Assembly: GCA_963695095.1 (NCBI GenBank)
Contig: CAVOFT010000001.1
Span: 1,856,001 to 1,920,000, forward strand
Origin: an uncultured bacterium
Lineage (GTDB): Bacteria; Krumholzibacteriota; Krumholzibacteriia; JACNKJ01
Direction: 5' to 3'
Length of the DNA stretch: 64,000 nt
The notes beneath the pieces were generated by a model. The model had not been told where the DNA came from and made no database searches. It saw only the letters and a list, made by a program, of their open reading frames with translations. The position numbers and the translations under genes were made by a program. Positions within the stretch are counted from its first letter, which is position 1; every line of letters begins with the position of its first letter. Positions 1-64,000 of the stretch are shown here, in pieces.

Positions 1-170
1 AGCAAATCCGATTCTGCAATACGAGCAGCGCAGATTGAGCGATGAGGGCGCGCAGGGGTCCGGCGCGGCTGACCGCGGTGCTGGGCAGGCGTGGAAACGC
101 TGCGCCGTCCGACGCTGCCCCAGGGAGTGACCGGGAAGCGCCCGGCGGCCCCCCGCCCAGCGGGGAGGCA

Positions 171-187
171 TTGGCATCGGCCCTGCG
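171..187 (+). promoter_or_regulatory. Candidate sigma54 (-24/-12) promoter of flagellin
   Basis: TTGGCATCGGCCCTGCG: GG 173-174 and GC 185-186, exact GG-N10-GC spacing, ~110 nt upstream of the ATG. Confidence 0.6.
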
Positions 188-202
188 ATGTGCCGGCGCG
201 TG

Positions 203-294
203 ACCTCCCGGCGAAGGCTCGGGGAGGTGACAACCCGGATGCAAGACGGGACCACGGAGGATCCCCTGTAGGGGACGTCAAGGAGGATCGCTGA
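203..294 (+). promoter_or_regulatory. Structured flagellin 5' leader with several GGA (CsrA-type) motifs and RBS
   Basis: Hairpins ACCTCCC/GGGAGGT (203-228) and TCCCC-TGTA-GGGGA; CC-ACGGA-GG at 252-260; CAAGGAGG overlaps the Shine-Dalgarno. Confidence 0.5.
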
Positions 295-1743
295 ATGGCA
301 TTCCGCATCAATCACAACATCGCCTCGATGAACGCGTACCGGAACCTCGCGCGCAACGACAGGGGCTTCTCCGAGTCGCTCGAGCGCCTGAGTTCCGGCC
401 TGCGTATCAACAAGGCTGGCGACGACCCGGCGGGCCTGGTCGTCTCCGAGAACATGCGCGCACAGATCGCCGGCCTCGGCCAGGCGATCGAGAACAGCGA
501 ACTGGCCACGGCCATGGTGCAGACCGCCGAGGGCGCCCTGACCGAAGTGCACGCGCTGCTGACCAGCATGCGCGAGCTGGCCATCCACGCCGCGAACGAG
601 GGCGCCAACAGCGCCGCCGACCTCGCGGCCGACCAGTCGGAAATCACCAACGCCCTGGCCACCATCGACCGTATCGCCGGCCAGACCCAGTTCGGCACCA
701 AGAAGCTGCTGGACGGCTCCAACGGCGTCACCGGCACGGTGACCTCGGGCACGGTGTCCTTCCTCAGCGGCACGGGCGCCACCACGGCCGGCACCTACGA
801 CGTCGTGGTGACGACCCAGGCCGAGAAGGCCACCTTCACGACCACGAACACCGGGGCGATCGCGGGTATCACGGCCGACGAGACCTTGACCGTGACCAAT
901 GACGCGACCGGCGTCAGCGTGACGGTCAACCTCGAGGCCGGCGACAACCGGCAGACGATCATCGACAAGATCAACGCTTACAGCGACGAGACGCAGGTCG
1001 TGGCGACGACGAACGGCGCCAACAACATCAGCCTGACCAGCGCGGTCTGGGGCCGGGCCGGCGACTTCACGATCGTCTCCAGCCTGGAAGCGGTGGACGG
1101 CACGCAGAGCGGCTTCGCCGACGGGGCGGGCAACTCGGATGACGGCGTCAACATCGTGGGCACTTTCAACGTCGGCGCGACGGCGTATCAGGCGGACGGC
1201 CTGGGCGCCATCCTCACGGGCCGGGCGGGCAGCGTGGTCGAGGGCCTGCGGGTGCAGACCACGGCCGCGGCGGGCACGGCGGGCACGGTGACGGTGCGCA
1301 ACAACAGCCTGGTCTTCCAGGTGGGCGCCAATGCCGGGCAGCAGGTGACCCTCGCGATCAGCAACATGGCCGCCAGCATGGTGGGCACCGGCCTGGACGC
1401 TGCCAACGGCGGCGCCAACCAGTTCACCAGCCTGGCCGAGATCAGCATCCTGGACGCCGCCAAGGCGGCCGACTCGCTGGCCGTGATCGACAGGGCCATC
1501 GAGCAGGTGAGCACGATCCGCGGCACGCTGGGCGCCTTCCAGAGCAATACGCTGGAGAGCGGCGTCAACAACCTGCGCGTGGCCGAGGAGAACCTGGTCG
1601 CCGCCGAGTCGACGATCCGCGACACGGACATGGCCGCCGAGATGGCGACCTTCACCCGCAACCAGATCATGCTGCAGGCGGCCACGGCGATGCTCGCGCA
1701 CGCCAACTCCGCCCCCCAGGTGGTCTTGCAGCTGATGTCCTAG
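295..1743 (+). CDS. fliC: Flagellin
   Basis: N-term MAFRINHNIAS..ERLSSGLRINKAGDDPAGL; FQVGANAGQ; C-term ENLVAAESTIRDTDMAAEM..QAATAMLAHAN..VLQLM. Confidence 0.98.
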   Translation: MAFRINHNIASMNAYRNLARNDRGFSESLERLSSGLRINKAGDDPAGLVVSENMRAQIAGLGQAIENSELATAMVQTAEGALTEVHALLTSMRELAIHAANEGANSAADLAADQSEITNALATIDRIAGQTQFGTKKLLDGSNGVTGTVTSGTVSFLSGTGATTAGTYDVVVTTQAEKATFTTTNTGAIAGITADETLTVTNDATGVSVTVNLEAGDNRQTIIDKINAYSDETQVVATTNGANNISLTSAVWGRAGDFTIVSSLEAVDGTQSGFADGAGNSDDGVNIVGTFNVGATAYQADGLGAILTGRAGSVVEGLRVQTTAAAGTAGTVTVRNNSLVFQVGANAGQQVTLAISNMAASMVGTGLDAANGGANQFTSLAEISILDAAKAADSLAVIDRAIEQVSTIRGTLGAFQSNTLESGVNNLRVAEENLVAAESTIRDTDMAAEMATFTRNQIMLQAATAMLAHANSAPQVVLQLMS

Positions 1744-1772
1744 GGTCGACAGGCCATTCCGGCAATCCTCAA

Positions 1773-1807
1773 GGCTTCCCCCCGCCCGGGGGGGAGCCGT
1801 TTTTTTT
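1773..1807 (+). terminator. Rho-independent terminator after fliC
   Basis: GGCTTCCCCCC/GGGGGGAGCC stem followed by a run of 8 T. Confidence 0.9.
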
Positions 1808-1820
1808 GGCGGCTTGAGGC

Positions 1821-1848
1821 TCAAGCGGATCCCCCCAGACGCCGATAA
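1821..1848 (+). promoter_or_regulatory. Sigma28 (FliA) promoter of the fliD operon
   Basis: TCAAG-N15-GCCGATAA, perfect -10 element, directly after the terminator. Confidence 0.8.
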
Positions 1849-1940
1849 CCTGTGCGGGAGCCGCGGGAGGGCTCCCGGAGCGTCAGCGCCGGGCTCCAGC
1901 CCGAGCTCGGATTCAGGCCCGCTACAGGGGAGGAGCCGAC

Positions 1941-4286
1941 ATGCCCTTGGGTCTCAACTCCATTTCCGGATTGCTCAGCGGCATCGACACCGCGACCCTC
2001 GTCGACAAGATCATGCAGTTCGAGCGGCGGCCGGCCTACCTGCTCGAGGCGAGCAAGGCCAGGTCGGAACTGACGCTAGCCGGCTTCGGTGCCCTCGAGG
2101 CGGCCCTCGCCAACCTGCGCGGGGCCGTGGAAGGGCTGCGGCGGCCCTCGGACTTCCGCGGCATGCTCGGCAGCAGCTCCCATCCGGAATCGATCACGGC
2201 CAGCGTCGGCCGCAGTGCGGCCGCCGGCGTCTACAACCTGCGCATCGCCCAGCTCGCGCAGGGCCACCAGGTCGTCAGCAACGGCTTCGCCGATGACGAG
2301 GCGAGCCTGGGCACCGGCACCGTGACGCTCAGCCTGGCGGGGGAGGCGGCGGTCACCGTCACGCTGACCGACGGCAACGACAGCCTGCAAGATCTGGCGG
2401 CGGCCATCAACCAGGCCGGCGGCGGCATCACGGCGATGGTGGTGAACACGGGCACGGGCCAGACGCCTTACCAGCTCATCCTCTCGGGCAACAGCACGGG
2501 CGCCGCGCAGACGATCAGCGTCAGCAGCGAGCTCAGCGGCGGCAGCGGTATCAGCTTCGGCACGGTGGCCGGCGTCGTCATCGATCAGCAGACCGGCTCG
2601 AGCAGCATTGCCAGCGGCGGTCACTTCACCGGCGGCACCGACGGCAGCTACAGCTTCACGGTGACGACGGGCGGCGTCGTCGGCAGCGACACCATCGTCA
2701 TCGACTGGACCAGCGACCAGGGCGAAAGCGGACAGCTCACCCTGGACAGCGATTACGCCGGCGAGGCGCTGACCGTGCAGGGCAGCCTGACCCTCAGCTT
2801 CGGCGCCGGCGATCTGCAGGCGGGCGACGCCTGGAGCGTCAGCGCCGTCAGCAGCACCATCCAGGGGGCCCAGGATGCCCTGATCAGCTTCGGCAGCAAC
2901 TCCCCGATCACGATCGCCAGCGCGACGAACACGGTGAGCGGACTCATCGAGGGCGTCACGCTGAACCTGCTGGCCGCCGATGCGGAGCAGACGGTGACGG
3001 TCAAGGTGGAGCACGATGTCGAGAGCCTCGTCGACAGTCTGGACGGCTTCGTGACCAAGTACAACGCCGCGCTCGACTTCCTGCTCGAGCAGTTCGCCTA
3101 CAATCCGGACACCGAGAACGCGGGCATCCTGCTCGGAGACCGCACGGCGATGCGCCTGGAGAGCTCGATTCGCAGCGACGTCATGCGCTCCGTCGCCGGC
3201 CTGGCCGGCGAGCTGAATCAGCTGGCCGAAATCGGCATCGGCACCAGCATGGGCGGGGCACTGGACTACGATGGCAAGCTGAGCATCGACGAGGACATCC
3301 TCCGCGAGGCGATTCGCACGGATCTCGATGGCGTGGTCGCTCTGCTCGGCAGCACGGGCACGAGCAGCGACGAGGACATCATCTTCCTCAACGCCGGTCT
3401 CGGCGTGCAGCCGACGGGAGGCCAGAGCGGCTACCAGGTGGTCATCACCCAGGCCGCTACCCAGGGCAGGCTCAACGGCGGCGTCTTCGCGGCGCCCTCG
3501 CCCGGGGTGCCTTTCACCGTGGGCGCCGGCGACAACCAGCTGCGCCTGAAGGTGGACGGCGTCTCCAGCGGCGCGATCGATGTTCCCGCTGGCAGCTACG
3601 CCAGCGGCGAGGCGCTGGCGGCAGCCATCCAGGAGGCCGTCAATGCCGACGCCGGACTGGGCGGCAAGACCGTCGGCGTGAGCTGGGAAGACGCCGGCGG
3701 CGGCCAGGGCCGGCTCGTCATCACGAGCCGGAGCTGGGGGGGCAACAGCAAGGTCACCCTCGAGGCGACCGAGGGCGCGCTCGCCGATCAGCTGGGCCTG
3801 ACCGGCGGCAGCCCGCTGGTCGGCCACGACGTTGCGGGCCACTTCCTCGTGAACGGGGCCGTGCAGGAGGCCACCGGCTCGGGCCGCATCCTCACCGGCA
3901 GCGCGAGCAACGCGGCGACGGACGGGCTCAGCGTCCAGGTCAACCTCACGGAGACGTCGCTGGCAGCGCAGGGCCAGGCGCAGGGCAGCGTGCGCGTCTG
4001 GAGCGGCGTCACCGATCGGCTCTACCGCACCCTCGACGGGGCCCTGGACAGCGTGGACGGCATCCTCACGATCAAGCAGGACAGCCTGCGCGATACCATT
4101 GCCGACTACGAGAAGCAGGTCAAATCGATCGACGCCCGCCTGGCCAAGCGCAAGGACCGCTACTTGGCCGAATTCATCCGCATGGAGAGCCTGCTCGCCG
4201 AGATGTCGGCCACCAGCAGCGCCATGAACTCCATGCTCGCCAATATCTCGGCAGTCTCGACCAGCTCCAGTTCGAGCAACGGGTAG
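1941..4286 (+). CDS. fliD: Flagellar filament cap protein, long form (781 aa)
   Basis: ISGLLSGIDTATLVDKIM N-term; QLAQGHQ; SATNTVSGLIEGVTLNL; FVTKYNA; C-term coiled coil RYLAEFIRMESLLAEM. Confidence 0.95.
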   Translation: MPLGLNSISGLLSGIDTATLVDKIMQFERRPAYLLEASKARSELTLAGFGALEAALANLRGAVEGLRRPSDFRGMLGSSSHPESITASVGRSAAAGVYNLRIAQLAQGHQVVSNGFADDEASLGTGTVTLSLAGEAAVTVTLTDGNDSLQDLAAAINQAGGGITAMVVNTGTGQTPYQLILSGNSTGAAQTISVSSELSGGSGISFGTVAGVVIDQQTGSSSIASGGHFTGGTDGSYSFTVTTGGVVGSDTIVIDWTSDQGESGQLTLDSDYAGEALTVQGSLTLSFGAGDLQAGDAWSVSAVSSTIQGAQDALISFGSNSPITIASATNTVSGLIEGVTLNLLAADAEQTVTVKVEHDVESLVDSLDGFVTKYNAALDFLLEQFAYNPDTENAGILLGDRTAMRLESSIRSDVMRSVAGLAGELNQLAEIGIGTSMGGALDYDGKLSIDEDILREAIRTDLDGVVALLGSTGTSSDEDIIFLNAGLGVQPTGGQSGYQVVITQAATQGRLNGGVFAAPSPGVPFTVGAGDNQLRLKVDGVSSGAIDVPAGSYASGEALAAAIQEAVNADAGLGGKTVGVSWEDAGGGQGRLVITSRSWGGNSKVTLEATEGALADQLGLTGGSPLVGHDVAGHFLVNGAVQEATGSGRILTGSASNAATDGLSVQVNLTETSLAAQGQAQGSVRVWSGVTDRLYRTLDGALDSVDGILTIKQDSLRDTIADYEKQVKSIDARLAKRKDRYLAEFIRMESLLAEMSATSSAMNSMLANISAVSTSSSSSNG

Positions 4287-4289
4287 GGC

Positions 4290-4802
4290 ATGACAGTACT
4301 CGATCCGACCGGCGCCCTCGTGGCGCCCGAGCGCCGCGAAGGCGAGCCCCAGGACGGCGTGCGCAGCGGCGGGCAGGCGCGGCCTGCCCAGGGCCAACAG
4401 CAGCGAGCGCAGCGCGCCTACCAGGAGAGCCGCGTTCGCGGCGCCGATCCCCAGCAGCTGCTCGCCCTGCTCTATGACGGGCTCCTGCAGAGCGTGCGCG
4501 CCGGCCAGACGGCCCTCGGCGAACGCGACTGGGAGGCGGCGCAGGCTGAGCTCAGCAAGGCGCGGCGGATTGTCACCTATCTGAGCAACTCCCTGCGCCC
4601 CGAAGGCGGGGCGATCACCGAGCGCCTGCGGCCCTTGTACGCTTTTTGCTTCGAACGCATCGGCCGCGCCAGCCTGGAGCAGCGGCCCGAGCTGCTCGAT
4701 GGGGTGGCGAAGGTGGTCGGCGAACTGAACGGCGCCTGGAGCGCGCTTGCGGGCAGCCGGCGGGAGCCGGCGGCCGGCCGGCAGGAGCAACATGAGCCCT
4801 GA
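4290..4802 (+). CDS. fliS: Flagellin export chaperone
   Basis: AYQESRVRGADPQQLLALLYDG..LSKARRIVTYLSNSL..LRPLY..ELNGAW; follows fliD. Confidence 0.92.
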   Translation: MTVLDPTGALVAPERREGEPQDGVRSGGQARPAQGQQQRAQRAYQESRVRGADPQQLLALLYDGLLQSVRAGQTALGERDWEAAQAELSKARRIVTYLSNSLRPEGGAITERLRPLYAFCFERIGRASLEQRPELLDGVAKVVGELNGAWSALAGSRREPAAGRQEQHEP

Positions 4803-5133
4803 GTCCATTGCCCGTGCCCAGCTGGAAGGACTCGGCGTTCTGGCTGCCGAGCGCCTGGCCGCCGCGCGCCGCGGCGACTGGCAGGGCTTGGCCGCCTTGG
4901 AGAGCCAGCGACGGGAAGCGCTGGACGCCATCGTTCCGCAGGATCTGGCTGCCCTGGCGGCGACGGCCCCGGAGGCCCTCAGCGCGCTGCGGCAGGAGTT
5001 GGGCGAGCGGGACCGTCTGATCGAATGCGCCCTGCGCAAGGCACTGGCCGCGAGGGCCAGCGCTGCAGCCGAAGCTCAGGCTCAGCAACGCGCGGAGCGG
5101 GGCTACCTCAAGGGGTCCCCCGCGTCCTCTTGA
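4792..5133 (+). CDS. Small helical protein, FliT-like by position
   Basis: RBS CAGGAG before ATG 4792; AARRGDWQGLAALESQRREAL resembles FliT; follows fliD-fliS. Confidence 0.55.
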   Translation: MSPESIARAQLEGLGVLAAERLAAARRGDWQGLAALESQRREALDAIVPQDLAALAATAPEALSALRQELGERDRLIECALRKALAARASAAAEAQAQQRAERGYLKGSPASS

Positions 5134-5149
5134 CGGCCTAGAGCTTGCT
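5134..5149 (+). promoter_or_regulatory. Candidate sigma54 promoter of flgM
   Basis: CGGCCTAGAGCTTGCT: GG 5135-5136, TTGC ending 5148, exact spacing; -24 box imperfect. Confidence 0.5.
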
Positions 5150-5183
5150 ACCGTTCCGGATGAGGCCCCAGGATCGGAGGAAC

Positions 5184-5558
5184 ATGGTGGAGATCGGCAA
5201 GTCCGCAGCCGTTCACGGTCAGGAATTGGCCAAGCTCTACGGGCAGCGCGCCGAATCGGAGGGCGCCCCGGAGGTCTCGGACCAGCAAGCCACGCAGAAT
5301 CGCCCGGTAGGGACGGGCGAGGGCAGGGCCGCCGTCATGGTGCAAATCAGCCCCGAGGCGCGCGATCGGGCCGAGCGCGAAGAAGCGCTCGCCGCCGCCA
5401 AGGCCGTCTACCCGGATCTGCCACCCATCCGGGCCGATGTCGTGGAGGCCGTCCGCCAGCGCCTGGAGGCGGGTTTCTACGAGACCCCGGCTGTCAAGGA
5501 TGCGCTCGTCGAGCGCCTCCTGCCCCTGGCCCGCCGTCTGGAGGCTGGCTCCCGCTAG
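5184..5558 (+). CDS. flgM: Anti-sigma28 factor FlgM-like
   Basis: RBS GGAGG; VQISPEAR and C-term IRADVVEAVRQRLEAGFY..ALVERLL match the FlgM pattern. Confidence 0.7.
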   Translation: MVEIGKSAAVHGQELAKLYGQRAESEGAPEVSDQQATQNRPVGTGEGRAAVMVQISPEARDRAEREEALAAAKAVYPDLPPIRADVVEAVRQRLEAGFYETPAVKDALVERLLPLARRLEAGSR

Positions 5559-5704
5559 GCCGTCCTCGGCCCAGCTGCACGGCAGTCCGGGCGCTGCGGG
5601 CCCCATGACGGTCCGCTCCCGGTGTTGGCAAAAAATCTTGCGGCTTTGGACAATGCCTGCTAGGCACTGCTGCAGTGCGCGCTCCGCGCGACGGGGGGAG
5701 AGCA

Positions 5705-7789
5705 GTGCAGCAGGCGGCCCAATCGCGGATTCTCCGCGTGATCTCCGAGACGGCGTTGAGCGGGGCATCCCTGGGCATCCCGGCTGCGCCGGACGGGTGG
5801 CGGGTGGAGTTCGAGCAGCTTGCGGATGCCGAGCTCGAGCGGGAAGCCCCCGACCTGCTCCTCCTCGCTCTGCCGCCGGAGAGCCCCGGCCTGAGCGTCT
5901 GGCTGGGCCGCTTCCGCCTCCTCAATCCCCAGTGCCAGGTTCTGCTCGCCGAAGGCGCCGAGGATGCCATCTGGTACCGAGCGGCCATCGCCCTGGGTGT
6001 GGACGGCCTGCTGCCCTCGCCGATGGCGCCGGCCGACTGGCTGCACACCCTGGCGGCCAGCGCCGAGGCCCTCGGCGCGGCCGACGCCCAGCGGCGCGTC
6101 GTCGGCGATCTGGAGCGCAGCTCCCAGTCCCTGGCCGAGAGCCGGCGCCAGCTGGCGGGGCTCCTGCTCCAATCCTACGAGCAGCTGGGCCGCGTCCATC
6201 GGGAGCTGGAGCGGCGCCTCGAGCAGCTGTCCGTGCTCTATCGCCTCGGCCGGGATCTCGGGCGGGAGCAGAACTGGGATCGCGCCCTCGATGAGTTTCT
6301 GAAGTCATGTGTTGATAGCCTTGGATTCAAAGGCGTTGCGCTACTGCTTTGGAGCTTCGATTCGCGGCGCTTGGCCGTCCGCGCCGAGCTGGCCCTGGCC
6401 GGCGACAGCCTCCTCGGCGCCCTGCGCCGCCTCAGCGCGCTCTCCGGCGAGCGGCTCGGCGGGGCCGGAGTGCTCGGGCTCGCCGTGGACCGGGAGCTGT
6501 TGCTGGGGGAGGCCCTGCGCGGGCGCATCGCCGAGGCCGAGTTGCTGGCGCTGCCCCTGGCGATGGGCGAGGAGGCAGAGGGCTTCCTCGTCTTTCGCAA
6601 GCCCTACCCGACGGCCGCCGAGCTCGATGCCGACTTCCACTTCTTGAAGACCGTGCAGACCCTGCTGGGCGAGGCGATCGGCGGCGCGAAGGCGATGCAT
6701 CGGCTCAAGCGCCTGGACGCCTTCAATCGCAGCGTGCTGGAAAGCGTGCACGCGGCCGTCCTCACGGTGGATGGCGAGGGCCTGGTCAGCTACCGCAACC
6801 CGCGGGCGGCCGCCCTCTTCGGCGCGCGGCTCGTGCCGGGCGCGCCCTTCGCCTTCGACAGCGGCTTCCACCTCCTGGACGCGGAGCCGGGCGAGGGCTC
6901 GGGCCTGGGAGAACAGGACTGGATCCAGCGCGACTGCCGGCTGAGCGGTGCCGGGGAGCCCGAGCGGCGGCTCCTGCTGTCGGTCACCTGCCTGACGCCG
7001 CGCCACGCGAGCGAAGTGCGGCACGTGCTCGTCTGCGAGGACCTCACCGACTACAAGCGACTGGAAGCCGAACTCCGCCAGGCCGAGCGCCTGAGCAGCC
7101 TGGGCCAGCTCTCGGCGGGCATGGCCCACGAGATCCGCAATCCGCTGGCCGGGATCGCGATGACCGCCCAGGTCCTCAAGTCGCGCCTGGGCGAGCGCCC
7201 GGACGCGGATCCCTACCTCGAGCGCATCCAGGCCGAGATCCAGCGCCTGGAGCGCATCGTGCGCAGCCTGCTCGAGTTCAGCCGACCGGCGCGGCCGCGG
7301 CTGGCGCCTCTGGACCTGGCGGCCACTGCCCGTCGCGTGCTGGAGGACCTGGCCGGTCAGGCGGCGGCGGCGGGCATCGAACTCGTCCCACCGGATGCCG
7401 CGGCGCCCGGGCCGGCTCTCGCCGACGGCGATCAGATCCACCAGGTGCTGCTGAATCTGGTCCAGAACGCCCTGCAGGCCTGCCGGGCCGGCGATCGCGT
7501 GGGGATCGCCCTGGAGCGCGCGGCGGCCGTCGGCGGCGCGGATCGCCTGCACCTGCGCGTCTGGGACAGCGGGCCCGGGGTGGCGGAGGCGGCCCGGAGC
7601 CGCCTCTTCGAGCCCTTCTTCACGACGAAGGCGGAGGGCACGGGCCTCGGCCTGGCCGTCTGCCGGCAGATTCTCGAGGAGCATGGCGGGCGCATCGAGT
7701 ATCGCCCGCGCCCCATGGGCGGAGCCGAGTTCTGCCTCCAACTCAGTCCGATCCCCGATCCACCCCGCAGCGAGGAGACGTCAGCGTGA
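5705..7789 (+). CDS. Cytoplasmic histidine kinase: pseudo-receiver, coiled coil, GAF-like, PAS, HisKA, HATPase
   Basis: H-box MAHEIRNPL, N-box LLNLVQNA, DSGPG, EPFFTTK, GTGLGL; no TM helix seen; start GTG 5705 (alternative 5675). Confidence 0.9.
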   Translation: MQQAAQSRILRVISETALSGASLGIPAAPDGWRVEFEQLADAELEREAPDLLLLALPPESPGLSVWLGRFRLLNPQCQVLLAEGAEDAIWYRAAIALGVDGLLPSPMAPADWLHTLAASAEALGAADAQRRVVGDLERSSQSLAESRRQLAGLLLQSYEQLGRVHRELERRLEQLSVLYRLGRDLGREQNWDRALDEFLKSCVDSLGFKGVALLLWSFDSRRLAVRAELALAGDSLLGALRRLSALSGERLGGAGVLGLAVDRELLLGEALRGRIAEAELLALPLAMGEEAEGFLVFRKPYPTAAELDADFHFLKTVQTLLGEAIGGAKAMHRLKRLDAFNRSVLESVHAAVLTVDGEGLVSYRNPRAAALFGARLVPGAPFAFDSGFHLLDAEPGEGSGLGEQDWIQRDCRLSGAGEPERRLLLSVTCLTPRHASEVRHVLVCEDLTDYKRLEAELRQAERLSSLGQLSAGMAHEIRNPLAGIAMTAQVLKSRLGERPDADPYLERIQAEIQRLERIVRSLLEFSRPARPRLAPLDLAATARRVLEDLAGQAAAAGIELVPPDAAAPGPALADGDQIHQVLLNLVQNALQACRAGDRVGIALERAAAVGGADRLHLRVWDSGPGVAEAARSRLFEPFFTTKAEGTGLGLAVCRQILEEHGGRIEYRPRPMGGAEFCLQLSPIPDPPRSEETSA

Positions 7790-9162
7790 ACCACTCGATC
7801 CTCATCGTCGACGACGAGCAGACCCTGCGCTGGTCCCTGGGCGAGGCCCTGCGCGATACCTACCGCGTCCTGGAGGCCGAGGACGGCCCCAGCGGCCTGG
7901 CGCGCCTGCGCGAGGAGGAACCCGATCTGGTGCTCCTGGACGGTCGTCTGCCGGGCCTGGCCGGCATCGACCTGCTCGAGCAAGCCCGCAGCGAGGGCTA
8001 CGAGGGCCAGGTGATCATGATGACGGCCTACGGCGAGCTCGAGACGGCCGTGCGGGCCATGAAGCTCGGGGCCTACGACTTCGTCAGCAAGCCCTTCTCC
8101 CTCGAGAAGATGAAGAAGAGCATCGAGAACGCCCTCGAAGCCAAGCAGCTCCGGCGCGCCAACCAGCACTGGGAGGAGACCCAGCGCAAGGGCGATCCCT
8201 TCATCGGCTTCGTGGGCAAGAGCCCGCGCATGCAGGAGCTCTTCGAGAAGATCCGCAAGATCGGCGCCAGCCAGGCCTCGACGGTGCTCATCCAGGGCGA
8301 GAGCGGGGCGGGCAAGGAGCTGGTGGCGCGGGCCATCCATCGGGCGACCCTCGGCGTCAGCGGCCCGGTGGTGGAGATCAACTGCGCGGCGATCCCGGAG
8401 ACCCTGCTCGAGAGCGAGCTGTTCGGCCACGAGAAGGGGGCTTTCACCGATGCCAAGAACCGGAAGAAGGGCCTCATCGAAGCGGCGATGGGCGGCACGC
8501 TCTTTCTCGACGAGATCGGCGAGATGGGGCTGCAACTGCAGGCGCGCCTGCTGCGCGTGCTCGAGAACCGCACCTTTCGCCGCGTCGGCGGTCTCGAGGA
8601 CCTGCAGGTGAAGGCGCGCATCGTGGCCGCCACCAACAAGGATCTCATGCAGGAGGCGGCCGCCGGCCGCTTCCGCAGCGATCTCTACTTCCGCCTCGGC
8701 GTCATCGTGCTCGAGGTGCCGCCGCTGCGGGAGCGGCCGGAGGATATCGCGCCCTTGGTGAACTTCTTCATCGAGCGTTTCAACCGCGAGCTGGGCAAGA
8801 GCGTGGCGCCGGCGAGCCCCGAGCTGCTTGCCGAACTTGCGGCGTACTCCTGGCCGGGCAACATCCGCGAGCTGAAGAATCTCATCGAGCGCGTGCTGCT
8901 GCTGGAGACGACAGGCGCCATTCGCAGCGAACATCTGCCGGCCGGCTTCAGGCGGTCCGGTGAAGTCGCGCTCGCTCCGGGAGCGCCCTTCCATCCCGAG
9001 CCGATCGCCGCCGTAGAGCTGCGCCACATCCAGCGCACGCTCGAGTACACGCAGGGCAACAAGAGCCGTGCGGCGCAGCTGCTCGGGATCAGCCGCCAGA
9101 CCCTGCGCGAGAAGCTCAAGCAAGGGGCGCCGGCTGCCAAGGCGGCCAGCGCCGCTGGCTGA
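7786..9162 (+). CDS. Sigma54-dependent response regulator (NtrC/AtoC family)
   Basis: ILIVDDE, DLVLLD, GESGAGKE, ESELFGHEKGAFTDA, LFLDEIGE, WPGNIREL, Fis HTH; GTG overlaps the kinase stop. Confidence 0.95.
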   Translation: MNHSILIVDDEQTLRWSLGEALRDTYRVLEAEDGPSGLARLREEEPDLVLLDGRLPGLAGIDLLEQARSEGYEGQVIMMTAYGELETAVRAMKLGAYDFVSKPFSLEKMKKSIENALEAKQLRRANQHWEETQRKGDPFIGFVGKSPRMQELFEKIRKIGASQASTVLIQGESGAGKELVARAIHRATLGVSGPVVEINCAAIPETLLESELFGHEKGAFTDAKNRKKGLIEAAMGGTLFLDEIGEMGLQLQARLLRVLENRTFRRVGGLEDLQVKARIVAATNKDLMQEAAAGRFRSDLYFRLGVIVLEVPPLRERPEDIAPLVNFFIERFNRELGKSVAPASPELLAELAAYSWPGNIRELKNLIERVLLLETTGAIRSEHLPAGFRRSGEVALAPGAPFHPEPIAAVELRHIQRTLEYTQGNKSRAAQLLGISRQTLREKLKQGAPAAKAASAAG

Positions 9163-9335
9163 AAAGGGACCAGCGTCGCGGTCAGGATCTGAGCCGCAGG
9201 TCTGCCCGCAGCCCCGCCGGGTGGCTGGGCGGGGTCGGCAGCTGCCCTGGCCCACCATGAACTAACTCCATCGATGATACGGCCTTGCGCGCTTACGGCG
9301 CCAGCGGCCGCGCGCTCCCCCGGCAGATTCGGCCG

Positions 9336-9350
9336 AGGCATGGAACTTGT
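9336..9350 (+). promoter_or_regulatory. Candidate sigma54 promoter of the TPR-to-basal-body operon
   Basis: AGGCATGGAACTTGT: GG-N10-GT (variant -12), ~30 nt before ATG 9382. Confidence 0.5.
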
Positions 9351-9381
9351 TTTCCAGCCGGCGGAAGGGGGAAGCTGCCCG

Positions 9382-10365
9382 ATGAAGCCCTTGATGCCCA
9401 TCCTCGCCGTGTCGGCTCTGATGCTGGCCAGCACGCTCGCGGCGACGCCGCGCGCCACGGCCCCTGCTGCGTCGCCGCCCGCCGTCGGCAACGCGGGCGG
9501 CGATTCGATCGCCCGGGCCATCACCATCCTGCTGCCCGAGCTGGAGGCCCGCGTCGGGCATCTGGACGGCAGCGCGGGTAGCCAGGACATGGCCGCGATG
9601 CTCAGCGTCGCCCGCGGCTACAAGGAGCTTGGCCTCTACGACCGGGCGACCGCCTGGTACGAGCGGCTCGAGAACCTGGAGGATGCCGAGCTCTTCGCCG
9701 ATGCCATCTTCAACGGCCGGCTCGAAATCGCCATGCGAGATGCGAGCAGCGAGGCTCTGAGCGCTGTCATCGCCAACTACTCCGATCACGTGGCCGAACC
9801 CGACGCTACCCTGCTCTCGCGCGCCCTCACGGCGGTCGGCCGGCGCGGCGACTGGGAAGCGGTGGGCCGCCTGCTCGAGGCCAGTCTCCCTCTCTACCGC
9901 GAGCTGGTGCCGGCGGATCTCGTCTATCTCCAGGGCCGGGTCTATCGGCGCGAGAATCGACTCAGCGAGGCCGTCGCCCACTTCGAGCGCCAGCTCACGG
10001 CGATGCAGGAGCCCGCTGCCGTGCACCCGACGCTGCTGGCGCAGCGCGGCCGCTTCCTGCGCGGAGCCGCCGACTGCTCCTTCCTGATGAACGACCAGCT
10101 GCGCGCCCGTGACTTCTACGAGCGCCTGATCGCCGAAGGGGACGTCCACGAGCAGGAATGGGGGCGTTTCCAGATCGCCCAGATCGACATGCTGGCAAAC
10201 GACTACGCCCGGGCGGAGCGCAGCTTCCGCCAGATCGCGGCTGACAGCCTCGGCACTCTACCCGAGCTCTGGGCAGCCTCGCTCGCCGAACACTGCGTCG
10301 CCATGGGCGCGCAGCGTGCCACCTTCGCTGCGGCCGGTGCGACGGCGCCGACCGGTCTCGACTAG
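9382..10365 (+). CDS. Exported TPR-like helical repeat protein
   Basis: Signal peptide MKPLMPILAVSALMLASTLAA; TPR-like units ARGYKELGLYDRATAWYERL, YLQGRVYRRENRLSEAVAHFER, FQIAQIDMLANDYARAERSFRQI. Confidence 0.75.
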   Translation: MKPLMPILAVSALMLASTLAATPRATAPAASPPAVGNAGGDSIARAITILLPELEARVGHLDGSAGSQDMAAMLSVARGYKELGLYDRATAWYERLENLEDAELFADAIFNGRLEIAMRDASSEALSAVIANYSDHVAEPDATLLSRALTAVGRRGDWEAVGRLLEASLPLYRELVPADLVYLQGRVYRRENRLSEAVAHFERQLTAMQEPAAVHPTLLAQRGRFLRGAADCSFLMNDQLRARDFYERLIAEGDVHEQEWGRFQIAQIDMLANDYARAERSFRQIAADSLGTLPELWAASLAEHCVAMGAQRATFAAAGATAPTGLD

Positions 10366-10373
10366 GAGTGAGT

Positions 10374-10799
10374 ATGGAGGGAACCCTGCGCCGGCTGATC
10401 GATGTCTACTGGCGCGAGCTTGCACTGTACCGGCAGGTGCGTGAGCACGTCGCGCGGCAGCGCGAGCTGATCGAAGCGGGCTGCAGCTACAGCGAGATCA
10501 ATGCCGAGCTGAGCCGCAAGCGCGAATTGCTGATGGCCGTCGAGAGCCTGGAGGCGAGCATCCGCGACGAGCGCGAGCTCTGGCGGCGGCATCGGCATCG
10601 GCTGGACAGCGGTCTGGCGACGACCCTGATGGCCTTGCTCGTCGAGGTCACGTCTCTCGTCGAGACGATCCTCGCCGAGGAGCGTCAAAACGAAATCCTG
10701 CTCACCAGCCGCCGGCGCCATGGCCTGCAAGCGCCGGTGGATGCCCGGCGGGCGGCCGCCAGCTACCGCAGCCACAGCGGCAACGAGGAGCGGCGATGA
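10374..10799 (+). CDS. Helical FlgN/FliT-like putative export chaperone
   Basis: ELALYRQV..QRELIEAG..KRELLMAVESLE..ILAEERQNEILL pattern; RBS TAGGAG. Confidence 0.55.
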   Translation: MEGTLRRLIDVYWRELALYRQVREHVARQRELIEAGCSYSEINAELSRKRELLMAVESLEASIRDERELWRRHRHRLDSGLATTLMALLVEVTSLVETILAEERQNEILLTSRRRHGLQAPVDARRAAASYRSHSGNEERR

Positions 10800-11505
10800 G
10801 GGCTGCCACCGCCGTCGCCACCCAGCAGGCGGCCGATCCGACGGCGGCCGTGGGTCGCTTCCTGGCCGGCTTCGCGCACCGCTTGCGCAGTCCCCTGACG
10901 GGGCTGCGCGGCTACGGAGAGCTGGCCGAACACGAAGAGGATCGGGCGCGGCGCGCCTACTGGCACCAGCAGCTCCAGGGCGGGCTGGATGCCATCGACC
11001 TCCTGCTCGAAGGCTGTCGTCGCTATCAGCTGCCCGAGCGCTTGGAGCGGCAGCAGGTCCCGGCGCCGGCGCTCATCGAGGAGGCCTGGCGCCTGGCCTG
11101 CCGCGTCACGCCGGGCGCCGCCGGTCGGGGCCTGCGCTTCGAGGCCGACCTGCCGGCGTCGCTGGTCTGGTGGGTCGATCCCTTCCACTACCGGAATCTG
11201 CTGGTCAACCTGCTGCAGAACGCGCTCGACGCCAGTCCGGCGGGGGGCGCCATCCGGGTTACCGCCGGCGGCGAGGCGATTCTCGCCATCGAGGACGAGG
11301 GCGGCGGTCTCGGCGATCTCGCCCCGGAGACCATCGTGCAACCCTTCTTCACCACGCGCGCCGATCGGGCCGGCCTCGGCCTGACCGTTGCGCGCCGCAT
11401 CGCGAGCGAGCATGGCCATGCCCTCGCCTGGCGGGCGCGTCCCGCCGGCGGGCTGGCCACGCTCATCTTGGCCGATCAGCCGTCCCCGCAGCAAAGGAGC
11501 TCACG

Positions 11506-11509
<4 letters not shown>
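10796..11509 (+). CDS. Histidine kinase core with no sensor domain
   Basis: FAHRLRSPL at about residue 26; LVNLLQNALDA; IEDEGGG; QPFFTT; AGLGL; 237 aa. Confidence 0.85.
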
Positions 11510-12897
<1,388 letters not shown>

Positions 12898-12904
12898 GAG
12901 CGAG

Positions 12905-13267
12905 ATGGCGAAGAACATCTACAGCGAAGGCAACCTCGACGTCATCAAGCGCAGCCTGGATGCCTATGCGCTGCGCCAGCGAGTGATCGCCGAGAACGTG
13001 GCCCACGTGGAGACACCGGGCTATCGCGCGCGCAGTGTCGACTTCGAGCGCGAGTTGGCCGAGGCCATGGCCCGCGGCGGTCACACGCTGCCTGAGCCGC
13101 GCGTGAGCGACCGCTCGCCGCTGAGCGGCGACAACGGCATCAACGACGTCGATCTCGAACAGGAGATGGCTGCGCTGGCGGAAACAAACCTGCGCCACAA
13201 GCTGGCCTCGCGGATCCTGTCGATCCGCTACCAGCTCTTGCGCAGCGCCATTCGTGGCCGCGGCTAG
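12905..13267 (+). CDS. flgB: Basal-body rod protein
   Basis: LRQRVIAENVAHVETPGYRARSVDF; NDVDLEQEM. Confidence 0.93.
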   Translation: MAKNIYSEGNLDVIKRSLDAYALRQRVIAENVAHVETPGYRARSVDFERELAEAMARGGHTLPEPRVSDRSPLSGDNGINDVDLEQEMAALAETNLRHKLASRILSIRYQLLRSAIRGRG

Positions 13268-13277
13268 GAGGTAGGAC

Positions 13278-13751
13278 ATGCCGGAGGGAATCTTCAGCAG
13301 TTTCAAGGTGAGCGCCATGGGCCTCAAGGCGCAGCGTCTTCGTCTGGACGTGGCGGCCGAAAACCTCGCTAACGCCGAGACGACACGGACGCCCGAAGGC
13401 GGGCCCTACCGCGCGAAGACCGTGGTGTTCACGGCGCGCCAGGAGCGGCCGCCCTTCGTGCAGCCCTTCGCGAATCTGCTCGCCGATGCGACGGGCCTCG
13501 CTGGCCTCGGCGGCGCCGAGCGCCGGCTGGGGCCGGAGCTCGTGGCCAGCGTCGCCTCTGTGAGTGAGCCCTTCAGCAGCGAGTACGCGCCGGACCATCC
13601 GGACGCGGACGCGCGCGGGGTCCTGCTCAAGCCCAACGTCGATCCGATCGCGGAAATGCTCAACCTGATCAAGGCCACGCGAGCCTACGAGGCGAATGCG
13701 ACCGCGCTGGATGCTGCCAAGGACATGATCAACCGGGCGATCGACCTGTAA
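13278..13751 (+). CDS. flgC: Basal-body rod protein
   Basis: AQRLRLDVAAENLANAETTRTPEGGPYR; PDHPDAD..PNVDPIAEM..RAYEAN. Confidence 0.97.
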   Translation: MPEGIFSSFKVSAMGLKAQRLRLDVAAENLANAETTRTPEGGPYRAKTVVFTARQERPPFVQPFANLLADATGLAGLGGAERRLGPELVASVASVSEPFSSEYAPDHPDADARGVLLKPNVDPIAEMLNLIKATRAYEANATALDAAKDMINRAIDL

Positions 13752-13761
13752 GGAGTGACCG

Positions 13762-14064
13762 ATGAAGGAAGTCAATCTGAGGCCCCTGGTCACCCACAAC
13801 CTGCTCAAGACCTACGGCCGCGAAGCGACGCCGGCGGCGCCGGGCAGCAGCTTTGGCGCGCTGCTGGCAGCGAGCCTCGAGCAGACGGGCGCCGCGCACC
13901 AGCGGGCGGCGGCCACGATACCGGCTTCCGTGCTGGACCAGGGCATCGACGTCCACCAAGTGATGATCGCGCAGGAAGAAGCCAGCATAACCTTCGAACT
14001 GCTCATGGAAGTGCGCAACAAGCTGATGGAAGGCTATCAGCAGCTCATGCAGATGCAGGTCTAG
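13762..14064 (+). CDS. fliE: Hook-basal body protein
   Basis: DVHQVMIAQEEASITFELLMEVRNKLMEGYQQLMQMQV. Confidence 0.95.
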   Translation: MKEVNLRPLVTHNLLKTYGREATPAAPGSSFGALLAASLEQTGAAHQRAAATIPASVLDQGIDVHQVMIAQEEASITFELLMEVRNKLMEGYQQLMQMQV

Positions 14065-14088
14065 CGGTAGCGAAAGGCGGAGACGGCA

Positions 14089-15591
14089 ATGGCGAGTACA
14101 CTGGGAAGATTGCGGGAGCTATGGGGCTTGCTGGGCACGAGCCAGCGGGTGCTCTTCCTCTCGCTGGCGGGAGCCGTTCTCGCCACCCTGCTCATCTTCT
14201 TCACGTGGCTCGGGCGGGAGCAGTTCACGCTGCTCTACAGCAATCTCGGTCCGGAGGAGAGCTCGCGGGTGATCGAGCTGCTGCAGAAGAAGAACGTCGA
14301 CTACCGGGTGACGAACGGCGGCGACGGCCTGATGGTGCCGGCCAGCCGGATCGGGGAGCTGAAGGTGGCTCTGGCCGGCGAGGGCCTGCCCACGGGGGGC
14401 ATCAGCGGCTACGAGCTCTTCGACGACCAGGGGCTGGGGGTGAGCGAGTTCACCCAGAATCTCAACTACAGGCGGGCGCTGGAGGGCGAACTGGCCAGGA
14501 GCATCATGACGATCACGTCCGTTGAGAAGGCGCGCGTGCATCTCGTGCTGCCCAAGCCGGCCCTCTTCAAGTCCGAACGCCAGGAACCACGCGCCAGCGT
14601 GGTTCTCAATCTCGCCCGCCCCGGCGCGCTGCGCGGGGACCAAGTCGAGGCGATTCAGCGCCTGGTGTCCGGCAGCGTGGAATCGCTGGCGCCGGAGCAG
14701 GTGACCATTCTGGATAGCTTCGGTAGCCTGCTCTCCCGCGACGGCACGAACGACGTCGCCGGGCTGAGCTCCGCGCAACTCGAGATCAAGGAAGAGGTGG
14801 AAGTCTACCTCGCCCGCAAGGCGCAGAGCACCTTGGAGAGCGTGCTCGGCGCGGGAGCCGCCCTGGTGCGCGTTAACGCCGACCTCGACTTCGAGAAGGT
14901 GGAGCGCACGCGCGAGGTAGTCGACCCGGAGACCTCGGCGGTGGTCAACGAGCAGCGCAGCCAGAGCCTGCGCGAGAGCGACGGCGAGAGCACGGAGAGC
15001 TCGACGACGCAGTACCAGTTCAACCGCATGGTGGAGAACATCGTCGGCGCCACCGGCGGCGTGCGCAAGCTGACCGTGGCCGTGCTCATTGACGGCATCT
15101 ACAGCACGGGCGCCGACGGCGCCAGCCAGTACGCGCCCCGCAGTGCCCAGGAGCTGGAAGGCTACCGGAAGATCGTGGAGAACATCGTCGGTCTGGACAG
15201 CGCGCGGGGCGACAAGATCGAACTGCTCAACGTGCGCTTCCAGGAGAACCTGCCGCTGGCGACAGGCGGCATCGGCGTGTGGATGCAGTACGGCCCGCAG
15301 ATCGTCAAAGGCCTGCTCGTGGTGCTGGCGCTCGTGTTCTTGATGCTGACCTTCCGGCGCCTGAGCGGCCAGCTGGTGGCGGGCCTGGCGACGGCGGGCC
15401 GCAGCGGTCGCGACAGCGGGCGGCATCTGGATGCCGCGGGGTTCGCGCTGGGGGAGCGCGAGGCCGCCGCGAGCGTGGAGGGCGCGGCAACGCGGGCGCT
15501 CGAGATGGAGGAGCAAGCGCGCGCGCTGGCTCTGGAGAAGCCGGAGGACATCGCCCAACTGGTGCGCACCTGGATGCACGCGAGGAGCTAA
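14089..15591 (+). CDS. fliF: MS-ring protein
   Basis: Two TM helices; GYELFD..SEFTQNLNYRRALEGELARSI; ARVHLVLPK; LVRTW. Confidence 0.97.
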   Translation: MASTLGRLRELWGLLGTSQRVLFLSLAGAVLATLLIFFTWLGREQFTLLYSNLGPEESSRVIELLQKKNVDYRVTNGGDGLMVPASRIGELKVALAGEGLPTGGISGYELFDDQGLGVSEFTQNLNYRRALEGELARSIMTITSVEKARVHLVLPKPALFKSERQEPRASVVLNLARPGALRGDQVEAIQRLVSGSVESLAPEQVTILDSFGSLLSRDGTNDVAGLSSAQLEIKEEVEVYLARKAQSTLESVLGAGAALVRVNADLDFEKVERTREVVDPETSAVVNEQRSQSLRESDGESTESSTTQYQFNRMVENIVGATGGVRKLTVAVLIDGIYSTGADGASQYAPRSAQELEGYRKIVENIVGLDSARGDKIELLNVRFQENLPLATGGIGVWMQYGPQIVKGLLVVLALVFLMLTFRRLSGQLVAGLATAGRSGRDSGRHLDAAGFALGEREAAASVEGAATRALEMEEQARALALEKPEDIAQLVRTWMHARS

Positions 15592-15594
15592 GCC

Positions 15595-16671
15595 ATGAGC
15601 AAGACCGCGAAAATGCCGACGGCGGCCCCTGAAAGCGCGCCCGCGCCCGCGGCGGGCACGGACAGCCCGGAGCACAGCGGCGTCACGCGCGCTGCGATGC
15701 TGATGATCGCCCTCGGCAAAGAGGCGGCGTCCGAGATCACGCGGCACCTCGGCGACGAGGAACTGGCGGCGCTCTCGGTCGAGATCATGGCGCTGGGCAG
15801 CATCTCACCCGAGATGAAGCGCAGCGTGCTGCGCGACTTCGCGGAGATGGCGCAGGGTGGCGACTACCTCTTGCAGGGCGGCGAGGAGTACGCCCGCGAG
15901 ATGCTCGTCGGCAGTCTCGGCGAACGCAGGGCGAAGGCGATCCTCGGCCGCTTTCGCGGCGGCGGCGACAGCAACTACTTCGGGCTGATCAACAATGTCG
16001 ATCCCCCGAGCATCGCCAATTTCCTCAAGAAGGAGCATCCGCAGACGATCGCCCTCGTCCTCAGCACCTTGCCCACCGGCCAGGCGGGACAGATCCTCGC
16101 CAATCTGCCCGAAGCCGTGCGCACCACCATCGCCTACCGGATGGCGACCATCGAACGCCCAAGTCCGGAGGTGATCGCCGAGATCCAGGCGGTGCTCGGC
16201 GACTACGTGCTGACGGACGTGCCGGACATCGGGGTCAAGTTCGGCGGCACCACGCACGTCGCGGAGACCTTCAACGAGATCGACCAGGCCGTCTGGAAGA
16301 GCATTCTCGAGGGCATCGAGGACGTCGACCAGGCCGTGGCGCAGGACATCAAGAACCAGATGTTCACCTTCGGGGATCTCGTCCTGCTGGACAACAAGTC
16401 GATCCAGGCCGTGATGAAGGAGGTGGACAGCAAGGACCTCGCGCTCGCCCTCAAGGGTGCGACGAACGAGGTGCGCGGGCTCATCTTCGCCAACATGTCC
16501 AAGCGCGCGGCCACGGCCGTCCGCGAGGAGATGGACTACATGGGCGCCGTGCGCGTGAGCGAGGTGGAAGGCGCCCAGTCGCGGATCATCGACGTCCTGC
16601 GCAATCTGGAGGCCGAGGGCGCCATCTACATCGCCGGCCGCGGGGGCAAGGAGGGTGGCCTCATTGAGTGA
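15595..16671 (+). CDS. fliG: Motor switch protein
   Basis: KEHPQTIALVLS; MFTFGDL; LALALKGA..NMSKRAA..VRVSEVEGAQ. Confidence 0.97.
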   Translation: MSKTAKMPTAAPESAPAPAAGTDSPEHSGVTRAAMLMIALGKEAASEITRHLGDEELAALSVEIMALGSISPEMKRSVLRDFAEMAQGGDYLLQGGEEYAREMLVGSLGERRAKAILGRFRGGGDSNYFGLINNVDPPSIANFLKKEHPQTIALVLSTLPTGQAGQILANLPEAVRTTIAYRMATIERPSPEVIAEIQAVLGDYVLTDVPDIGVKFGGTTHVAETFNEIDQAVWKSILEGIEDVDQAVAQDIKNQMFTFGDLVLLDNKSIQAVMKEVDSKDLALALKGATNEVRGLIFANMSKRAATAVREEMDYMGAVRVSEVEGAQSRIIDVLRNLEAEGAIYIAGRGGKEGGLIE

Positions 16672-17299
16672 AGTCGCCGCCGAGCGCCTCTACCTGGAGG
16701 ACTTCGCCCGCCATGGCGTGGACGCCGAGCTGGCGCACTGGGAGCGTCAGGAAGCCTTCGGCGACATCCGCGCGCGCATCCTGGCAGAAGGGCACGCGCA
16801 GGGCCGGCGGGAGGCGGCGGCGGTGGCCGCGGCCGAGCGGGAGGCGCTGATCAGCGGTCCCCTGGCGGCCCTGGACCGCCTGGTCGCCGGCCTCGGCGCC
16901 GAACGCGTCGCCTTCCAGCGCGAGCACGAGCGCGAACTGCTGCGGCTCGCATTCGCCATCGCCCACCGCCTGCTGCGGGCCGAGCTGCGCAGCAACCCGG
17001 CCGTGCTGGAGGGCAAGCTGCGCGAGTTGCTGGCGCAGCTCGAGGAGGCGGCGGCCTACCGCGTCCTCGTCAATCCTGCCGATCTGGTTGCTGCGAGCGC
17101 GCTGCTGGCCGCCGAAGGGAGGACGCTGTTCGGCGAGTCGCCCTGGGTGCTCAAGCCGGATCCGCGCCTGCCCGCGGGAGCGATCGCCCTGGAAGGGGAC
17201 GCGGCGCGGCTGGAGTCCATCTGCAGCGACGAACTCACCAAGCTGGAGCAACAGCTCGAAGCGGATCTGCTCGCAGCGGAGGCCGAACATGGCGCTTGA
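16664..17299 (+). CDS. fliH: Flagellar assembly protein
   Basis: Between fliG and fliI; EGHAQG; LAFAIAHRLL; VLVNPAD; PDPRLPAGA; start TTG 16664 or GTG 16655. Confidence 0.85.
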   Translation: MSEVAAERLYLEDFARHGVDAELAHWERQEAFGDIRARILAEGHAQGRREAAAVAAAEREALISGPLAALDRLVAGLGAERVAFQREHERELLRLAFAIAHRLLRAELRSNPAVLEGKLRELLAQLEEAAAYRVLVNPADLVAASALLAAEGRTLFGESPWVLKPDPRLPAGAIALEGDAARLESICSDELTKLEQQLEADLLAAEAEHGA

Positions 17300-18602
17300 T
17301 CTGCAGCGGGCCGTGGCCAGCGTGGCGACCAGCGATCCCCTGCGGCGGGTCGGCCGGGTCAGCCGGGTAGTCGGCCTTCTGATCGAGGCCGCCGGCGCGC
17401 CGGCGTCGGTGGGGGAACTTTGCCGCATCGAGACGAGTGGCGGCTTCCTGCCGGCCGAGGTCGTCGGCTTCCAGGACGGCCGCCTGCTGTTGATGCCGTA
17501 CCGGGCCATTGCCGGCGTGCGTCCCGGCGACCGCGTGCTGCCCAGCGGCCGCTCCCTGCGGGTGGGTGTGGGGGAAGGCCTGATCGGGCGGGTCCTGGAT
17601 GGCCTGGGGCGGGTAATCGACGGCGGCGAGCCGCCCTGGTTGCGCGAGGAGCGCAGCGTGCAGGCGCTGGCGCCGGCGGCGCTCTCGCGGCGGCCGATCA
17701 GCGCGCAGCTCATCACCGGCATTCGGGCCATCGACGGGTTGCTCGGCCTCGGCGAAGGGCAGCGGCTCGGCATCTTCGCCGGCAGCGGGGTGGGCAAGAG
17801 CGTCCTGCTCGGCATGCTGGCGCGCCGCGCCGAAGCGGACGTCATCGTGCTCGCCTTGATCGGCGAGCGCGGGCGCGAAGTGGGGGAGTTCCTCGCCCAG
17901 GATCTCGGCGAGGAGGGCCGGGCGCGCTCGGTGGTGATCGCCGTGACCAGCGACGCCTCGGCCCTGGAGAAGATCAAGGGCGCCGAGCTCGCCTTCGCCG
18001 TCGCCGAGCACTTCCGCGATCGCGGCCAGCGCGTACTGCTGATGATGGACTCGCTGACCCGCTACGCGATGGCCCTGCGCGAGATCGGCCTGGCCACCGG
18101 CGAACCGCCGGCCAGCAAGGGCTACACGCCCAGCGTGTTCGCTGCCTTGCCGCGCCTGCTCGAGCGCGCAGGGAGCGCCGCGCGCGGCACGATCACCGGG
18201 CTCTTCACGGTGCTGGTCGAGGGCGATGACATGGGCGACCCGGTGGCCGATACCGCGCGCTCCATTCTCGACGGCCACATCCTGCTCAGCCGCCGCCTGG
18301 CGACGGGCGGGCATTACCCGGCCATCGACGTGCTGGAGTCCGTCAGCCGCCTCTTCAGCGCCGTCGTGCCGGCGGCCGAGCTGGAGCAGGCGCGCAGCCT
18401 GATGGCGGCCATGGCGCTCTATCGCGAGAATGAAGACCTCATCCAGATCGGCGCCTATCCGGCCGGCAGCAGCGCCGAGATCGATCGGGCGATCGCCCTG
18501 CGTCCCGGCTGGCAGCAGTTCCTGCGGCAGGGCCGCGATGAGCACAGCGACCTGGCTAGCACGCGCCGCACGCTCGCCGCTCTGCTGGCGGCAGGCGCCT
18601 GA
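17289..18602 (+). CDS. fliI: Flagellar export ATPase
   Basis: GQRLGIFAGSGVGKS; IGERGREV; MDSLTRYAMA; GHYPAIDVLESVSR. Confidence 0.97.
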   Translation: MALDLQRAVASVATSDPLRRVGRVSRVVGLLIEAAGAPASVGELCRIETSGGFLPAEVVGFQDGRLLLMPYRAIAGVRPGDRVLPSGRSLRVGVGEGLIGRVLDGLGRVIDGGEPPWLREERSVQALAPAALSRRPISAQLITGIRAIDGLLGLGEGQRLGIFAGSGVGKSVLLGMLARRAEADVIVLALIGERGREVGEFLAQDLGEEGRARSVVIAVTSDASALEKIKGAELAFAVAEHFRDRGQRVLLMMDSLTRYAMALREIGLATGEPPASKGYTPSVFAALPRLLERAGSAARGTITGLFTVLVEGDDMGDPVADTARSILDGHILLSRRLATGGHYPAIDVLESVSRLFSAVVPAAELEQARSLMAAMALYRENEDLIQIGAYPAGSSAEIDRAIALRPGWQQFLRQGRDEHSDLASTRRTLAALLAAGA

Positions 18603-19075
18603 TGGCGCCTTTCCGGTTTCGGCTCGAGACGCTGCTGCGCCTGCGCGTACGCGCGGAGCAGGAGGCGGCGCGGGCCGCTGCGCGCTGCGAGCAGCTCCTG
18701 CGCCAGGCCCTCGGCGAGCGCGACGCGCTCCTCGCCGCGCGCCACCAGCTGCTCCTGTACCGCGACGGCCTGCAGCTTCATCGCGTCGAGCCGGCCCGGC
18801 TGCGCGAGAACCACTATCAGATCGTTGCCGTCGAGCGGGCCTTGCCCGGCGCGGACCGGCGCCTGGCCGGCCGGCAGCGCGAGCTGCAGGCTGCGCGCTC
18901 CGAGCTGACGGAGCGCAGCCGCGACCGCAAGCTCCTGGAGAAGCTCGCCGAACGGCAGCTGGCGGAGCAGCGAGCACTGGAGGCGGGGCGCGAGCGGCGG
19001 CTGCAGGACGAACGTCCCCTGCCGAGGCATGGCATGGCGATTGCGTTGCGCGCCCTGAGCGCGGACGGAAGGTGA
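18602..19075 (+). CDS. fliJ: Flagellar export protein
   Basis: FRFRLETLLRLR N-term; RDRKLLEKL..ERRLQDE; follows fliI. Confidence 0.88.
   Translation: MAPFRFRLETLLRLRVRAEQEAARAAARCEQLLRQALGERDALLAARHQLLLYRDGLQLHRVEPARLRENHYQIVAVERALPGADRRLAGRQRELQAARSELTERSRDRKLLEKLAERQLAEQRALEAGRERRLQDERPLPRHGMAIALRALSADGR
19030..19045 (+). promoter_or_regulatory. Sigma54 promoter inside the 3' end of fliJ, upstream of motE-fliK-flgD-flgE
   Basis: TGGCATGGCGATTGCG, near-perfect TGGCAY-N5-TTGC. Confidence 0.75.
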
Positions 19076-19079
19076 CACT

Positions 19080-19616
19080 ATGCGATCGGTCGTTCTCTTC
19101 AGCTTCTTGAGCTTTTTCGTCATCTTCTCGGCGACCTTCGTGGTGACGGGCGTCTTCCAGGGGCTCAAGGCGGCCTACGGCGCACGGCACGATGAGGCGG
19201 CCAGCGCCGCGAGTCCCGATTCGCTGAGCCTGGAGCGGCAATCCTTGCAGGCCCGCGCTGCGGATCTTTCCCGCCGCGAGGGTGAGATGGAGGATCTGCA
19301 GGAGAGCCTGGAGCTGGAGCGGGCGGTGCTCAACGAGGAATTCAACAAGCTGAGCGGCCTGCGCTCGGGCATTGCGCAGGCGGCGGGAGAGGTCGAGACG
19401 GCGCGTGCCCACAGCTTGAAGAAGCTGTCCAAGGTCTACGAGGCGATGCCGCCCAAGGACGCCGCCGCCATTCTCAGCGGGATGGATGTGGACATCGTGC
19501 TCGAGGTGCTCCGCAACATGAAGGAGCGCCCGGCGGCCCAGGTGCTGGCGGCGCTGGATCCCGGACGGGCCGCAGCGCTCAGCAACATGCTCAGCGCGCA
19601 GAAGGAGCAGCGATGA
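19080..19616 (+). CDS. MotE/FlbB/YlxF-family protein (TM, coiled coil, MgtE-N-like)
   Basis: LSKVYEAMPPKDAAAILSGMD..LRNMKERPAAQVLAALDP; fliJ-X-fliK position. Confidence 0.85.
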   Translation: MRSVVLFSFLSFFVIFSATFVVTGVFQGLKAAYGARHDEAASAASPDSLSLERQSLQARAADLSRREGEMEDLQESLELERAVLNEEFNKLSGLRSGIAQAAGEVETARAHSLKKLSKVYEAMPPKDAAAILSGMDVDIVLEVLRNMKERPAAQVLAALDPGRAAALSNMLSAQKEQR

Positions 19617-21217
19617 ACCTCATGAGCCTGCTCGGCCTGGGCAGCGAGGGCCACGCGGCGGCGGGCGAGCCGAGCAAGTCGGCGATGGGCGGGACGGGCG
19701 AGCGCTTCCAGGCGCTGCTCGTCGGCGCGCTCGGCGAGGCGGGCGAGCCGGTAGGGGCTGATGCGCCAGTGGCGGCCGCCCTGCCGGGCGAAGCGACAGG
19801 CGCGGTCGAGGGGGAGCCCTTGCCGGAGACCGCCCGGGAGGACGCCGTTGACGAGCTGATGACGACGGCTCTGGAGCTCGGGGCACTACCCGATCCTCCA
19901 GCCGAAGAGCAGCGGCCGCCGATCGCCTGGGCCGCTCTGGCCGGCACGCTCGTGGCGGCGGCTCCGCAGCCCGCCTCCGTCGCGAGCGCGCTGGGCATGC
20001 CGGGCGCGCCGGGGGCCAGCGCTCTGACGCAGGCGATGGCTCCGGCCGAACTCGCCCTCACGGAGCGCGAGGCTCCGGGCATGTACTCCCTGGGGGCGTC
20101 CTTGCCGGGCGACGCAGCGCCGAGCGCCGCCGATCTCCCCTTCCTGGGGAACCCGACAGCCGCAGAGAACCCGGCGGCGCCTTCAGTGGCGGCGATGGCG
20201 CCCAGCACTGTCCCGGCCCTCGCGGCGGCGGCAGCCCAGGAGCCGACCGGCGGCCCAGGTCCCGCCGAGCAACTCGCCGCCGAGACGGCCGCCCCAGAGG
20301 CCGGCGCACTGGCAGGCGCAGCCGTGGCGGGGGCCACGGCGGCAGCGGCGCAGGGGGCGCCGCCGGCGGGCAGCCCGCGGGCCGCGGCGAAGAGCGAGGA
20401 GGGTGGCAAGGACATGCCCGCAGCGCCCCTGCCGGCGCGCGAGAGCGCTGGCCGGGGCATTGCCCAAGCGGCGGGTCTGACCGAGAGCGCCAGACCGGTT
20501 CCGGCCGCGCCCAGACCGGCGTCACCCGCGCCGGGGGGCGCGGCAGCGGCGGCCCCCGTGGCGGAGCCGACAGCCGGCGGGGCGGACTCCGCCCCGGCCA
20601 GCCTTCCCGCGGTCCCGGTCGTGGCCAGCGCGCCGGCCGGCGACGAGAGCTGGTCAGCAGCGGAGCCCACCGGCGATGAGCCCGCCCAGCCGCGCGAAGC
20701 GATCGGGATGCTGCAGCCGAAGGCGGCCGCCGGTCGCCTGCAAGCGGCCAGCCTGGAGGGCGGGGCCGCTGCTCCGGAGCCCAGTCTGCGCAGCGCGGAA
20801 GTGCCCGAGCGCGCCTTGCGCATCTTGCGCGAGCTGCGCGCCGACGGCGCGCAGCAGTATCGCGCGGAGCTGCGGCTCGATCCACCGGGGCTGGGTCGAG
20901 TCCGCATCGATTTCGAGTTGATCGTGAAGGGCGAAGGCGATGCGCAGCACGCGCTGACGCGCATCACGGTCGAGACCGCGGCCGCGCACGAGCAGCTGCA
21001 GGCAGAGCTACCGCGCATTCGCGCCCTGCTCGCGGAGCAGGGCCTGGGCGGGGCCGAAGTCGAGCTGCATCTGCGCCAGGGCCAGGGCCAGGGCGCCCAT
21101 GAACAGCAAGCCCAGCGCTCGCCCTGGCAGCGCGCCGAGAAGGGCGAGCACGAACTGGGCAGCCGCCAGCTCGGGTGGCGAAGCACTCACGACGGATTGA
21201 TCGACCTGCGGGCTTAA
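19613..21217 (+). CDS. fliK: Hook-length control protein
   Basis: Long Ala/Pro-rich region; C-term AELRLDPPGLGRVRI..LPRIRALLAEQGL..IDLRA. Confidence 0.9.
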   Translation: MNLMSLLGLGSEGHAAAGEPSKSAMGGTGERFQALLVGALGEAGEPVGADAPVAAALPGEATGAVEGEPLPETAREDAVDELMTTALELGALPDPPAEEQRPPIAWAALAGTLVAAAPQPASVASALGMPGAPGASALTQAMAPAELALTEREAPGMYSLGASLPGDAAPSAADLPFLGNPTAAENPAAPSVAAMAPSTVPALAAAAAQEPTGGPGPAEQLAAETAAPEAGALAGAAVAGATAAAAQGAPPAGSPRAAAKSEEGGKDMPAAPLPARESAGRGIAQAAGLTESARPVPAAPRPASPAPGGAAAAAPVAEPTAGGADSAPASLPAVPVVASAPAGDESWSAAEPTGDEPAQPREAIGMLQPKAAAGRLQAASLEGGAAAPEPSLRSAEVPERALRILRELRADGAQQYRAELRLDPPGLGRVRIDFELIVKGEGDAQHALTRITVETAAAHEQLQAELPRIRALLAEQGLGGAEVELHLRQGQGQGAHEQQAQRSPWQRAEKGEHELGSRQLGWRSTHDGLIDLRA

Positions 21218-21227
21218 GGAGGCAGCG

Positions 21228-21947
21228 ATGGCGACGACGATCGCGGACATCGGCTTGAACTCGGCGCCGACCGGTAGCGGCATTGCCACGGGCAGCGCGG
21301 AGCTCGGCAAAGAGCAGTTCCTCCAGCTCCTGGTGACGCAGCTGCAGCACCAGAACCCGCTGGAACCCACGACGAACGAGGACTTCATCGCGCAGCTCGC
21401 GACCTTTGCCAGCCTCGAGCAGCTGCAGGACATCAACACGGGGACCAGGACCGGCCTGCTCATGCAGCAGAGCGTGACGAATGCGCTGTCGACCGGCCTG
21501 ATCGGCAAGGACGTGCTCATCGACACCAGCACGGTATCGGTCGCCAGAGGCGCGGCGAGCCAGTTCGTCGTGGACCTCGACGGCGAGGCCATCGTGACCG
21601 TCAAGGTCACGAACGCGGATGGCGATACCGTGCGCACCCTCGAAATCAGCGACGACGGGGGATTGCCCCTCGCGGCGGGCGAGCACCAGTTCACCTGGGA
21701 CGGCAAAGACGATAACGGCGTCGCCGTGCCGGACGGCGATTACACGATCAGCGTCACGGCGGCCGACGCCGAAGGCGCGGCGGTCGGCGCGAGCACCTGG
21801 CTGCGGGGGCATGTGGCCGGGGTGCGCTTCTCGGAAGGCATCGCCTACGTGATCGTAGGGGAAATGGAATTCAACCTCGCGGACGTGATCGAGGTCCGGG
21901 AGGCAATCGCCGCAGCGCTCACGAGCGCGACGACGACGGCGGGCTAG
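21228..21947 (+). CDS. flgD: Hook capping protein
   Basis: LGKEQFLQLLVTQLQHQNPLEP..FIAQLATFASLEQ; FTWDGKD..PDGDY. Confidence 0.97.
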   Translation: MATTIADIGLNSAPTGSGIATGSAELGKEQFLQLLVTQLQHQNPLEPTTNEDFIAQLATFASLEQLQDINTGTRTGLLMQQSVTNALSTGLIGKDVLIDTSTVSVARGAASQFVVDLDGEAIVTVKVTNADGDTVRTLEISDDGGLPLAAGEHQFTWDGKDDNGVAVPDGDYTISVTAADAEGAAVGASTWLRGHVAGVRFSEGIAYVIVGEMEFNLADVIEVREAIAAALTSATTTAG

Positions 21948-21994
21948 CACACCAGGCAATCGCACGAGGCAAGTACTTCGAGGGAGGTCAGAGC

Positions 21995-24067
21995 ATGCTG
22001 AGGAGTCTCTTCGCGGGCGTGTCGGGGCTGATCAATCACCAGACCAAGCTGGATGTGATCGGCAACAACATCGCTAACATCAACACGATCGGCTTCAAGA
22101 CGGGGCGCGTCTCATTCCAGGAGATGCTGAACCAGACCGTGCGCGGCTCGAGCCGCCCGGGCGCCGGTCTCGGCGGCACCAATGCCATCCAGGTCGGCCT
22201 CGGCATGACGGTGGCTTCCATCGACACCCTGCAGACGCAGGGCAACCTGCAGGCCACGGGCAACATGTTCGACATGGCCTTCCAGGGCGACGGCTTCTTC
22301 GTGGTCAAGTCGGGCGAGTCGCTCAGCTTCACCCGCGCCGGCAACTTCGCGATCGACGGCTTCGGCAATCTCGTTCATCAGTCCAGCGGCTCCATCCTCC
22401 AGGGCTATCTGCCGGACGATGCCGGCGAGATCCGCGAGAGCAGCACGCTGTCGGACATCATCGTCGATCGCTCGCGCGTGGTGCGCGCCTCCGCCTCGAG
22501 CTACATCGGGCTGACCGGCAATCTGAAAGCCGATGCCGAAGCGCTGCCGACGATCACCGAGTCCGGCCGCTTCCTCAAGCTGGCGGCGGCCGACACGGCG
22601 CTCGTGGATCTGTCCCAGCAAACCTTCGGCAGGGACCTCAATGTCCGCGCCGGGGACGTGATCAGCATCAGCGGTCTGATCGACACCGACATCATCAACG
22701 GCAACCTGGTCGTCGACGGCAACACCGATCTCCAGGACGTGATGGACTTTCTGAACGCCGCGATCACCGCCGTCAACCCGACCTACCCGCCGGGCTCGGT
22801 GACCCTGGTCGACGGCAACATCACGATCAGCGGCCATCCGGCGGCGGGCAACGACATCCATGACCTGCGCCTGAGCGTCAACGGCAATCCCGATTTCAAC
22901 TCCGCCTTCACCTTTCCCTCGCTGATCACCGGCGGCATGGGCGACGTCGCGGTCATGAACCAGACGATGATGCAGGCCGCGGATACCGGTGATCTGCTCA
23001 TCGACCTCTACAACGGCGATGGCGAACCGCTCGACGGCCCCGACAGCGAGTACAGCATTCTGGACACCGTCCTCAGCTTGCAGGCCTATGTCGGCGGCGA
23101 GGCCCATGCGCCCAGCAACTTCACCGTCACCGGCGCGACGACCCTGCAGGACCTGATGAACGCGCTGCAGGCGGTGACAGGCATCTCCGATTACGGGGAC
23201 GCCGGCATCACGTTGACGAATGAGGGCGCCATCCGCATCGAGGGCAACCCGGGCCTGGACAATTCGCTCGACAGCATCGCAATCGGCGATGCCAGCTCGA
23301 CGACCACCTTCGGCAACACCTTCCTCTTCGCGGAGATCCAGGGCGCCAAGGACGCGGAGATGCATCCGGTGAGCGTCGATGTCTACGACAGCGTCGGCAT
23401 GAAGCACCACCTGACGATCTCCTTCCGCAAGCCGTCCTCGGATGCGGGCAACATCGAATGGTACTGGGAGGCCGAGATCGACGGCACCAGCCAGATCCTG
23501 ACCGGAGATCGCGGCAGCCTCATCTTCAGTCCCGACGGCGAGCTGGTGAGCTTCTCCTTCGATGACGGCAGCGGCTCGCTGCGCATCGATCCCGGCAACG
23601 GCGCCAGCCCCATCGACCTGCAGATCCGCACGGCGATCGGTTCGAGCTCGCTGACGCAGACCGCCGGCGCATCGACCGCGAAGATCGTGGCCGTCGACGG
23701 CTACGCCTCGGGCATCCTCGAGAGCGTTCTCGTCGACGAGCGCGGCGTCATCGTCGGCCAGTTCTCCAATGGCGTCTCGGAGGACCTGGCGCAGATCGCG
23801 GTGGCCCAGTTCTCCAACTCCGCCGGCCTGGTCCGCCAGGGCAGCAACCTGTACTCGGAAAGCTCGAATTCGGGGCGCTCGCTGATCGGCACGATCAGTG
23901 GCTCCGTCGTGAATCGGATCACGCCGGGAGCGCTGGAGATGAGCAATGTCAATCTGGCGCAGGAGTTCACGGAGATGATCACGGCGCAGCGGGGCTTCCA
24001 GGCCAGCGCGCGCATCATCAGCACGGGCGACGAGATGCTCACCGAACTGGTGAACATCAAGCGCTAG
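21995..24067 (+). CDS. flgE: Flagellar hook protein (690 aa)
   Basis: MLRSLFAGVSGL..DVIGNNIANINTIGFK; FTRAGNF; GALEMSNVNLAQEFTEMITAQRGFQAS. Confidence 0.97.
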   Translation: MLRSLFAGVSGLINHQTKLDVIGNNIANINTIGFKTGRVSFQEMLNQTVRGSSRPGAGLGGTNAIQVGLGMTVASIDTLQTQGNLQATGNMFDMAFQGDGFFVVKSGESLSFTRAGNFAIDGFGNLVHQSSGSILQGYLPDDAGEIRESSTLSDIIVDRSRVVRASASSYIGLTGNLKADAEALPTITESGRFLKLAAADTALVDLSQQTFGRDLNVRAGDVISISGLIDTDIINGNLVVDGNTDLQDVMDFLNAAITAVNPTYPPGSVTLVDGNITISGHPAAGNDIHDLRLSVNGNPDFNSAFTFPSLITGGMGDVAVMNQTMMQAADTGDLLIDLYNGDGEPLDGPDSEYSILDTVLSLQAYVGGEAHAPSNFTVTGATTLQDLMNALQAVTGISDYGDAGITLTNEGAIRIEGNPGLDNSLDSIAIGDASSTTTFGNTFLFAEIQGAKDAEMHPVSVDVYDSVGMKHHLTISFRKPSSDAGNIEWYWEAEIDGTSQILTGDRGSLIFSPDGELVSFSFDDGSGSLRIDPGNGASPIDLQIRTAIGSSSLTQTAGASTAKIVAVDGYASGILESVLVDERGVIVGQFSNGVSEDLAQIAVAQFSNSAGLVRQGSNLYSESSNSGRSLIGTISGSVVNRITPGALEMSNVNLAQEFTEMITAQRGFQASARIISTGDEMLTELVNIKR

Positions 24068-24088
24068 CGACGCAAGGGGTAGGCGTCC

Positions 24089-24328
24089 ATGATCCAGCTC
24101 ACGAAGCTGAACGGGCAGGTGATCGCAGTCAACGCGGATCTCATCGAGATGATGGAGGAGACCCCGGATTGCCTGCTCTTTCTGACCACGGGCCGCAAGC
24201 TGATGGTCCGCGAACGCATCAGCGCGGTGCGCGAGGCGATCATGGCCTACCGGCGCGAACTGGGGCGGGCCTATCCGATTCCGGCGGGGGGCCCGGACTA
24301 CAATCCGGTGGACGTGGACGGCGACTAA
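24089..24328 (+). CDS. flbD: FlbD/SwrD-family flagellar protein
   Basis: MIQLTKLNG..VNADLIEMMEETPD..TTGRKLMVRE. Confidence 0.92.
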   Translation: MIQLTKLNGQVIAVNADLIEMMEETPDCLLFLTTGRKLMVRERISAVREAIMAYRRELGRAYPIPAGGPDYNPVDVDGD

Positions 24329-24468
24329 GGCGCCACTGGCCAGGAACGAGTCAGGCGCGGGCGGCGGCAGCCGCCGAGCAGGGCGGATCGCGCGCGCCGG
24401 CGAACTGCCGCCGCGACCGGGCGCCCCGGATAGCAAGGCTGCCGGCGACGCGGCCATAAGGGAGAGAA

Positions 24469-25032
24469 ATGGTTGACGAAGCAAGAGATACGCAAGACGA
24501 GGCGACGACTGCGGCTCCCGAGCCGGCCAAGCGCCGGCGCCTGCCACGCAAGGCGCTGCTCCTGGCCGGTATCGCCCTGGCCCAGCTGGGGATGGCGCTC
24601 GCCCTGGCACATTTCGTGATCCTGCCTCGGCTGCCGGCGGCCGCCGGCAGCGCGGCCGAGCCGACAGCGCATGGCGAGAAGGCCGCGCACGGCGGCGAGG
24701 GCAAGCACGGCGAGAGCGCCGCGGGTGAACGCGGCACGATCGTGCTCATGGAGAATGTCGTCGTGAATCTTCAAGGCGAGGAGCGCACGCACTTCCTCAA
24801 GGTGGCGCCCGGCCTGGAAGTCGCCGACGCCCACGCGGCCGCCGAGATCGAGGAGCGGATGCCCGAGCTGCGCGATCTGGTCATCAGTCACTTCGCCAGC
24901 CGCGGCGTGGCCGAGGTGATCGGCCGCGAAGGACGCGAGCAGGTGAAGCAGGAACTGCTGGCGGACATCAACAACCGGCTGCTGCACACCAAGGTGTTGA
25001 ATATCTACTTCAGCGACTTCGTCGTGCAGTAG
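24469..25032 (+). CDS. fliL: Basal body-associated protein
   Basis: One TM helix; ENVVVNL..ELRDLVI..GREQVKQELLADIN..NIYFSDFVVQ. Confidence 0.93.
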   Translation: MVDEARDTQDEATTAAPEPAKRRRLPRKALLLAGIALAQLGMALALAHFVILPRLPAAAGSAAEPTAHGEKAAHGGEGKHGESAAGERGTIVLMENVVVNLQGEERTHFLKVAPGLEVADAHAAAEIEERMPELRDLVISHFASRGVAEVIGREGREQVKQELLADINNRLLHTKVLNIYFSDFVVQ

Positions 25033-25047
25033 GAGGGAGCGGAAGCG

Positions 25048-26107
25048 GTGATCGACGAGGAGCAGGCAGGCAGTGACGTGCAGGCGCCCGCGGCCGGGCC
25101 GCCGGCGCTCGTGGAAGAGACGGCCGCCGAGGCGCTCGGCGCCGCCGTGCGTTCGCGCCGGGGGCGCGATGTGCCGGCCTTGCCCTACGACTTCAGCCGG
25201 CCGATCCAGCTCTCCAAGGGCTTTTCCCGCAGCCTGACCATCGTCGGCGAGTCCTACGCCAAGCTGCTCAGCCTGTCGCTCAGCAACTACCTGCGGATCC
25301 CGCTCAGCGTGACCGCGCAAGGCGTCCGCCAGGTGCTCTTCGAGGAGCACACGGGCGGCATTGCCAGCCCGAGCTGCATCAGCATCGTCTCGCTGGCGCC
25401 GATCAAGACGCCGGCCATGATCACGATCGACGTCGGTCTCGTGTTCGCGATGATCGAGAAGATGCTTGGCAGCGCCACCGTGCAGGCCGACGTGCGGCGT
25501 GAGTTCACCGCGATCGAGGAGCGCATCGCCCGCAAGATCGTCCAGCGCATGCTCAGCGACCTGCAGGAGGCCATGCAGCGCATCCTCAGCGTGGAGGCCG
25601 GGCTGACCGCCATCGAGCACAATCCGGACTACACCTACATCATGAACGCAAACGACCCCTGCCTCCTGCTACCTTTCGGCGTGGAGCTGGGCGAGTTCAC
25701 GGGCGAAATGAGCGTCTGCATCTCGCTGTCGGCCCTGGATGCCGAGCTGGGCGGCGAAGGCGCGTCGCCCGTTCCGGGACGCTCGCAACGAGCATGAGCG
25801 GCGCGAGGACGGCCAGCGCCTGTCCTTGATCCTGGACAGCACGCGCACCGAGGTGGTCGCGGAACTGGCCCGCCTCCCCGTGAGCGTCGCGCAATTGCGG
25901 AAACTCGAAGCGGGTGGCGTGCTCAGCCTGCGCAAGCAAGTGGATGAACCGCTCAAGGTGATGGTGGGCGGCTGCCCGCTCTTCCTCGCCACGATGGGCC
26001 GCTACAAGAGCAAGTCGGCGATCAAGATCACGCGCGTCCTGCGGCCGCGGGAGAACCCGCTGGGGGGCACGCTGGAGCAGCAACCGAAGAGCGAGGGCAA
26101 GCGATGA
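25048..26107 (+). CDS. fliM: Motor switch protein FliM, split by a +1 frameshift near 25768-25770
   Basis: PYDFSRP and REFTAIEERI in 25048-25797; SpoA domain VVAELARLPVSVAQLRKLEAGGVL..AIKITRV in the next frame; removing one C joins them. Confidence 0.88.
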
Positions 26108-26517
26108 GCGACGAGATCACCCTGCAGGATGCCGCCGAGTCGAAGACCGCTCCGGTGCCGCCGCGGCAGCAGCCGGTCGGCAAGGCTGCCGATCTGCCTG
26201 CCTTCAGCGCCGGCATGGACAGCAAGCCGACCGCTGGTGTCGGCGAGTCGCGCGGCGACAATCTCGCGCTGCTGCGCGATGTCAGCCTCGAACTGACGGT
26301 CGAGCTCGGCCGCACGCGGATGGCGATCGGCGAGATCGCGGAACTGGGGCAGGGCTCGATCATCGAGCTGGACAAGCTGGCAGGCGAGCCGGTGGATGTG
26401 CGCGTCAACGGCGTCCTGCTGGCCGCCGGCGAGGTGATCGTCCTCGACGACGTCTTCGGCGTGCGCATCACGCGGCTCCTGGGCCGCGTCGATCGCATGG
26501 ACACCTTCGGCGACTAG
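26104..26517 (+). CDS. fliN: Motor switch protein
   Basis: LRDVSLELTVELGRTRM..GSIIELDKLAGEPVDV..GEVIVLDDVFGVRIT. Confidence 0.96.
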   Translation: MSDEITLQDAAESKTAPVPPRQQPVGKAADLPAFSAGMDSKPTAGVGESRGDNLALLRDVSLELTVELGRTRMAIGEIAELGQGSIIELDKLAGEPVDVRVNGVLLAAGEVIVLDDVFGVRITRLLGRVDRMDTFGD

Positions 26518-26526
26518 GAGACGCAC

Positions 26527-26955
26527 ATGCGCAATCTGCCCTGGCTGAGATCGCCCCTCGCGCTGGCCGCCGTCGCCTTCGCTGGCCTCGGCCTGCTCGC
26601 GCTCCTGCCGGAGACGAGCGCGGGGGCGGCGGGCGTCTCCCTGCTGCGCCTGGCCTTCGCGCTGGTCGGCATCCTGGCCCTGGCCCTGGGCGCCGTGCCG
26701 CTGCTGCGGCGGCTGCCCACGGCGCGGGGCGGGCAGGCGCGGCGGCTGCGCTGCGAGGAAGTGCTGGCCTTGGGCGGGCGGCAGCGCATCGCCCTGCTGA
26801 GCGTCGACGGGCGGGAGCTGCTCGTGAGCCTGCAGGCCGACGGCAGCCGCCTGTTGCTGGATCTCGGCGCTGCTGCGGCGCAGGGCGCCGCCGAGCCCGA
26901 CGCGGCAGTGGCCGGCGAGTTCCAGCGCCTGCTCGCCGAGCGCCGCGGGCGCTGA
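26527..26955 (+). CDS. fliO: Flagellar biosynthesis protein
   Basis: TM helix then LALGGRQRIALLSVDGRELLV; between fliN and fliP. Confidence 0.8.
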   Translation: MRNLPWLRSPLALAAVAFAGLGLLALLPETSAGAAGVSLLRLAFALVGILALALGAVPLLRRLPTARGGQARRLRCEEVLALGGRQRIALLSVDGRELLVSLQADGSRLLLDLGAAAAQGAAEPDAAVAGEFQRLLAERRGR

Positions 26956-27082
26956 GCCCGGCGGACGGTTTCTAGCCAGCCGCGCCGGGGCCGCGCTCCG
27001 AGGCATCGCCGGCGTCTCTTCCTAACTCCTTCTAATATCAGCCGATGCTCGCGCACTCGGGGTGCTGGGCCGCCCCGCCGGG

Positions 27083-27098
27083 CGGCACGGCCCTTGAT
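27083..27098 (+). promoter_or_regulatory. Candidate sigma54 promoter of fliPQR-flhBA
   Basis: CGGCACGGCCCTTGAT: GG-N10-GA (variant -12); AT-rich patch upstream at 27016-27040. Confidence 0.55.
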
Positions 27099-27132
27099 GA
27101 CAAGGTGTCGACACCCTGCGGAGGAGCCCGGA

Positions 27133-27888
27133 GTGCGCAGAATCCAACCGATCGTCCTGGCCCTGATCATCCTGGTCGTCGTGGGCGGCGTCCTGCCGGC
27201 CCAGGCGGCCTCCGTGCCGGCCGTCAAGTTCAGCATCGGCGAAGGCAGCCCGGAGGGTGGCGGCCTGGGGGCGGCCCTCCAGATCATGCTCGGCCTGACC
27301 GTGCTCTCGCTGGCGCCGGCCATTCTGCTGCTGATGACGAGCTTCACGCGCATCGTCGTCGTGCTCGGCTTCCTGCGCCAGGCGCTCGGCACGCAGCAGA
27401 TGCCGCCCAACCAGCTCATCATCGGGCTGTCGCTCTTCCTGACGGCGGCCGTGATGAGCCCGGTCATCGACGAGATCCGCAGCGAGGCGGTGACGCCCTA
27501 CATGGCCGACGAGATCGATGACACCGAGGCCCTGCGCCGGGGCGTGGCGCCGCTGAAGACCTTCATGCTCAAGCAGACGCAGGACAAGGACCTCGCCCTC
27601 TTTCTGGAGATCGGCGACCGGCCCATGCCCGAGACGCGCATGGACACGCCGCTGACCGTGGTGGTGCCGGCCTTCGTGCTCAGCGAACTGAAGCGCGCCT
27701 TCCAGATCGGCTTCGTGCTCTTCGTGCCCTTCCTCGTCATCGACATGGTGGTCGCCTCCATCTTGATGAGCATGGGCATGATGATGCTGCCGCCGGTGAT
27801 GATCTCGCTGCCCTTCAAGGTGCTGCTCTTCGTGCTCGTCGACGGCTGGAATCTCGTCGTGCAGAGCCTGGTCAAGTCCTTCGGTTAG
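27133..27888 (+). CDS. fliP: Export gate protein
   Basis: TSFTRIVVVL..QQMPPNQ..PAFVLSELKRAFQIGF..MGMMMLPP..LPFKVLLFVLVDGW; GTG 27133 after GAGGAG. Confidence 0.97.
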   Translation: MRRIQPIVLALIILVVVGGVLPAQAASVPAVKFSIGEGSPEGGGLGAALQIMLGLTVLSLAPAILLLMTSFTRIVVVLGFLRQALGTQQMPPNQLIIGLSLFLTAAVMSPVIDEIRSEAVTPYMADEIDDTEALRRGVAPLKTFMLKQTQDKDLALFLEIGDRPMPETRMDTPLTVVVPAFVLSELKRAFQIGFVLFVPFLVIDMVVASILMSMGMMMLPPVMISLPFKVLLFVLVDGWNLVVQSLVKSFG

Positions 27889-27897
27889 GAGGCAGGC

Positions 27898-28161
27898 GTG
27901 AGCGAACAAATGGTGCTCGACCTGGGCCGCCAGGCCCTGGTCACGACCTTGATGGTCGCCGGGCCGATGCTGGCGGCAGCGCTGCTGATCGGCCTGCTCG
28001 TCAGCGTCTTCCAGGCGGTCACGCAGATCAACGAGATGACGATGACCTTCGTCCCGAAGATCGTGGGCATCCTCGTGGTGGGACTCGTCACCCTGCCGTG
28101 GGTGCTGCAGGTGATGCTCAGCTTCACCCGTCAGGTCTTCGCCATGATCGAGCGATTGTGA
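27898..28161 (+). CDS. fliQ: Export gate protein
   Basis: GLLVSVFQAVTQINEMTMTFVPKI. Confidence 0.96.
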   Translation: MSEQMVLDLGRQALVTTLMVAGPMLAAALLIGLLVSVFQAVTQINEMTMTFVPKIVGILVVGLVTLPWVLQVMLSFTRQVFAMIERL

Positions 28162-28168
28162 GGCGCGC

Positions 28169-28945
28169 GTGACCTGGCCTGTCATCGAAACCGAGAGCGT
28201 CGTGCTCTACATGCTGATCCTGGCCCGCACGGCGGCCTTCTTCGCCGTCTTCCCCGGCCTGGGCGGCGGGGCGGTGCCGATGCGGATCAAGGCCGGGGCC
28301 GCGGCGACGCTGAGCGCGCTGCTCTTCACCGCGGTGCCGGCGCCTGCCCTCTTGCCCGCGGATGCCCTGGCGCAGGTGCTGCTCATCCTGCGCGAGACGA
28401 TCGTGGGCCTCCTGCTCGGCTCGCTGGTCAATTTCGTCTTCATGGCCGCCCAGTTCGCAGGCGAGATCGTCGGCGTGCAGATGGGCCTGGCCGCTGCCGG
28501 GATCTACGATCCGAGCACGCAGGAAACCGTCGGCGTGAACGGGCGCTTCTACCACTTCATCGCCCTGCTCCTCTTTCTCAGCCTCGACTTGCACCATCCC
28601 TTCCTGCGCGGCCTGGGCAGCTCGTTCACGCTGCTGCCGGTGGGCGAGACGGGACTGGCTCCGGCCGGCTTCCTGCGCTGGGGGGAGCTGTCCGGTCAGG
28701 TCTTCGCCCTGGCGCTGCGTCTGAGCATGCCGGTGCTCGCGGCGCTGCTCCTGATCGACCTCGCGCTGGGCTTCCTCAGTCGCCTGGTGCCCCAGATGAA
28801 CATCTTTCTGGTCGGCTTTCCGCTGAAGATCGGGGCCGGCCTGATCGTGCTCGCCCTCGGCGTGCGCAGCGCGGGCCCCCTGCTCGTGCGCGCCTGTGAC
28901 CGCCTGGCGATCGATTTCCACTCCCTCCTGACCTGGATGCGCTGA
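28169..28945 (+). CDS. fliR: Export gate protein
   Basis: AGEIVGVQMGL..YDP; GFLSRLVPQMNIFLVGFPLKI. Confidence 0.95.
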   Translation: MTWPVIETESVVLYMLILARTAAFFAVFPGLGGGAVPMRIKAGAAATLSALLFTAVPAPALLPADALAQVLLILRETIVGLLLGSLVNFVFMAAQFAGEIVGVQMGLAAAGIYDPSTQETVGVNGRFYHFIALLLFLSLDLHHPFLRGLGSSFTLLPVGETGLAPAGFLRWGELSGQVFALALRLSMPVLAALLLIDLALGFLSRLVPQMNIFLVGFPLKIGAGLIVLALGVRSAGPLLVRACDRLAIDFHSLLTWMR

Positions 28946-28946
28946 G

Positions 28947-30023
28947 ATGGCCGAGAGCGCGGGACAGGAACGGACAGAGCTCGCCACCCCCAGGCGGCGA
29001 CAGGAGGCGCGTGAGCGCGGCCAGGTCGCGCGCAGCCAGGAGCTGAGCAGCTTCCTCGTGCTCCTGTCGGCCCTGGTCGCACTGGCGGCGCTGGCCCCCC
29101 GTCTCGGCGCGGGGCTCGGCCGCTTTCTCGTGGGCGGCATCGACGCCGCCTTCACGGTGCGCCTGGACGCGAGCACGCTGCCCCTGCTCAATCGCATCTG
29201 GCTCGCGGAGGCCCTGCGCCTGCTCACCCCGCTCTGGCTGATCCTGCTCGTGGTCAGCGTGGGCGCGGCGGTGGCCCAGGTCGGCTTCACGATCAACGGC
29301 GCCCTGCTCGCGCCCAAGCCCGAGCGCATCGATCCCGTCGCCGGCTTCAAGCGGCTGTTCAGCAAGCGCAGCAGCTTCGAGCTGGCCAAGAGCCTGCTCA
29401 AGATGGGCCTGCTGCTCGTGATCACCTGGTGGACGCTCGCCGGCCGCGCGGAGGCCATCGTCGGTCTCTCCGACCTGGAGCTGGGACCGGCCCTGCTCGT
29501 GCTCGGCCAGACCGCGCTGCTGCTGGCCGGGCGGCTGATCATGCTGATGGTGGTCCTCGCCGGCGCCGATTACGCCTTCCAGCGCTGGCAGCACGAGCAG
29601 GACATCATGATGACGCCCCAGGAGTTGAAGGAAGAGTACAAGGAGACGGAGGGCGATCCCCTCATCAAGGCGCGCCTGCGCGCGCTCCAGCGCGAGATCT
29701 CCGTGCGGCGAATGATGGAGGACGTCAAGCGCGCCGACGTCGTCGTCACCAACCCGACCCATGTCGCCGTCGCCCTGCGCTACAAGGCGACGGAAGGCAC
29801 GCCGCGTGTGCTCGCCAAGGGCGCCGACCTCGTGGCGGCGCGCATCCGCGACACCGCTCGCGAGGCGAAGGTGCCGGTGGTGACGAATCCGCCGCTCGCG
29901 CGCGCTCTCTACGCTGAGTGCGAGATCGGCGCCACGATTCCGCTCAAATTCTTCCAGGCCGTGGCCGAGCTCCTGGCCTACGTCTATCGCCTGCGCCCCC
30001 AGGGCGCCCGGGCGGGGGGCTAA
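28947..30023 (+). CDS. flhB: Export substrate-specificity switch
   Basis: ERTELATPRR; KETEGDP; intact NPTH autocleavage motif. Confidence 0.97.
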   Translation: MAESAGQERTELATPRRRQEARERGQVARSQELSSFLVLLSALVALAALAPRLGAGLGRFLVGGIDAAFTVRLDASTLPLLNRIWLAEALRLLTPLWLILLVVSVGAAVAQVGFTINGALLAPKPERIDPVAGFKRLFSKRSSFELAKSLLKMGLLLVITWWTLAGRAEAIVGLSDLELGPALLVLGQTALLLAGRLIMLMVVLAGADYAFQRWQHEQDIMMTPQELKEEYKETEGDPLIKARLRALQREISVRRMMEDVKRADVVVTNPTHVAVALRYKATEGTPRVLAKGADLVAARIRDTAREAKVPVVTNPPLARALYAECEIGATIPLKFFQAVAELLAYVYRLRPQGARAGG

Positions 30024-30032
30024 GGAGTCGCC

Positions 30033-32099
30033 ATGGCCGAGACGCTCCGCACGCAGCGAACGGACGGCATCCTGAAGGGCAATGCCAACATCCTGGTCGG
30101 CGTCGCCCTGATCGGCATTCTCGCCGTGATGGTGCTGCTGTTGCCGGCGCCGCTGCTCGATCTGCTGCTGTCGTTCAACATCACCTTCGCGCTCATCATC
30201 TTGATGGTGACCTTCTACATCAAGGATCCGCTGAGCGTCTCTGTGTTCCCCACCCTGCTGCTCTTCCTGACGCTCTTCCGGCTGGCGCTGAACGTGGCCT
30301 CGACCCGCCTCATCCTGCTCAACGGCTACGCGGGCAAAGTGATCGAGTCCTTCGGCGGTTTCGTGGTGGGCGGCAATCCCGTCGTCGGCCTGGTGGTGTT
30401 CCTGATCCTGGTCATCATCCAGTTCATCGTGATCACCAAGGGCGCCGGCCGCGTGGCCGAGGTGGCCGCCCGCTTCACGCTCGACGCCATGCCCGGCAAG
30501 CAGATGGCCATCGATGCCGACCTGAACGCCGGTCTCATCGATGAGAAGGAGGCGCGCCGGCGCCGGGAACGCATCGGCGATGAAGCGGACTTCTTCGGCG
30601 CCATGGACGGTGCGAGCAAGTTCGTGCGCGGCGATGCGATCGCCGGCATCGTGATCATCGTGGTCAACATCCTGGGCGGCTTCATCATCGGCATCGCCCA
30701 GCTCGGCATGCCCTTCGGCGAGGCCCTGAGCACCTACACGCTGCTCACCGTCGGCGACGGCCTGGTCAGCCAGATCCCGGCCCTGATCATCTCGGTCAGC
30801 TCCGGCATCGTGGTCACCCGCGGCCGCAGCCAGAACGATCTGGGCGAGGATATCATCGGCCAGCTCTTCGGCCAGCCCAAGGCGCTCGGCATCGCCGCCG
30901 GCGCCCTGGGCGTGCTGGGCCTCGTGCCGGGCCTGCCCCACCTGCCATTCCTCGCGCTGGGGGCCCTGAGCGGGGTGGCGGCCTGGCGGCAGCGCGGCCG
31001 GGCTGAGGGCGAGGAGCTGGTCGCCGCGCCGGTCGCCGCGGCGCCGGGGGATCCGCTCGAGGACCGTTCTCTCTTCCAGGTCGATCGCCTCGAACTGGAG
31101 ATCGGCTACGGACTCATCCCGCTCGCCGATGCCTCCCGGCGGGGCAATCTGCTCGAGCGGGTGACGGCCATCCGCCGGCAGCAAGCCACGGAGCTCGGGC
31201 TCTACGTCAGCCCCGTGCGCATCCGCGACAACATCCACCTGAAGCCGGGCGAATACGCCATCAAGCTCAAGGGCGTGGAGCTCGAGCGCGGGGAGATCCT
31301 ACCCGGGCACCTGCTCTGCATCGCCAGCCCAGAGGAGCGGGCGGGGCTGCCCGGCATCGAAACGGTGGAGCCGGCCTTCGGGCTCTCGGCGCTCTGGGTG
31401 CCGGAGGCCGCGCGCGAGACGGCGGCGGACCGGGGGCTCACCCTGGTGGAGCCGCCGGCGGTGATCAGCACGCATCTGGCGGAGATCCTCAGGCGGCATG
31501 CCGACGAGATCATGAGCCGCGAGGACGTCAAGCGCCTGGTCGAGGGCGTGCGCGAGCTGGCGCCGGCTCTGGTGGAGGAGCTCATTCCAGGCCAGGTCAA
31601 GCTGGGCTTCCTGCAGCAGATCCTGGCGACCCTCCTCCACGAGCGCGTGCCCATCCGCGACATGGTCACCATCCTGGAAACGATCGGGGACCACGTCGGC
31701 CAGAGCCACAACGCGGACTTCATCGCTGAAAAGGTGCGCGAGGCGCTCGGACGGGCGATCCTGCGCGAACATCTGGACGAGCGCGGCGCCCTGGCCGTGG
31801 TCACGCTCGATCACCGCGCCGAAGAGCTCTTCCTCGGCGCGCTGAAGCAGTACGGGGAGACCGGCGGCATCTTCTTGCCGCCGGAGACGGCCGAGCGCTT
31901 CCAGGCGCGCCTGCGCGCCGAGGCGGAGCGCGTCACGCGGCGCGGCTACACGCCGGTGATCCTGGTCTCGAGTCCGATCCGGCTCCTGTTCAAGCGCTAT
32001 ACGGAGATCTTCCTGCCCGGCCTGACGGTCCTGGCCTTCGGCGAAGTGCCCGCCGGGACCGAGGTCAATGCCCTGGGGATGGTGAACCTCGATGACTGA
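30033..32099 (+). CDS. flhA: Export apparatus protein
   Basis: RVAEVAARFTLDAMPGKQMAIDADL; GAMDGASKFVRGDA; VRIRDN. Confidence 0.98.
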   Translation: MAETLRTQRTDGILKGNANILVGVALIGILAVMVLLLPAPLLDLLLSFNITFALIILMVTFYIKDPLSVSVFPTLLLFLTLFRLALNVASTRLILLNGYAGKVIESFGGFVVGGNPVVGLVVFLILVIIQFIVITKGAGRVAEVAARFTLDAMPGKQMAIDADLNAGLIDEKEARRRRERIGDEADFFGAMDGASKFVRGDAIAGIVIIVVNILGGFIIGIAQLGMPFGEALSTYTLLTVGDGLVSQIPALIISVSSGIVVTRGRSQNDLGEDIIGQLFGQPKALGIAAGALGVLGLVPGLPHLPFLALGALSGVAAWRQRGRAEGEELVAAPVAAAPGDPLEDRSLFQVDRLELEIGYGLIPLADASRRGNLLERVTAIRRQQATELGLYVSPVRIRDNIHLKPGEYAIKLKGVELERGEILPGHLLCIASPEERAGLPGIETVEPAFGLSALWVPEAARETAADRGLTLVEPPAVISTHLAEILRRHADEIMSREDVKRLVEGVRELAPALVEELIPGQVKLGFLQQILATLLHERVPIRDMVTILETIGDHVGQSHNADFIAEKVREALGRAILREHLDERGALAVVTLDHRAEELFLGALKQYGETGGIFLPPETAERFQARLRAEAERVTRRGYTPVILVSSPIRLLFKRYTEIFLPGLTVLAFGEVPAGTEVNALGMVNLDD

Positions 32100-33138
32100 G
32101 CAGACGGTGGTCGCGCGCGACCTGCGTAGCGCGCTGCGGACGGTTCGGCAGCGTTTCGGCGACGAGGCCCTGATTCTGGAAACGCGTGCGCGGCGGCGGC
32201 CACTGGCCGGCAGCCTCCGCCTGGCCGATGAAATCGAGTTGCGGGTGGGGCTGCCGGGGCCGACGGACAGCCCCGGCAGGGCCGAGCGCAGCCTGGCCGC
32301 CGAGCTCGAGCGACTCGAGCGCCTGATCGCCGACATGGAGTCGGCGCTGACCCTGCCCGAGCCGGCCTACCCACTGGCGGCTGCGCTCGCCGAGCTGGGC
32401 GTGTTGCCCGAGACGCTGGCCCGCCTGAGCGCGGATCACGCCGAGGAGGTGCCGCCGGTCGACCAGGAGCGGGTGGAGCCGGCCTTGGCCCGCCTGGCGC
32501 TCGCGCTGCCCTGCCTGGAGGCGATGGCGGCGGCCGATCTGCGCGGCTTCCACGCCCTCCTGGGCGCCGCGGGCGTGGGGCGCAGCACCCTGGCCATGAA
32601 GCTCTGCGCCGCCGCCGCCGCCAGCGGGACGGATGCCGTGCACCTCGCCTTCGCGCCCACCCACGCGGGCGAGCGGATGCGGCTGGAGGCGGAGGCGATG
32701 GCCGCCGGTCACGAGGTCGTCCTCGCCGTCGACGGCGCGGCGCTCGGCGAGGCCCTGCGCTATCTGCAGCGCCGCGATCTGGTCATCGTCGACATGCCGG
32801 CCTTCCAGCCCGAGCAACTCGGGCTGCTCGAGCGGGCGGCCGATGCCGCTGGCGTGCCGATGCTCCTGCGCCATGCCCTGCTCGCCGCCGACGGCTGGGC
32901 TCGCCTGGCGCCGGGTCTCGGCGAGGCTGCGCACTATCTGGCCATCACGCGCGCCGATCTGGCCGACCCGCTGCGCCTGGCGCTCGATCTGACGCCCGGG
33001 GCCTCGCCATTGCTCTCCTTCGTGGCCGCGGGCCGGGAGCCCGGCACGCCGCTCGCGCTGGCGACGCCGGCCACCCTGCTGGCCGGTCTGCGGGCTTCCC
33101 TGCGGCCCGCTCGCGCCGAGGCGGGGGCGGGGCGATGA
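32092..33138 (+). CDS. flhF: FlhF-like SRP-family protein with degenerate GTPase motifs
   Basis: N-term ALRTVRQRFGDEALILET; GAAGVGRST; DLVIVDMPA; ITRAD; follows flhA. Confidence 0.75.
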   Translation: MTEQTVVARDLRSALRTVRQRFGDEALILETRARRRPLAGSLRLADEIELRVGLPGPTDSPGRAERSLAAELERLERLIADMESALTLPEPAYPLAAALAELGVLPETLARLSADHAEEVPPVDQERVEPALARLALALPCLEAMAAADLRGFHALLGAAGVGRSTLAMKLCAAAAASGTDAVHLAFAPTHAGERMRLEAEAMAAGHEVVLAVDGAALGEALRYLQRRDLVIVDMPAFQPEQLGLLERAADAAGVPMLLRHALLAADGWARLAPGLGEAAHYLAITRADLADPLRLALDLTPGASPLLSFVAAGREPGTPLALATPATLLAGLRASLRPARAEAGAGR

Positions 33139-33329
33139 CCGGCATGCAGCGCCTGAACGTCCTGGTGGCCATCCTGGCCTTTCTCTACGGCATCTGGCGG
33201 GGCTGGCCCCTGGGGCTCGCCCTGCAGAAGGCCCTGATCGCCTACGTGGCGGTCTTCGGGGCCCAGATCCTGGTGATCATCGGCTTGCTGCGTCTGGCCC
33301 GCGGACCCGCCGAGTCCCGGCGGCCCTAG
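33135..33329 (+). CDS. Small two-TM hypothetical membrane protein
   Basis: ATGA overlap with flhF; two hydrophobic stretches; GC3-rich codons. Confidence 0.7.
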   Translation: MTGMQRLNVLVAILAFLYGIWRGWPLGLALQKALIAYVAVFGAQILVIIGLLRLARGPAESRRP

Positions 33330-33345
33330 GCGGTTCGAGGCCGCG

Positions 33346-33361
33346 TGGCACGCTTGCTGCA
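33346..33361 (+). promoter_or_regulatory. Sigma54 promoter of fliA
   Basis: TGGCACGCTTGCTGCA: perfect -24 box, exact GG-N10-GC spacing, intergenic. Confidence 0.8.
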
Positions 33362-33429
33362 AGGAATCATCGGCGTGATGAGCACGGCCCGCGCCGCGCT
33401 GAGCAACTAGCGGAGAGGACGCGCCCAAC

Positions 33430-34245
33430 TTGGAAAAGGCCCTGGCTTTGTGGGAATCCTACCACCGTGCGCGGTCCCCACGGGATCGTGAGCACCTGAT
33501 CGTCCACTACCTGGGCCTGGTCAGATACGTGGCAGGACGGCTGGCAGCCGGCCTGCCGGATTCGGTCGAAATGGACGACCTGGTCGGCGCCGGCATGATC
33601 GGGCTGATGAAGGCGGTCGAGGCCTTCGACCCCGCCAAGGAAGTCAAGTTCGAGACCTACTCGATCCCGCGCATCCGCGGGGCGATGCTCGACGAGCTGC
33701 GCAACCAGGACTGGTTTCCCCGCTCCGTGCGCCGCAAGGCCAAGCGCATCGACGCGGCCGTCCACGAACTCGAGGCGAGGCTGGGCCGCAGCCCCCGCGA
33801 CGTCGAGCTGGCCCGCCATCTCCACCTGGACCTGGAGGACTTCTACCGGCTTGCCGGCGAGGTCTCCCAGTCGAGCCTGCTGTCGATCGAGGAAGAGCTG
33901 CGGGTGGGCAAGGACGGCACCTATGCCTCGGTGCGGGAGATCCTGTCTGATCTACGCGTTCCCAACGCCTGCGAGCGTCTGGCGGACAAGGAGCTGCGGG
34001 CCATCGTGCTCGAGACGCTGGAGCAGCTCGACGAGAAAGAGCGGCTGGTCCTGACTCTGTACTACTTCGAGGAGCTGACCCTGGCCGAGATCGGCGAGGT
34101 GCTGGGGGTCAGCGAGAGCAGGGTGTGTCAGATCCACGGCAAGGCCGTGGGTCGCTTGCGCCTGCGCGTGCGCAGCCGCACGCGAGAACAACCACTGCCG
34201 TTGCGGCGACCTCTCCGGCGCAAGGAGGCGACGGCGCAGAGCTGA
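33430..34245 (+). CDS. fliA: Flagellar sigma factor sigma28 (FliA/WhiG)
   Basis: DDLVGAGMIGL..FETYSIPRIRGAMLDELR..DWFPRSVR; LYYFEELTLAEIGEVLGVSESRVCQIH; TTG start. Confidence 0.96.
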   Translation: MEKALALWESYHRARSPRDREHLIVHYLGLVRYVAGRLAAGLPDSVEMDDLVGAGMIGLMKAVEAFDPAKEVKFETYSIPRIRGAMLDELRNQDWFPRSVRRKAKRIDAAVHELEARLGRSPRDVELARHLHLDLEDFYRLAGEVSQSSLLSIEEELRVGKDGTYASVREILSDLRVPNACERLADKELRAIVLETLEQLDEKERLVLTLYYFEELTLAEIGEVLGVSESRVCQIHGKAVGRLRLRVRSRTREQPLPLRRPLRRKEATAQS

Positions 34246-34255
34246 CGAGGCGGGC

Positions 34256-34489
34256 ATGGAAGAGATCCATCGCATCGAGAAGCCCACGCCGCCGCCCCCG
34301 CCTGTCGGGGGAGGGACGGCCAGCCAACCGGGCCGGCGCCGGCGAGAGGGCTTCCGGGACTACCTCGAACGCCAAGGGCGCGGCGATCGCTCCGACGAGG
34401 AGCCGCCGGCAGCGCCGCCCCCGGCGGAGACGCCGGCCGCGGACGATGAGGACAGGGAGCGGGGCCGGCTCCTGGACGAGCGCGCCTGA
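34256..34489 (+). CDS. Small Pro-rich hypothetical protein ending GRLLDERA
   Basis: RBS GAGG; packed directly after fliA. Confidence 0.6.
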   Translation: MEEIHRIEKPTPPPPPVGGGTASQPGRRRREGFRDYLERQGRGDRSDEEPPAAPPPAETPAADDEDRERGRLLDERA

Positions 34490-34513
34490 GCGGCGGCGCC
34501 GTCGAGAAGGGAG

Positions 34514-34894
34514 ATGCCGATGCGGGAGATCCTGGATTCGCTGCTGCAGGGGGGAAGCCCGACCCTGGCCCTCTGGACGGGGCTCTTCGGCACGGGCCTG
34601 CTCCTGCTGATCGGATTGGCGCGCCGCTTGCGCGCGGATCGGGCTGCGCGCGGGGAATCCGCCCGGCGCGAAGCGCCGCGGCTGGACACCGGGGGCCAGC
34701 GGCGTCAAGCGAAGTCGGCCTACGCTGCCCACAGCGCGGGGGCGGGACCCCTGCCGCCGAAGGACGATGCGGGGCCGTCGTCTTACAATTCTGGCACGAT
34801 GCCGGCCTCCCCGGCTTGCCCCGCCGAACTGAGCCGGCGGATCGATCGCTTGGAGGCCAAGGTGCAGGCGAGGAGAGCCGGGAGTCATGGCTGA
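34514..34894 (+). CDS. Hypothetical single-TM protein with C-terminal coiled coil
   Basis: RBS AAGGGAG; LALWTGLFGTGLLLLIGL; ELSRRIDRLEAKV; overlaps the next start. Confidence 0.55.
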   Translation: MPMREILDSLLQGGSPTLALWTGLFGTGLLLLIGLARRLRADRAARGESARREAPRLDTGGQRRQAKSAYAAHSAGAGPLPPKDDAGPSSYNSGTMPASPACPAELSRRIDRLEAKVQARRAGSHG

Positions 34895-35765
34895 CACCCT
34901 CGACAGACTGATGGCCAGGGTGGGCAAGCTGCCCACGATGCCGCACGTGGCTGCGAAGATCCTCGAGCTGGTCGGTGATCCTACGACGAGCGCGCGCAAG
35001 CTCCAGGTCGTCATCGATAGCGATCAGGTGCTGGCGCTGCGCATCCTCAAGGTCGCCAACAGCGCCCTCTACTCGCTGCCGCGCAAGGTGAAGACCCTGC
35101 GCGAAGCCATCGTCATGCTGGGCTTCAATCACATCCGCAGTCTCGTGCTCGCCGAGGCCATCCAGAATCTCTTCAAGGGCAAAGGCAAGCGGGGCGATCT
35201 GCTCGAGTCCCTGCTCTGGGAACATTCGGTGGGCGCGGCGATCGCCGCCAAGACGGTGGCGCGCGAGATCATGCCCGGACTGAGCGAGGAGGCCTTCGTC
35301 ACCACCTTGGTGCATGACATCGGCAAGCTGATCCTGCTCCAGAGCGACCCGCCGGGCTATCACGAGATCATCCAGGAGATCTACGCCGACTACCGGCCCT
35401 TCAGCGAGCTCGAGCAGGCGCGCTACGGCATGGATCACGCCGAGGTGGGGGCGGCCCTCGCCGCGCGCTGGAATCTGCACGAGGGGGCGGTGGCGGCCAT
35501 CCGGCAGCACCACAGCGACTCGGGCGAGGACGCGCTCATCGATCTGCTGCGCATGGGCAATGCCATGGCCTGGAAGGCCGAGTGGGGATTTCGCAAGGAA
35601 CCGGATCTGGCCCTGGCCAGCCTGCCCTGCGCCCAGCGGCTGGGCCTCGGCGAGGAGCTCCTCGCCAACCTGCTGATCGCCAGCCGCGAGCTGCTCGATG
35701 CCGAGCGGCAGACCTTCGGTGTTCCCGAGCTCGGCCGCTCGCGGCGCGAGGAGGGGGCGGCCTAG
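34887..35765 (+). CDS. HDOD-domain protein
   Basis: LPTMPHVAAKIL; DQVLALRILKVANSALY; WEHSV; LVHDIGKL; DHAEVGAALAARWNL. Confidence 0.93.
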   Translation: MADTLDRLMARVGKLPTMPHVAAKILELVGDPTTSARKLQVVIDSDQVLALRILKVANSALYSLPRKVKTLREAIVMLGFNHIRSLVLAEAIQNLFKGKGKRGDLLESLLWEHSVGAAIAAKTVAREIMPGLSEEAFVTTLVHDIGKLILLQSDPPGYHEIIQEIYADYRPFSELEQARYGMDHAEVGAALAARWNLHEGAVAAIRQHHSDSGEDALIDLLRMGNAMAWKAEWGFRKEPDLALASLPCAQRLGLGEELLANLLIASRELLDAERQTFGVPELGRSRREEGAA

Positions 35766-35796
35766 CCGAAAGGCAGGCGTCCCGCCCTGAGCCCTC

Positions 35797-35825
35797 TTGA
35801 CAGGCGCGGCGCGGTCGCCTACATT
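35797..35825 (+). promoter_or_regulatory. Sigma70-type promoter
   Basis: TTGACA-N17-TACATT. Confidence 0.8.
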
Positions 35826-35879
35826 CCTGCCAAGATGTCAGCCGGACTCTGAATCCATTATTCTGCAAAGGGTTGGACT

Positions 35880-37400
35880 ATGTCGCCGGATCCCGCGGTC
35901 AGGGATGACGGCCTCTTCATCGTCAGCCGCGAACCCTCGCTCCTGGCCGCCATCGAGGGCTGGGGCCCCCTGCTGGGCGCGCCGATCTTCGCCCATCCCA
36001 CACTGCAGGCCGCCTATGCGGCGCTGGAGGCCTATCGGCCCCTGCTTCTCCTGCTCGACCGCCGCAGCGAAGCGGGCAGCGTCCTCGGCCTCCTGCGCAA
36101 GTTGCGGCGCCGGCACCGCGACCTCGAACTGATCCTCCTGGAGAGCCCGCGCAGCGAGAAGGTGCGCCGCGAGGAGCGCCTGGCCGGGGTGGACCTCTTC
36201 ATCGACCTCCCCTTGCCGGATCGCGATCTGCGCCTGCTGCTGGAGCGGCGCGTCCGCCTGAGCCGATTCCGGCGGGACTGCCAGATCATCGGCAAGAGCG
36301 AAGCCCTCGAGCAGATCATCGAGATGATCCTGCACATCGCGCCGACGGACATCAGCGTGCTCATCACGGGGGAGAGCGGCACCGGCAAGGAGCTGATCGC
36401 CCAGACCCTGCACAGCCACAGCCGCCGGGCGCAGGCGCCCTTCCTGGCGCTCAACTGCGGCGCCCTGCCGGAAGGCACGCTCGAGAGCGAGCTCTTCGGC
36501 CACGAGCGGGGCGCTTTCACTGGAGCGACGAACGCCCATCCCGGCCACTTCGAGCGCGCCGACGGCGGCACGCTCTTCCTCGACGAGATCGGCGAGCTGA
36601 GTCCGGCCATCCAGATCCGCCTGCTGCGGGTGCTGGAGACCGGCGAGTTCATCCGCGTGGGCGGGGTGCGCACGCAATCGGCCGATGTCCGCCTGCTGGC
36701 GGCGACGAACCGCGACCTCAATCTCGAGGTGCGCGAGGGCCGTTTCCGCCGCGATCTGCTGCATCGCATCAAGGTGATCGAAGTGCGGGTGCCTCCCCTG
36801 CGCGAGCGGTCCGAGGACATCCCTCTGCTCATCGAGCAGTTCCTGCGCGAGCTCCATGCGAAGGAGGGCACGCCGCTCTTCGAACTGGATCCGGAGCTGC
36901 TCGACGTGCTGATGGAGGCGCCCTGGCTCGGCAACATCCGCGAGCTGCGCAACACGGTGCAGCGGATGGCCGTGCTCGCGCGCGGCTCACGGCTTGGCCT
37001 GGCCGACCTGCCCGCGGATTTCCTCCGCCAGGAGGAGGCGCCGCGGGCCAATCTGCCGGTAGCGCTCAGCCTGCGCCCCGAGGACGCTGAGCGCGAACTG
37101 CTCTATCGTTCGCTGCTCGCCTTGCGCGAGGAGGTGGGGGAGGCGCTGGCCATTTTGCGGCGCTTCGAGCGGGACCTGGCGGGCGAGGCCGCGGGCCCGG
37201 GCCGGGAGGCGGAAGGCTTGAGCGGGCTGGGCCGCGACTTGAGCCGGGCCGAGGGCGGCGTGAGCCTGGAGGCCATGGAGCGGCGCCTGGTAGAGAACGC
37301 TCTGGCCGAGAACCGCGGGCATCGGCGGCGCACGGCGCGGCAACTCGGGATCAGCGAACGGACGCTCTACCGCAAGCTCAAGGAGTACGGCCTGGACTGA
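35880..37400 (+). CDS. Sigma54-dependent activator with atypical receiver-like N-terminus
   Basis: GESGTGKE; ESELFGHERGAFTGA; LFLDEIGE; WLGNIREL; LGISERTLYRKL. Confidence 0.93.
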   Translation: MSPDPAVRDDGLFIVSREPSLLAAIEGWGPLLGAPIFAHPTLQAAYAALEAYRPLLLLLDRRSEAGSVLGLLRKLRRRHRDLELILLESPRSEKVRREERLAGVDLFIDLPLPDRDLRLLLERRVRLSRFRRDCQIIGKSEALEQIIEMILHIAPTDISVLITGESGTGKELIAQTLHSHSRRAQAPFLALNCGALPEGTLESELFGHERGAFTGATNAHPGHFERADGGTLFLDEIGELSPAIQIRLLRVLETGEFIRVGGVRTQSADVRLLAATNRDLNLEVREGRFRRDLLHRIKVIEVRVPPLRERSEDIPLLIEQFLRELHAKEGTPLFELDPELLDVLMEAPWLGNIRELRNTVQRMAVLARGSRLGLADLPADFLRQEEAPRANLPVALSLRPEDAERELLYRSLLALREEVGEALAILRRFERDLAGEAAGPGREAEGLSGLGRDLSRAEGGVSLEAMERRLVENALAENRGHRRRTARQLGISERTLYRKLKEYGLD

Positions 37401-37517
37401 AACGGCGGTATTTTCCCTGGCGCCTTGGGCTTGGCTCCCTTAGTATTCAGCGCGTGACCCCCCTCGGCTCGCCCCCTGCGCTGGCAAGGATCCACATTCA
37501 ACGGATGCGGTGAACCC

Positions 37518-38578
37518 ATGCGAAACTCACTCCTGGGCTGGATGCTCTTGCTCTGCACGGCCCTCGCGCTGGCGCCCGCAGCAGCGCAGGCGAAGTACAC
37601 CGCAGACTTCCTCACGAAGGGCACCGGGGCGCGCCCTCTGGCCATGGGCGGGGCCTTCGTCGCCGTCGGCGAGGACAACAATGTCCTCTTCTTCAATCCG
37701 GGCGCCCTGGCGGCCATGGACGGCAGCAGCCTCAGCCTGATGCATGCGGAGCGCTTCGGCGGCCTGGTCCAGGTGGACCACGTCGGCTTCCATCGCTCGC
37801 TGGACCTCTACGGGCGCCGGGCCAGCCTCGGTCTGTCGGTGCTGCGCCTGGGTGTGGACAACATCACCTTCACGGGCGATCATCCCTTCAACGATGGTGC
37901 AGGCGACGGCGAATTGAACGGGGAGTTCGACCATCCCGCAGGAACTGCCCGACGACCATCGACCCCAGCTACTTCCGCACCGTGAGCGACCAGGAGTGGG
38001 GGATCCTCGGCATCTACGCCACGCAGGCGCGCGGCTGGTCCGTGGGCGGCGGCGTCAAGGTCATCTACCAGTCGGTGGGTGAGTTCAACAGCTTCGGATT
38101 CGGCCTCGACGCCGGCGTGCTGAGTCCGCCGCTCGCGCACGGCCTGCGCGCGGGGCTCAAGGTGCAGGATCTCTCGGGCACCTACGTCGCCTGGAGCACG
38201 GGCGTCTCGGAGTTCGTGGCGCCCTCGCTGCGTCCGGGTCTGGCCTGGCGCCGCGCTCTCAGCGGCTTCAATGCCAGCGTGCTCATCGCCGCCGACGCGG
38301 AGCTTCGCTTCGAGGACTACGGCGATGCCGCCACCTGGAGCGGCGGCGGCTTCAGCGTGGATCCCCATCTGGGCGGCGAGCTCTGGCTGCTCGAGACCGT
38401 CGCCCTGCGGCTGGGGCTGGACGGAGAGTCCTGGGCGGCCGGGGGCGGCCTGCGCCTGGCCGGGCGGCAGGGCCTGCTTCCCTGGCGCTTCCTGGAAACC
38501 CTGGCCCTGGACTACGGCTTCGGCAGCCACCCCGATCTCGACGGCAGCCACCGACTGGGCCTGGACCTGCGCTTCTAG
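37518..38578 (+). CDS. PorV/UPF0164-like outer-membrane beta-barrel, frameshifted at ~37935-37950
   Basis: Signal peptide; GARPLAMGGAFVAV..FFNPGALA; second frame has GFGLDAG, LRPG, ALRLGL and terminal HRLGLDLRF. Confidence 0.75.
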
Positions 38579-38617
38579 CCGGCGCCCCGCGCGAGGCCGG
38601 GCCGGCAAGGGAGAGGG

Positions 38618-39787
38618 ATGGACAGCGTCCTCACGATGATCCTGGCCGGAGGCTCTCCGGACGCCCTCGGCGCTCTCGGGCGCGATCGCGCGAAGACGGC
38701 CGTCCCCTTCGGGGGCCGCTACCGGCTCATCGATTTTTCCCTGAGCAACTGCGTCAACTCCGGTCTGCGCTCCATCAACATCCTCACCCAGTACAACCCG
38801 CGCAGCCTGCGCCGCCACGTGCGGCTGGGCCGGCCCTGGGACCTGGACCGCAGCATCACGGGCGGCGTGCGGGTGCTCCTGCCCTACTCGGGCGCCAATC
38901 AGATGTCCTGGTACCGCGGCACCGCCGATGCGCTGCTCCAGAACCTGGACATCATCCAGCGCAGCGTCAGCCGCTACGTGCTCATCTTGAGCGGCGACCA
39001 CATCTACAAGATGGACTACCGCGAGCTCTTCCACCGGCACATCGTCACCGGCGCCACGATGACGGTGGGCACCCGCCTGCGCCGCCACGGCGACGAGCAT
39101 CGCTACGGCCTCCTCGACGTCGATCCGCGCGGCCAGGTGATCGGCTTCCGCGAAAAGCCGGGCGAATCCTACGGTACGGACGCCAGCATGGGCATCTACT
39201 GCTTCGAGAAGACCTATCTGATGGAGGCGCTGCGCCAAGCCGCCGAACGCGGCGGCACCGACCTCGTGCACGAAGTGGTGATTCCCACGGTGGGCAGCAC
39301 ATCGGTCGTCACCTATCGCTTCGACGGCTACTGGGAGGACGTGCCCGACCTGGAGGCCTACTACCGCGCCAACCTGCTGCTCGTCGACGCGGCGCCGCCG
39401 CTGATCCTGGACGATCCGGGCTGGCCGATCTACACGCACATGGAGAGCGAGAGCCCGACCTGGTTCGGGCCGCAGGCGCAGGTGGAGCGTGCGATCGTGG
39501 GGGCGGGCGGTCGCATCGACGGCCGCGTCCAGGACTCGGTGCTCTTCCCGCAGGTCTCCGTGGCGCCCGGCGCGGTCGTGGAAGGCGCCGTGCTCTTCTC
39601 GGGTTGCCGCGTGGAGGCGGGCGCGCGCATCCACCGGGCCATTCTCGACAAGGGCGTGCGCGTCGGCGCCGGGGCGCGCGTGGTGGGAGCGGAGCGCCTG
39701 CTCGTGCTGCCCAAGCGCAGCGAGGTCGGCGCCGGCGTGGATGCCGCTGCGCCCGGCGCAGTGCTCGTGCGCGGGAGCGAGCGATGA
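38618..39787 (+). CDS. ADP-glucose pyrophosphorylase family protein, GlgD-like copy
   Basis: RAKTAVPFGGRYRLIDFSLSNCVNSG; YRGTADA; SGDHIYKMDY; but GGSPDAL replaces GGxGxRL. Confidence 0.85.
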   Translation: MDSVLTMILAGGSPDALGALGRDRAKTAVPFGGRYRLIDFSLSNCVNSGLRSINILTQYNPRSLRRHVRLGRPWDLDRSITGGVRVLLPYSGANQMSWYRGTADALLQNLDIIQRSVSRYVLILSGDHIYKMDYRELFHRHIVTGATMTVGTRLRRHGDEHRYGLLDVDPRGQVIGFREKPGESYGTDASMGIYCFEKTYLMEALRQAAERGGTDLVHEVVIPTVGSTSVVTYRFDGYWEDVPDLEAYYRANLLLVDAAPPLILDDPGWPIYTHMESESPTWFGPQAQVERAIVGAGGRIDGRVQDSVLFPQVSVAPGAVVEGAVLFSGCRVEAGARIHRAILDKGVRVGAGARVVGAERLLVLPKRSEVGAGVDAAAPGAVLVRGSER

Positions 39788-41073
39788 AGCCGATGCGCCC
39801 CTACGGGCGCGTGGCAGTGCTCATCCTGGCTGGCGGCCGCGGCGAGCGCCTGGACCTGCTGACCACCCTGCGCGCGAAGCCGGCCGTGCCCTTCGGCGGC
39901 AACTTCCGCATCATCGATTTCGTGCTCTCCAACTGCTTCCACTCCGGGCTGACGGAGGTGTCGATCCTCACCCAGTACCTGCCGCGCAGCCTGGAGGACC
40001 ACGTGCGCTTCGGCCGCGACTGGGATCTCGATCGCATCAGCGGCGGCCTCCAGTACCTGCATCCCCACCGCGGCATCGAGCGCTCGAACTGGTACGGCGG
40101 CACGGCGAACGCGCTGTACGAGAACCTGAGCGTGCTGGAGGAGTCGCGGGCCGACCACTTCCTGATCCTGAGCGGCGACCACATCTACCGCATGGACTAC
40201 CGCGAACTGGTTGCCCAGCATGAGGCCTCCCTGACGCAAGCAACCGTGGCGGTGCGGCCCGTGGAGATGGCCCAGGCGCACCACTTCGGCATCTTCGAGA
40301 CCGACGGCGCCGAGCGCGTGATCGGCTTCGCCGAGAAGCCGGCCGCCCCGCGCAGCAATCTGGCGAGCATGGGCGTCTACGTCATCCGCCGGCACTTCCT
40401 GCTCGACACGCTGCGCCGGCGGGGCGCCAGCGAGCCGGCTCTGGACTTCGGTCGCGATCTGGTGCCGAGCTGGGTGGCGGCGGGCGATCTCGCCCTCTAC
40501 TCCTTCCCCGGCTACTGGCTGGACGTGGGCACGCTCGAAAGCTACGTGCAGGCGCACCGGGACCTGCTCGGCGCCGAACCGATCTTCCAGCTCGCGGATC
40601 CCGACTGGCCGGTGATCACCCATACGCCACCGCGCGCCCCCATGCAGATTGGCCATGGCGCGGGCCCGCTCGATGCGCTGATCAGCGAGGGCTGTCGCAT
40701 CGAAGGGCGTGTGGAGCGCAGCGTGCTCGGGCCCGGCGTGCACGTCGCAGCGGGCGCGCTGGTGCGCGATGCCATCATCATGGAGGACTGCCGCATCGGT
40801 CGGGATTGCCGCGTCGAGCGCTGCGTCGTCGACAAGCGAGCCGAGCTGGGCGAAGGCAGCCGCATCGGCGGCGAAGGCGCCGGCAACTGCAACGAGGAGC
40901 GGCCCGAAGTGCTGCGGACGGGCTTCAGCCTGCTCGCCAAGGACAGCCGCGTGCCGCCCGGCTGGGTGCTGGGCCGCAATGTGCGCTGGGCGCTGACCGG
41001 CGCCGAGGAACAGGCGCTGGCCCGCTTCCCGGACCGACAGGTGCCCGACGGCGCGAGCTGCCTGCTGCCCTAG
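39784..41073 (+). CDS. glgC: Glucose-1-phosphate adenylyltransferase
   Basis: LAGGRGERL..RAKPAVPFGG; SGDHIYRMDY; FAEKP; YWLDVGT; C-term hexapeptide repeats. Confidence 0.92.
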   Translation: MKPMRPYGRVAVLILAGGRGERLDLLTTLRAKPAVPFGGNFRIIDFVLSNCFHSGLTEVSILTQYLPRSLEDHVRFGRDWDLDRISGGLQYLHPHRGIERSNWYGGTANALYENLSVLEESRADHFLILSGDHIYRMDYRELVAQHEASLTQATVAVRPVEMAQAHHFGIFETDGAERVIGFAEKPAAPRSNLASMGVYVIRRHFLLDTLRRRGASEPALDFGRDLVPSWVAAGDLALYSFPGYWLDVGTLESYVQAHRDLLGAEPIFQLADPDWPVITHTPPRAPMQIGHGAGPLDALISEGCRIEGRVERSVLGPGVHVAAGALVRDAIIMEDCRIGRDCRVERCVVDKRAELGEGSRIGGEGAGNCNEERPEVLRTGFSLLAKDSRVPPGWVLGRNVRWALTGAEEQALARFPDRQVPDGASCLLP

Positions 41074-41113
41074 GCGCCGCCGGATCGCGGGCGGCCGGCC
41101 CGGCGTGCGCCGC

Positions 41114-43027
41114 CTAGCTGTCGGTGTAGAGCACCAGACGATCGCCCGGGTGCAGGACGCTGCGCGCGCTCAGCCTCTCGTTCCAGCCCAGGATGCGCTC
41201 GATCGTCGTTCCGTAGCGGCGGCTGATGCTCGAGAGCGTCTCGCCCCGACTCACCACATGGATGCGCCGCGCGGGCGGATCACTGGCTTTGGCCTGGGCG
41301 CTGCTCTTGCTGCCACTGCTGCCGGCGGCCAAGTACTGGAGCACCTGACCAGGATAGATGCGCGAGTTGCGACCGAGGTTGTTCCAGCGCTGGATCGAGC
41401 GCAGGGGGACGCCTAGGCGGCTGGCGATGGTCGAGAGGTTGTCGCCGCGGCGCACCGTGTAGAAGCTCTTGGCGTGGCCCTCCTCCGCTTGCAGGGGCGG
41501 CAGCACCTTGGCCGCTGCGGCAGCAACACCGTTGGGCGCGGGCTCCTGCCAGGCGCGATCCGGGTGGGTGGGGATGACGAGCGTCATCCCGGCGCGCAGA
41601 TTGCGCGGATTGCGGATGCCGTTGCGGTCGATGATCGCCTGCACGGTGGTGCCGTAGCCCTTGGCGATTTCAAAGAGCGTATCGCCTCTGCGCACCTTGT
41701 GCTTCGCGAAGCTGAGGCGCAGTTCCTCCGGTTCCTGGACGGCGAGCGCCGTGCGCAAGCCCTCGCCCCGGCCGGGCGGCACGTGCAGCGCGTAGCCCTG
41801 GCGATCGGGCGGGGTGCACCAGCGCAGAATGTGCGGGTTGAGCGCTTCCAGGTCGGCGCGCCGCAGGTTTCCCTTCTTGGCGATGACGGACAGATCGACG
41901 GCCTGCGGGATCTCCAGGTCCTCGTAGACGAAGGCCGGCTCGGGCTCGACCGTGAAGCCGTAGTCCTCCAGACGGCTGCCGATCCAGGCCGCCGCCATCA
42001 TCGTCGGCACGTAATCCTCGGTTTCGCGCGGCAGGTCGAGCTGCCAGTAGTCCCGGCTGCCGGCGCGGCGCACGGCACTCATCACGCGGAACTCGCCCGA
42101 GTTGTAGGCAGCCATGGCCAGGTTCCAGTCCTGGAAGATGCCGTAGAGATGGGACAGATACTGGCAGGCGGCCTCCGTCGAGCGCACCACATCGCGGCGC
42201 TCATCGACCCAGTAGTCCACGGTGAGGCCGTAGCGGCGCGCGGTGCCGCGAATGAACTGCCAGGGGCCCACGGCGCCGGCGCTGCTGACGGCCTTCACCT
42301 TGAACCCGCTCTCGATCATCGCCAGGTAGTAGAGCTCCGGCGGCAGTTCGTAGCGCGCCAAGCTGGCCTCGATGATCGGCCGGTAGGCCTCGCCGCGGTT
42401 GATCCAGTTCTGGTAGACCTCACGGCTGCGGCCGTTGAACTGCTCGATCCACTTGTCCACGCGCTCGTTCCGCTCGATGCGCAGAGGGCGGGCCGGGATA
42501 TCCGCCAGGCCGCCGTACCAGAGGGCGACCAGGGAGTCGTCCGCCACCGAGAGCGGGGCGGAGAAGTGCATCAAGGACTCCTCGTCGAAGATCTCCTGCA
42601 GGCGATCCAGACGGTTCTGCAAACTGGTCAGGTACAGGCTCGCCAGCCCACCCGTGGCCAGCTCGCTGTCGGCCTGAACCGTTGCCAGCTCGGCCACGGC
42701 CTGGTCGATGCGCTCCTGAGCCGTGAGCAGATTGCCCTGGGCGAGGAGATGCACGGCGTCGTCGTAGTAGCTCTGCAGGGCCTGCAGGGCGGGCTTGAAG
42801 GCCAGGGCCCGATCGCGGAGGGACCAGTCGGCCGGCTCCTCCAGGAGGTCGACGCTGTCGGCCGTCAGCGAGGGCATGCCCCCGCTCTCCGGCGCCGCTG
42901 TCGCCAGATTGCGTGCCGCTGTGCTCACCTCGGTGGCGGTGGCGGGCTCCTCTTGGTGGCTGGCGCAGGCGGGCAGGATGAGCAGAAGGGCAAGAAGCCC
43001 TGGCCAAAGGGCATGGCTGCGATTCAA
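41114..43027 (-). CDS. mltD: MltD-like lytic transglycosylase lipoprotein with LysM domains
   Basis: LAMIESGF..AVGPWQF..AAYNSGE..LPRETEDYV; three clear C-term LysM repeats; TTG 43027 after AGGAGG; lipobox LPAC. Confidence 0.9.
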   Translation of the reverse strand: MNRSHALWPGLLALLLILPACASHQEEPATATEVSTAARNLATAAPESGGMPSLTADSVDLLEEPADWSLRDRALAFKPALQALQSYYDDAVHLLAQGNLLTAQERIDQAVAELATVQADSELATGGLASLYLTSLQNRLDRLQEIFDEESLMHFSAPLSVADDSLVALWYGGLADIPARPLRIERNERVDKWIEQFNGRSREVYQNWINRGEAYRPIIEASLARYELPPELYYLAMIESGFKVKAVSSAGAVGPWQFIRGTARRYGLTVDYWVDERRDVVRSTEAACQYLSHLYGIFQDWNLAMAAYNSGEFRVMSAVRRAGSRDYWQLDLPRETEDYVPTMMAAAWIGSRLEDYGFTVEPEPAFVYEDLEIPQAVDLSVIAKKGNLRRADLEALNPHILRWCTPPDRQGYALHVPPGRGEGLRTALAVQEPEELRLSFAKHKVRRGDTLFEIAKGYGTTVQAIIDRNGIRNPRNLRAGMTLVIPTHPDRAWQEPAPNGVAAAAAKVLPPLQAEEGHAKSFYTVRRGDNLSTIASRLGVPLRSIQRWNNLGRNSRIYPGQVLQYLAAGSSGSKSSAQAKASDPPARRIHVVSRGETLSSISRRYGTTIERILGWNERLSARSVLHPGDRLVLYTDS

Positions 43028-43178
43028 GGGGACCTCCTGGCGTCCGTTATGCTGGGGCACGGGGTGGTGCCGGAGCCCCGATGCGCTTTCGAGCAAGGGA
43101 AGTGCCCGCCGGGCGGGGCAGTCTAGGATGAAGGGCGAGTTCCTGGCAATGGGGAATGACGAGCCGGAGGCACTTGTC

Positions 43179-43209
43179 TTGACCACCAGGGGGGACTTTA
43201 GTATATACT
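43179..43209 (+). promoter_or_regulatory. Candidate sigma70 promoter in AT-rich divergent intergenic region
   Basis: TTGACC-N17-TATATA, overlapped by the palindrome AGTATATACT (43200-43209). Confidence 0.45.
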
Positions 43210-43270
43210 TGAAGAACATCTACTAGGTGCTTGTGATCATAGAGCTTAAACGGGGTCTCCGGATCGCCTC

Positions 43271-44608
43271 ATGAACCGACACCAGCGGACCAGCCGTTAT
43301 TTCCTCGAGCATCTCCTGCCCCGCGACGCCCTTCTCGCGCCCGAGCGGGAGCGCTTGGAGCGGGTTCTGCGGGCGGGCGAGCCCCAGGCTGAGCGCGAAC
43401 TGGCGGCCGAACTTGCCGAGGCCCTGGCCGCCCGCGGCGTCTACCAGCGCGAGACCGGCGGCAAGCTCCGCCATGGACGCAGCGGGCAGAGCTATCGCCT
43501 GGGATTGCTCAGAGTTCCCGGTCCGCCCACAGCCGGCCCTTCCAGCGCCCCCGATTCGGCGTCCCCAGCCGCCCCGCCGGCGGGGCCGGCGCCGGCCGAG
43601 GCGCCCCTGGAGCGCTTGCGCGAGGTGCTGGCGGTGCTCCGCCTGCAGGGCCGACAGCCGAGCATTGCCAACGGCTTGGCGCGCTTGCTGGCGGCCCCGG
43701 GGCGCTGGTATCCGGGCGCCCGCTGCACGCTCTACCATTTCCAGCCCCTGGAGGACGGCGACGGGCTGCCGGAGCTGGTCGCCCTGGAGCCGGACACCCT
43801 GGCCGCAGGGCACCCCTACCGGCGCGCGCTTGAATGCGCAGGGCCGCTGGCGCTCGATCCCAATCGCGACGAACTCGGCTGGTACCCGCCCCGGAGCGCC
43901 GGAACCGGGCAGGAGCAGTGGTGGCTGCTCGCCCTGCGCCTGCCGAGCGAGGACGGTGGCGTGCCCTGGGGCCTGCTCGAACTGCAGCTATCGGCGCGGC
44001 CGCCCAGCGCCTCCCTGCCGGCGGAACTGGGCCTGCTCGGCGAGGCCCTTTCGGAACTGCTGCACAACCACCGCGTCCTGGCGGGCGTGGTCTACATCGA
44101 CGGCCTGACCCAGGTCTACAATCGCAGTTTCCTGGAACTGCAGCTGCCTCTGGAAATCGAGCGGGCCACGCGCAACGGCGAGCCCCTGGCCATGCTCGTG
44201 GTGGACCTGGACGACTTCAAGCAGATCAACGATCGCCACGGCCACGAGGCCGGCGATCGGGTGCTGCGCGACTTCGGCGCCGTTCTGCGGGAGACCCTGC
44301 GCCGCGTCGATCTCGTCTTCCGCTTCGGCGGCGAGGAGTTCGTCGTGTTGCTGCCGCGCCTGGACGAGGAAAGCGCCTTGCGGGCCGCCGAGCGCCTGCG
44401 CCTCGCCGTGGCCGAACACCTCTTCGCGGCCGTGGACGAGGCGCCCCCGCTCGTCGTCACCGCCAGCATCGGCGGCGCCCTCTATCCGCGCGACGCGGTG
44501 AGCGAGCGCGGCCTCTTCCGCGAAGCGGACGCCGCCTGCTATCGCTCCAAGCGCGAGGGCAAGAACCGCGTCTCCTTCGCGCTCTCGCCCAGCGATCCCG
44601 CGGCCTAG
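43271..44608 (+). CDS. Diguanylate cyclase (GAF-like plus GGDEF)
   Basis: DGLTQVYNR; DLDDFKQINDRHGHEAGD; I-site RRVD; RFGGEEF; KREGKNR. Confidence 0.93.
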   Translation: MNRHQRTSRYFLEHLLPRDALLAPERERLERVLRAGEPQAERELAAELAEALAARGVYQRETGGKLRHGRSGQSYRLGLLRVPGPPTAGPSSAPDSASPAAPPAGPAPAEAPLERLREVLAVLRLQGRQPSIANGLARLLAAPGRWYPGARCTLYHFQPLEDGDGLPELVALEPDTLAAGHPYRRALECAGPLALDPNRDELGWYPPRSAGTGQEQWWLLALRLPSEDGGVPWGLLELQLSARPPSASLPAELGLLGEALSELLHNHRVLAGVVYIDGLTQVYNRSFLELQLPLEIERATRNGEPLAMLVVDLDDFKQINDRHGHEAGDRVLRDFGAVLRETLRRVDLVFRFGGEEFVVLLPRLDEESALRAAERLRLAVAEHLFAAVDEAPPLVVTASIGGALYPRDAVSERGLFREADAACYRSKREGKNRVSFALSPSDPAA

Positions 44609-44665
44609 CTCCTTCCGCAACGCCCGACTCGGGAGGGCGCGCTGTTCTGGCCCCTGCTGCTGGGC

Positions 44666-46057
44666 ATGCTGGCCGGTCTGCCCTGGCGCCTGCCGGCGGC
44701 CCGCGCCCTCCTGCCCTGGTTCGCACCGCTGCTGCTGCTGCCCGCGGGCGCCCGTGGACGCGCGCGCCGCCTGCAGTGGCTCATGCGCGCCCTGGGCTTC
44801 GGCCTCGTCTTCCTGCGCCTGCCGGCGCTGCCGGCCCCGGGCGAGATCGTGGCTCTGGACGGCCACTGGGAAAGGACCCTCGGTCGCGAGGGGCCCTGCT
44901 TCAGCGGCCGGCTGCGGGAGCAGCCCTCGGCGCTGCTGCGCGGCCTGGGCGAGACCTTGCCGGCGCCGGGCGCGCGCCTCCGCGGCCGGGCCCTGGCGCT
45001 GCCGGCCGCCGGCGGCACGCGCGAACTGCGTCTGCTGAGCTGGCGGGCCGATCGCCAGGAGAGCGCGGCGACGCTGGCTTCTCGCCGCGCGGGCCCCGAT
45101 CGCCGGGCGCGCTGGGCGCGGCACTGGACGCGGCATTTCCCCCGCCGCGAAGCGCCGCTCGCGCGCGCCTTCCTGCTGGGAGCGCGGCGCGGCCTGCCCC
45201 GCTGGCTCAACGAGGCCTTCCGCAATGCGGGCATCGCGCACATCCTGGCCGTCAGCGGCCAGCACGTGGCCATCTTCCTGCTCTTGCTGCGCCTCGTCCT
45301 GGCCCCGGCGCTGGGTGCGCGCGGAGCCTTCCGGGCGGAGGCGCTGATGATCGCGCTGCTGCCGCTGCTGCTCCTCGTCTGGGGCGATGCGGCGCCGGTG
45401 ACGCGCGCCTTGCTCATGGCCGCCTATCTCCTCATCTGGCGTCGCCGCGGCGGACGGCCGCAGGGCCGGGAGGCGATGGGCCTGGCCGCGCTCTGCGAGT
45501 TCCTCCTGCGCCCTTCGGTTCTGCTCAGTCCCGGCTTTCTCCTCAGCTACCTGGCGACCTTCGCCCTGATGGCCGGCCTGCCGCGGGGCCCGCCGCCGCA
45601 GGCGCGGGGAGCGCGGCTGCGCTGGCAACTGCGCGCAGGGCTCGTCGCCAGCCTGCTCTGCAGCGCGGCCGTGCTGCCCGTGCTGCTGATCTGCTTCCAG
45701 CATCTGCCCCTGCTGGGGCCGCTCTGGAACCTCGCCGCGGGGATCCTCTGCGCGCCCGCCCTCGGCCTGGGCTGGCTGGCGCTGCCGCTCGCGCCCTTGC
45801 CTGGAGCCCAGTGGGGGGCGCTGCCCGCCGCCCTGGCGCTGCGCGCCCTGACCAGCGTGGCGGCCTGGGGCGGCGGACCGCTCGCCCTCGTGCTGCAGCC
45901 GGCGCCGCCGCCGGCCTGGACCTGGCTCGCCTGGAGTCTCGGCTTCCATCGACTGGCGGCGGGCAAGCTGGGGCGACTGGGCGCGCTGCTGCTCGCGACC
46001 CCCGTGCTCGCGCTGCTCGCGGGTCTATGCCTTGACACCCTGCAGGGGCCCAACTAG
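44666..46057 (+). CDS. comEC: ComEC/Rec2-family membrane protein without a metallo-beta-lactamase domain
   Basis: FRNAGIAHILAVSGQHVAI; SPGFLLSYLAT; many TM helices; start may lie further upstream. Confidence 0.8.
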   Translation: MLAGLPWRLPAARALLPWFAPLLLLPAGARGRARRLQWLMRALGFGLVFLRLPALPAPGEIVALDGHWERTLGREGPCFSGRLREQPSALLRGLGETLPAPGARLRGRALALPAAGGTRELRLLSWRADRQESAATLASRRAGPDRRARWARHWTRHFPRREAPLARAFLLGARRGLPRWLNEAFRNAGIAHILAVSGQHVAIFLLLLRLVLAPALGARGAFRAEALMIALLPLLLLVWGDAAPVTRALLMAAYLLIWRRRGGRPQGREAMGLAALCEFLLRPSVLLSPGFLLSYLATFALMAGLPRGPPPQARGARLRWQLRAGLVASLLCSAAVLPVLLICFQHLPLLGPLWNLAAGILCAPALGLGWLALPLAPLPGAQWGALPAALALRALTSVAAWGGGPLALVLQPAPPPAWTWLAWSLGFHRLAAGKLGRLGALLLATPVLALLAGLCLDTLQGPN

Positions 46058-46135
46058 GATGCGGCCTCGTCCCTGGGATGGCCGCTCGCGGCGCTCCCGG
46101 CTCCCCAGTCACCGCCCTCTCGCCACAGGTCAGGG

Positions 46136-46765
46136 ATGACCCGTATCGCCGTCCTCGCGTCCGGTCGCGGCTCCAATTTCGAGGCCCTGGCCACGGCCGC
46201 GGCGGCTGGGCGGCTGCCGGCGCGCCTGGTGCTCTTGCTCAGCGATCGCGAGGAGGCCGGGGCGCTGGCCATCGCCGGCAGGCTGGACATCCCGCATCAG
46301 GTGATCCGGCCGCCCAAGGCGCGGGGTCGACTGGATGCGGCGAGCGAGGCCCGCTTCCTCGCCGCCTGCCAGGCCGCCGGCGCCGACTGGATCTGCCTGG
46401 CCGGCTTCATGCGCATCCTCGGTCCCGGCTTCCTCGCCGCCTACCGCGACCGGGTGCTGAACATCCATCCCTCGCTGCTGCCCGCCTTTCCCGGCCTGGA
46501 CGCGCAGGGACAGGCCTGGGCCTACGGCGTGCGCGTGAGCGGCTGCAGCGTGCATCTCGTGGACGAGGGCGTCGACACGGGACCGCTGGTCATGCAGCGC
46601 GCGGTCCCCGTGCGGGCGGGCGACAGCGCGGCGCGCCTGGCCGCGCGCATACTCGTCGAGGAGCACCGGCTCTACCCGGAGGCCCTCGCCCGCCTGCTCA
46701 AGGAACCCTGGCGGCGCGAGGGGCGCCGTCTCATCTTCGCCACGGACGAAGAGGGAGAGACATGA
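46136..46765 (+). CDS. purN: Phosphoribosylglycinamide formyltransferase
   Basis: LASGRGSNF; LAGFMRIL; NIHPSLLPAFPG; VDTGP; EHRLYP. Confidence 0.97.
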   Translation: MTRIAVLASGRGSNFEALATAAAAGRLPARLVLLLSDREEAGALAIAGRLDIPHQVIRPPKARGRLDAASEARFLAACQAAGADWICLAGFMRILGPGFLAAYRDRVLNIHPSLLPAFPGLDAQGQAWAYGVRVSGCSVHLVDEGVDTGPLVMQRAVPVRAGDSAARLAARILVEEHRLYPEALARLLKEPWRREGRRLIFATDEEGET

Positions 46766-47652
46766 AAGCGCTCGTCGATTCCAGCGATCTGGGCCTGGCG
46801 CCCAGCTATCGCGGCAAGGTGAGGGATCTCTTCGACCTGGGCGATCGGCTGCTCATCGTGGCCACGGATCGCATCAGCGCCTACGACGTGGTCATGGCCG
46901 AGCCCGTGGCCGGCAAGGGCGCGCTGCTCACGGGGATCTCGGTGGCCTGGTTTCGCCGCCTCGAGGCCGCGGGGCTGGTGCGCCATCATCTGATCAGCGC
47001 CGACTGGCGGGACTTTCCCGCGCCCTATCGCCGCGAGGAACTGGCCGGCCGCAGCATGCTGGTGCACAAGACCGAGCGCTTCGACCTCGAATGCGTCGTG
47101 CGCGGCTATCTCGTGGGCAGCGGCTGGCAGGACTACCGGGCCACGGGGGCGGTCTGCGGCATCGCGTTGCCGGCGGGTCTCGGCGAGGCCGCGCGCCTGG
47201 AGCCGCCCATCTTCACGCCGGCGACCAAGGCCGAGAGCGGCCACGATCTCAACGTGGGGCCCACCGAGGCGGCGGCGATCGTGGGGGAGGCCTGGCTGGC
47301 GCGCCTGCGCGAGACCAGCCTGGCGCTCTACAAGTTCGCGGCCGACTTCGCCGCTGCGCGCGGCATCCTGATCGCCGATACCAAGCTCGAATTCGGCCGC
47401 CTCGGCGACGAGCTGGTGCTCATCGACGAGGTCTTCACGCCCGACAGCTCGCGCTACTGGGAGCGAAGCGCCTGGGCGCCGGGCGCCACCCCCGATTCCT
47501 ACGACAAGCAGATCCTGAGAAGGTACCTGGATGCCCAGGGCTGGGGCCGCAGCGGGACGCCGCCCAGCCTGCCGCCGGAGCTGCTCGCGCGCATCGCCGC
47601 CCGCTACGCGGAGATCCACCGCATCCTCTTCGGCGCGGAGGCGGCCGCGTGA
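46762..47652 (+). CDS. purC: SAICAR synthase
   Basis: GKVRDLF; ATDRISAYD; ECVVRGYL; IADTKLEFG; DEVFTPDSSRYW. Confidence 0.97.
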   Translation: MKALVDSSDLGLAPSYRGKVRDLFDLGDRLLIVATDRISAYDVVMAEPVAGKGALLTGISVAWFRRLEAAGLVRHHLISADWRDFPAPYRREELAGRSMLVHKTERFDLECVVRGYLVGSGWQDYRATGAVCGIALPAGLGEAARLEPPIFTPATKAESGHDLNVGPTEAAAIVGEAWLARLRETSLALYKFAADFAAARGILIADTKLEFGRLGDELVLIDEVFTPDSSRYWERSAWAPGATPDSYDKQILRRYLDAQGWGRSGTPPSLPPELLARIAARYAEIHRILFGAEAAA

Positions 47653-49172
47653 AGATCCGCCGCGCCTTGCTCAGCGTCACGGACAAGTCGGGGCTCGTCG
47701 AGCTGGCGCGCTTCCTCGCCGGCCGCGAGGTGGAGCTGATCGCCAGCGGCGGCACGCGGCGGCATCTGGCCGAGGCGGGCATCGCCACGCGAGAGCTGGC
47801 GGCGTTCACGGGCAGCCCCGAATGCCTCGACGGCCGGGTGAAGACCCTGCACCCGAAAACCTTCGGGGGCATCCTCGCCGACCCGGAGCGCCACGCCGAG
47901 GACCTGAGCCGCCTGGCCTTCCCGCTCATCGATCTCGTCGTGGTCAACCTCTATCGCTTCCGGGAGACGGCGAGCGCGGGCAAGGACGAGGCGGCGACGA
48001 TCGAGGCCATCGACATCGGCGGGCCGAGCCTCCTGCGCGCCGCGGCCAAGAACTGCGCGCGAGTGGCCGTGCTCTGCGCGCCCGCGCAGTACCCGGACTT
48101 CATGGCGGCGGTCGCCGCCGGCGACGGCGACCCCGGCCCCGCGCTCCGGCGGCGCTGGGCGGGCGCGGCCTTCGCGCACACGCGGGACTACGACACGGAC
48201 ATCGCGGCCTGGTTTGCCGGTGAGGACGCTCCGCTGGCCGCCGGTCTCGGGGCGCCCATCGCCAGCCTGCGCTACGGCGAGAACCCGCACCAGCGCGGCG
48301 CGCTCCTGCCCTGGCTCAAGTCGGCACCGCCCTTCGCGCAGCTCGCGGGCGGGGAGCTGTCCTACAACAATCTGCTGGACCTGGGCGCGGCCCTGGACCT
48401 GCTCGGCGACTTCGCGGGCGGCGAGCCGGTCGCGGCGGTGATCAAGCACGGCAATCCCTGCGGCATCGGCTACGGCGCGAACGGCGGCGCCGCGCTCGCC
48501 GCGGCCTGGAGCAGCGATCCCGTCAGCGCCTTCGGCTCGGTGGTGGCGCTCAGCGAGCCGGCCGATGCGGCAGTGGCCGACTTCCTGGCGAAGAAGTTCA
48601 TCGAACTGCTCATCGCGCCCGGCTACCTGCCGGGCGTCCAGGAGCAACTGGCCCGGAAGAGCAAGCTGCGCCTGCTCGTCCTGCCCTCGCTGTCCGCCTG
48701 GCGGGCGCCGCGCCGCCTGCGTTCGGTGGGGCCCCTGCTCCTCGTCCAGGACGAGGATCTCGATCTGGCCCCCGCGGGCGCCTGGCGCCTGGCGACCGGA
48801 CCGGCGCCGGACGCGCTGACCCTGCGCGATCTGGAGCGCGCCTGGCGAGCGGTCAAGCACGTGAAGAGCAATGCGATCGTCGTCTGGAAGGGCGATCAGC
48901 TGCTGGGGGCGGGCGCGGGCCAGACGAGCCGCCTGGACTCCTGCCGCCTTGCCGTGGCCAAGGCCCGCGAGCTGGGCCACGCGCTCGCCGGCGCGGTGGC
49001 GGCCTCGGACGCCTTCTTCCCCTTTCCGGATGGGCTCGAGATCCTGGCCGAGGCGGGCATCCGCGCCGTGGTGCAGCCCGGCGGCTCCATCCGCGACGGC
49101 GACGTGATCGCGCGCGCCGAGGCGCTGGGCATCAGCATGCTGCTCACGGGCGAGCGGCACTTCCGCCACTAG
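47649..49172 (+). CDS. purH: AICAR transformylase / IMP cyclohydrolase
   Basis: [54 protein letters not shown]. Confidence 0.97.
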
Positions 49173-49201
49173 GCGGCAGCGGCCGCCGCGCAAGGAGGAT
49201 C

Positions 49202-50737
49202 GTGCAGGCAGGGATCGTCATTCTCGACTACGGGTCGCAGTACACCCAGCTCATCGCGCGGCGCATCCGCGAGCTGGAGGTGTTCAGCGTCATCCTGCCC
49301 TGGAACGCGAGCGGCGAGGCCATCCTGGCCCACGCGCCCTGCGGCCTCATTCTATCGGGCGGACCGGCGAGCGTCTACGAAGCGGGGGCGCCCGGAGCGA
49401 ACGCCGCGGCCCTGGCCCTCGGCCTGCCCATCCTGGGCATCTGCTACGGCATGCAGATCCTCGGCCGCGAGCTGGGGGCCACCATCGAGCGCAGCGATCG
49501 CCGGGAGTACGGTCTCGCCGAACTGGACTGCGACACCGAGGCCGCCCTGCTGGCGGGCCTGGACGCGCGGGAACCCGTCTGGATGAGCCACGGCGACAGC
49601 ATGCACGATCTGCCGGCGGGAGCGCGGGCCCTGGCGACGAGTCCGGGCAGCCCGATCTGCGCCTTCGCCCACGCGGAGCGCCGCTACTACGGACTCCAGT
49701 TCCACCCCGAAGTCTCGCACACGCTGCACGGCAGCCAGATCCTGCGCAACTTCGTCTTCGGCATCTGCGGAGCGCGGCCGGTGTGGACGCGCGAGCAGTT
49801 CATCGACTCGACCGTGGAGCGCCTGCGCGCGCAGGTGGGCAGCGAGCGCGTCTTCTGCGCGGTGAGCGGCGGCGTCGATTCGACGGTGCTGGCCGCCTTG
49901 CTCTGCCGGGCGCTCGGCCGCCAGGTCGAGTGCGTCTTCATCGACACGGGACTGCTGCGCAAGCACGAGGGCGATGAAGTGAGCGCGCTGTTCGCGCGCT
50001 ACCTGGACGTCTCCTTCCATCGCATCGACGCCGGACCCGATTTCCTGCGCGCCCTGGGCGGCCTCAGCGATCCGGAGGCGAAGCGCAAGGCCATCGGCCA
50101 CACCTTCATCCGCGTCTTCGAGCGCGTGGCGGCCGGGCTGGGCGATCTGCCCTTCTTGGCCCAGGGCACGCTCTACCCGGACGTCATCGAATCCGTCTCC
50201 ACGGGGGGGCCGAGCGCGACGATCAAGAGCCATCACAACGTGGGCGGTCTGCCCGCGGATCTCGCCTTCACCCTGGTCGAGCCCCTGCGCGAGCTCTTCA
50301 AGGACGAGGTGCGCGAGGTCGGGGCCGTCCTCGGCCTGCCCCGCGACTTCCTCGCCCGCCACCCCTTCCCGGGGCCGGGCCTGGCCGTGCGCATCCTCGG
50401 CGAGGTGAGCCCCGACCGCGTGGCCGTGCTGCAGGAGGCCGATGCCCTCTTCATCGACGAGCTGAAGGCCAGCGGCTGGTACGACAAGGTCTGGCAGGCC
50501 CTGGCCGTGCTGCTGCCGGTGCGCTCGGTGGGCGTGATGGGGGACCTGCGCACCTACGAGAATGTCGTCGCACTGCGCGCGGTGGATTCGCTGGACGGCA
50601 TGACCGCCCGCTGGAGCGAGCTGCCGCATGCCCTGCTCGAGCGCGTGAGCAATCGCATCATCGGCAGCGTGCGCGGCATCAATCGCGTGGTCTACGACAT
50701 CAGTTCCAAGCCGCCGGCCACCATCGAGTGGGAGTGA
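49202..50737 (+). CDS. guaA: GMP synthase
   Basis: DYGSQYTQLIARR; GICYGMQ; QFHPEV; SGGVDS; IKSHHNVGG; KPPATIEWE. Confidence 0.98.
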   Translation: MQAGIVILDYGSQYTQLIARRIRELEVFSVILPWNASGEAILAHAPCGLILSGGPASVYEAGAPGANAAALALGLPILGICYGMQILGRELGATIERSDRREYGLAELDCDTEAALLAGLDAREPVWMSHGDSMHDLPAGARALATSPGSPICAFAHAERRYYGLQFHPEVSHTLHGSQILRNFVFGICGARPVWTREQFIDSTVERLRAQVGSERVFCAVSGGVDSTVLAALLCRALGRQVECVFIDTGLLRKHEGDEVSALFARYLDVSFHRIDAGPDFLRALGGLSDPEAKRKAIGHTFIRVFERVAAGLGDLPFLAQGTLYPDVIESVSTGGPSATIKSHHNVGGLPADLAFTLVEPLRELFKDEVREVGAVLGLPRDFLARHPFPGPGLAVRILGEVSPDRVAVLQEADALFIDELKASGWYDKVWQALAVLLPVRSVGVMGDLRTYENVVALRAVDSLDGMTARWSELPHALLERVSNRIIGSVRGINRVVYDISSKPPATIEWE

Positions 50738-50739
50738 AC

Positions 50740-52080
50740 ATGCACCGCGCCTTCCCGGCCGCCGGCCTCTGGTTCGGCGTTCTGATCTGCGCGGCGGGGC
50801 CGGCGCGCGCCGCCGCCGGCGAGCGGGAGACCAGCTATGTCTACCCGCCCTTCAAGCACACGCTGGGCATGCAGCGCGTGGGCGAGCTGGAGCTCAAGCT
50901 CTTCCTCGGGCCGAGCGCCCGCCTTGACAACCCGCAGGGCCTGGCCGCAGGCAAGCCCGAGAGCCGCGACGATGCCAGGACGGAGCGCGACGACGATGAG
51001 CTGAGTCTGTTCCTCGTCAACTCGGGGCGGGGCGAGATCATCTACAACCCCTCGCAGACCAGCCTCAAGCGCTTCGGCCGCAGCGGCAGCGGCCCGGGCG
51101 AGTTCGCGGGGGCCCGCGGCATCGCCGTCGATCGCAGTGGGATCGTCGCGGTGGCCGACACGGGCAATCGGCGCCTCGTCCTGCTCCGGCTCGGCCCCGA
51201 CGAGCTGATCTGGGAAACGGCGATCACCCGCGCCGACCGGGCCTTCAGCCCGACGGCCGTCGCCTTCGCCGGCGGGCTGCTCTGGGCCACGGACTATGCC
51301 AGGGGCCGCATCCTGCGCTTCCAGCCGGAGGGAACCTGGCTGGACGTCTGGCCCCTGGCCGCGCCGGCCACGCTCGAGGGGCCCTTGGCGCTGGCCGTGC
51401 AGGCGAAGGGCGATCCCTGGAATCAAGCGGGGCAGTTCACCCTGGCGGTGGTGGACCAGGGCGGCGCGCGCCTGTCCTGTTTCGACGAGGCGGGCGCCCT
51501 GCGCGCGCAGGCGCGGGTGGCCGATCTGGTGCCGGGCCCGGCCAGTCTCGGCTATCCGGTCATCGACCTGCACGGACAGATCATCGTGCCCGACTCCACG
51601 GGCGGGCGCCTGATCAAGCTGGATCCCGAACTGCGCGTCCTGGACGTGCTCGACCATATCGACAACGACGATCGCCCCCTGCAACGTCCCAATTCGCTGG
51701 CCCTGTACCGCCGCTTCGGCCAGCTCTTCATCGTCGAGGCCCGCGGCGGCTCCTACGCCTGGACGGGCACCAAGCTCAGCGCCCTGCGCGCGGTCAGGGT
51801 GGACGGCCAGGGCAAGCCGGGTCTGCAGGTCGACTATCAGCTCAGCGAACCCAGCCTCATCAGCGTCGAACTGCTCGTCGGCGGCCAGGCGCGCGAGCTG
51901 ATGCCTGCGCGGCGGCGCGGGGCCGGCGAGCGCCGCGAATGGCTGGCGTTGCCGGCGGACGCGGGGCCGCAGGCGATTCTCGTCGTCAAGGCGCGGCCGA
52001 CCTACTCGGCCCAGCAGCAGCTCACGGTGGAGCGACGCCTGCCCTTGCCGCCGGCGCCGCGCGCCGGCGGGGGTGACTAG
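50740..52080 (+). CDS. Exported NHL-repeat beta-propeller protein
   Basis: Signal peptide; FGRSGSGPGEFAGARGIAVDRSGIVAVADTGNRRL; further propeller blades. Confidence 0.78.
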   Translation: MHRAFPAAGLWFGVLICAAGPARAAAGERETSYVYPPFKHTLGMQRVGELELKLFLGPSARLDNPQGLAAGKPESRDDARTERDDDELSLFLVNSGRGEIIYNPSQTSLKRFGRSGSGPGEFAGARGIAVDRSGIVAVADTGNRRLVLLRLGPDELIWETAITRADRAFSPTAVAFAGGLLWATDYARGRILRFQPEGTWLDVWPLAAPATLEGPLALAVQAKGDPWNQAGQFTLAVVDQGGARLSCFDEAGALRAQARVADLVPGPASLGYPVIDLHGQIIVPDSTGGRLIKLDPELRVLDVLDHIDNDDRPLQRPNSLALYRRFGQLFIVEARGGSYAWTGTKLSALRAVRVDGQGKPGLQVDYQLSEPSLISVELLVGGQARELMPARRRGAGERREWLALPADAGPQAILVVKARPTYSAQQQLTVERRLPLPPAPRAGGGD

Positions 52081-52083
52081 GCG

Positions 52084-52668
52084 ATGGCCCCGCCCCGCGC
52101 CGGCTGGCGAGCCGAGGGCCTGCGCAAGAGCGTGCACCTGGCGACGGTGCTCATCCCCCTCGCGGTCTGGTTCCTGCCGCCGCGCCTCTGGCGCTGGCCG
52201 CTGGTGGGCCTGACGGTCGGCGTGCTCGCGATCGATTTCACGCGCCTCGGTGCGCCGCGCTTCGGTCGCTTCGTGCGCGCGCTGGCGGGCGACGCCCTGC
52301 GGCGGCACGAGCGCAAGGAACTCTCGGGCTCGAGCTATCTGGCGCTGGGCGTCCTGCTGGCCGCGCTGGTCTTTCCGCGGCCGGTGGCCGTGGCGGCCAT
52401 GGGCTACCTGATCCTCGGCGACGGACTCGCGGGCCTGGTGGGACGCAGTTTCGGGCGCCGGCCCCTGGCCTTCGGCAAGAGCCTGGAAGGCACCGCGGCC
52501 GGCCTGGCCGCGAATCTGCTGGTGGGCCTGCTCACGGTGCACGAACTGCCGGCCGTCCTGCTCGGCGCCGGCGTGGCATCGGCTGTGGAATTGCTGCCCT
52601 TGCCCCTGGACGACAACCTGGCCATCCCCCTCGTCAGCGGCACCATCCTCTGGTGGGCCCTGCTGTGA
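52084..52668 (+). CDS. Diacylglycerol/polyprenol (SEC59/VTE5-type) kinase family membrane protein
   Basis: RKSVHL; LRRHE; GDGLAGLVGRSFG; KSLEG; DDNLAIP. Confidence 0.88.
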   Translation: MAPPRAGWRAEGLRKSVHLATVLIPLAVWFLPPRLWRWPLVGLTVGVLAIDFTRLGAPRFGRFVRALAGDALRRHERKELSGSSYLALGVLLAALVFPRPVAVAAMGYLILGDGLAGLVGRSFGRRPLAFGKSLEGTAAGLAANLLVGLLTVHELPAVLLGAGVASAVELLPLPLDDNLAIPLVSGTILWWALL

Positions 52669-52704
52669 GGCGGCGCCTGGCCTCAGCGCTCGGGAGCCGC
52701 CGCC

Positions 52705-53403
52705 GTGTCTGAAGCGAAGTTCCGACCCTACACGGAGTACCGGGAACTGCCGCCGGCCGCGATGCGGGAGCGGGCGCGCGAATTTCGCGAGGAGCTGAGC
52801 CGGCGCCGCAGCGTGCGCCAGTTCTCGCCGCGGCCCGTTCCCCTGGAGTTGATCGCCGACTGCCTGGGCGCCGCGGGTAGCGCCCCCAGCGGCGCCAATC
52901 GCCAGCCCTGGCACTTCGCGGTGGTCAGCGATGCCGCCCTCAAGCGGCGCCTGCGCGAGGCGGCCGAGGCGGAGGAGCGCGCCTTCTACGCGGAGCGCGC
53001 CCCGCGCGAGTGGCTGGAGGCGCTCGGGCCCCTGGGCACGGATGCCGACAAGCCCTTCCTCGAGACCGCGCCCTTCCTGATCGCGATCTTCGCTCGCCGC
53101 TGGGAGGCGCCGCCGGAGGGCGGGCGCCTGCCGAACTACTACGTGAACGAGTCGGTGGGCATCGCCACCGGTCTGCTCATCGCCGCGCTGCACCGGGCCG
53201 GTCTTGCCACCCTGACGCACACGCCGAGCCCGATGGGTTTCCTCGCCGAGCTGCTCGGGCGGCCGGCCGCGGAGCGGCCCTACCTGCTGCTGGTCACCGG
53301 CTATCCCGAGGCCGGCGTCCAGGTGCCGGACATCGGGCGCAAGGGGCTGGCCGAGATCGCGAGCCTGGACGGGGGCGCCTTCCCGGAGGAAGCCGGGCGC
53401 TGA
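52705..53403 (+). CDS. Nitroreductase-superfamily iodotyrosine deiodinase (IYD) homolog
   Basis: [54 protein letters not shown]. Confidence 0.88.
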
Positions 53404-53526
53404 TCGAGGGCGGCCGGCGCGAGCGGGCCGCTGCGGACGGGAGCCCCGCGCCCGGGGCGATCGCTAGGCGCTGCAGGCACTTGGCGGCGAGGGCGGGGCA
53501 TTGCCAGGGCGCTGGGCGCCCCCGGT

Positions 53527-53555
53527 TTGACAGCCGGGGCCGCCGCCCTTACATT
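53527..53555 (+). promoter_or_regulatory. Sigma70-type promoter of secA
   Basis: TTGACA-N17-TACATT, same hexamers as at 35797. Confidence 0.8.
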
Positions 53556-53602
53556 GGCTGCGCCTAAATGATGCAATTCCAAGCTGATGAGGTGTGGATC
53601 CC

Positions 53603-56638
<3,036 letters not shown>

Positions 56639-56723
56639 ACAGCGCCGGCCGCGGGAAATTGGGGGCTGGACGGAGTGCAGGTCTGATGCTAGCTTGCCGC
56701 GCAACCCGGGGAGCGATGAGGGT

Positions 56724-57158
56724 ATGCAGAAGCGCTTGAAGGAAATCGTGATCTACATCTTGGAGCACGGCAGCGGGCTCGCGCCGGACCAGCGGGCGCA
56801 ACTCGAGCGCATGCGGGGCGAGTTGTCGGCGGCCGGCCTGCCGGAGGCCGCCATCGAAGCCGCCATCCACGAGATCCTCGAACTCGGCGTGGGCCGCGGC
56901 CGCCGCGAGAGCGGCGCGGCCGGCGGCATGGCGATGGCCCAGACGGCGCAGGGCTACCTGCAGCGCCTGGTCAATCTCGGCCTCATCGACGAGGAGCAGC
57001 GCGAGGAGCTGATCGAGCGGGCGCGCCGGGTCCATCCGGGCGGGGCCAGTCTCGACGACATCCAGTTCCTGGCCGCCTCCCTCATCTTCGATGAGAGCCT
57101 CGGCATCATCTGGGGTTGGGACGGCGAGATCCAGACCTCCGCACACCCCCTCCACTGA
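56724..57158 (+). CDS. smg: Smg/DUF494-family protein
   Basis: EIVIYI; ELSAAG..IEAAI; AQGYLQRLVNLGLIDEEQREELIERA; upstream of topA. Confidence 0.8.
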   Translation: MQKRLKEIVIYILEHGSGLAPDQRAQLERMRGELSAAGLPEAAIEAAIHEILELGVGRGRRESGAAGGMAMAQTAQGYLQRLVNLGLIDEEQREELIERARRVHPGGASLDDIQFLAASLIFDESLGIIWGWDGEIQTSAHPLH

Positions 57159-57176
57159 GCCTCCGGAGCGACCGGC

Positions 57177-59474
57177 ATGTCCCAGAAGCTGCTCATCGTC
57201 GAGAGCCCCACGAAGGCACGTACGTTCCAGAAGTACCTCGGGCGCGGCTACATCATCAAGGCCAGCAAGGGCCATGTGGTGGACCTGCCCAAGAGCAAGC
57301 TGGGCATCGATCTCGAGAACGGTTTCGAGCCGCAGTACGTGACGATTCGCGGCAAGGGCAAGGTCATCAAGGAGCTCGAGCTGGCGGCGCGCAAGGTGGA
57401 CGAGGTGCTGCTGGCCACCGATCCCGACCGCGAAGGGGAGGCGATCGCCTGGCATCTCAAGCAGCATCTCGAGCGCCGGCAGCCGAACATTCGCCGCGTT
57501 CTGCTCAATGAGATCACGAAGGAGGCCATCGCCGAGGCCGTCAAGCACCCCGGCGAGGTGGACCTGCGCAAGGTGGAGGCCCAGCAGGCGCGGCGCGTGC
57601 TGGACCGGCTGGTCGGCTACCAGATCAGTCCCTTGCTCTGGAAGATCTTCTACTACGGGCTCAGCGCGGGCCGCGTGCAGAGCGTGGCGCTGCGCCTCAT
57701 CGTGGAGCGCGAGGAGGAGCGGCGGCGCTTCGTGCGTGAGGAGTACTGGTCCCTGCGCGGCGAGTTCACGGGCGCGGCGGGTCAGCCCTTCGAGGGCAAG
57801 CTGATCAAGTGGCGCGGGGAAGAGCCCAAGCTGGCCGATGCCGACACGGCGCGCTCGGTGCTGGCGGCCCTCGGCGTGGCGCCGGCGGCGCTCAGCGCGG
57901 CGAGCGACGAGGCGCTGGGCGCCGGCGACCAGCTGCTGCCGGTGGGGACGAGCCCGGCCTACCGCGTGGCGGCGGTGGAGCGCAAGCAGCGCCGGCGTTC
58001 GCCCGAGCCGCCCTACATCACCAGCACCCTGCAGCGCGATGCCAGCAGCAAGCTGGGCTTCACGGCCCGGCGCACGATGATGCTCGCCCAGCAGCTCTAC
58101 GAGGGGCTCGACCTGGGCGAGGAGGGCGCCGTCGGCCTGATCACCTACATGCGCACCGACTCCACCCGCATCGCCGACAGCGCGCGGGCCGAGCACCGCG
58201 AGTACGTGCTGGAACAGTTCGGAGCGGACTACATGCCGCCGCAGCCGCGGCAGTTCAAGGTAAAGGCCGGCGCGCAGGATGCCCACGAGGCCATCCGGCC
58301 CACCAGCGTGGCGCGCAGCCCGGAGTCCCTGCGCAGCTACCTTGGCAAGGACCAGCTCGCCGTGTATCGGCTGATCTGGCAGCGCTACATGGCCAGCCTG
58401 ATGGCGGAGGCCCGCTTCGAGGCGACGGGCGTGGACATCCATTGTTCCGACGCGGTTTTTCGGGCGACGGGCAGCCGCCTGCTCTTCGACGGTTACCGGC
58501 GGGTGCTCGGCCCCGCACGGGGTAGCAAGGCCGAGGAGGCGGGCGGCAACGGCGACGGCGAGCGCCTCTTGCCGGCCATCGAGGAGGGCGAGACGCTGAC
58601 GGCGGCCCTGGCCCCTCGCCAGCATTTCACGGAGCCGCCGCCGCGCTATTCCGAGAGCAGCCTGATCAAGGAACTCGAGGAGCGCGGCATCGGGCGGCCG
58701 AGCACCTATGCGAGCATCGTCGGCACCATCCAGGGCCGCGACTACCTCATCCTCGACGACAGCCGGCGCTTCCAGCCCACCGAACTGGGGGAGAGCGTCT
58801 GGAAGGTGCTGGCCGAGGGCTTCCCCAAGCTCTTCGAAGTGGGCTTCACGGCGCGCATGGAGGCGGAACTGGACAAGGTCGAGGAGGGCGACGCGGCGTG
58901 GCGGGACGTCGTCGGCCATCTCTACACGCCGATGAAGCGGGCCCTGGACGCCGTGGAGAAGCGCACCGATCATCTGCGCGAGGCCATCCGCGAGGAGACC
59001 GGCGAACCCTGCGAGAAGTGCGGCCGGCCCATGATCAAGACCTGGGGCCGCAACGGCCGCTTCATGGCCTGCAGCGGCTACCCGGAGTGCCGCAACTCCA
59101 GGCCCCTGGAGGCGCCGACGGCGGCGGGCGATCAGCAGTGTCCCGAGTGCGGCGCGCAGATGATGGTGCGCGTGGGCCGCTTCGGCCGCTTCGCGGCCTG
59201 CTCGCGCTATCCGGACTGCAAGGGCACCGCCCCGCTGGAGATCGGCGTCGGCTGTCCTCGCGAAGCCTGCAGCGGTCGCCTCGTGGAGAAGCGCAGCAAG
59301 CGGGGACGCACCTTCTACGGCTGCAATCGCTATCCCGACTGCGATTTCGCGAGCTGGAGCAAGCCCGTCGCCGCCCCCTGCCCCGATTGCGGAGGCCTGG
59401 TGGTGGAGAAGGCGAGCAAGGCCAAGGGCAGCTTCCAGCAGTGCACACTCTGCAAGCTGGAGATCCCCGAATAG
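57177..59474 (+). CDS. topA: DNA topoisomerase I with C-terminal zinc ribbons
   Basis: IVESPTKA; ATDPDREGEAI; SAGRVQS; ITYMRTDS; AHEAIRPT; GIGRPSTY. Confidence 0.98.
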   Translation: MSQKLLIVESPTKARTFQKYLGRGYIIKASKGHVVDLPKSKLGIDLENGFEPQYVTIRGKGKVIKELELAARKVDEVLLATDPDREGEAIAWHLKQHLERRQPNIRRVLLNEITKEAIAEAVKHPGEVDLRKVEAQQARRVLDRLVGYQISPLLWKIFYYGLSAGRVQSVALRLIVEREEERRRFVREEYWSLRGEFTGAAGQPFEGKLIKWRGEEPKLADADTARSVLAALGVAPAALSAASDEALGAGDQLLPVGTSPAYRVAAVERKQRRRSPEPPYITSTLQRDASSKLGFTARRTMMLAQQLYEGLDLGEEGAVGLITYMRTDSTRIADSARAEHREYVLEQFGADYMPPQPRQFKVKAGAQDAHEAIRPTSVARSPESLRSYLGKDQLAVYRLIWQRYMASLMAEARFEATGVDIHCSDAVFRATGSRLLFDGYRRVLGPARGSKAEEAGGNGDGERLLPAIEEGETLTAALAPRQHFTEPPPRYSESSLIKELEERGIGRPSTYASIVGTIQGRDYLILDDSRRFQPTELGESVWKVLAEGFPKLFEVGFTARMEAELDKVEEGDAAWRDVVGHLYTPMKRALDAVEKRTDHLREAIREETGEPCEKCGRPMIKTWGRNGRFMACSGYPECRNSRPLEAPTAAGDQQCPECGAQMMVRVGRFGRFAACSRYPDCKGTAPLEIGVGCPREACSGRLVEKRSKRGRTFYGCNRYPDCDFASWSKPVAAPCPDCGGLVVEKASKAKGSFQQCTLCKLEIPE

Positions 59475-59475
59475 C

Positions 59476-60801
59476 TTGAGCGAGCCCGTCCTCATCATCG
59501 GGGCCGGCCTCGCCGGCTGCGAGGCCGCGCTGGCGCTCGCGGCGGCGGGCGTGCCCGTGCGCCTCTGCGAGCAGAAGCCCGGGCGGCGCTCGCCGGCGCA
59601 CCGTCTCGATGGACCCGCCGAACTCGTCTGCAGCAATTCGCTCAAGTCGATCCGTCTGGATAGCGCCAGCGGGCTGCTCAAGGAGGAGATGCGCCGCCTG
59701 GGCAGTCGCCTGCTACCCCTGGCCGAGAGCTGCGCGCTGCCCGCAGGGGCGGCCCTGGCGGTGGAGCCCGCCGTCTTCAGCGCGCGGGTGGCGGCGGCCC
59801 TGGCCGCAGCGCCGGGCATCGAGCGCTGCGCCGGGGAGCAGACCGAGCTGCCCGCGGCGGGCCTGGCCATCGTGGCCACGGGCCCCCTGACGAGCCCCGC
59901 CCTCAGCGCCGCCATCGAGGGCCACTTCGGCCAGAGCCGTCTGAGCTTCTACGATGCCATCGCGCCCAGCGTCACCCGCGAGAGCCTGGACGATGCCGCC
60001 CTCTTCAGCGCGAGCCGCTACGACAAGGGCGAGGCGGACTACCTCAACGCCCCTCTGGACGCCGAGGCCTACGCCGCCTTCACCGCGGCCCTGGCCGCGG
60101 CGGAGCCCTATCCGGCCAAGGACTTCGAACAGGGCGTGCCCTACTTCGAGGCCTGTCTCCCGGTGGAAGTGATCGCGGCGCGGGGGGCGGAGTCCCTGCG
60201 CTTCGGTCCGCTGCGGCCCGTGGGTCTGCGCGACCCGGTCAGCGGCCGGCGGCCCCACGCCGTGCTGCAACTGCGCCGCGAGAATGCCGCGGGCACGATC
60301 TGGGGCCTGGTCGGCTGCCAGACCCGCCTGCGCATCGGCGATCAGGAGCGCATCTTTCGCCTGGTGCCGGCCCTCGCCAGCGCCGAGTTCGTGCGCCATG
60401 GGGCGATGCACCGCAATTTCTTCCTCGACTTTCCCCGCACGCTCACCCCCTGCCAGGAGAGCCGGCGCCAAGCGGGACTCTTCTTCGCGGGGCAGATGAC
60501 GGGCGTCGAGGGCTACGTGGAGTCCATGGCCAGCGGCCTGCTGGCCGCCCGGCAGGTGCTGGCCCGCCTGGCGGGCCAGGAGCCGTCGCTGCCGCCCGCC
60601 GAAACCTTGCTGGGCGCGCTGATGCGCTTCCTGGCGGGGCAGGCGCCCGGCGGCGCGCAGCCGATGAACGCGGCCTTCGGCCTGCTGCCGCCGCTGGCGG
60701 GGCGGCTGCCCGGCAAGTCCGCCCGCAAACAGGCCTACGCGGAGCGCAGCCTGGCCGCCCTCGACGCTTACCTGCAGGAAGCGCGAGACTTGCAGGCCTG
60801 A
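59476..60801 (+). CDS. trmFO: Folate/FAD-dependent tRNA m5U54 methyltransferase
   Basis: IIGAGLAGCEAA; ELVCSNSL; FYDAIAP; YFEACLPVE; GAMHRN; AGQMTGVEGYVES. Confidence 0.95.
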   Translation: MSEPVLIIGAGLAGCEAALALAAAGVPVRLCEQKPGRRSPAHRLDGPAELVCSNSLKSIRLDSASGLLKEEMRRLGSRLLPLAESCALPAGAALAVEPAVFSARVAAALAAAPGIERCAGEQTELPAAGLAIVATGPLTSPALSAAIEGHFGQSRLSFYDAIAPSVTRESLDDAALFSASRYDKGEADYLNAPLDAEAYAAFTAALAAAEPYPAKDFEQGVPYFEACLPVEVIAARGAESLRFGPLRPVGLRDPVSGRRPHAVLQLRRENAAGTIWGLVGCQTRLRIGDQERIFRLVPALASAEFVRHGAMHRNFFLDFPRTLTPCQESRRQAGLFFAGQMTGVEGYVESMASGLLAARQVLARLAGQEPSLPPAETLLGALMRFLAGQAPGGAQPMNAAFGLLPPLAGRLPGKSARKQAYAERSLAALDAYLQEARDLQA

Positions 60802-60824
60802 GGGCGCTCTGCTAGTTTCCCGCC

Positions 60825-61736
60825 GTGCCAGACCTCCTCGATGATTTCTTGCGCTACCTGGCCGTGGAGCGGGCCTGCTCGGAACACACCGTGCAGGCCT
60901 ATCGCCGCGATGTCTCCCAGTACCTGAGCTTCCTCGACTTCCAGGGCGATCCCGCCGAACTCGCGGTGGATCGCCAGCGCCTGCGGCGCTTCCTGGCGCT
61001 GGTGCGCAGGGACGCCTTCGCCCCGGAACAGGGGCGCCGGCGCAAGGCGGCCCTGAGCGAGCGCAGCCTGGCCCGGAAGCTCTCGGCGCTCCGCGCCTTC
61101 TATCGCTGGCTGAACCGGCGGGGGCTGCTGGCCGCGGATCCCTCGCGCCTGGTCGATGCGCCGCGCCTGGGCCGGCCGCTGCCCGTCTTCGCCGAGGAGG
61201 GCTGGGTGCACCGCATGATGGGCCTGCCGGACACGGCGACGCGGCGCGGTCTGCGCGATCGGGCGCTGCTGGAGCTGCTCTACGGGGCGGGCCTGCGCCT
61301 GGCGGAACTGCGGGGCCTGGCCCGGGACGACGTCGACCTGCGCGGGGAGCTGCTGCGCGTGCACGGCAAGGGCAACAAGGAGCGCCTCGTTCCGCTGCAG
61401 GGAGAGGCCCGGCGCTGGCTCGAGCGCTGGTTGGCGGTGGCGGCGCCGCAGGGCGCCGCAGCGGTCTTCGGGGGGCGCGGCGCCGATGGCGCGCTGGCCC
61501 GCCGCAGCGTGCAGCGCATCGTCGAGAAGTACCTCGGGCAGGTGGCCAGCTTGGCGCGGGTGAGTCCCCACGTGCTGCGCCACAGCTTCGCGACCCACCT
61601 CCTGGAGCGGGGCGCCGACCTGCGCTCGATCCAGGAGATGCTGGGCCACGCCAGCTTGACGAGCACGCAGGTCTACACGCACGTGAGCACGGAGAAACTG
61701 AAGGCGGTGCACCGCAAGGCGCATCCGCGCGGATGA
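60825..61736 (+). CDS. xerC: Tyrosine recombinase
   Basis: LYGAGLRLAEL; GKGNKERLVP; HVLRHSFATHLL; LGHASLTSTQVYTH; topA-trmFO-xerC order. Confidence 0.9.
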   Translation: MPDLLDDFLRYLAVERACSEHTVQAYRRDVSQYLSFLDFQGDPAELAVDRQRLRRFLALVRRDAFAPEQGRRRKAALSERSLARKLSALRAFYRWLNRRGLLAADPSRLVDAPRLGRPLPVFAEEGWVHRMMGLPDTATRRGLRDRALLELLYGAGLRLAELRGLARDDVDLRGELLRVHGKGNKERLVPLQGEARRWLERWLAVAAPQGAAAVFGGRGADGALARRSVQRIVEKYLGQVASLARVSPHVLRHSFATHLLERGADLRSIQEMLGHASLTSTQVYTHVSTEKLKAVHRKAHPRG

Positions 61737-61794
61737 TCGCATCGCGCCGCCCGCGCCGTGGGCAGCGCGCACGCCAGCAGAGGGAGGAACGGTC

Positions 61795-62721
61795 TTGTCG
61801 CAGCCCAAGGATTTCATCTCCATCGCGGACTGGAGCGCGGAGGACCTGATCCGCTTGCTCGAACTGGCCATGGAGCAGAAGCGCACCTTGAAGAAGGGCG
61901 GCAAGCTGCCGGCCAGCCAGGCGGGCAAGGTGCTGGCCTGCATCTTCCACAAGCCGAGCCTGCGCACGCGCATCAGTTTCGAGGTGGCGATCCGCCAGCT
62001 CGGCGGTTCGAGCCTGTACATCACCGACAAGGAGATCGGGCTCGGCAGTCGGGAATCCCCCCAGGACGTGGCCCGCGTGCTGGAGCGCTACGTGCACGGC
62101 ATCATGATCCGCACCTTCGCCCACGAGAACGCGACGCTGCTCGCCCGCAACGCGACGCGGATCCCGGTCATCAACGGGCTCACGGACCTGCTGCACCCCT
62201 GCCAGGTGATGGCCGACCTGCAGACGATCTGGGAGCACCGGGGCGGGCTCGACGGGCAGCGCATCGTCTACATCGGCGACGGCAACAACATGGCCAACAG
62301 CTGGGTGCACGCCGCCGCGCGCCTGCCGATCGCGCTCGTCATCTGCAACCCGGGCGGCTTCGATGTGGACGCTGCGGTGCTGGCCAATGCCAAGCGCATC
62401 AACCCGCAGCTCAAGCTGGAGTTGATCGGCGATCCCGCCGAGGCCGTCCAGGGCGCCGACGTGCTCTACACGGACGTCTGGGCCAGCATGGGTCAAGAGG
62501 CCGAGGCCGCCGCGCGCAAGGCGATCTTCGCGCCCTACCAGTTGAACGAGAAGCTGCTGGACAAGACCGGCAAGGCGGACACCATCGTCATGCACTGCCT
62601 GCCCGCGCACCGGGGCGACGAGATCACCGACGAGGTGCTGGACGGACCGCGCTCGGTGGTCTTCGACGAGGCGGAGAACCGGCTGCACATCCAGCGGGCC
62701 ATTCTCTCCGTGCTGATGTAG
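61795..62721 (+). CDS. argF: Ornithine carbamoyltransferase
   Basis: KPSLRTRISF; HPCQVMAD; GDGNNMANS; DVWASMGQE; HCLPAHRGDE; AENRLH. Confidence 0.93.
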   Translation: MSQPKDFISIADWSAEDLIRLLELAMEQKRTLKKGGKLPASQAGKVLACIFHKPSLRTRISFEVAIRQLGGSSLYITDKEIGLGSRESPQDVARVLERYVHGIMIRTFAHENATLLARNATRIPVINGLTDLLHPCQVMADLQTIWEHRGGLDGQRIVYIGDGNNMANSWVHAAARLPIALVICNPGGFDVDAAVLANAKRINPQLKLELIGDPAEAVQGADVLYTDVWASMGQEAEAAARKAIFAPYQLNEKLLDKTGKADTIVMHCLPAHRGDEITDEVLDGPRSVVFDEAENRLHIQRAILSVLM

Positions 62722-63900
62722 ATGCGGGTGCGGCGCGCCGAGCTCGGGCTGCTGCTCTGGGCGCTGCTGGCGGCGCTCCTGAGTTGCGCGCGCATCCGGC
62801 CGCCGAGCGGCGGCGAAGCGGACACGACACCCGCAGTGCTGGTGGGCGGGCGCCCGGCGGACGGCAGTCTCGGCACGGGCCCGCTCAGCGAGGTGCTGCT
62901 CACCTTCAGCGAGCCGGTGGACCGGGCGAGCGTGCTCACGGCCCTGCGCGTCGAGCCGCCGCGCCTCCTGCGCAGCCTGCGCTGGGCCGGGGATACGCTG
63001 CTCGCGCTCCGCTTCTGGGAGCCCCTGCCCGCCGCCACCAGCGTCGACGTCTATCTCGTTCCCGGCTGGCGAGACCGGCATCGGATTCCCCAGCCCGAGT
63101 GGCAGGTGCTCAGCTTCGCCACGGGCGAGGAGCTGCGGCCGGGCTGGCTGGCCGGGACGGCCACCTTCAAGGGGCAGCCGAGCCGCTCCCTGCACCTCGC
63201 GCTCAGCGATACGAGCGGGGCGCCTGCGCGGCTCACCCGTCCCGATGCGCGCGGCGGCTTCCGCTTTCGGGGCCTGCCTGCCGATGGGCGCGCCTGGCTG
63301 CTCGCCGCTTTCCAGGACGTCGATGGCGACAGCCTCTTCGATCCGGCCGTGGACTTCGCCGACACCCTGCGCGACTCCCTCGCCCTCGCGCCGGCCGCAC
63401 CGCGGCGCTTCGGCCTGCGCCTGGACGTGATCGATCCCGACGAACCGGGCAGCGTGAGCGGGCAGTTCGCCTGCCTGGACACGATGCCGGGGCTCTTCTT
63501 CCTGCGCGTCCTGCCGGACTCCTTTCGCTTGAGCGATGGCAGCCGGCCGCTCGTCGATCCCGGCGCCCTGCCGGAGGCCGAGCGCGCGCGTCTCGCCGCG
63601 CTCGTCGCGCGGCCGGCGGCGGCCGCCGAGCTGCCGGCGCAGTGGCTGCGGCTGGAGCGGGCCGGCGCCTTCGCCCTGCCCGCCCTGCCTCCCGGCCAGT
63701 ACTGGCTCTTCGTGCACGGGGAACTCGGCGCGCCGGACACGCTCTGGGATCCGGCCGGCGAGCCCGCCGGGCTGAGCGCCGGCCCGCTCGGCCTCGCTCC
63801 GGGCGGCAGCCTGAGCTGGCCGCGCTTCGCCTTTCCGATCGCCGCCAGTCCCGCCGATAGCGCTGCCCCGGCGCCCGCGCGCGCCGGCGAGGCGCCGTGA
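62722..63900 (+). CDS. Lipoprotein with Ig-like (Big_5/SbsA-type) domain
   Basis: Lipobox LLSC; ARIRPPSGGEADTTP; LTFSEPVDRAS; FQDVDGDSLFDP. Confidence 0.75.
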   Translation: MRVRRAELGLLLWALLAALLSCARIRPPSGGEADTTPAVLVGGRPADGSLGTGPLSEVLLTFSEPVDRASVLTALRVEPPRLLRSLRWAGDTLLALRFWEPLPAATSVDVYLVPGWRDRHRIPQPEWQVLSFATGEELRPGWLAGTATFKGQPSRSLHLALSDTSGAPARLTRPDARGGFRFRGLPADGRAWLLAAFQDVDGDSLFDPAVDFADTLRDSLALAPAAPRRFGLRLDVIDPDEPGSVSGQFACLDTMPGLFFLRVLPDSFRLSDGSRPLVDPGALPEAERARLAALVARPAAAAELPAQWLRLERAGAFALPALPPGQYWLFVHGELGAPDTLWDPAGEPAGLSAGPLGLAPGGSLSWPRFAFPIAASPADSAAPAPARAGEAP

Positions 63901-64000
63901 AGCGGCGCCTGGCTTCTGCGCTCTGCCTGGCCCTGGCCCTGGCCCTGCCGGCGCGCGCGCAGTACCTCTTCGGCAAGAACAAGGTGGTCTACTCGCCGCG
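63897..64000 (+). CDS. Partial exported protein, probably PD40/BamA-TamA-type (truncated by window end)
   Basis: GTG overlaps the upstream stop; signal peptide then AQYLFGKNKVVY. Confidence 0.55.
   Translation, partial: MKRRLASALCLALALALPARAQYLFGKNKVVYSP

Follow-up and report, generated by a model that had tools for sequence, protein, structure and literature searches.

A flagellar supercluster and its predicted regulatory cascade in an uncultured Candidatus Krumholzibacteriota bacterium

Introduction

Does the flagellar locus in the 64,000-nucleotide stretch of DNA analysed here (the window) encode an undescribed system, or a known flagellum in a little-studied host? An earlier note on positions 295–37400 proposed a flagellum of atypical gene order with its own regulation in a little-studied bacterium of the FCB group. 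The host assignment is borne out by SecA, which shares 82% and 69% identity with proteins named Candidatus Krumholzibacteriia/Krumholzibacteria and about 56% with those of the next named groups, Latescibacterota and Zixibacteria, placing the host in Candidatus Krumholzibacteriota. Flagellar genes were already recorded for a Krumholzibacteriota genome, as KEGG counts (PMC10936416). The genome studied here (G000) is in 2 contigs and estimated to be 93.5% complete.

The explanation that we consider likely as a whole is that most of a complete flagellar regulon, inherited vertically and suited to a diderm envelope, lies in this region, with a predicted regulatory cascade, a motor probably not steered by CheY and a degenerate FlhF. 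The parts list, the conservation of the parts and the host placement are direct observations. The flagellum is of the ordinary bacterial type and is unusual mainly in its missing chemotaxis pathway and degenerate placement protein.

Extent and parts list of the cluster

Open reading frames on the + strand at 295–37400 were named by Pfam and NCBIfam profile searches, most with E-values of 1e-10 to 1e-259; genes and motifs given below by window position are on this strand. The supercluster is about 53.4 kb long, lies on a single strand and holds about 57 genes (G000:C1:1840032-1893400), 295–37400 being its 3′ two-thirds. The proposed 3′ limit at 37400 stands, followed by a PorV-like gene and then housekeeping genes; the 5′ limit at 295 is a mere window edge. 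A further 15.97 kb precedes it, reaching G000:C1:1840032. This part encodes PilZ, HDOD, PP2C, STAS, FlgN, FliW and CsrA, together with FlgF, FlgG, FlgA, FlgH, FlgI, an FlgJ-like protein, FlgK, FlgL and two more flagellins; rod, P/L-ring and hook-junction genes are among those in this part 5′ of the window. GC content is even across the region (0.65–0.75). The earlier note had missed this upstream third, the lack of chemotaxis genes and the replacement of the stator.

The filament genes in the window start with fliC3 (295–1743; Flagellin_N 3e-39, Flagellin_C 1e-21), the third of three tandem flagellin genes, whose protein is 98.8% identical to that of fliC2 and 91.7% to that of fliC1. It is followed by fliD for the 781-aa filament cap (1941–4286; FliD_C 1e-42, FliD_N 2e-17), the flagellin chaperone gene fliS (4290–4802; FliS 1e-26), a weakly matched FliT-like chaperone (4747–5133; E 1e-4, 23.5 bits, cut-off 29.5) and flgM for the anti-sigma28 factor (5145–5558; 6.5e-6, 26.7 bits, cut-off 25). 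A second, weakly matched FlgN-like chaperone (10368–10799; FlgN 8e-4, below cut-off) is also found before flgB in G016, G026, G022 and G039. The basal body is encoded by flgB (proximal rod, 12905–13267; TIGR01396 2e-20, 73.4 bits, cut-off 59), flgC (rod, 13278–13751; Flg_bbr_C 7e-13, Flg_bb_rod 1e-5), fliE (13762–14064; TIGR00205 5e-20, 71.5 bits, cut-off 30), fliF (MS ring, 14089–15591; YscJ_FliF 3e-58, YscJ_FliF_C 2e-28) and fliG (rotor/switch, 15595–16671; FliG_N, FliG_M and FliG_C, 1e-27 to 5e-45); fliH (16655–17299; FliH 6e-10) follows.

Next come the export ATPase gene fliI (17289–18602, with the start chosen here; ATP-synt_ab 7e-83, T3SS_ATPase_C 3e-22), fliJ (18602–19075; FliJ 2e-8) and ylxF, for a YlxF/FlbB-like membrane-anchored protein with an N-terminal hydrophobic segment (19080–19616; MgtE_N 4e-8; collar_FlbB 2e-12, below cut-off). 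The hook is encoded by fliK (length control, 19613–21217; Flg_hook 2e-11), flgD (cap, 21228–21947; FlgD 1e-19, FlgD_ig 2e-16) and flgE (690 aa, 21995–24067; Flg_bbr_C 4e-17, FlgE_D2 5e-11), followed by flbD (24089–24328; FlbD 2e-22) and fliL (24469–25032; FliL 8e-21). Beyond fliM lie fliN (26104–26517; FliMN_C 1e-23, NCBIfam fliN 1.5e-27), fliO (26527–26955; FliO 2e-7), fliP (27094–27888; FliP 2e-83), fliQ (27898–28161; Bac_export_3 7e-28), fliR (28169–28945; Bac_export_1 2e-61), flhB (28947–30023; Bac_export_2 1e-118), flhA (30033–32099; FHIPEP 6e-259) and, further on, the sigma28 gene fliA (33430–34245; FliA_WhiG 1e-79, 267 bits, cut-off 190). These assignments agree with the filament, hook, MS/C-ring and complete export-gate genes first read from the sequence, and the cluster covers every structural part except the stator.

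Most of the ORFs once listed as unassigned are now named; four are still without a name. The first (9274–10365) encodes an exported protein with weak TPR matches and a hydrophobic segment at aa 39–59; its start is probably near 9379, and it is kept in 7/7 family relatives holding the region and in G026. The others are a 64-aa membrane ORF with a hydrophobic segment (33135–33329; kept in G001, G002, G006, G007 and G008), a 77-aa ORF without family matches in the profile searches (34256–34489; 44–46% identical in G002, G006, G007 and G008) and a weakly conserved 126-aa membrane ORF with a hydrophobic segment (34514–34894).

FliM, the stator and the question of decay

A reduced switch had been proposed, and fliM (25048–26107) is indeed read in two frames, 25048–25797 and 25739–26107, matching TIGR01397 positions 34–219 and 238–319, with one extra base near 25770. 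The gene is a single ORF in 8/8 relatives, and contigs of about 95% identity, one base shorter at 25770, have fliM in one frame. The 1-nt frameshift is private to this assembly, and the reduced switch is not upheld. The essential ffh gene and the PorV-like gene are likewise broken across frames, a pattern that suggests assembly indels. If real, the frameshift would break the motor of this strain.

Between flbD and fliL is a 140-bp gap (24329–24468) where relatives carry motA-motB. MotA-like genes occupy this position in G002–G011; in G000 and G001 motA-motB is deleted from it. MotA/MotB are encoded at C1:951226-953106, 900 kb from the cluster, and are 91% conserved in G001. The in-cluster stator is replaced by this distant one.

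The two-frame fliM, the missing motAB and the absence of CheW and MCP (below) could together mean that this strain's flagellum is degenerating and no longer functional, its cluster being on the way to disappearing as in many relatives in the class. Loss is common there: 18 of 29 genomes from the other class families yielded no FlhA. We consider decay here improbable. The other cluster genes are all open and 53–93% identical to those of G001/G002, the replacement stator is conserved, the frame splits elsewhere suggest assembly indels, fliM is intact in the contigs of about 95% identity, and eight other family genomes retain the whole cluster without CheW.

Chemotaxis and motor control

A six-frame domain search that reads through stops, with control genomes matching as expected, found neither CheW nor MCP in G000. 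Among the 11 family relatives FlhA is present in all, CheW in 3 and MCP in 4. G003, G006 and G008 have CheW and MCPs, G002 has 3 MCP genes and zero CheW, and both are missing in the other seven, which are 77–100% complete. The LSQxEIDALL-type CheY-docking motif is found in the FliM N-terminus of 0/12 family genomes. It is lacking even in G003, G006 and G008 despite their CheW and MCPs, so its absence is not strictly tied to chemotaxis gene loss; the N-termini of these FliM proteins are long and acidic, and might bind CheY by some other route.

That an ordinary steering system is present and was missed, in unassembled DNA or as proteins too divergent for Pfam models, is suggested by the 93.5% completeness, by the three same-family genomes with CheW and MCPs, and by assembly indels that could hide genes; we give it very little weight, because stops do not interrupt the search, the controls behaved as expected, the genome is in just 2 contigs, seven more family genomes lack both proteins, and FliM has no docking peptide. 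The organism is without a chemotaxis pathway and, with FliM lacking the docking peptide as well, its motor is probably not steered by CheY.

Other inputs may act on the motor; the candidates are the cluster's PilZ protein (a c-di-GMP receptor), its two HDOD proteins and its PP2C-STAS pair. The genes for these are conserved members of the cluster. The pilZ gene, upstream of the window (35.7 bits, cut-off 22.5), is in place in 4/4 relatives reaching that far. HDOD2 (34887–35765; HDOD 2e-55) has counterparts in G015, G016, G026, G027 and G039, where HDOD genes come after either fliA or the gene for the FlhF-like protein. The cluster holds no recognised anti-sigma kinase that could partner PP2C-STAS.

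Flagellar placement

Flagella are normally placed by the FlhF protein. The FlhF-like protein here (32092–33138; TIGR03499 52 bits, cut-off 174) has the SRP-GTPase fold: its predicted structure (pLDDT 84) has FlhF 8r9r as best PDB match (E 2.6e-12). In a motif comparison the canonical G2–G4 motifs are lost, in G000 also the P-loop lysine, and a homologue with degenerate motifs is class-wide. FlhG was not found, in keeping with the reduced placement module proposed before. Placement or assembly would then use an FlhF homologue of retained fold and degenerate motifs, without FlhG.

Gene order and inheritance

The order flgB...fliJ-ylxF-fliK-flgD-flgE-flbD-(motAB)-fliL-fliM...flhA-flhF-fliA, formerly called atypical, is the widespread Bacillus/spirochaete type and is found class-wide. 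From PilZ to EBP3 (below) synteny is retained in G002, G005, G009 and G010 and partially, as far as the contigs reach, in G001, G006, G007 and G008; the core order is retained in seven genomes from five further families. The order around flhA is also common to other FCB phyla.

FlhA trees were built with FastTree (101 rows) and IQ-TREE LG+C20 (50 rows), both midpoint-rooted only. In both, the FlhA proteins of five class families group together with support 100, nested in a larger clade that also contains KSB1, Fibrobacterota, Zixibacteria and Ignavibacteriota (support 96 and 95). Since family f3 has an FlhA that branches apart from the main class clade, inheritance across the class is not purely vertical.

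A recent transfer whose donor was a member of Bacillota, Spirochaetota or the deltaproteobacteria would account for the Firmicutes-like order, since flgB...fliJ-ylxF-fliK-flgD-flgE-flbD-fliL matches both the fla/che operon of B. subtilis and the flgB operon of spirochaetes. In the trees the sister of the FCB-type FlhA clade is a Bacillota/Actinomycetota/Chloroflexota group, and beyond the class the closest named FlhA sequences are just about 50–54% identical and scattered over phyla. Such an import is very unlikely given the nesting of the five-family clade among other FCB flagella by two tree methods, the class-wide synteny, the uniform GC content and the L/P-ring genes of a diderm-type system.

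Regulators and promoter motifs

Both cytoplasmic kinases of the earlier note were recovered, with zero hydrophobic segments in a Kyte-Doolittle scan. HK1 (5675–7789) is a soluble GAF-PAS histidine kinase (HisKA 6e-18, HATPase_c 9e-26, GAF_3, PAS), and HK2 (10796–11509) a minimal one of DHp and CA only (HisKA 1e-6, HATPase_c 6e-12). The three sigma54 activators are likewise present. RR1 (7786–9162) joins a receiver to a sigma54 AAA+ domain and Fis-HTH. RR2 (11506–12897), a receiver with a GAFTGA sigma54 activator, matches Caulobacter FlbD (3e-112) and Campylobacter FlgR (1.5e-83) among other NCBIfam models, none of them at its curated cut-off. EBP3 (35880–37400) is FleQ/FlrA-like (Sigma54_activat 4e-67, HTH_8, GAFTGA present), with a receiver-like N-terminus without the acidic pocket (LFIVSRE versus VDDE in RR1 and RR2). 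The genome has one rpoN. The claim of a regulation of its own is not supported: the FleQ/FlrA-like activator, a kinase-activator pair and FliA/FlgM look like the known sigma54/sigma28 cascade, to which one extra kinase-activator pair is added.

The loop of RR1 reads GAFTDA instead of GAFTGA, and RR1 may fail to engage sigma54. GAFTDA is read in 5/8 family RR1 copies and in G016, G022 and G026; the pattern was not found in RR1 of G005, G009 and G010.

A predicted sigma54 promoter, TGGCAC-N5-CTGCA (33346–33361), lies 84 nt 5′ of fliA and is placed 83–84 nt upstream in 9/9 genomes. It is the sole match scoring at least 10 on the + strand of the scanned 55-kb region, with none on the − strand; both strands of contig C1 hold 44 such matches. 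In the 3′ end of fliJ, 50 nt 5′ of ylxF, is a sigma54-like element (19030–19045) found 40–52 nt upstream of ylxF in 9/9 genomes; its mean column identity is 0.94 against 0.70 in 150 nt of fliJ upstream, a conservation reached by 0/191 other 16-nt windows. Another at the annotated flgM start (5134–5149) has the same position in 8/8 genomes holding the region (scores 8–10), is far from consensus in G000 (CGGCC...TTGCT), and the true flgM start may be further downstream than annotated. A weak putative −24/−12 element, TGGCAT-N5-CTGC (172–187; score 8 of 11), lies 123 nt 5′ of fliC3; similar ones lie 5′ of fliC2 in G000 and of one flagellin in G002.

Putative sigma28 motifs precede HDOD1, fliD and fliC1; that of fliD, TCAAG-N15-GCCGATA (1821–1847), likewise occurs 5′ of fliD in G002 and G005. 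A putative sigma70-type promoter, TTGACA-N17-TACATT (35796–35824), lies 5′ of EBP3; the −35 hexamer TTGACA is aligned in G000, G002 and G008, the −10 is TACATT in G000 and a similar hexamer in G002 and G008, and a shared box comes next. A putative sigma70-like promoter, TTGCGG-N17-TAGGCA (5638–5666), with an A/T-rich stretch upstream, precedes HK1, its −35/−10-like boxes aligned in 8/8 genomes. A TGG...TTGC element before HK1 was rejected as sigma54 for its GG-N11-GC spacing.

These conserved motifs suggest a four-level cascade. At the first level, one sigma70-type promoter would drive the FleQ-like sigma54 activator and another HK1 with RR1. The sigma54 activators and RpoN would then activate flgM, fliA, two flagellin genes and the block ylxF-fliK-flgD-flgE...flhA. 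FliA, restrained by FlgM, would transcribe fliC1, fliD-fliS and the HDOD-PP2C-STAS operon, and at the fourth level FliW-CsrA would tune flagellin translation.

Organization and extent of the flagellar regulon

The cluster, from a little-studied phylum, is real: it forms a flagellar regulon of a known kind, complete and conserved, in which the parts and the gene order are ordinary and the control layer is variant. Scans of 43 candidate plus-strand ORFs within 295-37400 against Pfam, and of 31 ORFs against NCBIfam, bore out the flagellar supercluster that the earlier note had placed there: the series is uninterrupted and co-oriented. It starts with fliC, fliD, fliS, a weak FliT-like ORF and flgM, followed by the soluble GAF-PAS kinase HK1 (5675-7789), the sigma54 response regulator RR1 (7786-9162), an exported TPR protein and a weak second FlgN-like ORF, and then by the minimal soluble kinase HK2 (10796-11509) and a second sigma54 response regulator, RR2 (11506-12897). 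Next come flgB, flgC, fliE, fliF, fliG, fliH, fliI, fliJ, a gene for a YlxF/FlbB-like membrane protein (ylxF, 19080-19616), fliK, flgD, flgE and flbD, and after these fliL, fliM (25048-26107), fliN, fliO, fliP, fliQ, fliR, flhB, flhA and an FlhF-like gene (32092-33138). A 64-aa membrane ORF, fliA (33430-34245), two small ORFs, an HDOD gene and EBP3 (35880-37400), a sigma54 activator without a phosphorylatable receiver, end the series. All these genes lie on the plus strand.

A genome search for the rod C-terminal domain gave further matches immediately upstream of the window. The 20 kb there (L007) carries, on the same strand and in this order, genes for PilZ, HDOD, a PP2C (SpoIIE-type) phosphatase and a STAS anti-sigma antagonist, then flgF, flgG, flgA, flgH, flgI, a rod-binding FlgJ-like gene, flgN, flgK, flgL, fliW, csrA and two more flagellin genes. 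The 5' neighbours of PilZ encode an RNB-family RNase and HU; past 37400, a PorV-like gene is found together with genes for sugar nucleotidyltransferases and housekeeping functions. The full unit runs from C1:1840032 to C1:1893400 (53.4 kb, about 57 genes) on contig C1 of the genome (G000), which has 3.64 Mb in 2 contigs and an estimated completeness of 93.5%. The window corresponds to C1:1856001-1920000, and its G+C content is about 70% throughout.

The export proteins FliP, FliQ, FliR, FlhB, FlhA, FliH, FliI and FliJ all scored above the Pfam cut-off (2e-8 to 6e-259), and FliF, FliG, FliM, FliN, FlgB, FlgC, FliE, FlgF, FlgG, FlgE, FlgD, FliK, FlgK, FlgL, three FliC and FliD were all found. 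The bushing genes are upstream of the window (FlgH, 4e-45; FlgI, 8e-122; ChapFlgA, 1e-13). Since L- and P-ring genes are present, the flagellum is built for a diderm cell envelope. An injectisome is excluded by the flagellin, hook, rod, L/P rings and stator. The three flagellin genes stand in tandem (L007:16604-19867 and window 295-1743); fliC2 shares 98.8% identity with fliC3, and both share 91% with fliC1. The contigs of three relatives (G006, G007 and G008) begin at this repeat, so flagellin copy number in the relatives is probably under-assembled. The analysis also corrects the automatic annotation, in which fliM was split and FlhF, FlgB, FliE, FlbD, PilZ and CsrA were unrecognised.

Conservation of gene order

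To test conservation, 60 proteins were searched by tblastn in the syntenic DNA of 8 relatives of the same family (f1). The order from PilZ to EBP3 is whole in G002, G005, G009 and G010; in G001, G006, G007 and G008 it is kept up to the contig ends, several of these contigs breaking at flagellin repeats. Five other families of the class, represented by seven genomes, share the core order from flgB to flhA and the FlhF-like gene. The exception is G023 of family f3 (L146, L161, L162), where fliA lies directly 3' of flhA without an FlhF-like gene and flgF-flgI lie downstream. The regulatory block flgM-HK1-RR1-(TPR)-FlgN-like-HK2-RR2-flgB is present in f1 and f6 and partly in f2, and not in f4 or f5.

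Both the fla/che operon of B. subtilis and the flgB operon of spirochaetes have this core order: flgB-...-fliJ-ylxF/flbB-fliK-flgD-flgE-flbD-(motA-motB)-fliL-...-flhA-flhF-...-sigma28. The supercluster was called atypical in the earlier note, but its arrangement is widespread; the core is class-wide and equal to the Bacillus/spirochaete order, and the relatives of G000 keep motAB at the same place. Unlike those operons, the G000 cluster has L/P-ring genes, as a diderm cluster, and sigma54 regulators inserted before flgB; che genes are absent from within and outside it, flhG was not found and motAB is deleted.

Within the FCB group, flagella had already been known from lineages other than Bacteroidia and Chlorobia. 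A flagellar gene set is reported for the FCB member Ignavibacterium album (PMC3362086), and flagellar genes for Krumholzibacteriota bin 3.1 (PMC10936416), which, unlike G000, is reported with chemotaxis genes too. Among searchable papers on flagella of Krumholzibacteriota/Krumholzibacteria, no description of cluster anatomy, regulation or FlhF was found for the phylum. As far as could be found, a flagellar regulon of Candidatus Krumholzibacteriota, which has no cultured members, is described in its parts here for the first time. The value of this is comparative; the picture of what a flagellum is stays unchanged.

Host and inheritance

SecA is 82% and 69% identical to NCBI proteins named Candidatus Krumholzibacteriia/Krumholzibacteria, the next named groups (Latescibacterota, Zixibacteria) being at about 56%. 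These identities confirm the earlier guess that the host is an uncultured FCB-group bacterium. Among 40 GTDB relatives, all 11 genomes of the same family have FlhA, as against 11 of 29 in other families of the class. FlhA matches listed from outside the class come from many phyla at no more than 54% identity.

Two FlhA trees were built, one with FastTree (101 rows, the partial row L078 left out) and one with IQ-TREE under LG+C20 (50 rows, without G001, G010, G011, G012 and 47 of the 79 full-length named loci). In both, five families of the class form one clade with support of 100. In these trees, rooted at the midpoint only, this clade is nested with KSB1, Fibrobacterota, Zixibacteria and Ignavibacteriota (support 96 and 95), the FlhA of family f3 falls outside the main class clade, and the sister of the FCB-type clade is a Bacillota/Actinomycetota/Chloroflexota group (99). 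The trees, together with the even composition, argue for old, mainly vertical inheritance with repeated loss and not for recent import. The FCB-type flagellum would then be an old, vertically kept trait that was lost repeatedly within the class.

The C ring and the frameshift in fliM

The fliM gene is read in two ORFs of different frames; 25048-25797 covers positions 34-219 of the FliM model, and 25739-26107 covers positions 238-319. A single ORF encodes FliM in each of 8 relatives. Contigs with about 95% identity, which stem from two sequencing runs in one study and belong to relatives of the G000 population, lack one base at 25770. A search of public sequencing runs for the fliM stretch gave no close match, the best run sharing 0.26 of its words. 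Also split between frames are the PorV-like gene (37518-38578) and the essential ffh (G000:C1:1709502-1710084); the comparison with relatives covers fliM only. As fliM is whole in the relatives and two further genes are split, an assembly indel is most likely the cause of the frameshift; a real mutation in the G000 population is a possible one. The three frame-split genes (fliM, PorV/PorQ-like and ffh) suggest indel errors in the two-contig assembly. The C ring, with FliG, FliM and FliN, is complete. The split being limited to the G000 assembly, the reduced switch that had been proposed finds no support.

Replacement of the stator

G000 has a single MotA/MotB pair, encoded at C1:951226-953106 (L114:5226-7106), outside the cluster and 900 kb away. 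Its domains are MotA_N and MotA_ExbB in one protein, MotB_plug and OmpA in the other. The place between flbD and fliL is taken in relatives by motA (259 aa) and motB (about 245 aa); G000 and G001 have only a 140-bp gap there (window 24329-24468). Among 41 genomes, the distant type of stator was found in G000, in G001 (91%) and, at 69%, in two members of another family, G012 and G017. These four have no other MotA-like match; in the remaining 19 flagellar genomes the stator is of the in-cluster type. Outside the 41-genome set, the named proteins most like the distant type come from Krumholzibacteria (one, 82%) and Acidobacteriota (about 50-53%). The stator has been replaced: the in-cluster motAB is deleted in G000 and G001, and a different, distant pair is present. 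This raises the question of how easily stator units are exchanged.

An FlhF-like protein with altered GTPase motifs

The gene 3' of flhA scored 52.2 bits against the NCBIfam FlhF model TIGR03499, the cut-off being 174.15. Its product had no match to Pfam SRP54 (PF00448) at E 1e-5 and was missed also by the genome search with PF00448. Of 10 further genomes examined, 9 have a similar sub-threshold gene (49-94 bits) after flhA, and the tenth, G023, has fliA at that place; this survey covered 29 of 48 listed ORFs, with those of G012 and G017 not among them.

Members of the class were aligned with the canonical FlhF of 12 named genomes, which served as reference for motifs G1-G4. In the class, DTYR (G2) is replaced by P-x-H-x-G-E, DTAG (G3) by D-x-P-A/C and TKLD (G4) by T/S-x-x-D-L. 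The G000 protein reads GAAGVGRS against GPTGVGKT, P-x-H-x-G-E against DTYR, D-M-P-A against DTAG and T-R-A-D-L against TKLDE. The P-loop Lys is kept in G003, G011, G015, G039 and G016, and is Arg in G000, G022, G026 and G037.

An NG-domain fold is confidently predicted for this protein. The AlphaFold model (pLDDT 83.9, pTM 0.75) has as its best PDB match the FlhF of Shewanella putrefaciens (8r9r; Foldseek E 2.6e-12, TM 0.74 on the target), and next the NG domains of Ffh/FtsY and B. subtilis FlhF (2px0, 2px3). The protein resembles the two FlhF proteins in its position after flhA and in this predicted fold. It differs from them in its score below the NCBIfam cut-off, in the class-wide replacement of G2-G4, in the change of the P-loop Lys to Arg in G000 and in having no FlhG next to it.

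Directly 3' of the FlhF-like gene, the 64-aa ORF is followed by fliA, and no flhG adjoins. In other FCB phyla the order is flhA-flhF-flhG-fliA in 6 of 6 loci. A six-frame search of G000 for the FlhG motif DQAxxLR gave 14 matches, all Arg-rich and off-frame and none in a MinD-like ORF. The reduced placement module suggested earlier is consequently upheld, in the form of a motif-degenerate FlhF-like protein with no FlhG found next door or by the motif search. The accessible portion of a 2025 review of the FlhF-FlhG switch (PMC12826062) does not mention such a form. What task is carried out by an FlhF that has the fold but neither the GTPase motifs nor FlhG is a question raised by these results.

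Promoter motifs and regulators

In Pseudomonas and Vibrio, flagellar genes are controlled by a four-tier hierarchy, FleQ/FlrA - FleSR/FlrBC - FliA/FlgM; Campylobacter has FlgSR. Genome G000 has one rpoN. RR1 and RR2 have normal receiver signatures, and the N-terminus of EBP3 is receiver-like without the acidic pair, as in FleQ/FlrA. RR2 and EBP3 carry GAFTGA, the normal form of sigma54 activators, from which RR1 deviates with GAFTDA. This GAFTDA was read in 5 of 8 family copies of RR1 (G000, G002, G006, G007, G008) and in G016, G022 and G026 of other families; the loop pattern search in RR1 of G005, G009 and G010 gave no match. In the two f6 genomes with GAFTDA in RR1, RR2 has GAFTNA in place of GAFTGA.

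On the plus strand of the 55-kb region, a scan for sigma54 -24/-12 elements gave one match scoring at least 10, at 84 nt 5' of fliA, and on the minus strand none; the 44 such matches on both strands of contig C1 correspond to 0.34 expected per 55-kb strand. All 9 genomes compared have this element, 83-84 nt before fliA. A second element, again in 9 of 9, precedes ylxF by 40-52 nt and falls within the end of fliJ. It is the best conserved 16-nt window of the alignment there (0.94, against 0.70 in the 150 nt of fliJ upstream), a value reached by 0 of 191 other windows. A weaker sigma54-like element stands at the start of flgM in 8 of 8 genomes holding the region, and others precede fliC2 and fliC3. 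An element upstream of HK1 was rejected as a sigma54 site owing to its GG-N11-GC spacing in all 8 genomes, and is read as a sigma70-like promoter.

Other candidate promoters are pattern matches. These are sigma28-type motifs, TCAAG-N15-GCCGATAA, before HDOD1, fliD and fliC1, seen again in some relatives; a sigma70-type TTGACA-N17-TACATT before EBP3, with the TTGACA box aligned in G000, G002 and G008; and the conserved sigma70-like motif before HK1. Just 3' of the EBP3 promoter motif (window 35825-35870), a box TGCCAAG-x-TG-x-CAG is common to the same three genomes and could be an operator.

From these motifs we infer that control follows the known FleQ/FlrA to kinase-activator to FliA/FlgM logic, to which a further kinase-activator pair and FliW-CsrA are added. 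The likeness includes an activator resembling FleQ, whose receiver-like N-terminus cannot be phosphorylated, a sigma54 response regulator that has a soluble kinase as its partner, the presence of rpoN, fliA and flgM, a sigma54 promoter motif before fliA, and flagellin genes divided between sigma54-like and sigma28-like motifs. The predicted hierarchy differs in having two kinase-activator pairs instead of one, an activator with GAFTDA, no FlhG/FleN antagonist found and a different gene order. The motifs do not bear out a regulation of its own for this flagellum, as had been supposed, beyond the extra pair.

Flagella without chemotaxis

The CheW domain and the MCP signalling domain gave 0 matches in G000, in searches where control genomes matched as expected. 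Among the 11 family relatives, CheW was found in three (G003, G006, G008) and MCP in four (the same three and G002). Including G000, 8 of 12 family genomes have a flagellum with neither. G002, of the same genus, has three MCP signalling-domain genes, no CheW domain and motAB still in the cluster; it looks like an intermediate stage of chemotaxis loss.

The N-terminal docking peptide of FliM for CheY-P is of the LSQxEIDALL type. FliM N-termini were read in 19 of 22 loci (G022, G026 and G032 were left out for want of the YDFxxP anchor). The docking motif is absent from the FliM N-terminus in 12 of 12 family genomes, and among the 19 termini LSQEEIDALL is seen only in G016, a CheW-bearing genome. 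FliM of G004, G005 and G009-G011 starts about 20 residues before the conserved core. The three CheW-bearing family genomes also lack the canonical motif, which argues against a simple link between its absence and the loss of chemotaxis.

Aquifex aeolicus (PMC4525482) offers a comparison. It is flagellate without che receptor genes and is reported to swim linearly. G000 is like it in having flagellar genes without che receptor genes. Unlike A. aeolicus, where fliM is absent altogether, the G000 family keeps FliM, without the N-terminal docking peptide, and PilZ, HDOD and PP2C-STAS genes belong to the G000 cluster. The use of a full-C-ring motor where no chemotaxis pathway exists is a question raised here.

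PilZ, HDOD and PP2C-STAS genes and the control layer

PilZ c-di-GMP receptors have the motifs RxxxR and D-x-S-x-x-G. The PilZ domain of the cluster (L007:4032-4400; 35.7 bits, cut-off 22.5) has RRAPR and DLSRNG, and the protein is a putative c-di-GMP receptor. In five genomes of four other families, G015, G039, G026, G027 and G016 (L137, L138, L140, L141, L144), a tandem pair of HDOD genes stands 3' of fliA or of the FlhF-like gene, so that HDOD proteins look like conserved members of the flagellar regulon in the class. PilZ, HDOD and PP2C-STAS are conserved cluster members with presumed roles.

The control layer is variant: there is no chemotaxis, FliM lacks the docking peptide, a motif-degenerate FlhF occurs with no FlhG found, there are two sigma54 two-component pairs, and PilZ, HDOD and PP2C-STAS belong to the conserved set. 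A tentative reading, which we consider rather unlikely as a whole, is a class-wide rewiring, with most of the family without chemotaxis. The motor would be set by PilZ, two HDOD proteins and a sigma28-controlled PP2C-STAS switch, and FlhF would serve as a hydrolysis-dead scaffold without FlhG for assembly or placement. If true, flagellar control would have been rewired throughout a class of an uncultured FCB phylum.

Genes beyond the cluster

The PorV/PorQ-like outer-membrane gene 3' of EBP3 is also present in G002, G005, G008, G009 and G010, and two NTP-transferase/hexapeptide genes stand next to it (window 37518-41073). The FlgJ-like gene of the cluster has the rod-binding domain only, and we speculate that a separate muramidase may be needed. 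A LysM-SLT lytic transglycosylase (41114-43219, minus strand) and a GGDEF diguanylate cyclase (43271-44608) are encoded 4-6 kb past the cluster.
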